Part shown: in pieces, positions 1 through 64,000 of the stretch
Numbering within the stretch: the first letter of the stretch is position 1
Layout of the letters: the number at the start of each line of letters is the position of its first letter
IMG/VR virus record: IMGVR_UViG_3300044846_003008
Length of the DNA: 64,000 bases
Source: a virus
Direction: 5' to 3' (one strand)
Translations under genes and position numbers: made by a program
Notes under the pieces: generated by a model
Seen by the model: only the letters and a program-made list of their open reading frames with translations
The model's database searches: none
Told to the model about the DNA's origin: nothing

Positions 1-996
1 AACGGTTAATCCAATACCTGAACCACCTGTTGTTGCAACATTAGTTCCGTTAACATAACTTGAACCTGAAGCATTTATACTTGAAGTAAGGACGTTACCA
101 TTAACTGAATAATTGTAAAATGATGCACAATTTGAAAGTGAAGATGTTTCAGTTAATCCTGACACTGTTGTGTAAAAAGAGGAACCTGAATATACCCCAC
201 CACCTAAGTTGTCAAATAAAGCGTAATACCAAGAGTCGTTTGAAGGTGCTGAATAATCTATTGTGTCAGAGTTCATTGTATCCGCTTGGAAAACATTAGT
301 TCTTGCAGTGTACCCCAAAGAAGTGTTATCATCATAATAAACACCAGGAACTGCTCCATAATAATAAACAGAACTTTCTTCTTTAGAATTATCAAGGATA
401 ATATCGTAAACTTGTTGTTTTAATTTCGTGTCGATACTACTAATACTACCATCAAAATTTTCGTAAGGTAGATTCAATTTGTTTAAAAGTTCTTGAGGTA
501 AGTCAGTTGTTGTGAAACCAACACTATTAGGACTATTAGTACATCCTGTAAATGGTAATTCAAAATCAACTTCATAATATTGAACACATTCAGACACACA
601 ATTTGCGGTAATTGCACTTAAACAATAAAACTGAATTGTTGATGGGTTCACGTTTGCTTTGGTTGTAATTGACCAAGATGGACCCGCATCATAACCAGAA
701 AGTCCTAAGATTCTAGTTACGAACAATTGATTAGATTGTTGTAAATAAGATTTAGCGATGTATGATGCCTCATATTTAGGGATTTGTGTATTTACAAATT
801 TCTCAGGTGAAGTACCTCCGAAGAATGTTGAGAATTCGTCAAAATTACGGATAAAGATTGGTTCGAATGCGGGACCTTTTAACGTCTCCCCAACGATACC
901 CAATGTAGTTACCCCTACACTTTGTGCTACGAAACTCAAATCAACTTCTGAAGTATAAACTCCCGGTGAAACAAATACTTTACTGTTTGTTGCCAT
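1..996 (-). CDS. Tail sheath protein (T4 gp18-like), N-terminal part; runs off the window start
   Basis: Not in the ORF track. My translation from ATG at 996: MATNSKVFVSPGVYTSEVDLSFVAQSVGVTTLGIVGETLKGPAFEPIFIRNFDEFSTFFGG...SYLQQSNQLFVTRILG, the typical sheath N-terminus (SPGVY..E.D, G...KGP, F...FG, L.V.R). Confidence 0.9.
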   Translation of the reverse strand, partial: MATNSKVFVSPGVYTSEVDLSFVAQSVGVTTLGIVGETLKGPAFEPIFIRNFDEFSTFFGGTSPEKFVNTQIPKYEASYIAKSYLQQSNQLFVTRILGLSGYDAGPSWSITTKANVNPSTIQFYCLSAITANCVSECVQYYEVDFELPFTGCTNSPNSVGFTTTDLPQELLNKLNLPYENFDGSISSIDTKLKQQVYDIILDNSKEESSVYYYGAVPGVYYDDNTSLGYTARTNVFQADTMNSDTIDYSAPSNDSWYYALFDNLGGGVYSGSSFYTTVSGLTETSSLSNCASFYNYSVNGNVLTSSINASGSSYVNGTNVATTGGSGIGLTV

Positions 997-1090
997 TATT
1001 TTTTTGTTTTTCTTAAAAGATTTATTTTTATTTGATAAATATTCAGAAAAAAACCAAAATACTTTACTTTCTACGAGGTATTTATATTTT

Positions 1091-1110
1091 AGGTAGATTA
1101 TTTTCTACCT
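1091..1110. promoter_or_regulatory. Inverted repeat AGGTAGA-N6-TCTACCT, possible operator
   Basis: Perfect 7-bp arms between a TATTTAT motif (1079-1085) and the ATG at 1121. Confidence 0.45.
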
Positions 1111-1120
1111 TTTTTCTACT

Positions 1121-1285
1121 ATGGCAGAGGACAATAAGAAGATTAAAAATTTAAAGATATCAGAAGAAGTTCACGAAATTTTAAAAAATTACTGTGATAA
1201 AAGGGGTATTAAAATATACCGATTTTTAGAAAAGTTAATTGTTGAAAAGTGTAAAGAAAAGAAGGATATCTACGGTGAAGATTAA
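1121..1285 (+). CDS. Small ribbon-helix-helix-like DNA-binding protein (54 aa)
   Basis: Below the track cut-off. MAEDNKKIKNLKISEEVHEILKNYCDKRGIKIYRFLEKLIVEKCKEKKDIYGED has a beta strand (KNLKIS), helix, Gly turn and second helix, as in CopG/Arc-type RHH proteins. Confidence 0.65.
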   Translation: MAEDNKKIKNLKISEEVHEILKNYCDKRGIKIYRFLEKLIVEKCKEKKDIYGED

Positions 1286-2325
1286 AGTAACTGATTATTA
1301 AGGGTGATTGATGCTTCAAGAGCGTCGTCCTTTTTTATTGCGATAATTTTTAGAACATCGTTAGTGTTAATTTGTATTTCACTAATATCACCACCAACAT
1401 ATTGGTTATTTATAAACACATCGTAACCCTCAATATTATTAGTCTCACCAATGTTTAAATTAAGTGTGTAATCAAATAATTGTGTAATAGTATCATTACC
1501 AACAACAAATAATATTTCAGAAGTTAAACTACTTGGGTTTGAGTTTTGTTTTTTACCTTTTCGGTCTTTATCGGTTTGTAATTCATATACTTGTAAAACT
1601 CGACTGATTGCCGGTGAAACCTCAAACTCATCTTCATCAATTAAAAAACCTAACATAGTAAATTCGTATGTTTGGATATAGTATTTTCTTTTTTCTAATT
1701 CGTTAACCGATTCATCAGAAATATTACCTTGGACAATTGGAATGTAATGTCCTTTAATGTTTGTATAGGCTTGTTTTGATGCGAATTTACCCAATACGAT
1801 TTTATTGAACTCGTTTAATTCTCTCATCCGATTACAAACTATTTTAACTTGATATGTGATATCAACAGGGATGGGTTGTGGGATTTTGTAAATATCCATT
1901 CCGTTTCTTTGACCGTCAAATGTTGGAACTTGTGCGTAAAAATATTGTCGTCTATTTGGAATATTGTAAATGACCGCAGGATTAGTTCCAAATTTTACTT
2001 CAGGCATTCTAACCACGGTAATAAATGGGGGTTCGGCGTTTTTGTCAATATTTTGGAAATTCCAAGTCTCAATAAATTGTGACCAATTTTGGGTTGTTAT
2101 TAAAATATCAACCATTGGGATTTTTTTACCATCTACGATTGTTTGTAAATCGGTTTTAACAAAGTTTAAAAAACCACCATCCAAATCGGCGTGTAATAAC
2201 GACTTTGGTAAGTATGTTCCATCTTTATTGATTTTATCTAATAACTCATATCTTCTTGGTAATAGAGTCTTTGATTCCGTCAATGGAATATGTTTTTTAA
2301 TATTACTTTTTTTAGGTAATCCCAT
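1282..2325 (-). CDS. Tail terminator / sheath stabiliser (T4 gp15-like)
   Basis: PIPVDITYQVKI motif resembles gp15; lies next to the sheath and neck genes. Start moved to ATG 2325 (MGLPKK) because the longer track start overlaps a separate upstream ORF. Confidence 0.6.
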   Translation of the reverse strand: MGLPKKSNIKKHIPLTESKTLLPRRYELLDKINKDGTYLPKSLLHADLDGGFLNFVKTDLQTIVDGKKIPMVDILITTQNWSQFIETWNFQNIDKNAEPPFITVVRMPEVKFGTNPAVIYNIPNRRQYFYAQVPTFDGQRNGMDIYKIPQPIPVDITYQVKIVCNRMRELNEFNKIVLGKFASKQAYTNIKGHYIPIVQGNISDESVNELEKRKYYIQTYEFTMLGFLIDEDEFEVSPAISRVLQVYELQTDKDRKGKKQNSNPSSLTSEILFVVGNDTITQLFDYTLNLNIGETNNIEGYDVFINNQYVGGDISEIQINTNDVLKIIAIKKDDALEASITLNNQLL

Positions 2326-2329
2326 TATA

Positions 2330-2491
2330 TTATTTTTTAGGTGTGTTATCGTGACGACATTTATGACAAATGTACGGGTCACTACCTCCATCTTTTAAAG
2401 ACCAATTCCAATTACATTTATCACAGAAAACCTCATCTTCAATAATTCGTTCAATTAATTTAAATTGACGTTCAGTTATAACAATTTTCAT
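2330..2491 (-). CDS. Small zinc-ribbon protein (53 aa)
   Basis: MKIVITERQFKLIERIIEDEVFCDKCNWNWSLKDGGSDPYICHKCRHDNTPKK; two CxxC motifs; ATGA overlap with the upstream stop; ends 4 nt before the next ATG. Confidence 0.75.
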   Translation of the reverse strand: MKIVITERQFKLIERIIEDEVFCDKCNWNWSLKDGGSDPYICHKCRHDNTPKK

Positions 2492-3003
2492 AATCCTCTA
2501 AATTCGTTATCAGTAACAGGTGACGCACCAATACTTCTATAGTAAGGTCTTGTCCCCGCATAATTATGTTTATTGTCTGAAACAACCCTACCGTCATTAT
2601 TAACCGTATAGTATCTCACCCTTGTTTCTGTTTCATAATAACCAATATAATCACCATAAGTAATATCAATCCCCAATTCATCTAAGTGATGTTGATAAAC
2701 ACCTACTTTAAGATTACCTGGCTCAAATTGGTCAACTTTGGATGTTCCAATAGTTTTATTCTCAGGGGCCAATATTTGAACGTACCCTTTAAATTCAACA
2801 GGGGGTAAAAATTTAATACCATCAGCAACTGATTCACCATATACGTCATCCGTCTTAGTTTTAATTCTATCAACTCGATATAAAACTAATGTGAAATTCA
2901 TATCTCCGTGAAGCCATTCTTCACCCATATTTAAATCTAGGTTAAAATCTTCTCCTCCGAAAAATTTACCTAATCGTGTTATTGGAACATTATTATTAGA
3001 CAT
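2488..3003 (-). CDS. Head-closure / neck protein (T4 gp14-like)
   Basis: LYRVD...TDDVYGES..KF motif; neighbours are the gp15-like and sheath genes. Confidence 0.55.
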   Translation of the reverse strand: MSNNNVPITRLGKFFGGEDFNLDLNMGEEWLHGDMNFTLVLYRVDRIKTKTDDVYGESVADGIKFLPPVEFKGYVQILAPENKTIGTSKVDQFEPGNLKVGVYQHHLDELGIDITYGDYIGYYETETRVRYYTVNNDGRVVSDNKHNYAGTRPYYRSIGASPVTDNEFRGL

Positions 3004-3051
3004 ATTGATAAATATCGGATTATTTATTATTTTTTAAACAAACAAATAGTT

Positions 3052-4809
3052 TTGGAAAACAAAATCGTATCTATAGAACAACAGGCAATACAAATACTTG
3101 AGAATTACTCAGGGGGGAATAACTATATTCTGAAATTAAAATTACAGAAAGAAAACAATAAAAAGTTTTACCCGACAAGAGCCCAATCTGATTATATCAT
3201 TAATTACTCAGACTACCAACCTAAAGTTGCTAAGAAGTGGGTTGACTTGGACCCTTACTTCGCAAAAAAGATTGCGGACCAAAATCTTTACACTGAAATC
3301 CCTAAACAAGTTTGGGTTGAGAAATTATTGGTTGAGAAAGAAAAATCATACCATATTTGGGGGAAAATTAAAGAGGAAGAAACTATTCACGATTTTTGGA
3401 TGCCAAAAGGTGCGATGTTAAAAACCCATAAAGTTGAAAATGTTGTTATTGATTATACTAAGTATTCACACCGACCTCCATTGGAACACCAAAAGATAGC
3501 CATCGAATCATTAGCGGGGTCTAAACGTTTTATTTTGGCGGATGATATGGGTCTTGGGAAGACAACCGCAACAATTATCGCCGCGTTAGAGACAGGTGCT
3601 AAGAAAATATTAATTATTTGTCCCGCAACATTAAAAATTAACTGGCAACGTGAAATTGAAAACTATACTGATAGGTCTATTTTTATTTCTGAAAGTAAAA
3701 GTTTTTCAACTGAACACGATTTTGTTATTGTTAATTATGATATCTTAAAGAACTTTTACGACCTCAAAGATAAAGCAAATTCATTAATTACGAAATGTAA
3801 TTTTGATTTAATTATTATTGATGAGGCACACTATATACAAAATGCTCAAGCTCAAAGAACTAAACTAATTAATAGTTTTTCAACTAAGGTGGATAGATTA
3901 TGGTTGTTAACGGGAACTCCGATGACTTCAAGACCAATGAACTACTTCAACTTATTGAGTTTGATTGAAAGTCCTGTTGCTCAAAATTGGATGGCCTACG
4001 CGATTAGATATTGTCAAGGTTATCAGTTCACTGCCGGTAAAAGAAAGATATGGAACGTGTCAGGGGCATCTAATTTAGAGGAACTTAGAGATAGAACATC
4101 AAGACAAGTATTACGTAGGTTAAAAACTGATGTATTAGATTTACCCGATAAAATAATCACACCTGTTTATCTGAGATTGAAATCTAAAGACTATGAAACT
4201 GAGGTTGGTGAATACTACGATTGGTATGAAAATAAAAAAGACGAGTCTAAATCATTAACGGTTCAATTTAGTAAGTTAATGAAAGTAAGACAAATTATTG
4301 CGGAAGAAAAAATAAAACAAACAATAGAATTAGCTCAAAACATAATAGACCAAGATAAAAAGGTTATTATATTCACAAATTTTACAGATACATTAAGAAA
4401 AATTCACGAACATTTTGGAAAACAATCAGTTTATTTAGACGGGTCTTGTACCAAACCACAAAGACAATACGCAGTTGACCAATTTCAGGAAAATGAAAAA
4501 ATAAAGGTGTTTGTGGGAAATTTAAAAGCTGCAGGTGTCGGAATTACTCTCACCGCTGGTGAGGCTTGTATTATGAATGACTTATCATTTGTTCCATCGG
4601 ACCATTCACAAGCGGAAGATAGGGCTTACAGATATGGTCAAAAAAACACGGTTTCAGTTTATTACCCAATATTTGAAAATACAATTGAAGGTATTATTTA
4701 TGATATGTTAAATCATAAGAAAAATGTGTTTGAAACGGTGATGGGGGACAATTTAGATAAGGGTGACTTTGTTGAACAAATGATGAATCGAATCAACCAA
4801 AGGAGATAA
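3052..4809 (+). CDS. SNF2-family (SMARCAL1/HARP-like) helicase
   Basis: LADDMGLGKT, DEAH, LLTGTP, AAGVGITLT and QAEDRAYRYGQ motifs; TTG start. Confidence 0.93.
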   Translation: MENKIVSIEQQAIQILENYSGGNNYILKLKLQKENNKKFYPTRAQSDYIINYSDYQPKVAKKWVDLDPYFAKKIADQNLYTEIPKQVWVEKLLVEKEKSYHIWGKIKEEETIHDFWMPKGAMLKTHKVENVVIDYTKYSHRPPLEHQKIAIESLAGSKRFILADDMGLGKTTATIIAALETGAKKILIICPATLKINWQREIENYTDRSIFISESKSFSTEHDFVIVNYDILKNFYDLKDKANSLITKCNFDLIIIDEAHYIQNAQAQRTKLINSFSTKVDRLWLLTGTPMTSRPMNYFNLLSLIESPVAQNWMAYAIRYCQGYQFTAGKRKIWNVSGASNLEELRDRTSRQVLRRLKTDVLDLPDKIITPVYLRLKSKDYETEVGEYYDWYENKKDESKSLTVQFSKLMKVRQIIAEEKIKQTIELAQNIIDQDKKVIIFTNFTDTLRKIHEHFGKQSVYLDGSCTKPQRQYAVDQFQENEKIKVFVGNLKAAGVGITLTAGEACIMNDLSFVPSDHSQAEDRAYRYGQKNTVSVYYPIFENTIEGIIYDMLNHKKNVFETVMGDNLDKGDFVEQMMNRINQRR

Positions 4810-4850
4810 TTCAAAACTTCCGCTTATTTATAGGTAACAAAATAAGTAAA

Positions 4851-6389
4851 ATGAAAGTAATTGAAGAACGTATCAAAGTTATTACCGAAAAGTTAGAAAC
4901 TATTGATAAAGAAAAAAACAAAGAACTTTTCCTTACGGAAATGAAAAAGATAGGGATAGAAAAGTTACCCTACGCTTACTCAGCCTTGAAACAATTTATT
5001 GACGCAGAAACGATGTCATACCATTATAACAAACATTATAAAGGTTATGTTGAGAAATTAAACACTGCGTTAGAGAAAGGTAAGTATGGTGATTTAGAAT
5101 TAGAACAAATCATCAAGAGTATTAGTCGATACAATAAAACAATCCGAAACAATGCGGGTGGAGCATTTAATCACGCTTTGTTTTGGAAAATGTTAACACC
5201 AAAGACACAAAAACCAAGTGGTAAAGTTTTTAATAAAATTGTAAAACAATACGACTCGTTTAATGATTTTAAAATTAAATTTGATGAAGTTGCGAAACAA
5301 AGATTTGGGTCAGGTTGGGTTTGGTTAGTTTTAACAAAACAAAATCAACTTAAAATAGTTTCAACCCCCAATCAAGACAATCCATTAATGAATGTCGTAA
5401 AAAATGGTGGGTATCCATTATTGGGGTTAGATTTATGGGAACACGCTTATTACTTAAAGTATCGTAACAAAAGGGACGAATACATAAATAACTTTTGGAA
5501 ATGTGTTAATTGGGAATTCGTTGATAAATTATATTCAATGAAAGTTAAAACCAAAATTAACGAGAGTAGTGAAATTAAAACTTTAATTACCGAACAAAAG
5601 TCGGAAAGATGTAGTCGAGAATTAACCGAGAAGATTAGACAAATATTTAATTCAAATCCTGACGTTAAAAACACATACAAGATAGCCATTAATCGAATTC
5701 TTAAAGAAGCTTTTCCTGATAAATTTTATGGTAAAGATAAATACGCTCCGGGTGAAATGTCGGGGATTTATAATTTGGAAGGTGAGGGTAGGTCAGTAAT
5801 TAATAAATTGAATACTAACTATAGTACTTTTTGTTTATTAATTCAGGACGTTAATAAAGTATTGGTGAAACTAAATAAACCTGAAATTGATTTAATTGGT
5901 CGAAATAAATTTGACCAAGTGAGTGAGACTAAACGATTTATCAAAGTAATTGATTATTATAAGTTTAGAATTTTTTCACCTGAATCATCGACGTTCCAAA
6001 ACATTATGTCAGTTTTAAATCAAACGAATACTTGGGGTGAACAAAGAGAAGATTATGTTGTTGTTAAATTACAAAGTATTTTTGGTAAAGACAATGTAAG
6101 TAAAATCGGTAAACTTGGGAGTAAAGAAGATATGATTGGTGGAATTGATTGTGAGATAAAAGTTGACGGTCAAATAAAAACATCACAAATCAAACCTTTC
6201 ACGGGAATTAAAAAGGATAATGGGAACATCATCATTTTAGGTTCAGGTAATGTTAAAAATTATAAAACAGATTGGTTAATCTTCGCAAAAAATAATAAGG
6301 AGGTTTTAGTGTTCGATAATAAAGATACTCAAATCATTGGAGGTATGTTTGTTTTTCCTGAAAATAATTTAATTTATACTATAGATTGA
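4851..6389 (+). CDS. sod: Mn/Fe superoxide dismutase fused to a C-terminal nuclease-like domain
   Basis: LPYAYSAL, YHYNKHYKGY, NNAGGAFNHALFW, FGSGWVWL, NQD and DLWEHAYY; extra ~270 aa containing GID...QIK. Confidence 0.88.
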   Translation: MKVIEERIKVITEKLETIDKEKNKELFLTEMKKIGIEKLPYAYSALKQFIDAETMSYHYNKHYKGYVEKLNTALEKGKYGDLELEQIIKSISRYNKTIRNNAGGAFNHALFWKMLTPKTQKPSGKVFNKIVKQYDSFNDFKIKFDEVAKQRFGSGWVWLVLTKQNQLKIVSTPNQDNPLMNVVKNGGYPLLGLDLWEHAYYLKYRNKRDEYINNFWKCVNWEFVDKLYSMKVKTKINESSEIKTLITEQKSERCSRELTEKIRQIFNSNPDVKNTYKIAINRILKEAFPDKFYGKDKYAPGEMSGIYNLEGEGRSVINKLNTNYSTFCLLIQDVNKVLVKLNKPEIDLIGRNKFDQVSETKRFIKVIDYYKFRIFSPESSTFQNIMSVLNQTNTWGEQREDYVVVKLQSIFGKDNVSKIGKLGSKEDMIGGIDCEIKVDGQIKTSQIKPFTGIKKDNGNIIILGSGNVKNYKTDWLIFAKNNKEVLVFDNKDTQIIGGMFVFPENNLIYTID

Positions 6390-6412
6390 TATTTATATAG
6401 AAAACAAATACT

Positions 6413-7540
6413 ATGTCAATAATTCCGGAACCACATAGAAGTGAACTATATAAAAAGGTGAGACACCTATTGGGGGCTCCTTTACGTTCTGTTGAACTTG
6501 ATGATGAACAAATGGATACTTTGTTAGAATTTTCAATTGATGATTATTCTGAACAAGTGCAAAATTGGTTAATCGAGTCTCAATGGACTTCACTATATAA
6601 TCTAAATCTTGATACTCAATCTTTGAGTAGAGCTTTTATGACTAAGAGTTTAGATTATGAAACAAGATATTCTTACGCATACTCTAAGATTGTTGGTTTA
6701 CAAGCCGGTGGTGAATGGGAATTGAAAAGAGATTATGTTGAATTAAAAGCTAATCAACAAGTTTACGAAATACCTGCGAATCGAGAAATTAATGAAGTTC
6801 TTTGGTTTTCACCCGCAAATTTAAATAACGCGATGTTTGACCCTTGGTCATTTGGTGCTTTAGGTGCCGGTGGTGGTCTTGGTGGTGGGGGTGGTCTTGC
6901 TCAAATGGGTAATACAGGTGGTAGTTTCTTAATGATGCCGGCATTTGATATGTTACTGAGAATGCAAGAAATTAACATACAACGAAGAATCATTACAGGT
7001 GACTTAACTTATAAGATTACGGCATTACCTGAAGGTAAAAAAGCATTACACTTAATGCAAACACCTGGTGGTAAATTTGACTTTGGTAATACAACATTAA
7101 TGAGAGGTAAGGTATGGTATTGTTATTACGATGCGGGACCTGCTGACAGAGATAAGTGTTTAAAAGACAATCCTGATATCATTAAACTACCGTCCGACGT
7201 TCCATTTGATAAAATGTCTTGGACTGACTTAAATAATCCGGCACAAGTTTGGGTTAGACGTTGGTTTGTTGCGTCTTGTAAAGAGACATTATCAAAAGTT
7301 CGTGGAAAATATAGTGGTAATTTAAAAACACCTGATTCTGAATTAACTATGGATTATCAATCTCTATCAACTGAAGGTAAAGATGAGAAAACAAAATTGT
7401 TAGAAGAATTAATTGGTGCTGAAGGTAAATTAACAAGATTGAAACCTGAAAAGGTTTTAGAACGTGAGGCATTAATTGCTGAGAACTTAAATAAACAAAT
7501 GAAGTTTAGAGCGTTCCCAAGACAAATATATATAATTTAA
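6413..7540 (+). CDS. Neck / head-tail adaptor protein (T4 gp13-like)
   Basis: RHLLGAPLRSVELDDEQ N-terminal motif and WVRRW...KETLSKVRGKYSG C-terminal motif. Confidence 0.75.
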   Translation: MSIIPEPHRSELYKKVRHLLGAPLRSVELDDEQMDTLLEFSIDDYSEQVQNWLIESQWTSLYNLNLDTQSLSRAFMTKSLDYETRYSYAYSKIVGLQAGGEWELKRDYVELKANQQVYEIPANREINEVLWFSPANLNNAMFDPWSFGALGAGGGLGGGGGLAQMGNTGGSFLMMPAFDMLLRMQEINIQRRIITGDLTYKITALPEGKKALHLMQTPGGKFDFGNTTLMRGKVWYCYYDAGPADRDKCLKDNPDIIKLPSDVPFDKMSWTDLNNPAQVWVRRWFVASCKETLSKVRGKYSGNLKTPDSELTMDYQSLSTEGKDEKTKLLEELIGAEGKLTRLKPEKVLEREALIAENLNKQMKFRAFPRQIYII

Positions 7541-7541
7541 T

Positions 7542-7889
7542 ATGGTAGAACATCCGAGAAATACAGAAAAAAAAATAGTTGGTGAAAAAATTTACCTACG
7601 AGGGTTTAATGACCCTATTAGTAGAATTATTCGTGATTCAGTTTATAAAACCGATGGTGAATATTTCTTAGTTATTAAAGACATTGAAAATTGTAGGTTA
7701 GTTCTTGATTCAGCGACGACTAATCATATTAGAATTAAAGCGTTGACAAAAGTATTAATTTCCCCTTTAATTGGGAAAATTGACGAAGAATATGACGAAA
7801 TTTTTATTGATAAAGGGGCTTGTGTTGAGTTCTTACAAATAGAAGGTTCGTGGTATATTGTGTCGTCTGACGGATTGAAATTGAGTTAG
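7542..7889 (+). CDS. Hypothetical protein, probably structural
   Basis: 115-aa ORF starting 1 nt after the neck gene stop; beta-rich, ends WYIVSSDGLK. Confidence 0.6.
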   Translation: MVEHPRNTEKKIVGEKIYLRGFNDPISRIIRDSVYKTDGEYFLVIKDIENCRLVLDSATTNHIRIKALTKVLISPLIGKIDEEYDEIFIDKGACVEFLQIEGSWYIVSSDGLKLS

Positions 7890-7894
7890 TTAAG

Positions 7895-7926
7895 TTCACA
7901 GAGGGAAATCGACTTCCCTCTGTGAA
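7895..7926. terminator. Hairpin between convergent genes, probable bidirectional terminator
   Basis: TTCACAGAGGGAA-ATCGAC-TTCCCTCTGTGAA, perfect 13-bp stem. Confidence 0.75.
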
Positions 7927-7930
7927 AACT

Positions 7931-10741
7931 TTATATAAAGACCTCATAACCTTCACTTGCTTGGTCATAGATATAGTCAGGACTAACATTAATGTTGTTC
8001 CAAAATTCCACTTCTTTTTCAGTTATAGTTAACAAATCTTCAATCGAATCTTGGTCACCCTCTTTAAATGGTAAGCCATTAGTCAATCTACATTGGTCGG
8101 TTGTAAAGAAACCACGTTGTTCGGGGTCCGTAACCAATAAGTTATCTCTCACTTCATTATTAAAAACAATCAACAAAGGTTGGATACGTTTGTTAAAGGT
8201 TGTAATTGCTCTCGGAACATTATATTCCCCCAACATATCAGGGTTATTCTCCAAATCTGAAGTATTCAAAATGTAACAATTAAGTTTAACTGTTGATTCT
8301 ACGGAATCTTCAGGGTATTTACCATATCCTTCATAAAACAAATCAAGTTGTTCTTGTTTCCACCCACTTTTAGGTTTATTAACTTTTTGAACATCACCGT
8401 GAGATGCTCTAACACCATTATTAACATAATAGATAACATCACCTAACTGAGTATTCATATTATGTTTGATAGCCAATTCCATATGAGCCATTCTTGACAT
8501 TGACCCACCTGATTTAGTTTTCTGTGTCGTTCTTGTTAAATAATCTTTGATTGATAATTTAACTTTTGCTCTCTGAGCAATTTGCATTAATGGTATCTCT
8601 TGATTAAATATTTTAGTAACGTATTCGTAATACCACTCAACAAATTCTTTACCTTGACCTTCTAACAAATGGTTAACCGCCTTGTCTAAGAATTTCTCAA
8701 TATACAATGGTAATTTTTTAGATTTAATGGTATTACCTGTTAATTTAACTTTTCCTTTATGTTCCATAGTTGCGTAGTTCTTTCTTGCTAAGTTGATACA
8801 AGATTTCCAAGTACCATCACAATCAAGACCCATAGCACCTCTCATAAACAAATCATTAAACTCCGCAACATCGGCATCATAACCCTCATATTCTTTACCC
8901 TCTTTAACTAACCAATTTAACCCTTTACCAACGTATCTTCTATCATCAACCCCTTCTTCAGGTAATGAGAAGTTCATACCATCGGTATCACATACAAGTG
9001 GAGTATAACCTCGTTTTTTAAAGAACAACAACATTTGACGTAAATATTGTCTACCTGTACAAGTAATCTTCTCACCTTTATCCATATCCCCCCAAGCGAA
9101 TACTTGTGGTGCTGATAATGCCCCAAATAATGAGTTGATGAAAATCTTAATCGGTAATTGTTTACGGTCAAATTTAAGGGATGTTTTCTTATCCTTACTT
9201 TCCCATTCTTTCGCCAAGTTTTTATACATAATACGAGAGTTACGGAAATACGCTAACATTCCTTTCATCGCACCTGTAACGTCACACTCAGGGAACACAT
9301 CGTGAACCAACTGAATTGATGGGTATAGTGACGAGTAATCGAGTTTTAATACGTCTTTCGAATAACCAACCATTAACAGACGAGAAAGTCCTCCTACGAA
9401 GTCTCTTTTCTCTTGTTTCTTGGGGATTGCTAATTTGTGTTTATATGACCACGCTAACATAATCATCTTCCATAATGTCGCAGTACCCATTGTTGATACA
9501 CGTTCATATGTTGTTGGTACTAAGGATGCTAATAGAAACGTTCCTTGGTTGAATTCCTCATCCACCAATAACGTTTCCTCAAGGTCATCGTCAAGATAAC
9601 GCTCAACTAAATCATCCCCCGTAGTTTTAATGTAAACACTTGGATGACGTTCACAAACCTCATCAATTTTTTCACTAACACCAACTTTTTTATAGTTACC
9701 ATTCTCAATGTTTAACCAAAACTCCTCTTTATTAGCATAATATGGACCGATATCTAAGTGGTCAATATATACACGGTCTTTAGCCTCAGCATCAATATAT
9801 TTTGTAATATATTTCAGACCTGCGGACTTAATACCTGAGTTAATTGCTTGAGCTCTACGAACTGAGTGGATAATATCAATTACGTTATAACCCCACATAC
9901 CAACTTGGTTGTATCTCTCAACCTCATTTGCAAGTTTTAATAGGTTTTCCGATTGTTTTATAGGGCTCTTAGGGTTCAGAGTCTTACAGATTTTTTTAAT
10001 GTCTATATTGAGAGCTTTACATCTTTCGAATATCCAAAACCAGTCGAAGTTTGCTGAGTTATACCCACCAATAATACTTGGTTTTTGTTCGTCAATAGTG
10101 TTGAAGAATTCCACAAGACCTCTACGTTCTGAATCTGCGTCAGGACATTCGATTACTTTTTTAAATCCTTTATTGGTTTTCATTCCAATCATAAAGATAC
10201 GACCGTCTTTAGGTTCTAAAGCAGTCGTCTCTAAGTCGAATCCAAACCTCGTAAGGTCATTGTATTCGTCAAATCCTTTAAATAATCTTTTTTCTCGTGA
10301 AATTAAGTATTGTTCTACCGGTGGTAGAATCATTATCTTGTCTTTTGATTTTTCACCCCAAGGTTCTACACCACCTTCTTTGAAGAATTGGATTAATGAA
10401 CGGTAACCTTTTAAAGATTTTACCATATACTTTAATCCTTCATCTAATCTGTCATTGGGTGTTCCATCTTCATTCTCCGTTCTTAAACGTTCGATGATGA
10501 TGTTATGTTTGGACATACCCGCTTTTTGTTCGTGTTTAGATGAATTGTAAAAATTCAATCCTCTTAAATCACCAACCCACGCAAATGCGGTGAACGTATC
10601 TTTTCTGATTTCTTTTCCTTTACCAGGAATTTCTTTGATTTTGTAAACACAATCTCCTGCATAATCGAATTCTATTGCAACGATATGTTCTTCAGGGTCA
10701 TTACCTTCCAAGAAGGATTTGATTTCTTCTTCTGATATCAT
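7931..10741 (-). CDS. polB: DNA polymerase family B
   Basis: Exonuclease motifs FDLET, GYNSANFD and YLDDD; polymerase motifs LDYSSLYPS, KIFINSLFG and CDTDG; no intein evident. Confidence 0.95.
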   Translation of the reverse strand: MISEEEIKSFLEGNDPEEHIVAIEFDYAGDCVYKIKEIPGKGKEIRKDTFTAFAWVGDLRGLNFYNSSKHEQKAGMSKHNIIIERLRTENEDGTPNDRLDEGLKYMVKSLKGYRSLIQFFKEGGVEPWGEKSKDKIMILPPVEQYLISREKRLFKGFDEYNDLTRFGFDLETTALEPKDGRIFMIGMKTNKGFKKVIECPDADSERRGLVEFFNTIDEQKPSIIGGYNSANFDWFWIFERCKALNIDIKKICKTLNPKSPIKQSENLLKLANEVERYNQVGMWGYNVIDIIHSVRRAQAINSGIKSAGLKYITKYIDAEAKDRVYIDHLDIGPYYANKEEFWLNIENGNYKKVGVSEKIDEVCERHPSVYIKTTGDDLVERYLDDDLEETLLVDEEFNQGTFLLASLVPTTYERVSTMGTATLWKMIMLAWSYKHKLAIPKKQEKRDFVGGLSRLLMVGYSKDVLKLDYSSLYPSIQLVHDVFPECDVTGAMKGMLAYFRNSRIMYKNLAKEWESKDKKTSLKFDRKQLPIKIFINSLFGALSAPQVFAWGDMDKGEKITCTGRQYLRQMLLFFKKRGYTPLVCDTDGMNFSLPEEGVDDRRYVGKGLNWLVKEGKEYEGYDADVAEFNDLFMRGAMGLDCDGTWKSCINLARKNYATMEHKGKVKLTGNTIKSKKLPLYIEKFLDKAVNHLLEGQGKEFVEWYYEYVTKIFNQEIPLMQIAQRAKVKLSIKDYLTRTTQKTKSGGSMSRMAHMELAIKHNMNTQLGDVIYYVNNGVRASHGDVQKVNKPKSGWKQEQLDLFYEGYGKYPEDSVESTVKLNCYILNTSDLENNPDMLGEYNVPRAITTFNKRIQPLLIVFNNEVRDNLLVTDPEQRGFFTTDQCRLTNGLPFKEGDQDSIEDLLTITEKEVEFWNNINVSPDYIYDQASEGYEVFI

Positions 10742-10767
10742 ATATATTTAATTTTTGGTTTATTAGC

Positions 10768-10784
10768 TGCCGTACTCTACGACA
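10768..10784 (-). promoter_or_regulatory. Hairpin in the 5' leader of the polymerase gene
   Basis: On the minus strand UGUCGUA-GAG-UACGGCA (7 bp, one G-U pair), about 27 nt upstream of the AUG. Confidence 0.45.
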
Positions 10785-10799
10785 TTTACCTTTCTCATT

Positions 10800-10830
10800 A
10801 AAATATATACCAATCGGATTTGTAAGTCAA
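10800..10830 (-). promoter_or_regulatory. Host-type (sigma70-like) promoter for polB
   Basis: TTGACT-N17-TATATT, also readable as TTG-N20-TAnnTTT; the same layout occurs at 57427-57457. Confidence 0.5.
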
Positions 10831-10831
10831 A

Positions 10832-11020
10832 TTATCTTTCGAAATAATTGGTGTAAACTTTCAACTCATCTTTTATGTAAATCAATAATAGATTATTGAA
10901 TACGTCTTTAAATTCATCTAACTTAAATGTTTTAGATTCTTTAATATTTTCCACCCATAAATCACTATCTAATGATAGTAAAAATTTATTATCACTTTTT
11001 CTTTGTATTTTCTTTGTCAT
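10832..11020 (-). CDS. Hypothetical protein (62 aa)
   Basis: Starts 1 nt after the upstream stop, same strand. Confidence 0.55.
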   Translation of the reverse strand: MTKKIQRKSDNKFLLSLDSDLWVENIKESKTFKLDEFKDVFNNLLLIYIKDELKVYTNYFER

Positions 11021-11021
11021 C

Positions 11022-11714
11022 TTAATTATATATTTTAATTTCTATTGGTGTATTATATAACATAAATCTTGCGGAACTAAAAGTTTGAATATCAATTACG
11101 TATAACATTGGTGTAAAAAATAATGGGTCAATACTTGCCATAAATAATGGTAAGTCAGATGAAAACCCATAAGGGACTGTTGTTCCTACAGTGAATGTTG
11201 TTTTTTTAGGGTTAAAGATATCTTCGGTCGGACTATCTGAGAAAAATAAATAAACACCATCAATACCAATTCCAGGATAATCAGGAACTAAATCAAAACC
11301 TAAAGTATTTTCAATAACATTCATAATCACATTACCCGATGAGGTTAAAGTTGACCCAATCCAAGTGTCAGCTAATATTTCTAATGTTGAAGTGCTACCT
11401 GTAACTTTAAACACACATCCTGTTTCATTTATTACCCCCTCAAGAACTTCAGCAACGTTTGAAAAATCATCACCTGCGAAGTAATCGTCAATAGTATATG
11501 TTTCTCCCAATATAAAACCACCAAGTGGTGTATCGGTATCACCAAAGAACGTTAAGGGACCTGTATGTGTTACTAACGCACGATAGATTCTATATGGTGT
11601 TATTGATGAATAGTTAATGTGGTAAGTATCACCACTTAATTCCACAGGTATCTTAGTGTTGGGTGTTAAATTAGTTAGTTCGGTTAATTCACCGATAGTT
11701 TTTCCTGTAACCAT
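11022..11714 (-). CDS. Hypothetical virion / fibre-associated protein
   Basis: N-terminal KTIGELTELT...KIPVELSGDTYHI resembles fibre anchor segments; acidic and beta-rich. Confidence 0.5.
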   Translation of the reverse strand: MVTGKTIGELTELTNLTPNTKIPVELSGDTYHINYSSITPYRIYRALVTHTGPLTFFGDTDTPLGGFILGETYTIDDYFAGDDFSNVAEVLEGVINETGCVFKVTGSTSTLEILADTWIGSTLTSSGNVIMNVIENTLGFDLVPDYPGIGIDGVYLFFSDSPTEDIFNPKKTTFTVGTTVPYGFSSDLPLFMASIDPLFFTPMLYVIDIQTFSSARFMLYNTPIEIKIYN

Positions 11715-11725
11715 TTTTTTATTTT

Positions 11726-12379
11726 TTAGTTAATTATTTTTAAATATAAGTTAAGGCCAACATTTAAATATGTGTCAGTCCCGATTAATAAAGCGTCAGT
11801 TATTTGTTGTTCAGGTATTGTTGGTGTTGGTGTTGGTGTTGATGTTGGTGTTGTTGATGGTATTGGTGTTGCACTCACTGATGGTGTTGGTGATGGTGTT
11901 GGTGTGTTACAAGGTTCACAACTTGGACAAGGTGTTGTGGTGGTGGTTGTTGTGTATGGTCCATTAACGCAACAAGGGAATTCTGAAACATAACAAGACT
12001 CGTAATTTAATTCATCAGCAATAAACGATTCTTGGACATATATGTTTAATTTTTCACGTATCGGTAATATCAAAACACCATCATCGGACCTTAACATAAA
12101 TTGACCTTCATATTTACCAACATCCTTAGTGTCTTTAGAATTGAATTGGTAATAGATATAATACTCAGGTTCGGCATTTGGGTCAATAAATGTTTTCTCA
12201 ACAAACCCTGCCGGTCTTGAATTAATCTTAGATAAACCTGTATCAACATTAACCATTGAAAAAAAGATTGATGACAATTCTATGGTTTTCATAAAATTAT
12301 CATAATCACTTCTACCGTCTTTAACTACTTGTAATTTTAATACAGGTAATGTTGCATTTTTTTTAATAAAAAAATCCAT
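11726..12379 (-). CDS. BppU-like Ig-fold virion protein with Thr/Pro-rich tail
   Basis: FFIKKNATLPVLK...YQFNSKDTKDVGKYEGQF pattern, then a Cys cluster and [16 protein letters not shown] tract; TATTTAT motif upstream. Confidence 0.55.
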   Translation of the reverse strand: MDFFIKKNATLPVLKLQVVKDGRSDYDNFMKTIELSSIFFSMVNVDTGLSKINSRPAGFVEKTFIDPNAEPEYYIYYQFNSKDTKDVGKYEGQFMLRSDDGVLILPIREKLNIYVQESFIADELNYESCYVSEFPCCVNGPYTTTTTTTPCPSCEPCNTPTPSPTPSVSATPIPSTTPTSTPTPTPTIPEQQITDALLIGTDTYLNVGLNLYLKIIN

Positions 12380-12411
12380 TTATTATTTTTATTAATAAAT
12401 AGTCTGAAATT

Positions 12412-12442
12412 AAAAAAATAAAGGGGTAATTACTCACCCCTT
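12412..12442 (-). terminator. Intrinsic terminator closing the glycosyltransferase operon
   Basis: AAGGGGT-N8-ACCCCTT stem followed by a U-tract on the minus strand. Confidence 0.65.
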
Positions 12443-14132
12443 AACTTTCTTTTCTTAATTCACGTTCATAATGGTCAAACCTGTTATGCTCTGTTGGTGT
12501 TAATAATAGTAACCCGAATTTTAATTTACCTCTCTTTAATTCTTGAAACATATGGCTCATCCAAGTCTGTTCATATGGGTGTCTCCAAGTTGTTTCTAAA
12601 AACATTTTTTTACTACCACTTTTAGATACTAATTGAGGCCAATTACAATAATAAATCTCACCTGTAACATAAGGGACACCATCATAAATTTTAATATTTT
12701 CGTATTTAACTTTAGGTGCGTTAGGGTCAGTTCCTTGTTCAGGTAACTTTGAATACTCTGGCCAATATTGTTCTCTAACAACTTGAGGGACATTATACCA
12801 AGTCCATTGTGTTGAATTGTCACCAAAGAATTCACTAAAGTTAAGTTTTAAATAATCAAAATTCTCTTGTTTAGCAATCATCATTGATTTATCGTAAAGG
12901 TCGTCAATCATTCGATTAAAACCATTTCTACATACTTCACCTTTTTTAGGGTAAAAGAACATATCGTCCTCAAAAAAATACATATATTCTAAATCGGATT
13001 GTTCAAAATGTTCAGCTATCCATTGTCTTCCGCCACAAATCCCTAAATTATCCTTTTTAATATGTTCAAAACCGTATTTAGAACATAACTCACTATAAAT
13101 TGGTGTTGTGGATAAATCAGTTGAATTATCCAATAGAATCTTTCTTGGCTTTTCAATAAAGTTTTTGTCATATTCAAGCATTGACATTATTAATGTCTCT
13201 AATTGTTTTGGACTATTAAAACCTATCACATAAAGACCAACATTATCTTTGGTTATTTTTGGTATTTGATTAACATTTTTATTTATGAAATTATTATCAT
13301 AATTTTTAAGTTCTTCAAAAAATGGCCATACAAGACCATTACCTTCAATTTCGTATTTATAAATTAAATCAGGAAATTTGTGAGTTAAAATGGTGAATAA
13401 ACATTCATCGGCACCCATATAACCACTTTTTAGTGTATTTTCCAAAATAGAATAATACTGATGATTTAATTGATGGATAACGCTTTTCTCACCACCAAAA
13501 AACCCCCCTCTACAAACATAACGAACGTAATCGGTGTTACAATATTTCGCCATTTCAGTTCTTTCAAATCCGTGTATTTCGGGACTACCTTCATATGGGT
13601 AAGCTAAATGAACATATTTTATATCTTTTTGAGACATAAATTCTGTTAAATTATTTAACACTAAATCTTTTTGGAAATAACCTTTGTTAACCGTATGTGT
13701 TAGACCACCATCAACCCAATAAAAATATTTACTATTAAACGGATTCATAATTGCCGTATCATTTAACATAAACATTTTTGTTAACATCATTGCGTTATAT
13801 GATTCTAACGCGGCTTGTGGTGATTCTCTTAACCATCCAGATTGTGATAACCATTTTTCGTCTTTTCTAATTTTTTGTATTTCATCAAAAAACGGGTTCC
13901 AAGTATTAAAATCTGAGACTTCTTTAATAAAAATCCTTGTTGGTTTATCACCACGGATTCTCTCAACGTCAGACTTTAAATCGGAAGGTATCCAAATACA
14001 CATCTGAACATCAACTTCTAACATTTCAAAAAAACGTTCTTTATAATAACTAAAATCTCTTTTAGCCCAAGATTCTAAATTCCCTCTACCAACATCCCAA
14101 AGACCTGTAACGATTGTAATATCTGTATTCAT
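12441..14132 (-). CDS. HtrL/YibB-like domain fused to a GT-A glycosyltransferase domain
   Basis: ITIVTGLWDVGR...YYKERF...YFYWVDGG...GGFFGG...ADECLF (HtrL-like); C-terminal GICGGRQWIAEHF...FFEDD. Confidence 0.7.
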   Translation of the reverse strand: MNTDITIVTGLWDVGRGNLESWAKRDFSYYKERFFEMLEVDVQMCIWIPSDLKSDVERIRGDKPTRIFIKEVSDFNTWNPFFDEIQKIRKDEKWLSQSGWLRESPQAALESYNAMMLTKMFMLNDTAIMNPFNSKYFYWVDGGLTHTVNKGYFQKDLVLNNLTEFMSQKDIKYVHLAYPYEGSPEIHGFERTEMAKYCNTDYVRYVCRGGFFGGEKSVIHQLNHQYYSILENTLKSGYMGADECLFTILTHKFPDLIYKYEIEGNGLVWPFFEELKNYDNNFINKNVNQIPKITKDNVGLYVIGFNSPKQLETLIMSMLEYDKNFIEKPRKILLDNSTDLSTTPIYSELCSKYGFEHIKKDNLGICGGRQWIAEHFEQSDLEYMYFFEDDMFFYPKKGEVCRNGFNRMIDDLYDKSMMIAKQENFDYLKLNFSEFFGDNSTQWTWYNVPQVVREQYWPEYSKLPEQGTDPNAPKVKYENIKIYDGVPYVTGEIYYCNWPQLVSKSGSKKMFLETTWRHPYEQTWMSHMFQELKRGKLKFGLLLLTPTEHNRFDHYERELRKES

Positions 14133-14141
14133 ATAAATTTA

Positions 14142-14747
14142 TTATTGTTTAATTTTACAAGCCCAAACAACTTGTCTAAAGTCATCTTCCATATATGGAA
14201 TTAAATTATTTCGGAGACTAGGCTCATTAATATCATTATCTTGAATTTCCAACCAATTCCAAATTTTATTATTAATATGTTCTTGGAAATATTCTTCATT
14301 CGGTGCATAGTCGTGAGCCATAATGACATCACCAACTTTTAAATAATCTGATAGAATTCTAAATTCGTTTTTCTTACTACCACCATCACATAACACTAAT
14401 GTTACTCCTTCTGATGTTATAATATCAATAACTTCTTGACCATTTTCTAAATTATCGTATTGATTGTTAAAAACGTTTTCAACTTTTAATTCAATTTTTG
14501 AACCTTCATCAACATATCGTCTTAAATAAACAGGTTCATTAACATCATAACTGATTAACCTAGTTGACTCCAATCCATTTTTATCTAAAATGTCACGTAT
14601 TAATAAAGTTAACCCACCGGATGATGTACCTATTTCTAAAACTTTAATCGGTTTTAACTCTGTTATTAGTTTTGTAAATTTTTCTTCAATTGAAGTGTGT
14701 TGCATTGTCATTAAATCTCGGTAGATAAAATATCCTGAAATACTCAT
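14142..14747 (-). CDS. Class I SAM-dependent methyltransferase (CmcI / Methyltransf_24-like)
   Basis: VLEIGTSSGG, ISYD, LCDGG and LKVGDVIMAHD. Confidence 0.8.
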   Translation of the reverse strand: MSISGYFIYRDLMTMQHTSIEEKFTKLITELKPIKVLEIGTSSGGLTLLIRDILDKNGLESTRLISYDVNEPVYLRRYVDEGSKIELKVENVFNNQYDNLENGQEVIDIITSEGVTLVLCDGGSKKNEFRILSDYLKVGDVIMAHDYAPNEEYFQEHINNKIWNWLEIQDNDINEPSLRNNLIPYMEDDFRQVVWACKIKQ

Positions 14748-14748
14748 T

Positions 14749-15483
14749 TTATATTTTTTTAATTAGGTTTAGTGAGAAACTTGAATTGTCGTGAATTAAG
14801 TATGGCTCAGTATTAAATTTAGTTTTTATTTTTTTATTTTCAATCGTATAATATGAATCATCTAACATTGCCGTCGAAAAAAAATAATCACAATTCTTAT
14901 CAGTGTTTAATTCTTTAATTTTAAGATGATAATATTGCCAAACACCTTGGTCGTCCCAAAAGTCAATATTGGTAGTTAAACAAATATTTTCTAATTCCTT
15001 AATTAGTTCATAAAAAGTATTTGTTTTAGAAATTATTGCTCCGGAGTTCAGATAAAAAAATTCTTTTTCATCCATTGGTTCACCCATCCATTTAGACACT
15101 TCGTGAATATATGGCCAACAATTTTTTTCGGTCGAAACCACAATATCTTCACCTGACTGAATAAATTTATCAATCATATCGTTAGAACTTCTACTAAATT
15201 TAGTATCACTAAAATCAATATGTGTTAGATATTCATATTTACCTAAAATGTTTTCCTCAATAAATTTTCTTAGAAGAAAAATTTTCCCATAAACTAAATC
15301 TTTACGACCTGTAATTCCAATATTTGGGATTTCTTCCATATTGAAAGGGTCAAATTTATTTGAAAAGTTAACATAAATGTCCTCCACATCACCATCAAAA
15401 TTAAACTTACTTTTTAAGTGTTCTTGTGAAATTTCGTGACAACCATTACAATAGTATGTGGTAATTACTGAGTGTTTTTTCAT
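14749..15483 (-). CDS. PLOD/LH3-type glycosyltransferase domain protein
   Basis: HIDFSD, IVVSTEKNCWP, YLNSGAII, WDDQGVW and PYLIHDN match the GT domain of procollagen lysyl hydroxylases. Confidence 0.72.
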   Translation of the reverse strand: MKKHSVITTYYCNGCHEISQEHLKSKFNFDGDVEDIYVNFSNKFDPFNMEEIPNIGITGRKDLVYGKIFLLRKFIEENILGKYEYLTHIDFSDTKFSRSSNDMIDKFIQSGEDIVVSTEKNCWPYIHEVSKWMGEPMDEKEFFYLNSGAIISKTNTFYELIKELENICLTTNIDFWDDQGVWQYYHLKIKELNTDKNCDYFFSTAMLDDSYYTIENKKIKTKFNTEPYLIHDNSSFSLNLIKKI

Positions 15484-16157
15484 ATATTTGTTTTTTTCAT
15501 AAAATGATAATCACCATCAGGACCATTATTAGTAAAAAAGGATACTAATTCAAACCCCAACGATTCAATAAATTTAATGGATTCGACATTTAACGGTGCT
15601 CCAATATTATATTGACTATGTTGTAACTCAATAATTAAATGTTTGCAAGTTTTTAATGTTTCTGTCATACCTTTTAGAATATCGACTTCACATCCTTGGA
15701 CATCAATCTTTATTAAATCAGGTAATTTAAATTTTTTATCTTTAACCACAGTATCTACTGTGATTGTTTTTACAATTCGTTCACTATCTTTACCAAAATA
15801 TAAATCAGTTGCCCAACTATATTCTTTATAATATGAGTTACCGCCAGGACTTTCATTACTTTGGTAAAAAATTAACTCTTTATTATCTACATCACTTAAC
15901 ACACCTAAATGATATTCAAAACCAACCTCATCATATAAAAACCCAACAGAATCCATACCGTCAAAAAGGTAGTATGTTGAATTAGGCCAAATTTTTAAAG
16001 ATTCTTTAGTCCAATGTAATACACAAGCACCAATATCGTAAATTACCTCCGGTTCAAAATTAAATTCTTCTTTTAATTTTTTTAAGTATAAAATATGACT
16101 ATCAGGTATTGGTGACATATTTGATAAATTTTTTAAATTGTTTTTTACATTTTCCAT
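15480..16157 (-). CDS. FkbM-family methyltransferase
   Basis: IYDIGA, TITVDTV, PDLIKIDVQGCEVDILKG. Confidence 0.88.
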   Translation of the reverse strand: MENVKNNLKNLSNMSPIPDSHILYLKKLKEEFNFEPEVIYDIGACVLHWTKESLKIWPNSTYYLFDGMDSVGFLYDEVGFEYHLGVLSDVDNKELIFYQSNESPGGNSYYKEYSWATDLYFGKDSERIVKTITVDTVVKDKKFKLPDLIKIDVQGCEVDILKGMTETLKTCKHLIIELQHSQYNIGAPLNVESIKFIESLGFELVSFFTNNGPDGDYHFMKKTNI

Positions 16158-16159
16158 AA

Positions 16160-16897
16160 TTAGATTAAATTAAACCCTTCAATAATTCTTGGACTACCAT
16201 AATTCCATCCATTATCGTGAACAAACATTGGGGTAGTGTTAGTTAATTTATGTTTTAACATACCATTTTCATTTTCAAACCAATTTCTTGATGTTAGATA
16301 TGTACTTAAAAAATGTTGACACGTTTCATCTAATTCTATATTAGGTGAGAGATTATTAATAAAATAATAAGTATAAACTCCTTGGTCGCCTCCAAAATTT
16401 TTATAATTTAGAGGTAATACCGATTCAATAGATTTATCTAATAATTTAAGATATAATTCTTTAGTTGTTACTATAAGACCTGAATTCAAATAAATATTGT
16501 TATTTATATTCCACTCAGGGTAAGATGATATTGGACCCCAAGATGAATTATCATTTGGGTATTTATTTTTTTCTGATGAAAAAATTATACCATCATTATA
16601 TTTTAATTCATTAATATTGTCTAGACAAACAACATCATTGGTGTCACAATAAACAATAAGATTATCATCAATTTCAATTAATTTATCCTTGAATAATTTT
16701 ATCTTATAAAGAATAAATTCAAATTGATATCCATAATTGTTTTCAAATTCTTTTTCCAATTCAACATAATCATTTCGGTTGAAGTGTATGTTGATAAAAT
16801 CATTTTCATTATTTTTTTTAATAAACGACTTATATAGTATAGTGTTTTTATAATCAAAATGTGGGTCATAAGACCAAGTAACAGAAACTAACTTCAT
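16160..16897 (-). CDS. PLOD/LH3-type glycosyltransferase domain protein (paralog of 14749-15483)
   Basis: YCDTNDVV, IIFSSEKNKYP, YLNSGLIV, GGDQGVY and PMFVHDNG. Confidence 0.75.
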   Translation of the reverse strand: MKLVSVTWSYDPHFDYKNTILYKSFIKKNNENDFINIHFNRNDYVELEKEFENNYGYQFEFILYKIKLFKDKLIEIDDNLIVYCDTNDVVCLDNINELKYNDGIIFSSEKNKYPNDNSSWGPISSYPEWNINNNIYLNSGLIVTTKELYLKLLDKSIESVLPLNYKNFGGDQGVYTYYFINNLSPNIELDETCQHFLSTYLTSRNWFENENGMLKHKLTNTTPMFVHDNGWNYGSPRIIEGFNLI

Positions 16898-17610
16898 TCT
16901 TGTTCGTCTTTTGGGTATCCTTGTGTTATATATTCTTCATAATTTACATCAAAGAACCATAAATCACTATATGATGAATATTGTGTGGTTAATCCGAATT
17001 TATAACACATTGCTTTATATATTGTCGGTAAAACATCTAATGGTTGGTCTAAATTATAATAATCATACTTATCAGGATGAGTTACAACATCAACACCATA
17101 AGGTGCTAATGATAATAATTCATCGGGAGTTACGGGTTGACCAAAGAAATTAGTTTCACTAAAATTATCAATAATGAATTTACAAAAATCACGTTTAATT
17201 AAATATGATTGTGCGTAAGATACTGACGAAACTTGTAAGCAGTTATTTTTAACTTTAATTGGGTTTCGTCTATTTCTACAACCTAACCAAAACACGTCCC
17301 ATTCAGTGTTGTTAATATCATTAAAGATTTTATTACCATCCTCTTTTAATACATCTAAAAACAAGCAATCATCTTCTAATATTAATAATGTTTCAAAATC
17401 GGTTTCTAATAATTTTTCCATTAATTGTAGGTGACTTCGTTTACAATTTAAGGTGTTAGAATCATACCCCGAAAACGCGGAATGTCTCTCAACTCCCGAA
17501 ATATTGAAATCTATTAACTGAGACTCAATTTTTTCTTTCCTATCTTCACGTTTATCAAGATTTATATAAAAACCTATATCCGCAATTTTTATATCATTAA
17601 ATTTAACCAT
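16894..17610 (-). CDS. Glycosyltransferase family 25
   Basis: FYINLDKREDR, CKRSH, LILEDD and WDVFWLG. Confidence 0.85.
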   Translation of the reverse strand: MVKFNDIKIADIGFYINLDKREDRKEKIESQLIDFNISGVERHSAFSGYDSNTLNCKRSHLQLMEKLLETDFETLLILEDDCLFLDVLKEDGNKIFNDINNTEWDVFWLGCRNRRNPIKVKNNCLQVSSVSYAQSYLIKRDFCKFIIDNFSETNFFGQPVTPDELLSLAPYGVDVVTHPDKYDYYNLDQPLDVLPTIYKAMCYKFGLTTQYSSYSDLWFFDVNYEEYITQGYPKDEQE

Positions 17611-17615
17611 CTTTT

Positions 17616-18863
17616 TTACAAATTACCTGTTATTCTATCACCCCAACCTTTGGATTGACTATGTGGCCATACTACCCAATATTTTGGTTTGAGTGTTGTT
17701 TGGAACTCTCTCCATACTTTACAATATCCTTCAGGGTCATTCTTCATTCTATTTATTTCGTGAACGTCAGCGTCTTGTCTGTGAATTGTTTCATCATTTT
17801 CATCGTGAAAAGCGACAACCCAAAAGTCGTAATCATTTTCAGGGACTGAATCAAAACCAATATCAATACAATGTTTGAATATTGACGCGTAACTATTTAA
17901 CCATTCTTCCTCTGTTTCAAAAATTTGTGGGTTTGGTGGGTAATTTTTATCTAAAGTGTATTGTTGTACCGCTCTTTTTGAAAATAACAAACCTGAATAA
18001 ATTTCATACTCTTTTAATGTACGTTCAGTTCCGAAACCATAGATACCAAAATCTAATGTGACTTCTTCACCATCCATACCAAATAATTGTCTATTTTTAG
18101 AATGTGAAATGGTGTTTTTAGTCCCCCAATCTTTATCGTCATCCCATTGTTTTGTTCTACCTTTACGAGTATATTCGTGCCAAATCACAACTTTATGTGG
18201 GTGGAATAAATCATATCCGTGAGTATATGCTCTTGCCGCGATTGAGATTTCTTCTCCGTGGAAATAAAACTCAGGGTCGTGTTGAACTTCAGTACTGAAT
18301 TGACCAACACTGAATGCGAAATGTGCTGAATAAAATCTTGATGTTACAGGTTCTTTCAATTTCTCCCACCCAGGTATTGTTTCAGGTAAAAAGAATACGG
18401 CACCTTCAGGGATGAATCGGTCAAACACCATTCTCCAAGGTTCTCTAATACGTTCTGCCGGGTCATTCTCAGGGTTAAATGATGATACATAACCTGTTAA
18501 TAATGGTTTTGGGAAACCTTTCTTTTGTAATTGTTTAATCATTTTGATTAAAGTATCGTCCCAATCTTTTTCAAATCTCATATGAGAATCAATTTGTAAG
18601 GTATACTCTTCACCATCATATAATTGTTGTACTTGATTTCTCGCCCAACAAACACCTTTAGAATCTGAATATAAAACATCTAAAATTCTAAAACGTTTAT
18701 CTTTACGATAATCATCTAATGTGTCAAACCCATCTTCAGGATGGTATTGACGACAAATTCCAATTCTAAGGTTATTTGGTTTTTTCGCGTTAGTAATCAT
18801 ATCCTTAACCGTTTTTTCTAATTCGGGGTCACGATATGATGCAATTTGTACAAATATTTTCAT
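17616..18863 (-). CDS. GT60-family polypeptide/hydroxyproline N-acetylglucosaminyltransferase
   Basis: IFVQIASYRDPEL, SKGVCWARN, LQIDSHMRF..DWD, FHGEEISIAARAYTHGYDLFHP and FGTERTL..YE. Confidence 0.88.
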   Translation of the reverse strand: MKIFVQIASYRDPELEKTVKDMITNAKKPNNLRIGICRQYHPEDGFDTLDDYRKDKRFRILDVLYSDSKGVCWARNQVQQLYDGEEYTLQIDSHMRFEKDWDDTLIKMIKQLQKKGFPKPLLTGYVSSFNPENDPAERIREPWRMVFDRFIPEGAVFFLPETIPGWEKLKEPVTSRFYSAHFAFSVGQFSTEVQHDPEFYFHGEEISIAARAYTHGYDLFHPHKVVIWHEYTRKGRTKQWDDDKDWGTKNTISHSKNRQLFGMDGEEVTLDFGIYGFGTERTLKEYEIYSGLLFSKRAVQQYTLDKNYPPNPQIFETEEEWLNSYASIFKHCIDIGFDSVPENDYDFWVVAFHDENDETIHRQDADVHEINRMKNDPEGYCKVWREFQTTLKPKYWVVWPHSQSKGWGDRITGNL

Positions 18864-18952
18864 AAATTATTAGTTTTAATAATAATAAAGATTTATGAAA
18901 ATAAATAAAGTTGATTAATTAGAAAAATTATTCTCTATTCGTATAGTGGACC

Positions 18953-21900
18953 TCAAGTGTTAAAAAAACGACTACTTTCCGAATCATAGTTAGATTTGAC
19001 TTCAGTAGATGATAACTCTCGGTTATAAACTCTAAAGATTGAAATTGTCCCATCAAACCAATCGGTTCCACCGGTACGAACACCAATTTCTAATGGACCG
19101 TTGTTGGCTTGTACTAATAAGGTTTTAGTTATGTTATATCCCGCACTAACACCATTAATGTATGTATAATAACCTGTAGATGTCCATACACCGACTAAAT
19201 GAACCCATTGGGCTGCTATTGTTGTACCTGTACTAGCGTATGTGTCAACACCTCCGCCGGATTTAGCACCAATCATTTCTAAACGACCAAGTGAATCTAA
19301 CCTCATTCTAAACCCTTGATTACTATTTTTACTAAAAATTTCTGAGAAATTTTTAAACAAATCAGGTTTAACCCAAGCCTCAACAGAAACGGTGTTAGTA
19401 ATATTTGATAATGTTGAACCATTACCACAGATTATTTTTTGGTTAGTTCCGTTAAAACTAAACCCACCCATATTTGGTTTTAAGTATGTTGGGATTGTTG
19501 GATATATACTTGTATAAAAAGTACCATCGTTATTATTGTTTGTAATGTCAAATAATGCTGTACTTGAACTTGGCCAAGATAAATCTGACCCTGCATCATA
19601 CCAAAGAACTAAACCATCAGTTGTGATTGGGTAAACAGGTTCTGACCTAACAATACTTCTACTACTTGTGTAAACAGGGGTCCAAGGACTTGCAACTGAA
19701 CTAACAGGGTATATTGGGTCAACACTTGATAATCTAGAATATACGTCCCCTCCGGCTAATGTTGAAGATTGTATCCATAAATCATTGGGACTATCATACC
19801 AAACAACTGATTCTGTGGATGAATAATCCGTCGTTGGGATATTGTAAAAATCTCTACCACCATATGTTCCGTAATCTTCAGACCAAAGGTTTACATACGT
19901 TTCATTAGTGTAATCATATACTTCCCAATCCCAAGGTCTCGGTCTTGGGTATGGTGGAATACAATCAACAAACGTACAAAAATCAAAATAATTAACATTT
20001 AGATTCAAATAAATTGTGGATGATGGTGTGTGGGTAAATGAATAATATTGGTTACTACATCTTGACGTAAAATCCTCTGAGTTAAACCCGACACCCCATT
20101 GTATATTTGGGAAATACACGTCAATCACAGAACCAAACGCGGCGTTAAAACCTGCGGCGTAATTATAAAAACCTCCCATATCAGGTAAAATAACGGATGG
20201 TGAAGTAATCCAAGGTCCACCATTTATTCGGTAAACAACATTAGTAGAATCTGAATTAATACATTCAACCCCAAATGGTATATTAGTTTTGGCATAGATG
20301 TAAAGAGGACCACCACAATCATTACAATTTATAGGTGTTGTGCTACCACTTTTAGTGATAATAGGAGCGTTTGAAAGATTAAAATCCCATTTTTGGTATA
20401 TGGTATAACATTTACCATCGGTTCCTTTAATCATAGTACCAATTTTTGTTTGTGATGGTAAGTAAGCCTTAGGTACTAAATCATCGTTTGGACAGTAATC
20501 GAATTCCAACGGGGTTGTTATTTCTAAAGGTGATGGTGATTCATATAATGGATAGTAACATTGGTCTAAACAATACCAAGAATTAACTGTGTCATTATTA
20601 CATAATGTTAATGTTGCACTTGTCAATGAACCAAAATCACCACCTTGAAAATCTTGAATATATAATTTCCAAGTACCATTCGCACCACCACCACTTAAAC
20701 CGTCAAACGTAGTGAAATCAGGGTAATTACCGATAGTAAATGTTAATGATGCCGGAGATGCGAATGTCGCGTCTCTATAGGCGTAATTATCATTTTTAAA
20801 TGTCCCTGATGAATACCCATCCCACGCAAATCCGGTACTTGTTAAGGTAACCGTTGTATTAATAGCGTCACTACCGCCACCGTCACCTAAAGTTAATAAT
20901 GAATACTGACCTGTAGGTGATACTAAAACCATACCAACATCACCAACAAATGTGTGGTTATAATTTGTTAAAGTAATCTTAACGTCAGTTATTGGCGATA
21001 ATAACCCCTCAGTTGTAAAAGTTATTGGGTATACTGATGCAATACCTGAATTAGGTATGGTTATGTTAGTTTCGTTTGATGGGAAAACATAACAAAATAA
21101 ATTAGGTGTTGGTGTAGGTGTTGGTGTTGTCGTTTTTGTAGGTGTTACGGTTGGGGTGACAGTTCTTGTAGGTGTTACGGTTGGGGTGACAGTTCTTGTT
21201 GGGGTGACAGTTCTTGTTGGCGTTGGTGTAGGTGTTGGACAAATTCCACCACTACATAAACCTCTTCGATTTTTAAATGCTCCAAATAATCCTGATACGG
21301 TACTAACCCAACTTGATGAACATACACTAGCAGATTGTCCCGCATCAAGTGAGATTGTTGCAAAATTTCCTGAACAATCTATAAATGAAAATTCTCTACT
21401 AGAATCACCTATGGCTGATGCTACGCTTAAGTCCCAACAATAACAAGTGTTACAATATTGGCAAGACCCTAAAGCAGTTGCGGTTGCGGTTCCCAATATT
21501 TGAGGAATTGTACTTGAACATATCTCAAAATTTTCATTAAAAGCAGTAACCGTTAATGGGGAACTAAGGACATTAGTACAACAAGGTGTGAAAGTAACAA
21601 TGGCATCATCAACTAAAAAACCACCGGTGTAATTAATAAAATAACTAATACAAGGGGTTGTTGGTGTAGGGGTTTTTGTTGGTGTTGTCGTTTTTGTTGG
21701 TGTTACGGTTGGTGTTACAGTTCTTGTTGGTGTAGGTGTAGGTGTTGGGCAAATAAAACCACCTTGGTTACATTGGAAACAACCACTAACAGTGATATCG
21801 TTAAAAGGGTAAATATTAACTTGATTCCATACTTTAGTTTGGAGTCCTGCCGGATTGTTTAGGGTAATGTCATAACATTGACCTAACGTGTCAACTACCG

Positions 21901-24900
21901 TCCAAGAATTAAATCCTGTTGTTTGACTAATAAATGGTGTCCTATTAGTTGGTAATGACATTGCGAAAACTTGACCTGTACAACAACTAGCCACGGCAAA
22001 TAATGAATATGGTGTTGTTGGTGTCGGTGTCGGTGTTTTTGTCGGTGTTTTAGTTGGTGTGTTAGTTGGTGTTTTTGTTGGTGTTACGGTTGGTGTTTTT
22101 GTTGGTGTTGGTGTTTTTGTTGGTGTTGGTGTAACATTGACAGGACCAACATTATATACGTACCCTTCTAAGTTACAAAGGATTGGTTGTGGTGTTTTAG
22201 TTGGTGTCGGTGTCAGTGTTTTTGTCGGTGTATTAGTTGGTGTTTTTGTTGGTGTTGGTGTATTAGTTGGTGTTTTTGTTGGCGTATTAGTTGGTGTTAC
22301 GGTTGGAGTAACAGTTTTTGTTGGCGTATTAGTTGGTGTCGGTGTTGGACAAATAAATGATGTTGATTTTACCAATATAGTACCTGAAGAATCTTTAACC
22401 GCCACCCAATAAGTTGTTCCAAAAATTGAAACTCCGTAACCTATACTTGAAGTAGTAATCCAATTAGTGTTAGTTAATGCCTGAATTTGTGTTAAAAACA
22501 CTGATGCTCCCACTTGATATGGTGGAAAACCACCAACAATGTTGTTTAAACTCACTGTTGCGGTAGTCCCATTACACGAGGATGTTACGGTAAAATTAAG
22601 TGGTGGTCTTGTATTCGTTGGAGTATTGGTTGGTGTTGTCGTTTTTGTTGGTGTCACGGTTGGTGTCACGGTTGGGGTAGGAGTTTTAGTTGACGTTGGT
22701 GTTGGGGTTGGTGTAGGACAAGGATTTGTGATTAAACAAGAGTTACAGTTAAAATCCCCTCCAACAGGTGGAAACGCAGGTTTTGTATTATCCCAAATAA
22801 TTGTTGTTGGTAATGAAACGGGTGTAAGTATTTTATAACATTTACCATTAGTCGCGATTAAAACATAGTTTGTGTTTACGTATGGTGTTGGTACATTAAT
22901 TACTTCATAGGTTGGTGATGAAATTGGGTCACAACAAGCAATTGCGTATGCGGATGAGTAAAAAGTTGTTTGTGTTGGGGTATTAGTTGGTGTTTTAGTT
23001 GGGGTATTAGTTGGGGTATTAGTTGGTGATTTAGTTGGGGTATTGGTTGGTGTTACAGTTCTTGTTGGGGTATTAGTAGGCGTATTTGTTGGTGTTTTTG
23101 TTGGTGTGTTAGTTGGGGTTACTGTTCTAGTTGGGGTATTCGTAGGTGTATTTGTCGGGGTGTTCGTAGGGGTATTCGTAGGTGTATTTGTTGGGGTTAC
23201 AGTTCTAGTTGGGGTATTCGTAGGTGTTTTTGTTGGAGTGTTAGTCGGAGTATTGGTCGGAGTATTGGTCGGAGTAACAGTTCTTGTTGGTGTATTCGTA
23301 GGCGTTTTTGTTGGAGTGTTAGTCGGAGTATTGGTCGGAGTATTAGTCGGAGTAACAGTTCTTGTTGGGGTATTTGTAGGAGTGTTGGTAGGTGTTTTCG
23401 TAGGTGTATTTGTAGGTGTGTTGGTCGGGGTTTGAGTGTTAGATGGAGTGTTGGTTGGCGTGTTCGTAGGGGTTTTAGTTGGTGTCACAGTACTTGTTGG
23501 CGTGTTCGTAGGGGTTTTAGTTGGGGTATTTGTTGGAGTATTAGTTGGTGTATTTGTCGGTGTCTGTGTTATAGTTGGTGTGTTAGTTGGGGTATTTGTT
23601 GGGGTATTTGTTGGGGTTTTAGTTGGTGTGTTAGTTGGTGTAACGGTTCTTGTTGGGGTATTCGTAGGGGTTTGAGTTCTTGTGTTCGTTGGTGTGTTTG
23701 TTGGTGTATTTGTCGGAGTTTGAGTTCTTGTTGGTGTGTTCGTTGGGGTTAGAGTACTAGTCGGTGTGTTAGTAGGCGTTTCAGGTGGTGTTGAACCGGG
23801 TGTTCTTGTTGGTGTTGGGGTTTGAGTTCTTGTTGGTGTATTAGTCGGAGTGTTAGTAGGTGTATTAGTCGGAGTGTTAGTAGGTGTATTCGTAGGTGTA
23901 TTCGTAGGTGTATTAGTTGGTGTATTAGTCGGAGTTACAGTTCTTGTTGGTGTATTCGTAGGGGTGTTCGTCGGAGTATTTGTTGGGGTATTCGTCGGAG
24001 TGTTCGTCGGAGTTACTGTTCTTGTTGGTGTGTTCGTTGGTGTGTTTGTTGGTGTATTTGTAGGTGTGTTAGTAGGTGTATTAGTTGGCGTTACAGTTCT
24101 TGTTGGTGTATTTGTTGGGGTATTAGTTGGTGTATTTGTTGGGGTTACGGTTCTTGTTGGTGTATTCGTAGGTGTATTTGTCGGTGTATTCGTTGGTGTA
24201 TTTGTTGGGGTTACGGTTCTTGTTGGGGTGTTTGTTGGTGTATTTGTTGGTGTATTTGTGGGCGTATTAGTTGGGGTAACAGTACTTGTAGGTGTGTTAG
24301 TTGGGGTATTAGTTGGTGTGTTAGTTGGCGTGTTAGTTGGTGTGTTTGTTGGGGTATTAGTCGGAGTGTTTGTTGGTGTGTTAGTCGGAGTGTTAGTTGG
24401 TGTGTTAGTCGGAGTGTTCGTAGGTGTATTAGTAGGTGTATTAGTAGGTGTTACGGTTGGAGTTTGAGTTCTTGTTGATGTGTTAGTTGGAGTATTCGTA
24501 GGTGTGTTAGTAGGTGTGTTAGTTGGGGTATTCGTAGGTGTTTTTGTTGGTGTATTTGTCGGAGTATTAGTTGGTGTTTGAGTTCTTGTTGATGTGTTAG
24601 TTGGTGTATTTGTCGGGGTTGGTGTCAGTGTACTTGTCGGGGTTGGTGTTGGGGTTGGACAAGGGTTTGTTGATAAACAAGATGAACAATCAAATTCACC
24701 TCCAACAGGTGGGTATACTGGCTGAGTATCGTCCCATACAATTGTTGCTGGAATTGTTGTGATTGTAAGTACTTTATAACATTTACCATTAGTTGCAACT
24801 ACAACATAATTAGAATCAACACCCGCATATAACAATGGAACCCTAATTACTTCGTATATAGGTGATATGTCACAACAAGCGATAGCATATGCTAATGTGA

Positions 24901-27469
24901 ATGGTGTTGTTGAGGTTGGTGTTTGTGTTGGGGTTTTTGTCGGGGTATTAGTAGGGGTGTTTGTTGGTGTATTAGTAGGTGTGTTTGTTGGTGTATTAGT
25001 AGGTGTGTTAGTCGGTGTTTTTGTCGGTGTTACTGTTCTTGTTGGTGTGTTGGTTGGTGTTTGAGTTTGTGTTCTTGTATTAGTCGGTGTATTTGTTGGT
25101 GTTTTTGTTGGTGTTGGAGTTGACGTTGGCGTTGGTGTTGGGCAAATAAATCCACCTTGATTACATTGGAGACAACCACTAGTCGAATTATCGTTATAAA
25201 AATAGATATTAACGTTATTCCATACTTTAGTTGCCGGACCAAAAGGGGTATTTGGACTAATGTCATAACATTGTCCTAAAGTATCTACTACAGTCCAAGA
25301 ACTAAACCCGTTTATTGGGTCAAAATATGGTGTATAGATAGTCGGTAATGACATTACAAACTGAGACCCACTACAACAATTAATAACAACAAATAATGAA
25401 TGTGGCGTTGTTGGTGTTGGGGTATTAGTAGGGGTGTTAGTTGGGGTTACAGTACTAGTTGGGGTTACAGTACTAGTTGGTGTTTTTGTTGGCGTATTTG
25501 TTGGTGTGTTAGTAGGGGTGTTAGTAGGGGTATTAGTTGGGGTGTTAGTCGGAGTATTTGTCGGTGTTACGGTTCTTGTGTTAGTTGGAGTGTTAGTTGG
25601 AGTGTTAGTTGGAGTGTTAGTCGGTGTATTTGTTGGGGTATTAGTTGGTGTTACAGTTCTAGTTGGGGTTACAGTTCTAGTTGGGGTGTTCGTAGGAGTA
25701 TTCGTAGGGGTATTCGTAGGTGTATTTGTAGGTGTGTTAGTTGGCGTATTCGTAGGAGTGTTAGTCGGAGTATTGGTCGGAGTATTAGTCGGGGTATTAG
25801 TTGGTGTTACAGTTTTTGTTGGTGTATTTGTTGGAGTGTTAGTTGGGGTATTCGTAGGTGTGTTAGTTGGAGTATTTGTTGGTGTTACTGTTCTTGTGTT
25901 TGTTGGTGTGTTAGTAGGTGTGTTGGTCGGGGTATTAGTTGGTGTTACAGTTCTTGTTGGAGTATTTGTCGGGGTGTTAGTTGGAGTGTTAGTTGGTGTG
26001 TTGGTTGGTGTTACAGTTCTTGTTGGAGTATTTGTTGGAGTATTTGTTGGAGTATTTGTTGGGGTATTTGTTGGTGTTACAGTTCTAGTTGGGGTGTTTG
26101 TCGGTGTGTTTGTTGGCGTGTTAGTTGGTGTGTTAGTCGGGGTAACAGTTCTTGTTGCGGTATTCGTTGGAGTATTAGTCGGAGTATTCGTTGGAGTATT
26201 AGTCGGAGTATTAGTCGGAGTATTAGTTGGTGTATTTGTTGGTGTATTGGTTGGCGTATTTGTTGGTGTATTGGTTGGCGTATTTGTTGGTGTATTAGTC
26301 GGAGTATTTGTTGGGGTGTTAGTTGGAGTTTCAGTTGGAGTATTCGTAGGGGTATTCGTAGGTGTATTTGTCGGTGTATTTGTCGGTGTTTTTGTTGGCG
26401 TATTAGTCGGAGTATTTGTTGGAGTATTTGTCGGTGTATTAGTTGGGGTTTCTGTCGGAGTATTCGTAGGGGTATTCGTAGGTGTGTTAGTAGGAGTTTC
26501 TGTTGGCGTATTTGTTGGGGTATTCGTAGGTGTGTTAGTGGGAGTTTCTGTTGGAGTTGAAGTTGACGTTTTAGTCGGAGTATTTGTGGGTGTGTTAGTT
26601 GGAGTTTCTGTTGGTGTATTTGTTGGTGTATTTGTTGGTGTTGATGTTTGGGTACTGGTAGGTGTTTGAGTTTGAGTTTTAGTGGGCGTTGGTGTGGGTG
26701 TTGGGCACGTATAAATTGGATTAAATGTGAAACAAGTTGCACAATCAACCATTGAGCCCATTGAAATGTGTTGGTAAATATTTGTTGACGTTGTTGAAGG
26801 TATTGATTCAGCACAACCAACAAACCCATTTGTTGATATGAAATAACTTCCGGATAATGGATAAAAACTATAAGGTATCTTAGAAATTGTGAATTCATTA
26901 TAAGGTGAACAACAATTTCTAAACTTACCAACAATTGGTGGTAATGTTGGTGTTGGCGTTGGGGTTGGGGTTTGAGTTGGTGTTGGTGTTGGGCAACCAT
27001 TAGCGTCGCACCTTACTGAATAAACTACAGTTCCGGGCTCATCAATCGTGACGTTATATCCGCAGAAATATAAGATGGTGTTTGGTAAAATTTGTGAAGA
27101 AATTTCGGTCCCATTACATAATGTTAAACTATAATTTAAATTTTCACTTTTTGGGTTGATAATTGAAATACAACGACATTTAGCGGGTGTGCTGGTCGGT
27201 GTACTAGTCGGTGTTAATGTTGGTGTCGGTGTTGGTGTTATGTCACAAGGTAACAATAACATTTCTTCACAATTATTAGCGTCCGTTGCGATAACTAAAA
27301 CCTCACCAAATAATTCGATACCTCCAAATTCAGGAACTTGGAGAGTTAACGTTGGAGGCACGGAAACAACACCTGTAATAACCTTACTACAATAAGTTCT
27401 TGTCTTATCGCAGATTATTATCTCATAAGGTGAATGACCCGTTAAACTTGTTATCTGAACTACACTCAT
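18953..27469 (-). CDS. Giant mucin-like virion protein (2838 aa): Cys-rich modules separated by TPTN repeats, a P-domain and a C-terminal LamG/ConA-like domain
   Basis: Uninterrupted ORF. P-domain [17 protein letters not shown]...[10 protein letters not shown] (~20600-21060); Lam[11 protein letters not shown]...VEAWVKP...WVHLVGVW...YINGV...FRVYNRELS (~18953-19620); TATTTAT motif 9 nt upstream. Confidence 0.85.
22970..24660 (-). repeat. 12-nt-period coding tandem repeat (T-P-T-N)n with RTVT/TQT interruptions
   Basis: + strand GTNGGNGTRTTN units with variable third positions. Confidence 0.95.
25405..26705 (-). repeat. 12-nt-period coding tandem repeat (T-P-T-N)n
   Basis: Same unit as 22970-24660; shorter tracts at about 21105-21240, 21655-21750, 22010-22350, 22610-22720 and 24905-25143. 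Confidence 0.95.
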
Positions 27470-27562
27470 TATTTAAACATAAATACCATTTATATTTGTT
27501 ATTTTTTAATACATTTATAAAAAATAACTGATAATTTTTAAAATTAAATGAACAATCTAATC

Positions 27563-28627
27563 TTAAAGAGATGCACAAGGTACATTGTTAAATAATTGAC
27601 AAACTGACGATTCTAAAAATGAGGTAATTTCTTCATTTGAAAATGTTGGTGATAACCCGTTATATCTTGAAAGTAGTACTAAACCTAAGTAAATACTATG
27701 TCCTGTAACTATCACAGAATTCGTCATTAATTGCGGATTATCAGTATTTCGATTATCATCAACCCCTCTAATATCTGACCCCCATAATGTGCTAGTTACG
27801 GTAAACCACACATAAACAATACTTGGTGTTTCAGGCGAGTGGTTAGTGTAACTATACCAATTACCATTAATATCACCACAAGTGTAAGTTCCGTTATCTA
27901 ATTCTTCAGTTCTATCACCACTACCCGGAGCTCCAAAAGCACCGATACCGATAGTGTCTACAGTACTACCAAATCTGGTCATAGTTAACTGAGGCCAAAC
28001 GTTTTGTTTGGTAACAAAATAATAAGAACCAATTGTTCCGTAAGTGATTGGAATTGGACTATCAATCAATATTCTATTACCATTATCGAACATATCAAAT
28101 CCACCGTCTTGGATGTAATTAGTTGAAGGTATAAAGTTATATAGGTATTCAAACGTCATTGCAGAATACGGGACATATGAATTTAATTTCCACCAATTAG
28201 ACATTTGGGTTAAACAAGATACGGGAGTAACACTTGGGGTAAGTGTTGGGGTAGGTGTGTTAGTTGGTGTTGTCGTTGGTGTATTTGTTGGTGTTGGGGT
28301 AGGTGTTATTAAACAAGGGTTAGGTGTTATTGTTGGTGTATTTGTTGGTGTTGGGGTTGGCGTGTTAGTTGGTGTTGTGGTTAATGTTGGTGTTGGTGTC
28401 GGTGTCGGTCTTTGAACATTTAAAAAATTAGGACAATCCGAACCTGACACTAATATAGTGTAGGACCCGTAAACATCACGAGGTGGGGTTAAGATTGATG
28501 GGTCGAACGTGTAAGGTAAAATAACTTCACCTAAATTTATGGTTGTATTAACATTGTCAGGTTTAAACAAAACATTTGCTTGTTCTCCATCGTAATTTAT
28601 ACTTGATATTATAATTGATTTACTCAT
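27563..28627 (-). CDS. Putative virion protein with Thr/Pro linker
   Basis: N-terminal beta domain, a ~60-aa [10 protein letters not shown] tract and a C-terminal globular domain; coupled to the upstream gene. Confidence 0.65.
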   Translation of the reverse strand: MSKSIIISSINYDGEQANVLFKPDNVNTTINLGEVILPYTFDPSILTPPRDVYGSYTILVSGSDCPNFLNVQRPTPTPTPTLTTTPTNTPTPTPTNTPTITPNPCLITPTPTPTNTPTTTPTNTPTPTLTPSVTPVSCLTQMSNWWKLNSYVPYSAMTFEYLYNFIPSTNYIQDGGFDMFDNGNRILIDSPIPITYGTIGSYYFVTKQNVWPQLTMTRFGSTVDTIGIGAFGAPGSGDRTEELDNGTYTCGDINGNWYSYTNHSPETPSIVYVWFTVTSTLWGSDIRGVDDNRNTDNPQLMTNSVIVTGHSIYLGLVLLSRYNGLSPTFSNEEITSFLESSVCQLFNNVPCASL

Positions 28628-28631
28628 CTTA

Positions 28632-31565
28632 TTAAAAATTATTTTCCACGGCTAAACAAATTTCGCCATTCATTGATATTAGTCGAGACATATCACTAAA
28701 TGAAATGTATACGTGACCTTGTTTACCCCAATTTTGTCCCCAACTATTTTTAATTCTAAATAATTGTCTTGTTTTATCAACACCGTTAATTACGTATGCG
28801 TGACCACCAACAATACCACCTGTTGCTCTAATTAAACCATTCTTATCTGGATAGAACATTCCTGAGAACCAATATGTCCCAACAACTACGGGGCCTAAAT
28901 TAAACACGGTATTTATTAATGTATTAACATCGTAACCCCAATAATATGATTTAATTGCGTTTATTGATTTTAAATATTTAGCACCCGCTCTAACTGATGT
29001 TCCGTTATAATTTTCTCCCGGCCATTCATCTATTTTTTGGGACTCACTATAAATTAATTGAGGGTTAATGATTGGGGGAATTCCTCCGTGTTCCACAGGA
29101 CCGTCTTCAATCCAATGAGACCAAGCATAACCAACACATTGTGGTGTTGACCCTTGATTACCCCACCATCCGTCAGGATTCCAATACTTACTAAGATTCT
29201 GAGGTGTTGGGGTTGGTGTTGGGGTTCGAGTTGGGGTTCGAGTTGGTGTTGGTGTTGGTCGTTTTGATGAACTTGGGGTCGGTATAGGTCGTCTTGTTTT
29301 ACTTGGTGTTGGCGTTCTTCTATATCTAGTAACAACAGGTCGATTAACGACACTCATTAAATAATCGTAATTGTTGTTTATTAGATAATTTTTATCTCTG
29401 TCGTCAGGAATATATAAACGACCTAATAAATTTGCGTCAGGTTTTATTTCTATTGGAATCTCCGGAAGATTACCATCAATAATTTCATAAGTGAAATCAT
29501 CAATTTTACAAACATCGGTTGAACAATCAGGACAATCAGGGTTAAACATTCTAAATGTGTTTTTTAACACATTAAAATTATGTTTAACTTCAGGAGCAGA
29601 CATTGGGGTAACATACATTCTAAATTGTGATACACCACCTTCAAATGTTCCTGCGAAATATTTGTCAAGAATTATATTAGTATTTAACTGACTAAATGTT
29701 GTTCCGCTTAAATTAAAATCCGATAAACATTCAGGGTCTTGAATATATGGTCCATTAGGTAACGTTGTTGATGAGAAAATTAAATGTTCTCTTAACCCTT
29801 GTGTACCACCACCCCAAGAAATATTGAATGGGACTCCGACTTGTTTTTCTTTATCGGTATTTAACCCTCTTGGTATTATTTCTTCGAAGTCTTCTATAGT
29901 GTGAAAAATCTTACCATTAACATAAAGTTTTAATCGACCTTTTCGATATGCTTTTTCGATTAACCATTTTTCATTTAAATTAACTAAATCAATTTGTTCT
30001 GCCGGTGTGGAACCTGTGTGGGTGTATTCAACGTTTACTAAAGAAATTGAGTTATTCGATAGTGATTGTAAATACGATTTTGTGGTTATTTCACCTAAAC
30101 CACCTTTATAGTACAAATCACAATAATCAAACCAAGTATAACGTTCCCAAACCGCATTTAATTGGAACCAATGTTCTTCTTCTAACCACGCAGGGTTTTC
30201 AGTTTGACATCTAGGGTATATCGGGTCGGTGCAATAATTATCAATAGTAAATCCTGTAACATAAGTTGTACCTGTTTCCGAGCAAGAAGATAAGATATCG
30301 TCAGGAGAAACCTGACTATTATCTAATAATGAAACGGTTACACAATTACCGGTAATTCTTAAAACTCTAACACCGATTTGTGGGTTTTTAGGGTCCCCAC
30401 ATAATTTAAATGACAATGCGTTTGACATTGAATCAAATAATGGGTCAGTCTCACAAGTATTCTCAACTGATGAGGTATACCCCGTACCACATATGTGTTT
30501 TTGGCATTCCCAACCACAAGTATCGTATTCGGTTGGGGTACAACCACAACTCGTACATCCTGTAATAATAGTTGAACCTGTTGTTGGTGTACTACATCCG
30601 CAGATATCGCAACCATAATTAACGTGAGAATCGTGAATATTATTAAATGACCTTGGAGGGTAAACATACACACAACGACTATTGGTAACCCCCGTGTTAC
30701 AACAAGCACAAGTTTCTAATTTATTTTGTAATTCGCTCGTAACTCTAGTATAACCCGTTAATGAAATTGGGGAACCATCGGCGTGGTGGTAGAATTTATT
30801 TTCAGCTCTACTACCTATATAAAAAAATGTGTTTTTATTTTCAGGGTAAAGTACATTTAATGTTGTTTCGTCAGAATCGGGAAAATATTCGTCAACTAAT
30901 CTTGGTTTTAGTAACATTTCAACCGACCAACCTTTATTCATTCGTTCAGGAAATATTTCGTAATCATAACCAAATAGTTTGTAAAAACCTTGGTAAAAAC
31001 CACCATATAATTCGTGGTATCGACCTTCATAAGGACTATATTTACTAACAACTTCATATAATATGGTTTTATCAAAACCTGAGAAACTGATGTTTGGGGT
31101 GCTAGTGTGACCTGTCACTTGAAACATCTTTAATCGTCTATCAAAATATAAACGATTGAACTTTAATGAATCGTCGAATAATCCATTAGTGAATGTAATG
31201 GTTTGACCTGTTAATGAATCAACAAGTCCGTTATCCATACCTGTTAGTCCGATATCACACGATGTTGACCCTGAGTAACAAGACAAATCTTCATTATCTT
31301 TATTGTAATAATTTAATGAAACGATAACGTTATCTTCGTTGTATTCTTTGTAATTTAATATTTGATTTTGAACTGATAAGGTATTATTAATATCTAATGA
31401 AAATGGTAATCTATTACCATATGTTTGGGCAATTAAATAAGGTGAAAATACCACTTCTTCATTATAATCCCTTTCGTCATTAGACAAAGACATATCTTGG
31501 GAATCTAAATTCAATTTAATCCCCCAATTTGGTTTACCGTATTGATTAATATTTTGACCTGACAT
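28632..31565 (-). CDS. LamG-like Cys-rich protein with Thr/Pro linker and C-terminal papain-like (C1) cysteine protease
   Basis: NQGSTPQCVGYA, GGHAYVING and IKNSWGQNWG give the Q/C/H/N catalytic set; split LamG motifs WSVEMLLKP, LKLYVNGK and GGVSQFRMY. Confidence 0.82.
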   Translation of the reverse strand: MSGQNINQYGKPNWGIKLNLDSQDMSLSNDERDYNEEVVFSPYLIAQTYGNRLPFSLDINNTLSVQNQILNYKEYNEDNVIVSLNYYNKDNEDLSCYSGSTSCDIGLTGMDNGLVDSLTGQTITFTNGLFDDSLKFNRLYFDRRLKMFQVTGHTSTPNISFSGFDKTILYEVVSKYSPYEGRYHELYGGFYQGFYKLFGYDYEIFPERMNKGWSVEMLLKPRLVDEYFPDSDETTLNVLYPENKNTFFYIGSRAENKFYHHADGSPISLTGYTRVTSELQNKLETCACCNTGVTNSRCVYVYPPRSFNNIHDSHVNYGCDICGCSTPTTGSTIITGCTSCGCTPTEYDTCGWECQKHICGTGYTSSVENTCETDPLFDSMSNALSFKLCGDPKNPQIGVRVLRITGNCVTVSLLDNSQVSPDDILSSCSETGTTYVTGFTIDNYCTDPIYPRCQTENPAWLEEEHWFQLNAVWERYTWFDYCDLYYKGGLGEITTKSYLQSLSNNSISLVNVEYTHTGSTPAEQIDLVNLNEKWLIEKAYRKGRLKLYVNGKIFHTIEDFEEIIPRGLNTDKEKQVGVPFNISWGGGTQGLREHLIFSSTTLPNGPYIQDPECLSDFNLSGTTFSQLNTNIILDKYFAGTFEGGVSQFRMYVTPMSAPEVKHNFNVLKNTFRMFNPDCPDCSTDVCKIDDFTYEIIDGNLPEIPIEIKPDANLLGRLYIPDDRDKNYLINNNYDYLMSVVNRPVVTRYRRTPTPSKTRRPIPTPSSSKRPTPTPTRTPTRTPTPTPTPQNLSKYWNPDGWWGNQGSTPQCVGYAWSHWIEDGPVEHGGIPPIINPQLIYSESQKIDEWPGENYNGTSVRAGAKYLKSINAIKSYYWGYDVNTLINTVFNLGPVVVGTYWFSGMFYPDKNGLIRATGGIVGGHAYVINGVDKTRQLFRIKNSWGQNWGKQGHVYISFSDMSRLISMNGEICLAVENNF

Positions 31566-31575
31566 CTTTTTTACG

Positions 31576-31602
31576 ATAAATACTTTAAAACGAAGTATTT
31601 AT
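31576..31602. promoter_or_regulatory. Back-to-back TATTTAT motifs (divergent late-promoter pair)
   Basis: ATAAATACTT-N7-AAGTATTTAT, a perfect 10-bp inverted repeat between divergent ATGs at 31565 and 31617. Confidence 0.65.
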
Positions 31603-31616
31603 TAATAAAAAAGAAG

Positions 31617-32447
31617 ATGATTTCATATAATACAGAATATTTTGGTAATAATTGTTACTTCTATTTGAGAGACAGAGGTGATAAAATATCCTTATACTAC
31701 TCAGTAGGTGAGACTTTAAATGAATCTCGTAAAAATGATGAGAGGGAAGATTTCGACAAATCTAATTCGAAAAATGTTAAGTCAATTATTCAAAAAGTAT
31801 TAAATAGTAAAAAGAAAATGTCTAAAGAGCAAATTAAAAAAATGCTCAAAACAAAAAAATCTGAAGAACTTGATGAGTTAGTTGATTCTGACGGGACGAT
31901 GTTAAGTTCTCGTGTACCATTTTTAGACCAAACAATGCACCCACATAAAACTATGGACCAAACGGTTGCTATGTCAAGACAAGCGGGAAATCCAATTACT
32001 CGTGGTTATCGTGTTTATTATGGGGAAGGAACTGAAAATAAAGATAACTTAGTTTCTGAAGTTGATTATTCCGATGCTTTTGGTTATGAAGAAACTGAAG
32101 ATATGGATTATCAAGACACAGTTAAAACTCTTGAGGATATGGGGGTTGATAATTCTGAAGAAAGAGCCGAAGAATTTGGAAAGATACCTAAAGTTAAAAG
32201 AAAAGGTGATATTCTAAAACAACGTTTAGTTGAAAAAGGAACTATTGATGAAGAACAAAAACAAAAAATGGTTAAAATGGTTGAAGATATTTTAACTAAA
32301 AAATCTAAAGATAAGTCTGATGTGGTAACTAAAGAAAGCCCTATAAGTAAAATTTTGGTAAAAAATATTAATTCAATTAAAAAAATTGCAGACAAAGAAG
32401 GTATTAGTCTTAATCAATTAATTAAAATTTTAAAATCGAATGAATAA
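31617..32447 (+). CDS. Hypothetical protein
   Basis: 276-aa charged ORF, first of a coupled + strand run. Confidence 0.7.
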   Translation: MISYNTEYFGNNCYFYLRDRGDKISLYYSVGETLNESRKNDEREDFDKSNSKNVKSIIQKVLNSKKKMSKEQIKKMLKTKKSEELDELVDSDGTMLSSRVPFLDQTMHPHKTMDQTVAMSRQAGNPITRGYRVYYGEGTENKDNLVSEVDYSDAFGYEETEDMDYQDTVKTLEDMGVDNSEERAEEFGKIPKVKRKGDILKQRLVEKGTIDEEQKQKMVKMVEDILTKKSKDKSDVVTKESPISKILVKNINSIKKIADKEGISLNQLIKILKSNE

Positions 32448-32910
32448 AGATTTATATGGTCATAGTGTTCCTTTACCCGAAGATGTTATTGGTTATTTAG
32501 ACCAATGTCATCAATCAGCCGTAGGTGCTGACGATTCAACTGAAGGTTATCGTAGAAACAAAGAACTACGTGATAAACGTGAAGTTAGTTACCAACAATT
32601 GAAACGAATGAAAAATTGGTTTGACGGATTTAATGGTCACGACAATGATTTACCATTTATCTTAAATGGTGGTCACTACGTAAAAAATTGGGTAAATGAT
32701 ACTTTAACATCAATGAGAGACGGGAATTATTTATCAAAAAAGATTAAGTCAGTTGCGATGGATAATCAATTTATTGACCCACACGAAAAAAATAGTATTG
32801 TGAACCAACATAGACCAAGTAAAAGTCATAGTTCCAATGTTGAAAGATATGACTCAGCCGTTACCGAAAGTTTAAAACGGATAAATGATTTAATAAAAAA
32901 AATAATATAA
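32440..32910 (+). CDS. Hypothetical protein
   Basis: 156-aa ORF overlapping the upstream stop; ends VTESLKRINDLIKKII. Confidence 0.7.
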   Translation: MNKDLYGHSVPLPEDVIGYLDQCHQSAVGADDSTEGYRRNKELRDKREVSYQQLKRMKNWFDGFNGHDNDLPFILNGGHYVKNWVNDTLTSMRDGNYLSKKIKSVAMDNQFIDPHEKNSIVNQHRPSKSHSSNVERYDSAVTESLKRINDLIKKII

Positions 32911-32911
32911 T

Positions 32912-33208
32912 ATGCCAGTTAATGAACCCTTAAATTTTGAACAACCGACAAACTCGTTGTCTCAAATTGCTGAAGCTGAAAGAAAAAAATTGTTACCTAA
33001 AAACGATTTTAAAAGAACCGCTAATGAATACTCAAGTGTTAATCCTGACGCAATGGCGGATGGGGATGCTCAAGGTAAAGGAACAGGTGGTGATTTAGAT
33101 GTTTATAATGAAAGTGCTGGAGCTATCCAAGATATTTTGGAAAGAAAGGCGGAAATGGTTATAAACGCATATAAACCAACAACCCCTTATACAACTCCAG
33201 GTTTATAA
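32912..33208 (+). CDS. Hypothetical protein
   Basis: 98-aa ORF coupled on both sides. Confidence 0.7.
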   Translation: MPVNEPLNFEQPTNSLSQIAEAERKKLLPKNDFKRTANEYSSVNPDAMADGDAQGKGTGGDLDVYNESAGAIQDILERKAEMVINAYKPTTPYTTPGL

Positions 33209-33612
33209 TGAAACTTTACAATACATTTAAAAGTCTTATTTTAGAGGTAGCATCTATTGATTCCATCACTGACGCAATTAAAAAAAGACAAAAGGTTATT
33301 GTTTATTATGATGGTGATGAACCGGGTGGACGTGGTTTACGTGAAATAGAACCTGTTTGTTTCGGTTATAGTAAAGCAGATAACCCAATATTAAGAGCGT
33401 GGGATTCTGAAGGTGCGTCACATACGGGATATAAAGGTGAACAACCTATACCGGGTTGGAGGATATTCAGATTGGATAAGATATTATCATTTAAACCGAC
33501 AGGTGAAGTGTTTAATCAACCCCAACCAGGATATAACCCAAATGGTGATAAAAGTATGACACGAGTTATTATTAACGTTAAATTTGATAATAACACAAAT
33601 GAACCTGTTTAA
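33208..33612 (+). CDS. Stand-alone WYL-domain protein
   Basis: DAIKKRQKVIVYY...REIEPVCFG...LRAW...WRIFRLDKI. Confidence 0.8.
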   Translation: MKLYNTFKSLILEVASIDSITDAIKKRQKVIVYYDGDEPGGRGLREIEPVCFGYSKADNPILRAWDSEGASHTGYKGEQPIPGWRIFRLDKILSFKPTGEVFNQPQPGYNPNGDKSMTRVIINVKFDNNTNEPV

Positions 33613-33622
33613 TTTTTAAAAT

Positions 33623-34276
33623 ATGACAAACGAAAATGATTTAATGATGAAACTAATGACCGCTAAAAAAATTATGACAAAACATAATGAAATTGGTCGT
33701 GGTGGAATTCCTGTTAATGTTAATAATTCAGCACCAATGGTTGAGGATTTTAAGTCACCACAAGCGACTTACAACTTACCATCGGAATATATGAACGAAT
33801 CATTAACTATGGGACATATGCAAAATGATGATGTTAATACTCCTTATTTATCTGAAGAGGCGATGAGTAAAAACATTCATAAAATGCCCCAACAAGCTAG
33901 TCAGGATAGAATACTTCAATCAAAATTACCTGATTCAATTAAACAACTAATGATGGAACATCCGATATCACAACCTGATAGTCCATTGTCAGGGGGTAGT
34001 GGAATTTCAAGTGAGTTGGCAGAAAAAGCTGCAAGATTGATGAATACTAAAGCGAATGGTGATATGATTAAACCACAACAAAGTAGACCACAACAATCAA
34101 CACAAGTACCACAATCAAGTGATTTAAAAGCGATGATTCAAGAGGCCGTTAGAGAAGTGTTATCTGAAAATGGTTTAATAACTGAAAGTGTTTCTAAAAC
34201 AAATGACGTATTCTCATTTAAAGTTGGTTCACACATTTTTGAAGGTAAAGTGACTAAAATTAAAAAACTTAAATAA
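33623..34276 (+). CDS. Hypothetical protein
   Basis: 217-aa ORF, largely low complexity, followed by a terminator. Confidence 0.7.
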   Translation: MTNENDLMMKLMTAKKIMTKHNEIGRGGIPVNVNNSAPMVEDFKSPQATYNLPSEYMNESLTMGHMQNDDVNTPYLSEEAMSKNIHKMPQQASQDRILQSKLPDSIKQLMMEHPISQPDSPLSGGSGISSELAEKAARLMNTKANGDMIKPQQSRPQQSTQVPQSSDLKAMIQEAVREVLSENGLITESVSKTNDVFSFKVGSHIFEGKVTKIKKLK

Positions 34277-34297
34277 TTAAAATAACAAATAATTTGT

Positions 34298-34326
34298 AAC
34301 CCTCACCATTTGGTGGGGGTTTTTTA
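34298..34326 (+). terminator. Intrinsic terminator
   Basis: AACCCTCACCA/TGGTGGGGGTT stem with a T-tract. Confidence 0.75.
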
Positions 34327-34376
34327 TTGATAAAAGAAATTTTATTACCTATTATTCTTTCAATATAATATAAAAT

Positions 34377-35594
34377 ATGAAAGAAAAAATAAATGTATTA
34401 GTTCTCCCTTCAGACACAACAGGTGTTGGAAAATTTAGGTCATTAGACCCTCACACGTTTCTACAAGATTTGTATCCTGATGATTTTCACGTAGACATTG
34501 ATTATGAACCAAAAGTTAATGATATAAACTATTGGAAGAAATATCAAATAGTTCACGTACATAGGAATATTGGTCACGATTACGATTCTTCACCAAAATT
34601 GATTGAGAGTCTAAAATCAATGGGTATTGTGGTTATTGTTGATATTGACGACTATTGGTTACCAACGAAAGAACATCCAATACATACGATTATTGTTAAG
34701 AACAAATTACACGAAAAGATTTTAAATAATTTAAAAGTCGCTAGTTTTGTTACCACAACAACGGAATTGTTTGCAAATGAAATTCGAAAATTTAACAAAA
34801 ACGTAATTGTGTTACCTAACGCAATTAACCCGAAAGAATCTCAGTTCAATCAACCGACATTAAAATCCGACCGAATTAGGATTGGTTGGTTAGGAGGTTC
34901 ATCACACGAACACGATTTAAAGTTATTGGGTGGATTTGTTCAAAAAAATTCATCACTTAATAATAAGTTACAATATGTGTTATGTGGATTTGACACAAGA
35001 GGTACGGTTACTGAATACAATAAACAAACAGGTGAAAATAAACAACGTGATATTTTACCACACGAAACCGTTTGGGTTAGATATGAAAAATTGTTTACAA
35101 ATGATTACAAAACACTTAATGGTGATTATCTAAATCACTTAAAAAAATACGTCAATGAACCGTTTATTTCGGATTTAGACCAACCATATAGACGTGTTTG
35201 GACTCAACCTGTCAATACTTACGCAATGAATTACTCTAACTTTGATATTTCATTGGCACCAATTAAAAACCACATTTTTAATCGTATGAAATCTCAATTA
35301 AAAGTTATTGAAGCTGGTTTTTATAAGAAAGCGTTAATAGCATCTAACATTGGGCCTTACACAATTGACTTGAAACATTCATTAAATAATGGTAACTTTG
35401 TTGATGGTAACGCATTGTTAGTTAATGAACACAATAACCATAGTGATTGGTCTAAACACATTAAGAAATTAGTCGATAACCCAAATATGATTATTGATAT
35501 GGGTGAAAGATTATACGAAACCGTTAAAGACACTTACGACTTAAATGTTGTTACCAAAACAAGAGCTGAATTTTACAAATCTTTAATTAATTAA
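34377..35594 (+). CDS. GT-B (GT4-like) glycosyltransferase
   Basis: VDIDDYW, RIGWLGGSSH and DISLAPI...FNRMKSQLKVIEAG...LIASNIGPY. Confidence 0.82.
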   Translation: MKEKINVLVLPSDTTGVGKFRSLDPHTFLQDLYPDDFHVDIDYEPKVNDINYWKKYQIVHVHRNIGHDYDSSPKLIESLKSMGIVVIVDIDDYWLPTKEHPIHTIIVKNKLHEKILNNLKVASFVTTTTELFANEIRKFNKNVIVLPNAINPKESQFNQPTLKSDRIRIGWLGGSSHEHDLKLLGGFVQKNSSLNNKLQYVLCGFDTRGTVTEYNKQTGENKQRDILPHETVWVRYEKLFTNDYKTLNGDYLNHLKKYVNEPFISDLDQPYRRVWTQPVNTYAMNYSNFDISLAPIKNHIFNRMKSQLKVIEAGFYKKALIASNIGPYTIDLKHSLNNGNFVDGNALLVNEHNNHSDWSKHIKKLVDNPNMIIDMGERLYETVKDTYDLNVVTKTRAEFYKSLIN

Positions 35595-35596
35595 AA

Positions 35597-36331
35597 ATGA
35601 TAAAAATACCTTTAACTAAGATATTATTCTTAGACATTGAAACTGTAGGAATTGAAAAAGATTACGACAGTTGTCTTGAAAAAAGACCTGAAATTGCTAA
35701 TCAGTTTATGAAGTATTACGATTGGTTTCAGAAACGATTTCCTGAAGACCATATTAACCCACCAAACAATATTGATGAAAGGGAGAAAAGGATTAATGTG
35801 GTTTTTAGTAAAAGAACCGCATTAGTTCCTGAGTTTGCTAAAATTGTTTGTGTTAACGTTCAGTTCGTTATGGATAATGGTGAGATTAAATCACAATCAT
35901 TTTCGGGTGACGATGAAAAAAAATTATTACGTGATTGTAAAAAAGTTTTAGACAAATGTTATAGATTGGATTTCCATATCTGTGGTCACAACTTAAAGAA
36001 TTTTGACATTCCGATGTTGGCTAAGAGAATGATAATCAATGGTATTGCACCATCATCTATGTTACCATCATATGACACTAAACCTTGGGAAGTTAAAGCG
36101 ATTGATACTAAAGATGTTTGGCAATATGGTGCTTATAGTTCAATTGGGTCATTAGATTTATTATGTGCTTCGTTAGGAGTTCCATCGCCAAAAGAAGGTG
36201 ATGTGACGGGTGATAAAGTTCATACGGCATATTGGGATGAAGGTAGATTAAAAGAAATAACAGAATATTGTGAACGCGATGTTCGAGTATTAATTGATAT
36301 AATAATAAAATTAAAAGAATTAGAACAATGA
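35597..36331 (+). CDS. DEDD 3'-5' exonuclease (PolB-exonuclease-like)
   Basis: FLDIET, GHNLKNFDIP and YCERDV. Confidence 0.88.
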   Translation: MIKIPLTKILFLDIETVGIEKDYDSCLEKRPEIANQFMKYYDWFQKRFPEDHINPPNNIDEREKRINVVFSKRTALVPEFAKIVCVNVQFVMDNGEIKSQSFSGDDEKKLLRDCKKVLDKCYRLDFHICGHNLKNFDIPMLAKRMIINGIAPSSMLPSYDTKPWEVKAIDTKDVWQYGAYSSIGSLDLLCASLGVPSPKEGDVTGDKVHTAYWDEGRLKEITEYCERDVRVLIDIIIKLKELEQ

Positions 36332-36933
36332 AAGAAAATGATTTAGAATTCTTCAAACAAGAAACCGAAAATCTTAAAAAAATGTTTTCAAATGACGAGT
36401 TTGATGATGAAGACATTGATTATAATCAAATTATGGATGAGTTAGGTGTTGATGTTAAAGAACTTGAGAAAGAGTTTAATAACTACACACCACAACTTAC
36501 TTTAGGGTTTACAAAAGTACATCCTGATGCGGTTGAACCTAAATATAATTACGATAGTGATTCAGGGTTTGATTTACATTCAACTGAGGAAATTGTAGTT
36601 CCACCGTTTGGTAGAGTTTTAGTACCAACAGGGATTTCATTAGATATCCAAGATGGTTTTGAGGTTCAGGTTAGGTCTAAGAGTGGTTTGGCGTTAAAAC
36701 AAGGTTTAATGTGTTTGAATTCACCGGGAACTGTCGATAATGGTTACACGGGTGAGGTTAAAGCAATCATTTTTAATACGAATAACGAACCATTTACTAT
36801 AACAAAAGGTATGAAGGTAGCTCAAGCGGTGTTATGTCCTGTAGTTAACGGAAAATGGGTTAATTTGGTTAGTAACGAAACAATAAACGAAAAAGAAAGA
36901 GGTGAGAACGGATTTGGTTCTACCGGTATATAA
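36328..36933 (+). CDS. dut: Trimeric dUTPase with acidic N-terminal extension
   Basis: SGFDL, RSKSGLA, GTVDNGYTGE, AQAV and RGENGFGSTG. Confidence 0.95.
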   Translation: MKENDLEFFKQETENLKKMFSNDEFDDEDIDYNQIMDELGVDVKELEKEFNNYTPQLTLGFTKVHPDAVEPKYNYDSDSGFDLHSTEEIVVPPFGRVLVPTGISLDIQDGFEVQVRSKSGLALKQGLMCLNSPGTVDNGYTGEVKAIIFNTNNEPFTITKGMKVAQAVLCPVVNGKWVNLVSNETINEKERGENGFGSTGI

Positions 36934-36941
36934 TTTAGAAA

Positions 36942-37478
36942 ATGGCACATCCAGAACAAAGAGTATTTTTATCATCGGTTAAAAATAAATTTCCTGAAAG
37001 TTTTAAAAATTGTCGGGTATTAGATATAGGGTCTTTAGACATTAATGGTAATAATCGTTATTTGTTTGAAAATTACGAATATGTTGGTATTGATATTGGT
37101 GAAGGTAATAATGTTGATTTAGTATGTAGAGGTCACGAATATTCAGATGAAAACCAATTTGATGTGGTTATATCATCAGAATGTTTCGAACACGATGAAT
37201 TTTGGCCTTTAACAATTAAAAACGCGATTAAACATTTAAAACCTGGTGGTATGTTCACATTTACTTGTGCCGCTCCGGGTAGACCTGAACACGGAACACG
37301 AAGAACATCACCAAGTGATAGTCCATTCACATCACAATTAGATAATGATTACTATAGAAATTTGGACGAAAGTGATATCAGAGCTGAAATTAATATTGAT
37401 GAATATTTCTCTGATTATGAATTTAAAATTACAACGGTTTTTCATCAAGACCTATATTTTTGGGGTATAAAGAAATAA
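36942..37478 (+). CDS. SAM-dependent methyltransferase (type 11-like)
   Basis: VLDIGSLDING, YVGIDI, FDVVISSECFEH and LKPGG. Confidence 0.85.
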   Translation: MAHPEQRVFLSSVKNKFPESFKNCRVLDIGSLDINGNNRYLFENYEYVGIDIGEGNNVDLVCRGHEYSDENQFDVVISSECFEHDEFWPLTIKNAIKHLKPGGMFTFTCAAPGRPEHGTRRTSPSDSPFTSQLDNDYYRNLDESDIRAEINIDEYFSDYEFKITTVFHQDLYFWGIKK

Positions 37479-37479
37479 T

Positions 37480-38235
37480 ATGAAATGGTTTACAGGTTTA
37501 AATAATCATAATAAGTCACTTTATGATGATTATATCAAAATGTATAAAGTTGCGGTTTTTACCGCTAAAGAAACTAACCCGTCAATTAAACCCTATCTAA
37601 TTTTAGATGGGGAAATTGACGATTCAGTTAATGAACTAATTGATATGGGTGTTAACGTCATTCAACATCGAGTATCTTTCTCTGATAAAATTTTGAACCA
37701 TTATAACGATGACACAATCGCTTTAGGAGCGTTTTTACGTATTGATATTCCTAAGATTTGTGAGTCTCTTAAAATTGAAGACGAGTATATTCTGTACACT
37801 GATAATGACGTTTATTTTATGGGTGATGTTACACCAATCACTCAATATAAACCTGAGTTTTTTGCCGCGTGTGGTGAATTTATCCCGACATTAGAATCAA
37901 TGAATATGAATTCAGGTGTTATGTGGATAAATTGGAAAGCGATGTTAAACGAGTTTGATGATTTTGTTAAATATATTGTCGAAAATTTCGCAAATAATAT
38001 GTATGACCAAGATGCGTTAAAAAAATACTATGATGGACGTATAACAAGTTTAAACCCCCTCTTTAACTACAAACCATATTGGGGGCAAAATAAAGATATT
38101 AGGATACTCCATTTTCACGGACCAAAACCTACGTTCGACGAGAAAAAATTAAATGAATTCCCCTTCCAAGCATTAATCACTCCATTTTATCGAGAAATGA
38201 CGATAAATTTTAATAAAAAGTTAGAAACAATATGA
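37480..38235 (+). CDS. Glycosyltransferase family 8-like
   Basis: FLRIDIP, LYTDNDV, NSGVM, DQDAL and ILHFHGPKP. Confidence 0.85.
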   Translation: MKWFTGLNNHNKSLYDDYIKMYKVAVFTAKETNPSIKPYLILDGEIDDSVNELIDMGVNVIQHRVSFSDKILNHYNDDTIALGAFLRIDIPKICESLKIEDEYILYTDNDVYFMGDVTPITQYKPEFFAACGEFIPTLESMNMNSGVMWINWKAMLNEFDDFVKYIVENFANNMYDQDALKKYYDGRITSLNPLFNYKPYWGQNKDIRILHFHGPKPTFDEKKLNEFPFQALITPFYREMTINFNKKLETI

Positions 38236-39740
38236 TAACCATAATTTATTCAACAAATAAAGATAAAGAATACAACGATAAGTTTAATGACCACCTAGTA
38301 TTAACATCTGGACTTCAATGGGTACAGGTTTTACCTTATGTAAATCATAACGAATACTCATTATCCGAACTTTATAATAAAGGAATAAAAGAGGCCAAGT
38401 ATGATATTGTAGTTTGTTGTCATAATGATATTAAACTTGAGAAAAATTGGGGTAAAAAACTTTTGGAGGACTTTTCTAATAATCCTGATTACGGGATAAT
38501 TGGAAAGGCCGGTGGGTGTCATTTCCCAAAGTCAGGAATATATTGGGAAAATATGCAACAAATTATGGTGGGTCAAGTTTATCATCACCCTGAAGGTTCT
38601 AATAAGTGGTTAAGTAAATATTCACCTAAATTACCATTTATAGTTCCTGTTGTAACAATTGATGGGTTATTCATATCTTTTGATAAAACAAAGATAAAAC
38701 ATAAATTTGATGAAACTATCGGTAGATTCCATTTCTATGACCATTTATTTTGTATTCCAAATTATTTAGACGGTGTTAAGATTGGTGTTACCACATCATT
38801 CGAAATTACCCATCAATCAGTTGGGAGACCAAATCAGGAGTTTTACGATAGTCGTGATTTGTTCGTTAAAAAATATGGGGATAAATTACCTTTAGATTTA
38901 AAACCAACGGAAATATTTGCACCTACCATAAAAGAAAAACCAATTAAAAATATTGGTAAAATGGCGGTTATTATTCCGACTAAAAGTAAATTGGATTTAT
39001 TATTTGACTGTATTGATTCTTTTCACAAAAATTGTAACTCATCATTATATGATATTTTTGTTGCAGATACAGGGTCGTCAATTGATGAAAAAAATGAGAT
39101 TAAAACGAGATATGAAAATACCAATGTTAATCTCATTGAATTTGATTATTATAATTTCGCTAAGATTAATAACGAAGTGGTTAGGGATTATATTGGTAAT
39201 GAATATGAGTTTTTATTATTCTGTAATAACGATATTAAAATAATGAACAATGTTGTTTATGGGATGTTAAAAACATTTAAAGAAAAACCAAAATCGGGAA
39301 CTATTGGTTGTAGATTACATTTTGGTGATAATACGATACAACACGATGGTGTTATGTTATATACAAAACCAAATAGTCCTGTTCAGGTCAGTCATTATGG
39401 TCTTGGTAATTATTATAACTACACGATTGGTCTCAAATCAGTACCTGGGTCGACAGGTGCTTTGTTAGGTATTAGAAGAAATACGTTTATTAAATCGGGT
39501 TTATTTAATGAGAAATACACCAATTGTTTTGAAGATGTTGAACTAAATTTAAAATTATTAACATTAGGGTTTGAAAATATATTTGACGGGTCATTAGTTG
39601 CTTATCATTACGAAAGTCAAACAAGAAATGAAAACCCTGACAATCTAACAACATTATTAAATGACTATAATTATAATTTATTCCCATTTATTAGTGAGAA
39701 TGTGAGTACTATTAAAAAGTACGTAATCTCAGTTCAATAA
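38232..39740 (+). CDS. Two-domain GT-A (GT2-like) glycosyltransferase
   Basis: YNKGIKEAKYDIVVCCHND...FHFYD, then VIIPT, FCNNDI, TGALL and FEDVELNLK. Confidence 0.85.
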   Translation: MITIIYSTNKDKEYNDKFNDHLVLTSGLQWVQVLPYVNHNEYSLSELYNKGIKEAKYDIVVCCHNDIKLEKNWGKKLLEDFSNNPDYGIIGKAGGCHFPKSGIYWENMQQIMVGQVYHHPEGSNKWLSKYSPKLPFIVPVVTIDGLFISFDKTKIKHKFDETIGRFHFYDHLFCIPNYLDGVKIGVTTSFEITHQSVGRPNQEFYDSRDLFVKKYGDKLPLDLKPTEIFAPTIKEKPIKNIGKMAVIIPTKSKLDLLFDCIDSFHKNCNSSLYDIFVADTGSSIDEKNEIKTRYENTNVNLIEFDYYNFAKINNEVVRDYIGNEYEFLLFCNNDIKIMNNVVYGMLKTFKEKPKSGTIGCRLHFGDNTIQHDGVMLYTKPNSPVQVSHYGLGNYYNYTIGLKSVPGSTGALLGIRRNTFIKSGLFNEKYTNCFEDVELNLKLLTLGFENIFDGSLVAYHYESQTRNENPDNLTTLLNDYNYNLFPFISENVSTIKKYVISVQ

Positions 39741-39804
39741 TTACTTTTGAATAGACTTGACTATTTTTTCATTAAATAGATTTCATATGATGACTATTTA
39801 AACT

Positions 39805-39821
39805 TAGATGATTATCATCTA
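39805..39821. promoter_or_regulatory. 17-bp palindrome upstream of phoH
   Basis: TAGATGAT-T-ATCATCTA, 20 nt before the ATG. Confidence 0.4.
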
Positions 39822-39841
39822 TAAAACTTAAAAAAGATTAA

Positions 39842-40591
39842 ATGGCTAACAGAAAAAAAGTCACACCAAATTCTGAAACTTCGGAGGTTAAACAACCTAT
39901 GAGTCGTAAAGATATCATTGGTCAAATCATTAAACGTAAAACTAAGGAAAAGTTTTTAACTGAAACACAAAAAAAGTATTACGAGACATTGATTAATAAT
40001 GAAATCACCGTATGTTCAGGACCTGCGGGAGTTGGAAAAAGTTACATAACGATGAAGGCTGCGGTTGATTTGTTATCAGACCCAATGACTCCGTATGAAA
40101 AGATTATCATTGTTAGACCGGCCGTTGAGGCTGAGGAAAAATTAGGTTCATTACCCGGTAATATGGAAGAGAAATTGGACCCATATATTTTCCCGTCTTA
40201 TTACTTATTAAATAAAATAGTAGGTAAAGAAGTCCGTGAAAAATTAAAAGAAATTGATGTTATCGAAGTCTTCGCATTGGCGTTTATGAGAGGAATGAAT
40301 ATTGATAATTCAATTTTAATTTTTGAAGAAGGTCAGAACGCAACCCCAAGTCAAATGAAATTGCTATTGACAAGAATAGGTTTCAATAGTAAATTTTTCA
40401 TATCTGGTGATGTTGAACAATCTGACAGATATAAAGACAAGAAACAAAGTGGTTTGTGGGACGCGATTCAAAAATTTAGGGATGATAAAGACGACACGGT
40501 AAAAGTGTTTGAATTCACCAATAAAAAAGATATTGTTCGTAACCCAAAAATCTCAAGAATTCTTGACAAATACGATAACGAATCGAATTAA
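39842..40591 (+). CDS. phoH: PhoH-family ATPase
   Basis: GPAGVGKS, RPAVEAEEKLGSLPG, LAFMRG, EEGQN, LTRIG and GDVEQSD. Confidence 0.95.
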   Translation: MANRKKVTPNSETSEVKQPMSRKDIIGQIIKRKTKEKFLTETQKKYYETLINNEITVCSGPAGVGKSYITMKAAVDLLSDPMTPYEKIIIVRPAVEAEEKLGSLPGNMEEKLDPYIFPSYYLLNKIVGKEVREKLKEIDVIEVFALAFMRGMNIDNSILIFEEGQNATPSQMKLLLTRIGFNSKFFISGDVEQSDRYKDKKQSGLWDAIQKFRDDKDDTVKVFEFTNKKDIVRNPKISRILDKYDNESN

Positions 40592-40593
40592 GA

Positions 40594-41196
40594 ATGAGAA
40601 TAGGAATTGAAGTAAATGGTGTTCTTCGGAACACCATTGGTAAAATTGAACAAACTTACCAAAAATTTTATATTGATAAAACAGAAGGTGTTAATGACGA
40701 AGACTCTTTTGAATATAAAATGAATTTACCCGTCACATCATTAGATTTAAGAAAACATTTTGAGTTTCAATCTGACGAGGAATTATTCACCTTTTTGTAT
40801 GAAGAATTTGCGATGGAGATATTTGGACACTCACAATCGTCAGAATATAGTACATTCAATGACTTACAAGAAATCTATTTAAAATACCGAGATAATAATG
40901 AGTTAGTTATAGTTTCCGACGAAATCGGAAAATCAAAACCATCGACATTATTCTTTCTTTCAAAATTTGTTTGTCAATTAGAAAAAGTAAAATTTTATAG
41001 TAATTTGACAATTAATTCGATGTGGGATGAAATTGATGTTTTACTTACATCAAATCCCGCTTTATTATTAGAGTATCCGACGAATAAAATCGTAGTTAAA
41101 TATGAAACAGAATACAATAAAGATATTGAAACTGAACATACCATCACTACGATTAAAGAGTTTGATGATAAATTACAAGAACTATTAAAATGTTAA
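40594..41196 (+). CDS. HAD / 5'(3')-nucleotidase-like protein with degenerate motif I
   Basis: MRIGIEVNGVLRN corresponds to IxIDxDGVL with both Asp replaced. Confidence 0.55.
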   Translation: MRIGIEVNGVLRNTIGKIEQTYQKFYIDKTEGVNDEDSFEYKMNLPVTSLDLRKHFEFQSDEELFTFLYEEFAMEIFGHSQSSEYSTFNDLQEIYLKYRDNNELVIVSDEIGKSKPSTLFFLSKFVCQLEKVKFYSNLTINSMWDEIDVLLTSNPALLLEYPTNKIVVKYETEYNKDIETEHTITTIKEFDDKLQELLKC

Positions 41197-41456
41197 AAGT
41201 ATTAAATGAACATTATTATCTTGATATTGACGAAATGGAGTCTTATATCAACATTAAACAACCAATAGATACGGTTAGTGGAGAAACACACATTAGTGTG
41301 GTTAAATATGAAATGGTTAAAACTATGGTTGAAATCATTATGACTGAGAGTGAAGAAGTTGACGAAACATTAGGGGGGAAAAGTTCTGAACTTTCAATAC
41401 CATTTAAATTGGCATTTAATACGTTATTAAATAAAAAAATTCTAAATAAATACTAA
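41190..41456 (+). CDS. Hypothetical protein
   Basis: 88-aa ORF coupled on both sides. Confidence 0.7.
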   Translation: MLKVLNEHYYLDIDEMESYINIKQPIDTVSGETHISVVKYEMVKTMVEIIMTESEEVDETLGGKSSELSIPFKLAFNTLLNKKILNKY

Positions 41457-41457
41457 T

Positions 41458-42519
41458 ATGAATCAAGAACAAATCACAAAAATTGAAAACTCGGTTGAGA
41501 ATTTAAAAACCAAATCATCAAGAATCTATTTAGTTGTTCAGGACACTAAAGGAAACCCTAAAGCATCAATTGCTTACATTTACAAATTAGGTTTAACGTT
41601 AAAAAACAATGGTTTTAACCCAATTATGTTACACGAAAAACCTGATTATACGGGAGTATCTTCTTGGTTAGGTGATGACTATAATGATTTACCTCATCAA
41701 GCGATTGAAGGTCAAAATTTACAAGTAACTCCTGACGATTTTATCGTAATTCCTGAATTATTTGCCTTTATTATGAGTCAAATCACACAATTAACTTGTG
41801 GTAAAATTGTTTTATGTCAAGCGTACGACAATATGTTGGAAACATTAAATGCTGGTGAGACTTGGGCACAATTCGGTTTCTACAAATGTATTACAACATC
41901 TGAGGAACAAAAAGAACAAATCCAACAAATTATGAAGAATGTCTCTTTTGACATTTTACCTCCTGTTATTTCGGATAATTTCACACCAAGTAAATTACCT
42001 GCAAAGACTATCGTTTCAATACACTCAAGAGACCAAAGAGATACTATTAATTTAGTGAAAGCATTTTATTTAAAATATCCACAATATAGATGGGTTACTT
42101 TAAGTGATATGAGAGGTTTAAGTGAAATTGAATTCGCAACTAAACTAAGAGAAAGTTTTGTATCAGTATGGATTGACGAAGCGAGTGGTTATGGAACATT
42201 CCCATTGGAATCAATGAAATCTAACGTCCCTGTCATCGGATTAGTACCAAATTTACTACCTAGTTGGATTAACGAGGATAATGGTATTTGGGTTAATAAT
42301 AAAACACAAATTGTTGATGTATTAGCTGACCATTTACAAAATTGGTTGGAGGACAATATCAGTGAAGAATTTCACGGGAAAATGAAAACTACCGTTGAAT
42401 CATTACCAACTGAAGAAGATTTTAATAAACAAGCGGTTTCTTTATTTGAAGATTATTTCTCAACTAGACAAAAATCATTTGAAGACCAACTATCTAAACT
42501 ACAAACAATAGAAGAATAA
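41458..42519 (+). CDS. GT-B glycosyltransferase-like protein
   Basis: DFIVIPE and WIDEASGYGTFPLESMKSNVPVIG (GT4-type E-x7-E region, first Glu diverged). Confidence 0.7.
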   Translation: MNQEQITKIENSVENLKTKSSRIYLVVQDTKGNPKASIAYIYKLGLTLKNNGFNPIMLHEKPDYTGVSSWLGDDYNDLPHQAIEGQNLQVTPDDFIVIPELFAFIMSQITQLTCGKIVLCQAYDNMLETLNAGETWAQFGFYKCITTSEEQKEQIQQIMKNVSFDILPPVISDNFTPSKLPAKTIVSIHSRDQRDTINLVKAFYLKYPQYRWVTLSDMRGLSEIEFATKLRESFVSVWIDEASGYGTFPLESMKSNVPVIGLVPNLLPSWINEDNGIWVNNKTQIVDVLADHLQNWLEDNISEEFHGKMKTTVESLPTEEDFNKQAVSLFEDYFSTRQKSFEDQLSKLQTIEE

Positions 42520-42520
42520 T

Positions 42521-43324
42521 ATGGAAAAATTTGACGTATCAGTAATATTACCAATTAAATCATCAAAAACATTAAACTTTGATGAGTATTTTGGGAAAGC
42601 AATTGAATCACTTAAAACACAAAAATTATCAATTAACGAATTAGTTATTGTTCATACTAATGAAACATCTTTAACTGAATTTTTAGATACTTTTGATTTT
42701 GGTGATTTAAAAGTTCGAAAATTTGAGTGGACTAAAACACCAAATTACGCAGAACAAATTAATCTTGGTGTTAGAGAATCTAATTCCAAATGGGTATCTT
42801 TGTTTGAATTTGATGATGAGTATTCAAATATTTGGTTTAAAAATGTTGATTTATATAGTAAATCATATGAAGATGTTGACGCATTTTTACCAATAGTTGT
42901 TGACACAACTGACAATGGTATTTTTGCAGGATTTACAAATGAGGCGACATTTGCGGCTAACTTTAGTCAGGAAATGGGTGTTTTAAGTAATGAAACATTA
43001 CAACAATACCAAAATTTCCAATCATCAGGTATGGTTATTAAAAAAGATAAATTCATTGATTATGGTTTAATTAAACCATCATTTAAGTTAACATTTGGTT
43101 ATGAATTTTTCTTGAGAATGACACATAACTCAGTTAAAATTATGTCAATTCCAAGAATTGGTTACAAACACGTTAATTTACGTGAAGGTTCTATCTTCTG
43201 GAATTACAAAAAAGGTGATAATGTATTGACTGATGATGAAGTAAGATTTTGGGTTGAGTCGGCTAAAAAAGAGTATTTCTTTATTAATGACAGAGCCATA
43301 AAGTTTGAACCTCAAGAAGTTTAA
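42521..43324 (+). CDS. GT-A (GT2-like) glycosyltransferase
   Basis: VSVILPI, QINLGV, WVSLFEFDD and YEFFLR. Confidence 0.72.
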   Translation: MEKFDVSVILPIKSSKTLNFDEYFGKAIESLKTQKLSINELVIVHTNETSLTEFLDTFDFGDLKVRKFEWTKTPNYAEQINLGVRESNSKWVSLFEFDDEYSNIWFKNVDLYSKSYEDVDAFLPIVVDTTDNGIFAGFTNEATFAANFSQEMGVLSNETLQQYQNFQSSGMVIKKDKFIDYGLIKPSFKLTFGYEFFLRMTHNSVKIMSIPRIGYKHVNLREGSIFWNYKKGDNVLTDDEVRFWVESAKKEYFFINDRAIKFEPQEV

Positions 43325-44070
43325 TGGATAATAACAATGTAACTAATGAAACAAGTACGGAGTTAAAAAAGAAAGGTAGAAAACCAACACAAGAAAATTA
43401 TTTTGATATTCGTGAAGAGTTAGCGGTTGTAGATTATTTAACCGCTACCACTTCCGAAGAAAAAAATAAAATATACAACGAATTTTTACGTAAACCTTTA
43501 GATAAGATGATATCTTCAATTATTCGAAGATATAAATTATACCGAAAAGATATGGACTTTTACGAAATCCATATAGACACTCACTCCTTTTTGATGACCA
43601 AAATTGACAAGTTTAAACCTGCTAAAGAAAAGAAGGCTTATTCTTATTTTGGAACTATCTGTAAAAATTATTTAATGGGTCAAATCATTAAAGACCAAAA
43701 AGAAACTAATCGAAAAATTTCGTATGAGGATATTTCATATGACATTGAAAACAATGACGATTATTCTTATAGTATTGAAAATGATGGTATCGAAGCCCCT
43801 GTTGTAATAGCCAATTTTTTACTTGAACTTGACGAATTTCTTAAAAATGAAAATTTAAGTGAAAACGAAGTTAAATTAGGTCAAGCATTATATGAGTTAT
43901 TCGAAAATTATCAAAGTATTTTCATTGGTAATGATAATAATAAATTTAATAAGAACATAGTTTTATTGTCACTTAGGGAAATGACTAATTTATCGACCAA
44001 AGAAATACGAAGTTCAATGAAGAAGTACAAAACTATGTATTTCACATTGATACAGAAAATGGTTAAGTAA
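43324..44070 (+). CDS. Phage sigma factor (T4 gp55-like late sigma)
   Basis: Sigma region 2-like KIDKFKPAKEKKAYSYFGTICKNYL and N-terminal NYF. Confidence 0.7.
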   Translation: MDNNNVTNETSTELKKKGRKPTQENYFDIREELAVVDYLTATTSEEKNKIYNEFLRKPLDKMISSIIRRYKLYRKDMDFYEIHIDTHSFLMTKIDKFKPAKEKKAYSYFGTICKNYLMGQIIKDQKETNRKISYEDISYDIENNDDYSYSIENDGIEAPVVIANFLLELDEFLKNENLSENEVKLGQALYELFENYQSIFIGNDNNKFNKNIVLLSLREMTNLSTKEIRSSMKKYKTMYFTLIQKMVK

Positions 44071-44084
44071 ATATTTATGTTATT

Positions 44085-44465
44085 ATGGGAAGACCAGCAA
44101 AAAAAGAAATTGCGTTAACACAGGATTCAATTCTATCGTTAATGCAGGAAATCTACAATGAACTTGTGGAACAAAGAAATACCGCAATCAGGATTCAAAA
44201 CAAAATGTTGACTATGATGAAGGAACCTGAAGATATGACATTAATAGGTCCTGTTATCGAAAAACAACAAAAAATCATCAATGATTGTGTTGAGAAAAAA
44301 TTATCATTATCAAAATTACAATCAAGTATTTGGGAGAAAGCAAATTTAAATACTAACACCGGTGGTAATTTCACTATTTCTGATATTGATATGGATGATG
44401 ATATTATCAAAAGTTTATTAAATAAAGATACTGACACATCTAATGGGTCATATAAAATGAAATAA
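44085..44465 (+). CDS. Hypothetical coiled-coil protein
   Basis: 126 aa; TATTTAT 6 nt upstream. Confidence 0.7.
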   Translation: MGRPAKKEIALTQDSILSLMQEIYNELVEQRNTAIRIQNKMLTMMKEPEDMTLIGPVIEKQQKIINDCVEKKLSLSKLQSSIWEKANLNTNTGGNFTISDIDMDDDIIKSLLNKDTDTSNGSYKMK

Positions 44466-44469
44466 TGTA

Positions 44470-46371
44470 ATGGGGGATAATAGTTCAGGATATAAAAACG
44501 TTCAGAGTAAGATTAATGCTACGAAGACTTATACTAACGCAAAGGGTAAGTATGATAATTTGAAAAAAGAGGCCGGGTCAACTTTTGACCAAAAAAAATC
44601 TGACGTTACCCAAACTTTAGATAAACTGAAAGGGCAATCTAAAAGTTATCAACGAGAATTAAAAAACCAATTTGAAGAACTATTAGATATTAAATCAATT
44701 CTTGGTGGTAAAGGGGGTAACTCCGTTGCTTATATCAAGAAAATAATGACTAAGGTTCTAAAAAACATTGAACCAATTTTAGCGGAATTAATTGCGTCAG
44801 AAGCTTTAACAGCGGTTGGTTGTGACCAATCACAAACATTTAACCAACAATCATTGTATGTTAAAGTTAAATCGGTTGATTTAGGTAATTTATTAAAGAA
44901 AGACCCAAGTAGTTCTATTGGGAAATTATTATATGAAAAAAGAGCTTTAACTATTCAGTCGACACCATTCTCGATGAATAAAGAATTGTATCAAAGAATT
45001 CAAAGTGGTAATGATTATTTAGGTGATAATGGTCAGTTATATAATGGACGTTCAGGACAACCGTTATTCAACCTTAGATATGTGGAAACCGATAACTTTG
45101 GACAAACAGGTCCGTGGTTTAAAGTGGATTTACAAAATCGTGTTGGTGGGGTTAATAATGTTAAAGAATTTATGGTTGATTATTTTAAGACAATTAAAAT
45201 AGTTGATTTTCACAATATTATTTCTTGGATTATTGAGGCAATCACGGGAGCCATATCTATCAAAGGTGATTTTGGTATTAATCAAGTTGAAGATTCAAGT
45301 AAAGCGATGATGATTATTCAGAGAATACTTGGATTATGTTTTGATAACCGAAAACAAATTGATGTGAGTGGAATTTCTAAATTGTCAGAATATGATGACA
45401 TTGACGATTCATTCTATGAATTTACCGACATTGATTTAAGAAAAATACAAGACCGAGTTAATAACATTAAAAATGGTGTTATCCAGTTTGAAACCTGTGA
45501 TATGGTTAATTTACCATTAAATGCTCAAGCAATTACTGATACTTTAAATGAAATGTTATTTGTTGAAGGTACAAAAGAGGAGGATATATCTAATAACATT
45601 TCTAAATTAATTGCTAGTGACCCAAATTGGGGTGGATTGGCGCTTAATGGTAGTCTTGAGGCGGAAATTGATTTAAATTTTTTAAAGGGTATTGTTAAAG
45701 GATTGGCTTTCGCGTTATTATCACCAAAAATATTATTACCAATATTCATAATGTTAAAGGCGATTGGTCAAAGCGTTGGTGATGCAATAAATTCATTTTA
45801 TGATTTTATCAAAAGATTTAAAACATTTTTTAAAAATATAATATCAAAAATAGGTGCGATTTTCGTTAAAGAATTATTTAAACTAATTAAAATTGACATT
45901 AAAAATTTAATACAAAATGTTATTATTGATTTAGCGAAAGAAAAAGCCAATAAAAAAATAATAATGATTCTTAAATTAGTTCAGTTATTAATTACTGTTG
46001 CGGAATTTATTCGAGATTGGCGGGAATGTAAAAGTGTTATTGATGAACTACTTTGGTTACTTAAAATTGCCACATCAGGATGGGGTGGTGAGATATCATT
46101 ACCATTATTGTTTGCATCACAATTACTTGATGGGTATTCGGCAACAAGAGCCTTTATGGGGACTATTGAGGAACTTCAAAAAATTGGGGTCCCAACGGGG
46201 GATATGCCGGATGGTAGTCCAAATTTATCGGTATTAAGTACATTTTCACAAATGAAAGCACAATCTAATGAACAGGCCGAAAATGGTAAAATTCAAGTGG
46301 CAATTCCACCATTAACTATGACACCAGCGGGTTTAACAGTTCCTGCGAGTGGTTTCGGTAAATCAATATAA
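44470..46371 (+). CDS. Hypothetical protein, probably baseplate/tail associated
   Basis: 633-aa ORF in an operon with the gp5-like gene; helical, hydrophobic C-terminal half. Confidence 0.6.
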   Translation: MGDNSSGYKNVQSKINATKTYTNAKGKYDNLKKEAGSTFDQKKSDVTQTLDKLKGQSKSYQRELKNQFEELLDIKSILGGKGGNSVAYIKKIMTKVLKNIEPILAELIASEALTAVGCDQSQTFNQQSLYVKVKSVDLGNLLKKDPSSSIGKLLYEKRALTIQSTPFSMNKELYQRIQSGNDYLGDNGQLYNGRSGQPLFNLRYVETDNFGQTGPWFKVDLQNRVGGVNNVKEFMVDYFKTIKIVDFHNIISWIIEAITGAISIKGDFGINQVEDSSKAMMIIQRILGLCFDNRKQIDVSGISKLSEYDDIDDSFYEFTDIDLRKIQDRVNNIKNGVIQFETCDMVNLPLNAQAITDTLNEMLFVEGTKEEDISNNISKLIASDPNWGGLALNGSLEAEIDLNFLKGIVKGLAFALLSPKILLPIFIMLKAIGQSVGDAINSFYDFIKRFKTFFKNIISKIGAIFVKELFKLIKIDIKNLIQNVIIDLAKEKANKKIIMILKLVQLLITVAEFIRDWRECKSVIDELLWLLKIATSGWGGEISLPLLFASQLLDGYSATRAFMGTIEELQKIGVPTGDMPDGSPNLSVLSTFSQMKAQSNEQAENGKIQVAIPPLTMTPAGLTVPASGFGKSI

Positions 46372-46372
46372 T

Positions 46373-46603
46373 ATGACAAAAGAAGAGTTAACAAAAAAAA
46401 CGATGGCGGTGATTGAAGACCCAAAATCAAGTTCAAATGGTGATTTAATTATGGCGATGGATGTTATTCAAAAAGACTTTGATTCTGTAAAAGATACTTT
46501 AATAAAAATGACTCACCATTTAGATAGTTTAGAAAACACTTATAATGTAGTATTAAAAGAATATAATACAAGAACTAATGGCGGAAAATCAATTAATAAA
46601 TAA
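46373..46603 (+). CDS. Small coiled-coil hypothetical protein
   Basis: ATG 1 nt after the upstream stop (MTKEEL...), preferred over the track GTG start at 46349. Confidence 0.65.
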
Positions 46604-48176
46604 TCAAATAATCTTCCCCGGTGAAGTTTATGATGATAACGACCCAATGATGTTGGGACGTATTCGAGTGATTCCTGAAACTAAGAATTATGAGGATATT
46701 ATCAAAAGTATACCTGATTGGAATGAATTAAAAGACCCTTGGACTTCTAAAGACCCAATTTTGTTTTTACCGTTATTACCATTTTTTATTAAGATGGTTC
46801 CAATTAAAGGGGAATATGTTCACATTATTTATTCTAACAAAGACTTCCCATTCCAAAACCAATTCTACGTTCAAGGTCCGTTTTCATCACCGATGACAAC
46901 GCCTTTCGAATATTATCAAGGGGCTAAAAAATTCTTAGCGAGTGGTGATAGAATTAAGGATAGTATTTCGATATTAAATGACGATAAAACTTATAAGAAA
47001 AAAGAAAGTAAGGGTGTGTTTCCTGAAGCCAAAGATAATGCGATTTTAGGTCGAGGGAGTGCTGATATTATCATTAAAGAAGAAGAATTATTATTACGTG
47101 CGGGTAAAACAAATAGATTAACTAAAACACAATTACCTATTGCTAACACAACGAGAGCCTTTTTACAATTAAGTAAATTTACTCAGAAAAAAGAAGAGTT
47201 AGACCCTGAAATACAAATTAGAACAAAAAAAGAAGTTAAAGTTGTTCAAAAAATGGTGGTGTGGGATATTTCAAATTTAGAGAACCAACAAAACGCCTTT
47301 ACAGGTTCTGTCGGATTATACACCGTTAAACCAAATGAAAAAACGAATAGTTCTAATTTTAAGGTACACACAATCACTCAATTGAGTAACGGAACAGATT
47401 ATAGTGGTCCGTTAGAGTTAGTTAATTTTAGGGGGGTTACATTCGAAGATGCGGTTAATACTATTAATGATTTTATTGTTGGGGTATTTAATCAATTTAG
47501 AGATTCTAAATTTCCTGTCAATAACAAACTTAATGCGTCACCTGATAAGACATTCCCTTTTGTTGTGTCACCATCAAAATTGACTTACGAAAAAGGGGTG
47601 AAATTTGATTCAACACCAAGTGGTGATGATATTATTGAAATGGCGAATTATGGTAGATTTTATGCTAAAATAAAACCAACAGGTTCGGCTAGTGTTAAAA
47701 GAGGTTTCTTTTTAGTTTGGGATAATGAAAATGGTAATTTTAAAATCGGTTCACCTCTTAAACCAATTATTGAAGAAGTTAATAATTTTATCTTTAGACC
47801 GAATGAACCTGTCACATACGCTACTTTAGGTGCTCAAAAATTATATCTAATTTCTCACGATTCTGAAGGCCCTAATGGTAAAATTTCATTAGCCGATACA
47901 TTATATGGTATTCCCCAAGATATGTTTGTTGGTGGGTTTGGTAAAGCCGGAAGTAAAGATAGTATTCAAGCCAAAACATATCCTATGGTTAGGGGTGATA
48001 AGTTGATTGAATTGATGAGAAAGATAGTTGATTTCTTGGGAGGTCACGTACACGCAATCTCAACAATCCCACCTGTCCCAATTGCTTCAGGTAGTGGACA
48101 ATCGTTGGTTGAGATTAATTCTTTATTGGCAGATGCAGAAAATACAATTCTTAATGAAAATATTAGATTGAATTGA
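46578..48176 (+). CDS. Baseplate hub / spike protein (gp5/VgrG OB-fold-like)
   Basis: [17 protein letters not shown]...[10 protein letters not shown]-terminal OB motif; C-terminal RGDKL...HVH spike-tip motif. Confidence 0.72.
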
Positions 48177-48197
48177 TATTTATATGTAAAACATTAA

Positions 48198-49649
48198 ATG
48201 TCGATAAATAATTCATATTTTAGCAAAAATAATACCATAATTTCAAATAGTACCACTAACACAGGGCGAAATCCTGTGATGGAACTATTTTATGGGTCAG
48301 TTATTAACACACAATATCCTAATGGTTATAGTCGTTTTATATTCGATTTAGATTTAGAGTTATTAACACAAAAGGTACTTGAAGGTACAATTTCCACAAG
48401 TTGTGGGGATGAGGTTAAACATACTTTAAGGATGATTAATACCTCAAGTTTTAGTGATTACTTAAATACCGATACGTCCCAAAGTAGGCAAAGAGCAACA
48501 TCGTTTGATTTATTTTTATTCAGAATACCTAATGAACAATTATGGGATGAAGGTGTTGGTTATGATTTCGCCGATTTAATTTATGAAGTAAAAAACGACA
48601 AAAATTATTCAGTTAGACCATCTAATTGGTATCAAACAACAACTATTGATACTTGGGTTCAGCCGGGGATTTATAACAACAACAACGCAGGTTTAGTTAA
48701 TTATAATGATTTAACTATCGTAGATACCCAACATTTTCAGTTTGGTGATGAGAACATTAGTTTTGATATGACTAATGAGATAAACGCTATCTTAGAAGGT
48801 TCATTAACTAATGTAACTGGTTGGGGGATTGCTTTTAAACCTCAAGTTGAAAACTTAACAGGGTTAACTGATAATTTTGAGGTCCAATTTTTTACTCGTC
48901 ATACCCAAACATTTTACGAACCATTCTTAGAAACATCATATAATGATTTAATCGAAGATGATAGAAATTTATTCACGTTGGGTAAAACTAATAAATTATA
49001 CTTATACCTATACGATAATGGAGTACCAATTAATTTGGACTTTAACCCAAATGTTACTCTTATTGATTCGTCAGGTGTTTCTATACCTGGGTTAACTAAT
49101 TTGACAAGTTGTCAAAGAACTAAAGGGGTTTACGAAATTTTAATACCACCACTTATTGGTTATAAAACACCTTGTACATTTTCAGATAAATGGTCGAACA
49201 TTAAACTTAACGGATTTGCTCTTCCTGATATTACAAATGACTTCACATTACAACCAATTAAAAATTCAATCCAAATTGGGTCAACGACATCTGCGGACCC
49301 TAAATTATATGGTTTTGATTTCTACGGGTTAAAACAAGATGAAAAAATATATAACACTGACATTCGTAAAGTGGGGGTAATAATTAAACAAGCATTCTCA
49401 ACCCAAAAATTATTACTGAAAGTCGATGCGTATTATCGAATTTATGTTAGGGAAGGTCAAACTGAGGTTGAAGTTCAAGATTGGACTAAAATTAATCGTA
49501 CACCAAATGAATACTATTTTATGTTTGATACGAGAGATAAGATACCTAATGAATATTATGTGGATATTAAAGTTGCTAGTAGTGGTGAGATTAATACCTA
49601 TAAACGACAAATCAAATTTCAAGTGGTTAATGTCAAATATTTAGAATAA
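48198..49649 (+). CDS. Hypothetical virion protein
   Basis: 483-aa beta-rich ORF after the hub gene; TATTTAT motif upstream. Confidence 0.6.
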   Translation: MSINNSYFSKNNTIISNSTTNTGRNPVMELFYGSVINTQYPNGYSRFIFDLDLELLTQKVLEGTISTSCGDEVKHTLRMINTSSFSDYLNTDTSQSRQRATSFDLFLFRIPNEQLWDEGVGYDFADLIYEVKNDKNYSVRPSNWYQTTTIDTWVQPGIYNNNNAGLVNYNDLTIVDTQHFQFGDENISFDMTNEINAILEGSLTNVTGWGIAFKPQVENLTGLTDNFEVQFFTRHTQTFYEPFLETSYNDLIEDDRNLFTLGKTNKLYLYLYDNGVPINLDFNPNVTLIDSSGVSIPGLTNLTSCQRTKGVYEILIPPLIGYKTPCTFSDKWSNIKLNGFALPDITNDFTLQPIKNSIQIGSTTSADPKLYGFDFYGLKQDEKIYNTDIRKVGVIIKQAFSTQKLLLKVDAYYRIYVREGQTEVEVQDWTKINRTPNEYYFMFDTRDKIPNEYYVDIKVASSGEINTYKRQIKFQVVNVKYLE

Positions 49650-49676
49650 ACAAATAATTAAATAAAAAAAAGAAAA

Positions 49677-49844
49677 ATGGGAAATGTAAGTGCAAATACT
49701 GAAACAATAATTTGTGTACTTGATTGTAGTGGTAATACTCAATCAATAACACCACCTCATCCGGTGTTTAGTGATTTATCAGGTGGAACTGTAACACAAC
49801 TTAATATGGTACAACTTGGTGGCCAGAATGGTCTTTACTCATAA
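49677..49844 (+). CDS. Small hypothetical protein (55 aa)
   Basis: Not in the track. MGNVSANTETIICVLDCSGNTQSITPPHPVFSDLSGGTVTQLNMVQLGGQNGLYS, with an A-rich leader and a following terminator. Confidence 0.7.
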   Translation: MGNVSANTETIICVLDCSGNTQSITPPHPVFSDLSGGTVTQLNMVQLGGQNGLYS

Positions 49845-49870
49845 AGATTAAAATTAACATAAAAATTAGG

Positions 49871-49893
49871 GGGGTTTATTAACCCCCTTTTTT
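49871..49893 (+). terminator. Intrinsic terminator
   Basis: GGGGTT-TATT-AACCCC with a T-tract. Confidence 0.7.
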
Positions 49894-49921
49894 GTTTAAT
49901 AGAGAATTTTATCTATCTTTG
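49891..49921 (+). promoter_or_regulatory. Bacteroidota-type housekeeping promoter
   Basis: TTTG (49891-49894), 19 nt, then TATCTTTG (49914-49921): matches the -33/-7 consensus TTTG...TAnnTTTG. Confidence 0.65.
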
Positions 49922-49938
49922 TAGAAACAAATTAGACG

Positions 49939-50364
49939 ATGAAAACATTTTTTAAACAACTCGGTAAAAGATTGTACGCCAAGTATCTATTGATGATTAG
50001 ATACAACACAAGTAAGCAAACTCAAATTTTAAGTCAAAATGAGAGGATTTGCAAGACTATATGTTATAAACTGATAAAACACTCCGACTCGAAGTTTCTA
50101 ATCGCCCCATTGTCAGGAAAACGATACATTAAAAATGAATCGTTAAAGATATTCATAATCCTTGACGACAAAAAAGTTACAATCACAAATCACGTTTACC
50201 ATTATGATGTGATTTTACCTCAAAGAGATTGGGATAGGTTGGTTTTAATGTATGATAATAAAACAGAATCAATTAGAGAGGAATTTGAGAATGAAATGAT
50301 GTCACAAATTGTTTGTTCCTTATCCACCATATTATCGAAAGTCTCTGAGAAATTAGAAGACTAA
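49939..50364 (+). CDS. Hypothetical protein, likely early
   Basis: 141 aa; has its own host-type promoter and terminator. Confidence 0.7.
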   Translation: MKTFFKQLGKRLYAKYLLMIRYNTSKQTQILSQNERICKTICYKLIKHSDSKFLIAPLSGKRYIKNESLKIFIILDDKKVTITNHVYHYDVILPQRDWDRLVLMYDNKTESIREEFENEMMSQIVCSLSTILSKVSEKLED

Positions 50365-50365
50365 C

Positions 50366-50398
50366 AAAAAACCCCCAAGTAATAATTGGGGGTTTTTT
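50366..50398. terminator. Bidirectional intrinsic terminator
   Basis: AAAAAACCCCCAA-N7-TTGGGGGTTTTTT between convergent genes. Confidence 0.85.
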
Positions 50399-50754
50399 TA
50401 TTTTAATTGTTCATTAATTATTTCTTTAATTATTCTGATTAACTCTCTTTCGGATAATCTAACAATTTTCTTTTTAGATTTGTTTTCTTTTGTTGTGTGA
50501 ACGTTATGAGTATCAACATCATAAGAACCCTCTTTATTTTTTTCCCAAACACCAACAACTCTCTTAACATTATTTTTTGTTGTACTTTTTACTTCTTTAT
50601 GATTTACTTCACTATCAACAAATTCTGTAAAAGGTCCTAAATGATTTGAATCCCATTTCTTCATTCCAAGTTCTATCGGTCCTGTATATTCGCCGGCACT
50701 TGATATTGTATCGGCTTCTTTTAATGGGACAATATGGATTTTTTGATTTTTCAT
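50398..50754 (-). CDS. Hypothetical protein with C-terminal RLSERELIRIIKEIINE motif
   Basis: 118-aa ORF; TATTTAT motif upstream. Confidence 0.65.
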   Translation of the reverse strand: MKNQKIHIVPLKEADTISSAGEYTGPIELGMKKWDSNHLGPFTEFVDSEVNHKEVKSTTKNNVKRVVGVWEKNKEGSYDVDTHNVHTTKENKSKKKIVRLSERELIRIIKEIINEQLK

Positions 50755-50781
50755 TACTATACTTTATAAATATCAATTATT

Positions 50782-51015
50782 ATGGAAGAACAAGAATTAT
50801 ACGGAAATTTATTTAACACCATCCCATTATTAAGTGAGGACCATTTAGAAATAATGTTAACCACTATGGATGAAAAAACCGCCTTGTATTATTTAACACA
50901 GGCGGTAAAATTTGCTTATCAAAATGGTATCTATTCTCTTGGGGAATGTGAAATTATATCTAAATCAATTAGATTAGTTCATAGACCATCAGAAGATAAA
51001 ACCGAAACTAATTAA
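50782..51015 (+). CDS. Hypothetical protein
   Basis: 77-aa ORF filling the gap between minus-strand genes. Confidence 0.6.
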   Translation: MEEQELYGNLFNTIPLLSEDHLEIMLTTMDEKTALYYLTQAVKFAYQNGIYSLGECEIISKSIRLVHRPSEDKTETN

Positions 51016-51017
51016 GA

Positions 51018-51716
51018 TTATGACTTAAATAATCCACCCGCGTTTGATGGGTCAACGGATGCAGTTACGTTAGTTTTTACCTCACCACCTTGTGTGGTTG
51101 CTGCGGGAGTTGTACCATCGGTTTTTACTTCACCACTTGGTGTTGTAACCGTTTTAGCCACTTTAGTTTTTATTGCATTTTGTAATGCGATAATAGTTTT
51201 AGGACCAACCTTACCATCAACAGTTAAACCTGCATTATATTTGGTATTTAACAATGTCTGTAATGCCTCAATTTTAGCACTTTTAACTTGTGGGTTAATT
51301 GGTTGTGCCGCACCTGCTGCGGGTGTTGCCGCGGGTTGACCACCTGTTTCTTCATTAGGAAAAACTAACGCCCCGTTAGAGTTTGATTGTAATGCCGCCT
51401 TAACATATGGTAACGCTTCAGGTGTTAGTTGTTTTGCGGTTACTTTATCCGCTAAAAATTTACTAATTTCCGCAACAGTCTTTGGTATTGTGGCTTTATT
51501 AGTTTCTACCCAACTATTTGCCGCGTCAATTAATTTTTTTTGTTCAGGAGTTGCGGATGAAACAATTTTAGGGATTGTTGTGTTAGTTTTAATCCCACCA
51601 CCTGTATTTAATGTTGAATTGGTTAACGCGTTACCTTGTGCTAATGGGTTGGCTTGTTCGTGTAAACCTAATATTCTTTCTTTTTCACTTTCCGTGATTG
51701 TGAATCTATTTTTCAT
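51018..51716 (-). CDS. Peptidoglycan-binding domain protein
   Basis: IEALQTLLN...GLTVDGKVGPKTIIAL (PG_binding_1 pattern); Ala/Thr-rich linkers. Confidence 0.72.
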   Translation of the reverse strand: MKNRFTITESEKERILGLHEQANPLAQGNALTNSTLNTGGGIKTNTTIPKIVSSATPEQKKLIDAANSWVETNKATIPKTVAEISKFLADKVTAKQLTPEALPYVKAALQSNSNGALVFPNEETGGQPAATPAAGAAQPINPQVKSAKIEALQTLLNTKYNAGLTVDGKVGPKTIIALQNAIKTKVAKTVTTPSGEVKTDGTTPAATTQGGEVKTNVTASVDPSNAGGLFKS

Positions 51717-51727
51717 ATTATATTTTT

Positions 51728-52408
51728 TTAGTTTTCAGATAATTTAGCGATTAATGCGTCAACATCACTGTCGGTTATTTGACCTGTTGGGTTTTGAATT
51801 CCGACTGATTGTTGTACTTGTTTAATTGTGTCCGTTATTTGTTGAGGGTTTAACGTTACTTGTCCACCAACTTTTGGAGAGCCCCCAACTTTTGGTTTTT
51901 CTTGTACAGTTTTCTTTTTACCTAAAATTTCCTCATTACTTTTTAATTCAGTTCCTTTACAATATCGTTTACGTAAAATATTAGTTAATGCACTACCTTG
52001 ATTCCCGTAACTTCTTTTACCATCATAACTTGTATAATAAAATGGTGTTTGACTAACCGTGATTGGTTGACATCCAAACTTAAAATACTTACCAATATTT
52101 AATTTTTTATTAGTTTGGTCAACAGTTACTATTGTTTGTGCGGGGACGTTTATTTTTTTACCACCAACTGCACCAATAAATGTTTGGTCATTTTGTAAAG
52201 TATAATTCAACCCATTAAATTGTTTTGTCGTTGTGGGTGGTGTAACCACTGTTGAATAGTCATATTGTGCTGGGTCAAAAGTCGAATCACCTTCACCACC
52301 GGCACCAATTTCGTTAATAAGATTTAAATATTGTTTTTTCGTTGAATTTTCGTGTAGTGATAAAATTCTTTTAATTTCATCGCTATCTATTTCAAATAAT
52401 TTTTTCAT
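51728..52408 (-). CDS. Hypothetical protein with a possible degenerate PG-binding C-terminus
   Basis: Shares an N-terminal I.xxE.KRIL.LHE motif with its neighbour; C-terminal IKQVQQSVG...TGQIT. Confidence 0.55.
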   Translation of the reverse strand: MKKLFEIDSDEIKRILSLHENSTKKQYLNLINEIGAGGEGDSTFDPAQYDYSTVVTPPTTTKQFNGLNYTLQNDQTFIGAVGGKKINVPAQTIVTVDQTNKKLNIGKYFKFGCQPITVSQTPFYYTSYDGKRSYGNQGSALTNILRKRYCKGTELKSNEEILGKKKTVQEKPKVGGSPKVGGQVTLNPQQITDTIKQVQQSVGIQNPTGQITDSDVDALIAKLSEN

Positions 52409-52442
52409 ATAAATTTTGTTTAATAATAAATATCGTTTAAAT

Positions 52443-52469
52443 AAAAAAAGGGACTGTGAAGTCCCTTTT
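52443..52469 (-). terminator. Intrinsic terminator after the major capsid gene
   Basis: AAAAGGGACT-GTGA-AGTCCCTTTT with a U-tract on the minus strand. Confidence 0.82.
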
Positions 52470-52488
52470 AGTATTAAGAAATAATTGA

Positions 52489-54291
52489 TTATCTCAATTC
52501 TTTCAAGTCGAATGTACGAACACCATCAACTGTGATTCTCGCGTAGAAACGGTTATTAACCATTTTCTTAGCGTATCTCGTCATTATACCTTTGATAGGT
52601 GTAAAGTTGAATGGGTTATACATTGTTGGAGTTAATTGTAACGGTACGTATGGTGCGTAGATGTAACCTGTGTCTAACAATGATGTTCCTTTGTGTCCAA
52701 TCAATACTGTGTTTGATGGGAAGTAAGGGTCACGGTAAACTTGGTAACGACCTGCTAATGTACCAACTCTTTCAATACCCATATTGTATTGGTCTTGCTC
52801 AGGAGACGCGTTAGATACGTGGAAGTATTCTAAATCGTCAAAGATAGCTGAAACTTCAGAAGAAACAACAATCCAGTTAGCTCCACCTCTCAATGTAGAT
52901 TTGTGAATTTGTGCTGATAATTGGTTAATAGCCGTAATCAACGTTTGATTCCAATCTTTTTGAGTATAAGATGTTGTTTGTTGGATTCTTCTCCATCCGT
53001 TGTAATCCCAACGTAAATTCCAAGCCGCTCCTTTACGTAAGTCACGTAAAATTTCACGGTCAATCTCAGCCGCAACTTGTTCAGATAACAATGCAGTTAA
53101 CTCAGCCTCAGCGTCGATGTTATGGAAAGCCGCAACGTCTTGAGCTAACTCAGGTGACCATTGTGCTCTTAATTTTCTTTCAGTAACTGATACTGTAACT
53201 GACTCTAAGTCAAAAGATACCTCACCAATTCTGTCTTCGAATTCTAATTCTTCGTAACGTTTAAATACTGCTACGAAAGAGTCAGTAGTGTCTGCAGAAA
53301 CGATAGTTGTTCCTGTGTAACCATCTAATGTGTCAGCACCACAACCAACACAAGCTGGACAAGATAAATCCACTTCTAAATAGATGAAACCATTTGCGTC
53401 ACAAATATTTTTGAATGAACCACCATTTCCTGTAGTTGCGAATGTTGTATTAACTGTGTTACCATATTGAACGATACCTTTACCATATTGTTGTGTAACA
53501 ACTCTAAATAATAATGGTGTGTTAGCGGCAACCGCACAAGCTGAATCAACGTCGATTGATAAACCAGCACCTTTAGTGATGATTAAGTCAGATAAAAATT
53601 CTTCAGTATCCATTTCGTTACCGTTAGGTCCGATTAATTTACCCGCTCCTGTTTCAGCAAAACCTGATAATTTGATAATTACTTTTCTTACAGTTTCACC
53701 ATCTAATTGGTCAGTTTGGTCAACTAATTCAGAACCTGACCAAATTTGAACTCTTGTGTCTGCAGTAATTACTTCAAAAGAACCTTTTGAGTAATCGAAC
53801 AAACCTGCTGGGTCCAATCCTGGTTCAGCACCTTCATAAAATAAATCATAAAGATTTTTGTTACCATAAGTAGAACCATCACCATATCCAGCACCTACTG
53901 ATGCAGGTCCGTCCGGAGCTCCAAATGGTTTAAAGTGTTCGTTACCATTGTTGTAACCTTGAATTTTAGGTACGAAGTAGAACAATTTACCGATTGGTAA
54001 GTTCATTGCTTGTACAGAAACGATATCATTCGCTAATAATTTAGAGAATACACGTCTAACGATAGGGAAAACTACAGTTTCAAACGCTCCGTTTGAACCT
54101 TCTGAAGTTGCCTCGTTAATTAAGAAAGACGCTTGATTCTCATATAATTGAGCTACGTTTTCTTTTAAGTGACCTGATAAGTCTTCTAAGAAACCTAATT
54201 TGTCCCATTTGTTGATTGTATCTTCTTTGATAACTTTAAGGTGTTTTAACCCGATGTTACCTACAAGACCTGATTCTAATAATGCTCCCAT
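52489..54291 (-). CDS. Major capsid protein (T4 gp23-like)
   Basis: FPIVRRVF, VSVQAMNLPIG, RKLRAQWSPELAQD, EIDREI, YAPYVPL and GIMTRY. Confidence 0.97.
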   Translation of the reverse strand: MGALLESGLVGNIGLKHLKVIKEDTINKWDKLGFLEDLSGHLKENVAQLYENQASFLINEATSEGSNGAFETVVFPIVRRVFSKLLANDIVSVQAMNLPIGKLFYFVPKIQGYNNGNEHFKPFGAPDGPASVGAGYGDGSTYGNKNLYDLFYEGAEPGLDPAGLFDYSKGSFEVITADTRVQIWSGSELVDQTDQLDGETVRKVIIKLSGFAETGAGKLIGPNGNEMDTEEFLSDLIITKGAGLSIDVDSACAVAANTPLLFRVVTQQYGKGIVQYGNTVNTTFATTGNGGSFKNICDANGFIYLEVDLSCPACVGCGADTLDGYTGTTIVSADTTDSFVAVFKRYEELEFEDRIGEVSFDLESVTVSVTERKLRAQWSPELAQDVAAFHNIDAEAELTALLSEQVAAEIDREILRDLRKGAAWNLRWDYNGWRRIQQTTSYTQKDWNQTLITAINQLSAQIHKSTLRGGANWIVVSSEVSAIFDDLEYFHVSNASPEQDQYNMGIERVGTLAGRYQVYRDPYFPSNTVLIGHKGTSLLDTGYIYAPYVPLQLTPTMYNPFNFTPIKGIMTRYAKKMVNNRFYARITVDGVRTFDLKELR

Positions 54292-54328
54292 TTTTAGTTT
54301 TTGTTTTTTATTTGTTTTTAGTTTATTT

Positions 54329-55771
54329 TTATTTTATTTTCGTCATCAAATCTTTCATTCTAAGGAATTGTGGATTTTCATACGTTTTTGATTCAATCAA
54401 ATTAACCGCTGACCCTGTAGAAGGTGATTTGTCAATTGTTCTTTCGATTGATTCGTTGATTGGTTTTGAATTATTTCCTGATAACTCTTCTTTAAGAGAT
54501 TGGAATAAATTCTTAGATTCTTTAATTGTTTCTACAGAATCAAAACGTCTTAAAATATTTATTTTCTCTTGTTTAGTTGTTGTATGTTCAGTGAACAAAC
54601 GAGTAGCGTAAGCTAAGTTTGAATTGAATACTGCAACTTCATTAAGTTTATTTCTAAATACATTAAGTGCTTTTCTGTATTCTTCGTTTTTCTCTCTAAG
54701 AATTTGTAATTCTTTTCTATTTTCACTTTCTTTGATAGCGGTATTAAATGAAGAATGTGCTCTTGGTTTTGGTAAACCACCTTTTCTGAAATTAGACCCA
54801 TTAGCTTTAGTTCTTGCAGCTTCTTTAGCTTCTACTTTTTTAGGTTTAACTTTAAATTCACCATCTAAATTTTCACCATCTTTATAAGAGAAACCTTTTT
54901 TAGCGTTACCTGTACCTACTGACTTAGGACCTTCTTTTCTTTTTGTTGCGAAACCTTTACCTTGATTTGGTTTAGAATCATAGTTGAATTTTGGTTTACC
55001 CATACCAACACCTTTTGGTTTGATAGAGTTTTTAGATTCCATTACAGGTTCTTCATCTTCTTCTTCAACGTCTTCTTCATCCATTTCGATTTCGTACATA
55101 ACGTTATCGTCTTCTTCTAAATCATCAACATCTTCGAATTCGTCAAGACCTGACATATCGTCTTGTTCATTAAACAATCTTTCAACAATCGAGTCAACAT
55201 CGTCTTCCTCGTCAAAATTCATTTCATCTTCTTCTTCAAGAGAGTCCAAATTCATTTCATCTTGTTCTTCTAAATCATCCCATTCAAACATTTCTTCATT
55301 TTCCATTTCCTCATCTGATTCTTGTACTATCATATATTCTTTGTTTGTTGAATTATCTTTTAAACTGATATTCCCCTCGTTATCTTTTTTAACGATTACC
55401 TCGTCTTCAGGACCCATTAATTGGAAAACTCTTAAAACTTCTTCATCACTAACATCATCGCCAGTTAAATCAATCGGTTCTTCATCGTCCATTTCCATAT
55501 CAAAGTCCTCTTCTCCTTGAGAATCAATGTCAAGATTATCAATATCCATATCTGCGTCTAAATCTGTGTCTTCCACATCATCTTCTACATCCATTTCAAC
55601 ATCTGTGTCTTCAATCTCATCTTCTTGTTCGAATAGAGACTCTTTTACCAATTCTTTGATTTCTGCTTTCATTGTTGAAGCAAGTATTCCTTTTGCGTTT
55701 TCTGCGACGGCTTCTTCCAAGTTTTTCATTTGGATAAATGCGTCTTCTACTAAAGAGTTTTCTTTTGCCAT
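54329..55771 (-). CDS. Prohead core / scaffolding protein (gp22-like)
   Basis: Very acidic centre and coiled-coil C-terminus; lies between the protease and MCP genes; many (I/L/V)xE sites. Confidence 0.75.
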   Translation of the reverse strand: MAKENSLVEDAFIQMKNLEEAVAENAKGILASTMKAEIKELVKESLFEQEDEIEDTDVEMDVEDDVEDTDLDADMDIDNLDIDSQGEEDFDMEMDDEEPIDLTGDDVSDEEVLRVFQLMGPEDEVIVKKDNEGNISLKDNSTNKEYMIVQESDEEMENEEMFEWDDLEEQDEMNLDSLEEEDEMNFDEEDDVDSIVERLFNEQDDMSGLDEFEDVDDLEEDDNVMYEIEMDEEDVEEEDEEPVMESKNSIKPKGVGMGKPKFNYDSKPNQGKGFATKRKEGPKSVGTGNAKKGFSYKDGENLDGEFKVKPKKVEAKEAARTKANGSNFRKGGLPKPRAHSSFNTAIKESENRKELQILREKNEEYRKALNVFRNKLNEVAVFNSNLAYATRLFTEHTTTKQEKINILRRFDSVETIKESKNLFQSLKEELSGNNSKPINESIERTIDKSPSTGSAVNLIESKTYENPQFLRMKDLMTKIK

Positions 55772-55896
55772 TTAAAAATGTTTGTTTTATTTCTTAATAA
55801 ATATTACCATTTTTAAAAAAAACTTAATTTTGGGATTTACTGTGTCAAATATTTTTAATATCTTGTTAAATTTTTAATAAAAAAATTTTTAGGCAT

Positions 55897-55927
55897 AAAA
55901 AAAAGGAGAGATATAATCCCTCCTTTT
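55897..55927 (-). terminator. Intrinsic terminator
   Basis: AAAAGGAG...CTCCTTTT stem with a U-tract on the minus strand. Confidence 0.65.
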
Positions 55928-55946
55928 ACATTATTGAATTTTAAAA

Positions 55947-56165
55947 TTAATCTTCTATCACTTCATCTATTTTGCTTTCAACAATACCTGTTATCCTCCA
56001 ATCCATTGTATAATTCTCATATACTTTGGTAACTTTCGCCTCAACGTCAGTCGGACTATAACCTTTTACTAATTTTTCTTCTCTTAGTTTTTTAACTTTT
56101 CCTGATTCTGCATCTAACAAATCAGAGCAAATTTTAGCTACGAAATATTTTTCTCCTTGTTCCAT
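55947..56165 (-). CDS. DUF4494-like small protein
   Basis: YFVAKI...GKVKKLREEKLVKGYSPTDVEAKV...RITGIVESKIDEV resembles the Bacteroidota DUF4494 family. Confidence 0.6.
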   Translation of the reverse strand: MEQGEKYFVAKICSDLLDAESGKVKKLREEKLVKGYSPTDVEAKVTKVYENYTMDWRITGIVESKIDEVIED

Positions 56166-56178
56166 AAATTAATTGTTT

Positions 56179-56901
56179 TTATCTGTTTCCCAAATAATCG
56201 TTCAATTTCTTCATTAAGTCAAGCGATTTATTACCTCCTTCTAATTCTTTTTCTTTTCTTGATTGATTTTCTTCTTCGATGTTTTCATCAAACTTCATTC
56301 TATCGTTAGGGTCTAAGAATAAATAAGCCCCCGGTGTTGACGGTGATGATACTAAGTCAAAACAAATTAATTCGAAATCATCTTGAACTTCATTTTGTTC
56401 TCCGACTTTTTTAAGTGAACCAACCCCTCTTGATGAAATACCTAAAGTAACACCTTGTCTTAGGTAGTTAGCCGCCATATCACCTTTAGTTGATACAATA
56501 CCTCTCTCGTGAAATCCTGGGCTTGTAAGTAATTTTAATTTACCCATTAATACATTACCTTCCCACCATACTTCTGTAATCATATGTGAAACACGGTCCA
56601 AATCAATTAAAGAAGATTCAGGGTGGTTTAACTCTGAAAGTGCCACCCCTTTATCAATCATTTTTTTGTAGTTATCCGCTTCACGTTTTAAAATACGTTC
56701 AGGATAAACTCTACCATTTCTGTTTGGTGTATTGTATTTTTGTAAAACTGCGTAAAATTCGAATGGTTTAGAATGGTCTAAAAAACTTTTAGATTCCATA
56801 ATGTAAGAATTACTCTCAGTCTTTGGGGAAATAAATCCCGCATCATATTCTATTAATATTCCCCTACCTGTTTCATTAGGGTTTAAAATTTTTAAACTCA
56901 T
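56179..56901 (-). CDS. Prohead core protease (T4 gp21-like)
   Basis: NRNGRVYP, ELNHP, LGISSRGVGS and DLVSSPSTPGA. Confidence 0.95.
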   Translation of the reverse strand: MSLKILNPNETGRGILIEYDAGFISPKTESNSYIMESKSFLDHSKPFEFYAVLQKYNTPNRNGRVYPERILKREADNYKKMIDKGVALSELNHPESSLIDLDRVSHMITEVWWEGNVLMGKLKLLTSPGFHERGIVSTKGDMAANYLRQGVTLGISSRGVGSLKKVGEQNEVQDDFELICFDLVSSPSTPGAYLFLDPNDRMKFDENIEEENQSRKEKELEGGNKSLDLMKKLNDYLGNR

Positions 56902-56923
56902 CTTGATGTTTTAATAATAAATA

Positions 56924-57394
56924 TTAAACATCTTCGGTTTGTATCGTTTCTTTGGGTGTTTTAATGTTTTTGGATAAGTAAAATTTAAAATGGGGGTTTG
57001 TTTTAAAATTATCTAAAAATATTTGTGAAGTAATATCTTTTAGAGTATCTTTAACCATTCTATCTTTAAAATTTAATGTGGTATCGTTAATGTAAAAATT
57101 AATCTCAAGATTCATAAACGATTTTTTATTTAGATTTAAACCACTTGACCTTAAATCTAAGTCGACGATAAATTTATCATCAAATATTGTGTTTTTAGTT
57201 TTTTCGTAAACTGAATGTTTAATCGCTCTGCTTAAGTTAAGTACAACTCGTGACCAATTATCAACGTCTTTTTTAGGTTCGACCCAAGTTTGTATGTTTA
57301 GGTATAGTGATTTTAAATTCAATGAATCAACTGTTCCGTATAAAACTTTCGCAGTTTTAAAACCTTGGATTTTTGAGGTTTTCCCTTTTTTCAT
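56924..57394 (-). CDS. Hypothetical protein
   Basis: 156-aa basic ORF preceded by TTGACT-N17-TACATT (57427-57457). Confidence 0.7.
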   Translation of the reverse strand: MKKGKTSKIQGFKTAKVLYGTVDSLNLKSLYLNIQTWVEPKKDVDNWSRVVLNLSRAIKHSVYEKTKNTIFDDKFIVDLDLRSSGLNLNKKSFMNLEINFYINDTTLNFKDRMVKDTLKDITSQIFLDNFKTNPHFKFYLSKNIKTPKETIQTEDV

Positions 57395-57485
57395 TATTTT
57401 TCATATTGTATAACGTTTATTTTTATTAAATGTAAGTATATTTACAATAAGAGTCAAAAACCTCATAATTTAACAAAAAATTAAT

Positions 57486-57680
57486 ATGCTAATAGTAAAA
57501 GTAGGAAAAGATAAAAACATCGAAAGGGCGTTAAAACAATACAAAAGTAAGATTATTAAGACGAGACAAATGTCCGAGTTGGTAAATAGAAAAGAGTTCG
57601 TTAAAACTTCGGTTAAAAAAAGAAACGTACTTAACAAAGCTAAGTACGTTCAAAAAATGTATAAATCAAACAAAGATTAA
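57486..57680 (+). CDS. rpsU: 30S ribosomal protein bS21 (phage-encoded)
   Basis: MLIVKV...NIERALKQYKSK..KT....EL..RKEFVKTSVKKR....KAKY; Bacteroidota-type sequence. Confidence 0.92.
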   Translation: MLIVKVGKDKNIERALKQYKSKIIKTRQMSELVNRKEFVKTSVKKRNVLNKAKYVQKMYKSNKD

Positions 57681-58393
57681 AGATTTTCGTATAAACTTTT
57701 AAGTTTGTAATAATTTAATTTATCATATTTCTCAGTTGAAAGTTTTTCAATTGTTTCATTGATTGCGTTTCTAGTTGAGTTGTCGTGATTTTGATTATAC
57801 ATAGTGTTTAATCTTTCAACCACACTTTCTTTAATTGTAGAATACTTTGGTTCTAACTCAGTATCGTCAACCGATAGTAATTGATTAAATTCTTTCTTTT
57901 CAGATTCATTTAACCCCTCAATATGTTTTGAGATAGTTTTGTTCGCCATAGAAATCATAGAACTTATTGGGACATTTACCACGTCTTTCTGTTTTACAGG
58001 GAATTTAGATAAAGATTCAGAAATAAGTTTTTTACTTTTAATTCTACTTTCAATCGTTAATACACCTGTACTAAATAATGAATCAATTGTTTCATATTGA
58101 TTATTTGATTTACTATTTTTAACCCATAATGATAATTTCTTCATTTCAGACGGGTCAATTTTATTAATAGTGTTCTCAAACAATTTAATTGACTCATTAA
58201 TGTAATCGTCAACAACGGATTCGTTTAGTCCTTTATTAGATGATAAGTCATCATATAAATAAAATAATTTACTAACGTTTTTGTTCTTTAATACGTATTT
58301 ATCGAAGTTTTTTAATTCTTCTTTAAATGTCCCGTTTTTATAAGACTCAAGTAATACGTTTTCAATTTTCGATTTTAATATTCCAAATTTCAT
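57677..58393 (-). CDS. Hypothetical head-module protein
   Basis: 238 aa, immediately downstream of the portal; TATTTAT motif; several (L/I)xE sites. Confidence 0.65.
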   Translation of the reverse strand: MKFGILKSKIENVLLESYKNGTFKEELKNFDKYVLKNKNVSKLFYLYDDLSSNKGLNESVVDDYINESIKLFENTINKIDPSEMKKLSLWVKNSKSNNQYETIDSLFSTGVLTIESRIKSKKLISESLSKFPVKQKDVVNVPISSMISMANKTISKHIEGLNESEKKEFNQLLSVDDTELEPKYSTIKESVVERLNTMYNQNHDNSTRNAINETIEKLSTEKYDKLNYYKLKSLYENL

Positions 58394-58415
58394 TTTTTCG
58401 TTTTTAATATAAATA

Positions 58416-60269
58416 TCAATCTCTTAGAAGTTTGTTCAGTTGACTTTCCATATCACCTAAAGAATTTCTCGCTTTAGATAAATCAATGAACGTTTCTTCG
58501 TTTAATAAATCTTCATTTTCCACTAATATTTTTAAATTATCTCGTCTTTCATATGATTCAGGGGTAACACCTGCTTCACCTCCCGGTTCAGGACCTGGGG
58601 GTGGTGGTGCTGATGGTTCACCTCCTCCGCCACCTAAATCGGGCATTCCTCCCCCTCCTCCTGGAGGTGGTGGTGGTGGTGTAGCACCTGCGGCTGCGGT
58701 TTGAGTCGCTCCTGAAGTGTTTTTAGTTCCGTATAATTTATCAATATTATCAAAGATACCTGTATGTGTGATTAATGTTGCGGTATTTGTTAATTCAGCC
58801 CCAACCGCTTTTTCAACACGTTGTTGTTGTAAGTCTAATTTAATTTCATCATCAGAGAATCCAAGGATATGTTTTTTAGCCCAAGATACTGATACAGGTG
58901 CGATACCTTCAATTGCCGCAACGGCATCTTTGTATAATGTAATTTTTTCTTTCCACGCCTCAACTTTTAATAAGTCGGCTTGTGTTGATGGATTCGCTAA
59001 TCCTAAAGTAAAGTTGGATAATTCGTCTTCAAATCCTAATAAAAATAAATGGATAACCGCGATTTTATTCATTTCCGCAATCATACATTTTTGTATTCTA
59101 TTTATTGTTCTTGCGAAACGAATATCCATTAATGACAAGTTTTTACCTTCACCAACAGGTTCCTCAAATCCTAAGAATGCTTTTGGAACACGTAATGCCG
59201 TTAATAATTTCTTTTGGATATATTCGATATCGGCAATCTCACCTAAGTTTTGTGCTCCCGGTAATGTTTCAATTGGACTTGGTGCTGCTGGGTCACGAAC
59301 AGGGATAAAATAATCTTGGTCTACTGCCATTTGATTATATCTCATATCAACGTTACCTGTTTTACTATCAACAATTTGGTCACGTTTAAATTTGTTAGCG
59401 ACACGTTGTACGTATGGTTCAACATCCTTATCATCCATATTACCAACGAATACTTTAAAAACACGTCTTTCAGGGGCTCTTGATGTTCTATAAATTAACA
59501 TAGCATCCTCAGACAATAATAATTGTTTCCAAATACGTCTTGCTTTCTCTAACATTGATGTACCATATGGAAGTTTTCTATCATCCCCCAATAAACGGAA
59601 GTGAGCGATTTCCCAAGAGTTAAACTCCATATCCTTAACCTTCCATTTAAATCTTAGACCTTTACTTTCAGCCGGTTCTTCAACATTCTGAGTTCTTGCT
59701 GCCATACCACGTTCTAAACGTTCAATTTCGATATTTGGTAATTGCATACAACCAACGATTCCTTTCTCAGCATCTAACTTCAAATAAACAAAGTTATCCC
59801 CGTATTTACAGGTGTTTCTAACCCACATTGGTAAGTTGGTATTAATGTCTAAGATATTGTTGAATAAATCCGTTAAAATTGATTTAATACGTTTTGACTC
59901 TGAGTAGATTTGTAACATATAACCGTTTTGGTCAACTGTTGTTGATTCTTCCCCATAAATGTCTAACGCTGCGGAAATTTCAGGTGTGTATTCCATAGAT
60001 TCATAATCATAGAATGACGCCAAACGTGTTGGTTCATAATAGATTGCTTGTGAGTATAAGTTTGTTTCGATTTTAGACCATTGGTGACCTAAATAAACCG
60101 TTTGTTGTGCTTGTAACTTTTCCCTCTCATAATCGGCTTTAGAAGTTGTTTTTAACAATTCTTTTTTGTCGAACTTATATGTTGGGTAATCTTGATTTAA
60201 CAACGAGTTAGGCCCAAATGCTTGGGACAATCGTTGCCAAACTGTCAAATTTTGATTATTGTTTTCCAT
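58416..60269 (-). CDS. Portal protein (T4 gp20-like)
   Basis: PEISAALD, EDAMLIYRTSRAPERRVF, DYFIPVR, IETLPG, LRVP and DIRFAR; Pro/Gly-rich tail. Confidence 0.96.
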   Translation of the reverse strand: MENNNQNLTVWQRLSQAFGPNSLLNQDYPTYKFDKKELLKTTSKADYEREKLQAQQTVYLGHQWSKIETNLYSQAIYYEPTRLASFYDYESMEYTPEISAALDIYGEESTTVDQNGYMLQIYSESKRIKSILTDLFNNILDINTNLPMWVRNTCKYGDNFVYLKLDAEKGIVGCMQLPNIEIERLERGMAARTQNVEEPAESKGLRFKWKVKDMEFNSWEIAHFRLLGDDRKLPYGTSMLEKARRIWKQLLLSEDAMLIYRTSRAPERRVFKVFVGNMDDKDVEPYVQRVANKFKRDQIVDSKTGNVDMRYNQMAVDQDYFIPVRDPAAPSPIETLPGAQNLGEIADIEYIQKKLLTALRVPKAFLGFEEPVGEGKNLSLMDIRFARTINRIQKCMIAEMNKIAVIHLFLLGFEDELSNFTLGLANPSTQADLLKVEAWKEKITLYKDAVAAIEGIAPVSVSWAKKHILGFSDDEIKLDLQQQRVEKAVGAELTNTATLITHTGIFDNIDKLYGTKNTSGATQTAAAGATPPPPPPGGGGGMPDLGGGGGEPSAPPPPGPEPGGEAGVTPESYERRDNLKILVENEDLLNEETFIDLSKARNSLGDMESQLNKLLRD

Positions 60270-60318
60270 ATAGGTAATTTAATTGTATTTATCCATAATT
60301 AAATACTTTGTATTTTCA

Positions 60319-62085
60319 TTATCTTCTACCTGTCCCAAATAACCAACCATAAGTTTGGTAATCTTGTGATGACACGGCGTTATTATTGTTCATTCTATCC
60401 ATCATATTTGGAACTACGGGATTGAATGATATGTTATCTCTAACAGAATTATTATCATTAACCGACCAAGACTCAATCATTGCTTTTGCTTGTTCAGTCA
60501 CTTTAGTTAATTTACTAAATGAAGTTTCCCCCACATATGTCGCCATTGCAATCGACATAAGTAAATCGTCGTGTCTTCCTTTCTGGTGGTCAGGTCTACC
60601 ATTAATGTAAATAAACGTATCCATTTCATTATATAAACGATGACTATAAATTCGGAAATCGTGTCTCATTGCCTCTTCATATGACGCAATAATCTGAACA
60701 CGTTTATTGTTAAAGTTAATTCCCGGTATCTTTTCTGCGGATTTAGGATTATACTTCCAACTATTATTCATATCTTCACCATCAACATATAGGTCCTTAT
60801 AACCTAACTCTTGTAGTTTACGTGATGTGGAAACACCCATCCCACCCGTGATATCGACTACGATATATGCTGAATACATATTAGCCCATTTATAACAAAT
60901 CTCGGCCATAGTATCGGGGGGTAATTTACCTACGAATTCGGCAACTTGTTCACGAGTGTCAAAATCAACAATTTGAAATGAACTAAAATCCTCACTATCC
61001 CCACGACTGACATCGACACCCATTATATATTTGTGACCAACAACAGGTTCTTTCCAAATCCACAATTGATTACCTAACATTCTGTTTTGAGGTTCCAATA
61101 AATAATTTTCACGGATTTTTTGCATTAATCGAGAATCGAATACATTATCCCCCGAACCAAGGAAGTTACACTCTAACTCTTGGGAAACTTTACGTTTATC
61201 GTATTTAAGTTTCTTAACCATTTTTTCAAACCAATCGGAACAAGGTTTGTAACCATTATTAATTAATTCTTTGGCTTCCTCAAAGTTTCTTTCATCAAAT
61301 GATTTTTCGGACCAACTAATTATTTTTGTTGGGTCATATTCTTCTTTATGTAATAAGTAATGAATTGCGTCTTCAGTTTTAACAAAGAATAAATCTTTAG
61401 TATAACGAGGGTCCCGATACCAATACATTTCCGTAATTTTGAAATCATTCATTCCACGTAATGCTTGGTCATAAATCTCATAATAAATTGGGTCATTACC
61501 ATTAGGTGTTGAAACCACAATTACTTTACCCCCTGTTGATAGGGACGCCATACACGCTGACCAGAAGTCACTATCGGCTTCGATAAACGCGGCCTCATCA
61601 AATACTAATATCGTAGGGGTAAATCCACGTAAAGCATCCTTTGATGTTGCAACGGCTTTAACTTCACAACCATTATTTAATTTCCAATGTTTTGTTGATT
61701 TTTTGTTAGGGTCAATACCTATGTTTACCCAACTTGGCCATTGTGTTGTGAACATTCTAACTTTGTTAGCCATTTCAATTGACGTATCAAGTTTGTTGGC
61801 GATGATTAGAATTTTTTCAGGTTTTTCTTTTCTTGCGAATGCTAATTTTTTTGATATCCAAGCGGCGGTAACTGTCGATACACCTGCCTGACGATATTTT
61901 AATGCGATATTCTCATTGTAGTCTTCATAATCCTGTAGTAACGTAATTTGGTCAGGGAATAACTCTAATGGAACGTATTTTGAAACTGTGTTGTCATATG
62001 TCTGTAGATACGTTTTTAATGCGTAAGACGTGTCTTTCATACATTTGACATATTCCAATAATACTTGGTCTTTTGTTAAACTCAT
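60319..62085 (-). CDS. terL: Terminase large subunit (T4 gp17-like)
   Basis: ELFPDQ, KYRQAGVST (Walker A variant), VFDEAAF, VSTPNG, QELECNF, GVDVSRG and HDDLLM. Confidence 0.95.
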   Translation of the reverse strand: MSLTKDQVLLEYVKCMKDTSYALKTYLQTYDNTVSKYVPLELFPDQITLLQDYEDYNENIALKYRQAGVSTVTAAWISKKLAFARKEKPEKILIIANKLDTSIEMANKVRMFTTQWPSWVNIGIDPNKKSTKHWKLNNGCEVKAVATSKDALRGFTPTILVFDEAAFIEADSDFWSACMASLSTGGKVIVVSTPNGNDPIYYEIYDQALRGMNDFKITEMYWYRDPRYTKDLFFVKTEDAIHYLLHKEEYDPTKIISWSEKSFDERNFEEAKELINNGYKPCSDWFEKMVKKLKYDKRKVSQELECNFLGSGDNVFDSRLMQKIRENYLLEPQNRMLGNQLWIWKEPVVGHKYIMGVDVSRGDSEDFSSFQIVDFDTREQVAEFVGKLPPDTMAEICYKWANMYSAYIVVDITGGMGVSTSRKLQELGYKDLYVDGEDMNNSWKYNPKSAEKIPGINFNNKRVQIIASYEEAMRHDFRIYSHRLYNEMDTFIYINGRPDHQKGRHDDLLMSIAMATYVGETSFSKLTKVTEQAKAMIESWSVNDNNSVRDNISFNPVVPNMMDRMNNNNAVSSQDYQTYGWLFGTGRR

Positions 62086-62110
62086 ATAGATGATTTAACA
62101 TATAAATATC

Positions 62111-62144
62111 AAAAAACCCCCAATTAATCACTTAATGGGGGTTT
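62111..62144 (-). terminator. Intrinsic terminator
   Basis: AAACCCCCA...TGGGGGTTT stem with a U-tract on the minus strand; a TATTTAT motif (62102-62108) follows immediately. Confidence 0.72.
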
Positions 62145-62165
62145 AACTATATTTTTTAATTGGTT

Positions 62166-63623
62166 TTAATCCCAATCATCCATATCTAAATCGTCGAAAT
62201 CACTCATATCTTCGTCGTCATCGTTACTTTGTACCGGTGGTTCTTCATCTTCATAATCATCGTCATCATCGTGACTATTTTGAATTTGAACTCTAACCTC
62301 ACTAACCATACGGTCTATCGCTTTCATTGCAGATGGGTTATTTTGTAACAATCCTTCTGTAAATGATTTTAATTCTTTTGCTGATAACCTACCAAGTTTG
62401 TGGAATAAATATAATTGGATAATTCTTTGGTCGTCCGCAAATATTTCATTCGGCATTGCTTGTTGTAGTTTTTTCCAAAAGATTAAACCTAAACGTGAAT
62501 CCCAAATTTCCCCCGGTAAAGTGTCTTCACTACCCGCTACCATTTTTGATTGTTTTTCATCTTCAGGTAAACTATCCCAAGCCATAAAGTCAAACACACC
62601 TTTTACTAATTCGTGAACTAATAATGGTAATGTCATCGCTTTTGCACTGATGATGTAAGGTCCGTTATCGGTTTCAGGTTCAACTATTTCGACCTGACCT
62701 AATTGTCCCATACCTGATGATGCTGAACTTTCCATATTAGGATAAATCCAATATAAATGTTCCATAGTTGCTTGAGACACATTGTATGCCGTCATCAACT
62801 CAGGATTGATATCGTTAATCTTATCACTCAATTCTTTATACAAATGACCAACATTAAATGCTGCTCCCTGTACAAATGTATTCATAATACGTCTTTTAGT
62901 CTTTTCATCTTTGAATGTTTGAAGTGCATCGGCCTCCATTCTTTTGTCAAAAATTTCTTTACCTTTTTCCCAATCAAAATCTTCGAAATCGGCAGCAAAC
63001 TCTTCTAAGTCTTTTTGATGTTTTTCAGCATTTTTAAATGCGTCAACAACTTGAGCATCACTGAACTTTTCAGGTTGACTTCTCATTCCTCGTGCTGAAG
63101 TCATTGGTGCTGAAATTAATTGTGCTTGTAATTTCAAACGTTTACTATATGGGGGTTTGTCTAAATTAAAATGTTCTGTAACTAATTTCTCCGCCATTTT
63201 TTCGATAGCTTCACTGTTTCTACCTTGGAATCTTGAAATTGTATTTAATGAACTCATCGCAGTACCCATTAAGTTTCTAAACACACTATTTGGGTCACCT
63301 TCCACCATTTGTGAATTATCACCTAACGCCTCTTTAACTTTCTCAACTGAATGTTGGAATGATTCTGAAGATAATATGTCAATTAAATCATCCGACAATC
63401 CCATTTCGTGGAATGGTGTTGATTTATCTTCAATCTTTGATTGAGTTCCACGTTCCATTCTTGACCCCCCAACATTTGAATAATCAATTGGGGCTTCATT
63501 CAATTGTGATTTAATGTTGTCCAATAACGTTTTTTCACGTTTAGTTAGACCTTCATTAATTAATTTGTCGTCTAAATAGTTTTTAACTACTTTAACATCT
63601 TCCATATTAGGGTTTAAACTCAT
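62166..63623 (-). CDS. Hypothetical protein (485 aa) with acidic tail
   Basis: Long ORF; contains LLVHELVKG; no family recognised. Confidence 0.75.
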   Translation of the reverse strand: MSLNPNMEDVKVVKNYLDDKLINEGLTKREKTLLDNIKSQLNEAPIDYSNVGGSRMERGTQSKIEDKSTPFHEMGLSDDLIDILSSESFQHSVEKVKEALGDNSQMVEGDPNSVFRNLMGTAMSSLNTISRFQGRNSEAIEKMAEKLVTEHFNLDKPPYSKRLKLQAQLISAPMTSARGMRSQPEKFSDAQVVDAFKNAEKHQKDLEEFAADFEDFDWEKGKEIFDKRMEADALQTFKDEKTKRRIMNTFVQGAAFNVGHLYKELSDKINDINPELMTAYNVSQATMEHLYWIYPNMESSASSGMGQLGQVEIVEPETDNGPYIISAKAMTLPLLVHELVKGVFDFMAWDSLPEDEKQSKMVAGSEDTLPGEIWDSRLGLIFWKKLQQAMPNEIFADDQRIIQLYLFHKLGRLSAKELKSFTEGLLQNNPSAMKAIDRMVSEVRVQIQNSHDDDDDYEDEEPPVQSNDDDEDMSDFDDLDMDDWD

Positions 63624-63647
63624 TATTATAGGTTTTGTTTGTTAATA

Positions 63648-64000
63648 TTATATTCCTATTGATTTTGATGTTAACCAATCAGGTAATTCATTCTCTTCAA
63701 GACTAACAATCGGTTTCATATTTCTTTTTACTACCGGAAATTTTTTCGGTGATTCAACCATTACATTTTTAATTGTATTAATAAAATCTTGTTTACTCAT
63801 TTTAGGTGAAATATGTTTCTCAACTAATCGTGTAATTTTCTTTTCTAATTCTGATTCATTTGTTGGTAATGTAAATCCGGGTACTGTACTTTTAGCAACA
63901 TTGTTTAATGTTTTTGCGTATAAATTTTGTGCAGTTTTTTGGTAAACAGGTGTTCCATCATCTTCATTTGTTTCAGTTTTCTTTTCAGGTAACTTATCAA
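63648..64000 (-). CDS. Hypothetical protein, C-terminal part (starts beyond the window end)
   Basis: Open frame DKLPEKKTETNE...ESELEKKITRLVEKHISP...ELPDWLTSKSIGI*. Confidence 0.7.
   Translation of the reverse strand, partial: DKLPEKKTETNEDDGTPVYQKTAQNLYAKTLNNVAKSTVPGFTLPTNESELEKKITRLVEKHISPKMSKQDFINTIKNVMVESPKKFPVVKRNMKPIVSLEENELPDWLTSKSIGI

Follow-up and report, generated by a model that had tools for sequence, protein, structure and literature searches.

Does a phage that carries genes for threonine- and proline-rich, mucin-like proteins next to an operon of glycosyltransferases use the one to decorate the other? The window (the whole 64-kb stretch of DNA that was analysed) derives from a large, uncultured phage of T4-like, lytic type, and the original prediction was that it holds a dedicated system for O-glycosylating virion proteins. 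The observations behind this proposal were confirmed by our analysis, and its interpretation is partly supported. The phage probably sugar-coats its own Thr/Pro mucin-like fibres, and on balance we favour the prediction that the window encodes a cytoplasmic module for mucin-type protein O-glycosylation. No paper describing an arrangement of PT-tract fibre genes with a GT60 operon was found in the literature.

The Thr/Pro-tract proteins

A scan of all ORFs of the 64-kb window, using a 20-residue window as the criterion, confines the Thr/Pro (PT) tracts to exactly the four minus-strand genes originally named, and all four flank the operon; the capsid protein in the window has no such tract. The ORF check recovered the tract and enzyme genes at their predicted positions. 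The largest of the four, as delineated by ORF, Pfam and PHROG searches, is a ‘beads-on-a-string’ giant of 2838 residues (18953..27469, minus strand), of which 29% are Thr and 15% Pro. It begins with a conserved 72-residue domain, with homologues at 49 of 80 loci, continues with about ten small modules rich in Cys, between which run PT tracts of 25–573 residues, and ends in a 712-residue portion that combines a P-domain-like region with a LamG/ConA-like lectin domain (Pfam P_proprotein, 3.2e-6; Laminin_G_3, 8.8e-27). The tracts total 1399 residues, including 663 threonines; they contain 183 TPTN units, and the RTVT and PTVT units reported previously were counted 24 and 8 times. At the DNA level, a pattern coding for (PT)4 gives up to 59 matches per genome when read forwards but 0–1 when read backwards, and the repeats are thus far beyond chance.

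The other three proteins are smaller. A 977-residue protein (28632..31565, minus strand) has a large N-terminal region, a Pro/Thr/Arg tract at approximately residues 750–799 and, at its C-terminal end, a peptidase domain of the papain type (C1; Pfam Peptidase_C1, 4e-5; phrog_16701 peptidase, 1.3e-50). PT354 (354 residues; 27563..28627, minus strand), for which the Pfam search gave no family, features a PT tract of about 80 residues (63–143) between N- and C-terminal domains, and has homologues at 20 of 80 related loci. PT217 (11726..12379, minus strand), present in 71 of 80 relatives, has a conserved Ig-like/BppU-N-like anchor of about 120 residues, the Cys motif SCYVSEFPCC and a poly-Thr/PT tract, and a short motif at its C-terminus is conserved as well. 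Its homologues keep their Thr content but not their Pro, some having poly-Thr blocks with few prolines; judged from these sequences, it is Thr-richness rather than Pro that is the conserved feature of the tract.

The idea that the tract proteins are virion proteins fared unevenly. The AF2 model of PT217 matches BppU-N, minor tail, tail fibre and baseplate proteins in BFVD, and the phage baseplates 9m8o_P and 8hqz_T in the PDB; the modelled likeness of its N-domain to BppU-N and baseplate anchors supports anchoring in the virion. For the giant, the match of the LamG region to phrog_8510, a virion structural protein (7e-16), suggests the same only weakly, while for the tract proteins in general a place in the virion may be presumed by analogy with Xanthomonas jumbo phage XacN1 (see below).

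The operon and its GT60 enzyme

The operon is as tight as predicted, with intergenic spacings from a 4-nt overlap to a 9-nt gap. It starts 89 nt (not 90) after the stop of the giant and ends at an intrinsic-terminator-like hairpin (12421..12442, minus strand; a 9-bp stem and a T-run) that overlaps the stop of the last gene. A promoter-like heptamer, TATTTAT (18901..18907, minus strand), lies on the coding strand, 44 nt before GT60 begins. The same heptamer is found 11–44 nt upstream of 11 of the 22 genes that have upstream gaps of at least 35 nt, including TerL, and 30 of 57 distinct relatives keep it ahead of GT60, at a distance of 42–51 nt. Since it is common to TerL, other structural genes and GT60, the operon may be expressed late. 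All seven enzyme genes clear the gathering scores of the named Pfam families, as anticipated, and no membrane segment or signal peptide is predicted in any of the products; no flippase, polymerase, priming transferase or lipid-carrier machinery was found in the operon. These predictions support a soluble, cytoplasmic enzyme set.

The first gene encodes a GT60 glycosyltransferase of 415 residues (17616..18863, minus strand; PF11397, 1.9e-71), a candidate initiating polypeptide HexNAc-transferase. Its AF2 model (pLDDT 95) has a GT-A catalytic domain (approximately residues 1–327) followed by an extra C-terminal, beta-rich domain (approximately 333–415). D92-x-H94 and H229 are invariant and match the metal-binding DxH...H pattern of the GT27 and GT60 families. 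The best Foldseek matches of the model are polypeptide GalNAc-transferases (ppGalNAc-Ts; E ~4e-10), and in VIA-align 29 ppGalNAc-T entries score Z 19.5–22.6, whereas no other GT-A enzyme exceeds 17 and TarP reaches 15.5. As modelled, the catalytic domain is closest to the mucin-type polypeptide GalNAc-transferases, and the GT60 assignment stands on both the HMM and the fold.

Characterised GT60 enzymes are polypeptide α-GlcNAc-transferases that initiate mucin-type O-glycans on Thr, the assay acceptor of the Trypanosoma cruzi enzyme being KPPTTTTTTTTKPP (PMC3769586, PMC8724618). From the family, the donor would probably be UDP-GlcNAc rather than UDP-GalNAc, and we infer that the acceptor is Thr of the PT tracts. 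Thr is favoured because the prolyl 4-hydroxylase family was not found in four relatives, one of them 100% complete.

The operon is closed by an HtrL/YibB-like and GT2-like fusion of 563 residues (12441..14132, minus strand; PF09612, 5.5e-19), with homologues in 73 of 80 relatives. The HtrL match covers the N-terminal half only; residues 295–563 match GT2 clusters in the Atlas structure comparison (TM 0.63), the sole basis on which this half may be labelled GT-A. Full-length homologues with 40% identity occur in XacN1, RAS14 and a TARA contig. The five genes in between, all on the minus strand, encode a GT25-like glycosyltransferase (16894..17610; PF01755, 1.7e-8; homologues in only 8 of 80 relatives), a PLOD-type GT-domain protein (16160..16897; PF25342, 8.8e-14; 1 of 80), an FkbM-family methyltransferase (15480..16157; PF05050, 8e-15, and TIGR01444, 1.3e-14; 3 of 80), a second PLOD-type GT-domain protein (14749..15483; PF25342, 2.3e-9; 4 of 80) and a SAM-dependent methyltransferase of the Methyltransf_24 family (14142..14747; PF13578, 4.3e-6, marginal at 28 bits where 26.3 is the cut-off; 21 of 80). 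This middle cassette is hypervariable, with 59 gene clusters among 73 relatives. The ‘dedicated seven-gene’ unit of the original prediction must therefore be revised: from these comparisons, the conserved core is GT60 and the HtrL fusion only, and the five middle genes represent a single variant of the cassette.

In the mechanism that we propose, the soluble GT60 would transfer a HexNAc, most likely α-GlcNAc from UDP-GlcNAc, onto Thr residues in the Thr/Pro and poly-Thr tracts that the phage's own fibre-like proteins carry, in the host cytoplasm and during their synthesis. The conserved HtrL/GT2 fusion would attach the next sugar or sugars, and the strain-variable cassette (here GT25, two PLOD-type glycosyltransferases and two methyltransferases) would complete the glycan. 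If so, phage strains would display different glycans, as the cassette varies between them, on long, extended, protease-resistant stalks that bear lectin, peptidase and Cys-rich modules. Such stalks might also have the bottle-brush mechanics and serve as the glycan bait originally envisaged, and the steps might run in the envisaged order of initiation, extension and methyl-capping.

Association of GT60 with PT tracts, and alternative substrates

The synteny and co-occurrence expected of a functional pairing were both found. In the window's clade, each of the related loci that extend 3 kb or more upstream of GT60 has a same-strand PT-tract ORF on that side (61 of 61). In 54 of them it lies within 400 nt, and the upstream protein ranges from 175 to more than 3300 residues. 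In XacN1 and RAS14 (GT60 45–48% identical), PT-tract giants adjoin baseplate genes in the ~10 kb range of GT60, and PT tracts accompany further divergent GT60 lineages (L087, 45%; L224, 42%; L223, 25%). Of 15 phage records that bear GT60, 11–12 have (PT)4-coding DNA; of 5 large phages without GT60, Xanthomonas phage XbC2 among them, none does (one-sided Fisher p = 0.004–0.008, phylogeny not corrected for). Conversely, in an arbitrary sample of 46 PT-tract viral records, 9 carry GT60.

Other counts point the opposite way. The sister clade (GT60 57–69% identical) carries its GT60...HtrL operon among small non-structural genes, with no PT ORF within 10 kb at 22 of 33 loci, and PT DNA was not found in two of its partial genomes (39–54% complete) or in another GT60-bearing record that is 74% complete. 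Independence of the operon and the PT genes, which the original prediction had named as evidence against itself, is thus seen at the locus level in the sister clade and is not clear at the genome level. In complete relatives the PT genes are spread over at least six regions, so their adjacency to GT60 is weaker evidence than it appears. GT60 is absent from 12 of 14 near-complete PT-bearing phages, which counts against a module and implies that PT tracts can be plain linkers.

These findings are what would be expected if the operon glycosylated other phage or host proteins (folded fibre domains, host envelope or cytoplasmic proteins), with the PT tracts as bare spacers common in the lineage's fibre genes. 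Two further loci fit: in one record (G014) a GT60-like gene comes immediately after the gene for a (VG)n fibre protein that has no PT tract, and one GT60 pair flanks PqqD/ScmC in a RiPP-like locus, suggesting peptide substrates of a different kind. We nevertheless regard this explanation as unlikely, given that the characterised enzymes use Thr-rich, mucin-like peptides, that PT tracts are strongly enriched in GT60-bearing records over GT60-lacking large phages, that synteny is complete in the window's clade and that the tracts conserve Thr rather than Pro.

A rather unlikely proposal is that the operon makes or alters a non-protein glycoconjugate (LPS or lipooligosaccharide core, capsule, another surface glycan or a small molecule), perhaps blocking superinfection or changing the surface before lysis. 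The names HtrL/YibB and GT25 derive from LPS-core loci (Pfam descriptions), many homologues are labelled ‘glycosyltransferase involved in cell wall biosynthesis’ by JGI, and the strain variation of the cassette resembles that of a serotype locus. Bacterial GT60 homologues are also widespread, mostly without a PT neighbour: bacterial and MAG loci have a PT ORF within 6 kb in only 20 of 53 cases, a raw count without a base rate that also weighs against our preferred reading. However, the operon contains no membrane-associated enzyme, priming phosphoglycosyltransferase or export gene, the GT60 fold is specifically ppGalNAc-T-like, polypeptides are the substrate of all characterised members, and the phage is of a large, lytic type, not a seroconverting temperate one.

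Glucosylation of DNA is classical in T4-like phages. PolB lies 1–8 kb downstream, so that the operon borders the replication module, which counts against our preferred reading. A place beside replication genes is also seen for DNA-modifying glycosyltransferases. It is nevertheless highly improbable that these enzymes hypermodify phage DNA as an escape from restriction, by building a complex, methylated glycan on its hydroxymethyl-pyrimidines. In favour of this reading, phage GT-A/GT-B enzymes build diverse 5hmC/5hmU glycans, often near DNA polymerase or replication genes (bioRxiv 10.1101/2023.12.21.572611), relatives encode a thymidylate-synthase-family protein and a second GT block lies among dUTPase, PolB-exo and PhoH genes. 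Against it, the ThyA-like gene scores as a genuine thymidylate synthase (E ~1e-84) and lies ~180 kb from GT60, no 5mYOX/TET, C5-MT or hydroxymethylase was found beside the operon in the window, known DNA-modifying GT-A enzymes resemble JGT/TarP, whereas GT60 is less similar to TarP (Z 15.5) than to ppGalNAc-Ts (~22), and the bioRxiv paper mentions GT60 0 times.

Comparison with known systems

Glycosylation of the phage's own tract proteins, the reading that we prefer, has several partial parallels. The animal GT27 ppGalNAc-Ts (GalNAc-T1, T2, T4, T10 and others) are the best structural match (Z 19.5–22.6, rmsd ~3.5 Å over ~270 residues) and share the layout of a catalytic and a C-terminal accessory domain. 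However, identity is only 11–15%, a sequence search of the PDB gave no match, and no ricin-type lectin domain was identified in the phage GT60.

The protist GT60 systems (Dictyostelium Gnt2/modB, and T. cruzi TcOGNT-2 acting on Thr-rich mucins) belong to the same family, PF11397. Like the phage system they have Thr-rich, Pro-flanked acceptors (KPPT8KPP, compared with GPYTTTTTTTPCP and (TPTN)n), a core sugar whose extension varies between strains, and a DxH-type metal motif. In contrast, the phage enzyme is soluble, would work in the bacterial cytoplasm rather than the Golgi lumen, has the extra C-terminal beta-domain and is encoded by a tailed phage; its presumed substrates are fibre-like phage proteins instead of GPI-anchored or secreted mucins.

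In XacN1 (ORF334–ORF330 beside ORF325), GT60 is 47.6% identical and the HtrL-fusion homologue is full-length. The same GT60...HtrL-fusion bracket encloses a cassette with a carbamoyltransferase, which some relatives also have, and a PT-tract giant adjoins baseplate genes. As an experimental hint in favour of the module, XacN1 virions contain periodic-acid-Schiff-positive glycoproteins, the bands not being matched to proteins (Yoshikawa et al. 2018, PMC5852040 Fig. S4); those authors named no glycoproteins and drew no link between GT60 and PT tracts. XacN1 differs in its gammaproteobacterial host and in its PT tracts of ~45 residues, against 1399 here.

Giant viruses (the capsid of chlorovirus PBCV-1, the fibril glycans of mimivirus) likewise have virus-encoded, host-independent glycosylation of virion surface proteins and clustered eukaryote-like families (GT25, PLOD-type, FkbM methyltransferases), but their hosts are eukaryotic and linkages and initiating enzymes differ, PBCV-1 glycans being N-linked and mimivirus fibrils polysaccharide-type (see also PMC5852040). 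Mycobacteriophages (Che8, Corndog and others), as related in PMC12619734, modify their structural proteins with glycosyltransferases that they encode themselves, and do so in the cytoplasm ahead of assembly (Freeman et al. 2023, Cell Host Microbe 31:1216). By that account their glycans are attached at the C-termini of the capsid and tail-tube subunits, whereas the candidate acceptors here are kilobase-scale repeat tracts in fibre-like proteins, and both the enzyme family (GT60 here) and the hosts are different.

Thr/Pro-tract proteins and their association with GT60

The GT60 glycosyltransferase encoded next to the giant protein (2838 aa; 18953–27469, minus strand) probably glycosylates the threonine tracts of the phage's own fibre-like proteins. 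Dense Thr/Ser/Pro acceptor-type domains are encoded here together with a candidate initiating polypeptide HexNAc-transferase. The ORF coordinates on which the original prediction was built were borne out, and the four genes it named, all on the minus strand, do carry Thr/Pro-rich (PT) tracts: the giant, PT354 (27563–28627), a 977-aa protein (28632–31565) and PT217 (217 aa; 11726–12379). Such tracts occur in no other gene of the 64-kb window.

The giant consists of a 72-residue N-terminal domain followed by about ten small five-cysteine modules, among them two duplicated pairs (63% identity), which are separated by PT tracts of 25–573 residues. Its C-terminal 712 residues comprise a P-domain-like stretch and a LamG/ConA-like lectin domain. 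The tracts total 1399 residues, of which 663 are Thr, and the expected PTVT and RTVT units are present in the protein (TPTN 183 times, RTVT 24 times, PTVT 8 times). The sequence of PT217 includes GPYTTTTTTTPCP; among its homologues the tract is hypervariable and remains Thr-rich, with some poly-Thr blocks that are poor in Pro. Since the Thr-richness persists with few prolines, the tract fits the role of an acceptor better than that of a linker stiffened by Pro.

The 977-aa protein carries a papain-type peptidase domain (phrog_16701, 1.3e-50), tethered behind a Pro/Thr/Arg tract; 22 of 80 relatives have a homologue of this protein. A short acidic motif recurs just past the PT tracts, in the window (11726–11800, minus strand) and at other examined loci (L003:14700–15000, L224:5806–6093 and L068:7633–8325). 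The C-terminus of the PT217 homologues reads LINPILIGxDxYLxVGxNEYLxF; DDRILEDGEGRITEDGQCRIVEP is repeated in ORF325 of the Xanthomonas jumbo phage XacN1, and YLLQEDGFxI or ILTENGDFLI is found at other loci. The motif may serve in docking or strand exchange.

Within the window's clade, a same-strand PT-tract ORF lies upstream of GT60 in all 61 loci that have at least 3 kb of upstream sequence, in agreement with the proposed synteny. The ORF is at most 400 nt from GT60 in 54 of these loci, and its product is 175 residues long at the shortest and exceeds 3300 at the longest. The pairing recurs in divergent GT60 lineages: XacN1 and a second cultured jumbo phage, RAS14, encode giant baseplate-adjacent proteins with PT tracts, a PT/PS protein lies beside an S74 fibre at locus L087, and PT pairing is also seen at loci L224 and L223. 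DNA coding for (PT)4 is present in 11–12 of 15 GT60-bearing records, compared with none of five large phages (160–595 kb) that lack GT60, one of them being XbC2, which infects the host genus of XacN1; the one-sided Fisher p of 0.004–0.008 refers to a small sample and ignores kinship. When (TP)8-coding DNA is taken as the starting point in IMG/VR, GT60 is present in 9 of 46 records, and 12 of 14 near-complete PT-bearing phages are without it. GT60 is a far better predictor of PT tracts than they are of GT60, a pattern that is expected, though not proof, if GT60 needs the tracts while the tracts double as plain linkers.

The most serious alternative is that the operon glycosylates proteins other than the PT tracts. 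A sister clade, with GT60 57–69% identical, keeps the operon from GT60 to the HtrL fusion among small non-structural genes and in most loci has no PT ORF nearby (none within 10 kb in 22 of 33). In its most complete genome (70%) the nearest PT tracts are at least 70 kb away, and none were found in two partial sister-clade genomes. Independent carriage of the operon and the PT proteins, which the original prediction had named as evidence against itself, is thus seen at the level of the locus in the sister clade, but not clearly at that of the whole genome. Complete relatives have PT genes at six or more regions. Around bacterial GT60 genes a PT ORF occurs in 20 of 53 loci, a figure that comes without a base rate.

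Record G014 was rejected as a PT neighbour of a divergent GT60, the 'PT' DNA being the opposite strand of a (VG)n repeat that belongs to a fibre gene on the minus strand. In this 108-kb complete genome (L222:8304–11540), a 735-aa fibre-like protein with long (VG)n repeats and a Hint/intein-like C-terminus is followed directly by the divergent GT60-like gene. A viral-contig scan seeded with protein P0149 gave no confirmed locus. On a metagenome contig of 46% GC (L088:14–3117), two GT60 genes lie either side of PqqD and ScmC, a RiPP-like context that suggests glycosylated peptides.

The candidate initiating enzyme and its probable acceptor

The GT60 assignment of the 415-aa protein is supported by profile matches (PF11397, E 1.9e-71 and 241.8 bits, where the cut-off is 21; phrog_24687, 1.6e-163). 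The DxH metal-binding motif (D92-x-H94) and a distal histidine (H229) are invariant in an alignment of 39 homologues of 36–50% identity. The literature describes GT60 enzymes as polypeptide α-GlcNAc-transferases; in Dictyostelium and T. cruzi they start O-glycans of the mucin type on Thr, and the T. cruzi enzyme has been assayed on KPPTTTTTTTTKPP (PMC3769586, PMC8724618). The phage enzyme would start mucin-type O-glycans on the tract threonines in the bacterial cytoplasm, with no lipid carrier.

Searches of PDB sequences with the protein and with a GT60 profile gave no match, and the fold comparison was therefore made on a predicted model. The AlphaFold (AF2) model, with a pLDDT of 95.2, has a GT-A domain followed by a separate β-rich domain of about 85 residues (~333–415), to which Pfam assigns no domain and which the structural searches barely covered. 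The GT60 family as a whole differs from GT27 in having no C-terminal ricin-type lectin domain (PMC8724618). The top Foldseek matches are all ppGalNAc-Ts (E ~4e-10). VIA-align gives Z scores of 19.5–22.6 over ~270 residues for 29 ppGalNAc-T entries, compared with at most 17 for the next family, generic GT2-type enzymes, and 15.5 for TarP. In the predicted model, the GT-A fold is most similar to that of the GT27 ppGalNAc-transferases.

This likeness bears on a second explanation, in which the glycosyltransferases hypermodify phage DNA with glycans. DNA modification of this kind is real, and the enzymes responsible can be encoded near polymerase genes; however, the GT60 fold is closer to ppGalNAc-Ts than to TarP/JGT-like enzymes, no 5mYOX, C5-MT or hydroxymethylase adjoins the operon in the window, and the ThyA-like gene of the relatives is ~180 kb distant from GT60 and looks like that of a true thymidylate synthase. 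A Tet_JBP search gave no match, and control genomes were equally without one.

The prolyl 4-hydroxylase family (PF13640) was found in none of four related records, including a 100%-complete genome, nor in the window, with control genomes positive; because the four relatives lack it, Thr is a likelier acceptor than hydroxyproline. Among the GT60 family representatives, P0125–P0137 include proteins of 1,088–2,461 aa with up to four tandem GT60 domains.

Operon architecture and the variable cassette

The operon runs GT60, GT25, PLOD-type GT, FkbM, a second PLOD-type GT, a SAM methyltransferase and an HtrL/GT2 fusion. Its seven genes overlap or lie no more than 9 nt apart, as had been described, but it starts 89 nt, not 90, past the stop codon of the giant. 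The terminator placed at its end is a clean hairpin with a T-run. All seven enzymes score above the Pfam gathering thresholds for the families originally named. In the last of them, Pfam identifies HtrL, and the GT-A call for the C-terminal half derives from an Atlas structural match to GT2 clusters; NCBIfam adds only FkbM and sub-threshold YibB matches.

The operon does not, however, constitute a dedicated set of seven genes. Across 80 related loci with GT60 75–89% identical, GT60 and the HtrL fusion are conserved and the genes between them vary. The fusion is kept in 73 loci and PT217 in 71, while GT25 (8 of 80), the PLOD-type genes (1 and 4), FkbM (3) and the second methyltransferase (21) are rare. 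The interval from GT60 to the HtrL fusion measures 1.0–7.0 kb, and 59 gene clusters contribute to it. Among them are GT10-type fucosyltransferases, a GT7-like galactosyltransferase, GT2s, a carbamoyltransferase, FkbM and FtsJ-type methyltransferases and an epimerase-like gene. The same bracket is present in XacN1 and RAS14 (GT60 45–48% and HtrL fusion 40% identical over the full length) and on a marine TARA contig. Judged from gene content, the architecture is that of a variable, serotype-like cassette bracketed by an initiator and a closing enzyme that are both conserved. In the proposed mechanism, the HtrL/GT2 fusion would act as the core extender and the swappable cassette would tailor the glycan.

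No transmembrane segment or signal peptide was found in the seven enzymes or the PT proteins (the maximum KD19 of 1.47 is under the usual TM threshold), and Pfam detects no priming transferase, flippase, polymerase or exporter family in the operon. Because no membrane, lipid-carrier or export component is present, remodelling of host surface glycans by the operon is disfavoured, and direct modification of a soluble substrate fits.

Extending the tract-glycosylation reading to aquatic and plant-pathogen jumbo phages at large is more tentative. With a GT60 initiator, an HtrL/GT2 extender and a swappable cassette, these phages may build a strain-specific glycocalyx on hundreds of threonines, carried by fibres of up to ~3,000 aa; the resulting variable 'glycotypes' could influence how the particles adsorb, how well they resist proteases and how hosts or grazers recognise them.

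A second glycosyltransferase-rich block lies amid nucleotide-metabolism genes on the plus strand (34377–44070). It encodes a weak GT1-like protein, PolB-exo, dUTPase/DCD, a SAM methyltransferase, a weak GT8-like protein, a 502-aa GT2_5+GT2 fusion, PhoH, another weak GT1-like protein and a GT2. Its products could add to the same glycans or have DNA as their target.

The phage, its virion and known glycosylation systems

The window is part of a large T4-like tailed phage, encoding a Gp23-type capsid protein (52489–54291), a Gp20-type portal, a T4-type large terminase and a family-B DNA polymerase. Because IMG/VR relatives attain 270–322 kb at 91–100% completeness, the lineage is one of jumbo phages. 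The nearest capsids (35–42% identical) are those of Flavobacterium phage immuto, Microcystis phage Mel-JY01 and uncultured huge phages. The closest non-viral GT60 matches (L303–L313, 57–73% identity) are MAG contigs binned as Saprospiraceae, Lewinellaceae, Cytophagaceae or Chitinophagia, and this binning hints at a Bacteroidota host. One of them, L308 (a 610-kb Lewinellaceae contig, GC 62%), looks chromosomal and has a PT-tract ORF two genes from a GT60 of 61% identity, which could be a host clue or a product of gene exchange. The window also encodes a 512-aa protein (4851–6389, plus strand) with complete Fe/Mn superoxide dismutase domains in residues 1–226 and a C-terminal half without annotation. 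A thymidylate-synthase-family protein in relatives has an unusually long frame of 413–424 aa (G002:C1:253155–254405 and G003:C1:210755–211972); in record G001 the match is broken into pieces.

Several features bear on a possible virion location of the PT proteins. The structure model of the conserved N-terminal domain of PT217 is an Ig-like sandwich; its viral structural look-alikes are BppU-N-domain, minor-tail, tail-fibre, tailspike and baseplate proteins, and its PDB matches include the phage baseplate chains 9m8o_P and 8hqz_T. The LamG region of the giant matches a 'virion structural protein' PHROG; the PHROGs search of the PT proteins otherwise gave low-complexity matches and no structural role. 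The PT-tract giant of XacN1 sits after baseplate wedge genes. The TATTTAT motif was correctly described as common to structural genes: it precedes TerL and two other genes of the structural region, as well as the giant, the 977-aa protein, GT60 and PT217. Non-structural genes have it too. In 30 of 57 distinct relatives the motif is kept 42–51 nt ahead of GT60. Late co-expression of the operon with the structural genes is plausible on this promoter-region evidence. The T4 late-promoter consensus TATAAATA occurs 11 times where 13 are expected and thus shows no enrichment, the local motif being TATTTAT.

An indirect experimental hint of such glycosylation comes from XacN1, whose purified virions contain at least two periodic-acid-Schiff-positive glycoprotein bands, known as stained bands only, which its authors ascribe to the phage's two glycosyltransferases, one of which is the GT60 homologue (PMC5852040). 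The idea is directly testable, because the cultured XacN1 and RAS14 both have the bracket of GT60 and HtrL fusion. A 2025 paper on large freshwater 'moraphages' describes four core glycosyltransferase families whose targets are not known, and threonine tracts go unmentioned there (PMC12619734).

A protein search gave more than 7,500 GT60 proteins, and 320 IMG/VR contigs carry GT60. If the proposal is true, the module would be widespread in abundant uncultured large phages and would give a function to many 'orphan' glycosyltransferases of jumbo phages, and its hypervariable glycan cassette would be a counterpart of bacterial serotype loci. Glyco-engineering would gain a polypeptide HexNAc-transferase that is soluble, can be expressed in bacteria and comes with natural repeat substrates. 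To our knowledge, mucin-type O-glycosylation has so far been viewed as a process of the eukaryotic secretory pathway; it would then exist in the bacterial cytoplasm as well.

Full-text literature searches on GT60 with phage and on phage virion O-glycosylation returned no description of such a module. The only experimental cases known to us of virion glycosylation by phage enzymes are a few mycobacteriophages and the stained bands of XacN1. In the mycobacteriophages the acceptor tails are at the C-termini of the capsid and tail-tube proteins, whereas the Gp23-type capsid protein of the window is without a Thr/Pro tract (the tail-tube gene lies outside the window). Virus-encoded glycosylation of a virus's own particle proteins is already known; what would set the present system apart is a eukaryote-type mucin initiator working in the bacterial cytoplasm, together with a swappable tailoring cassette.
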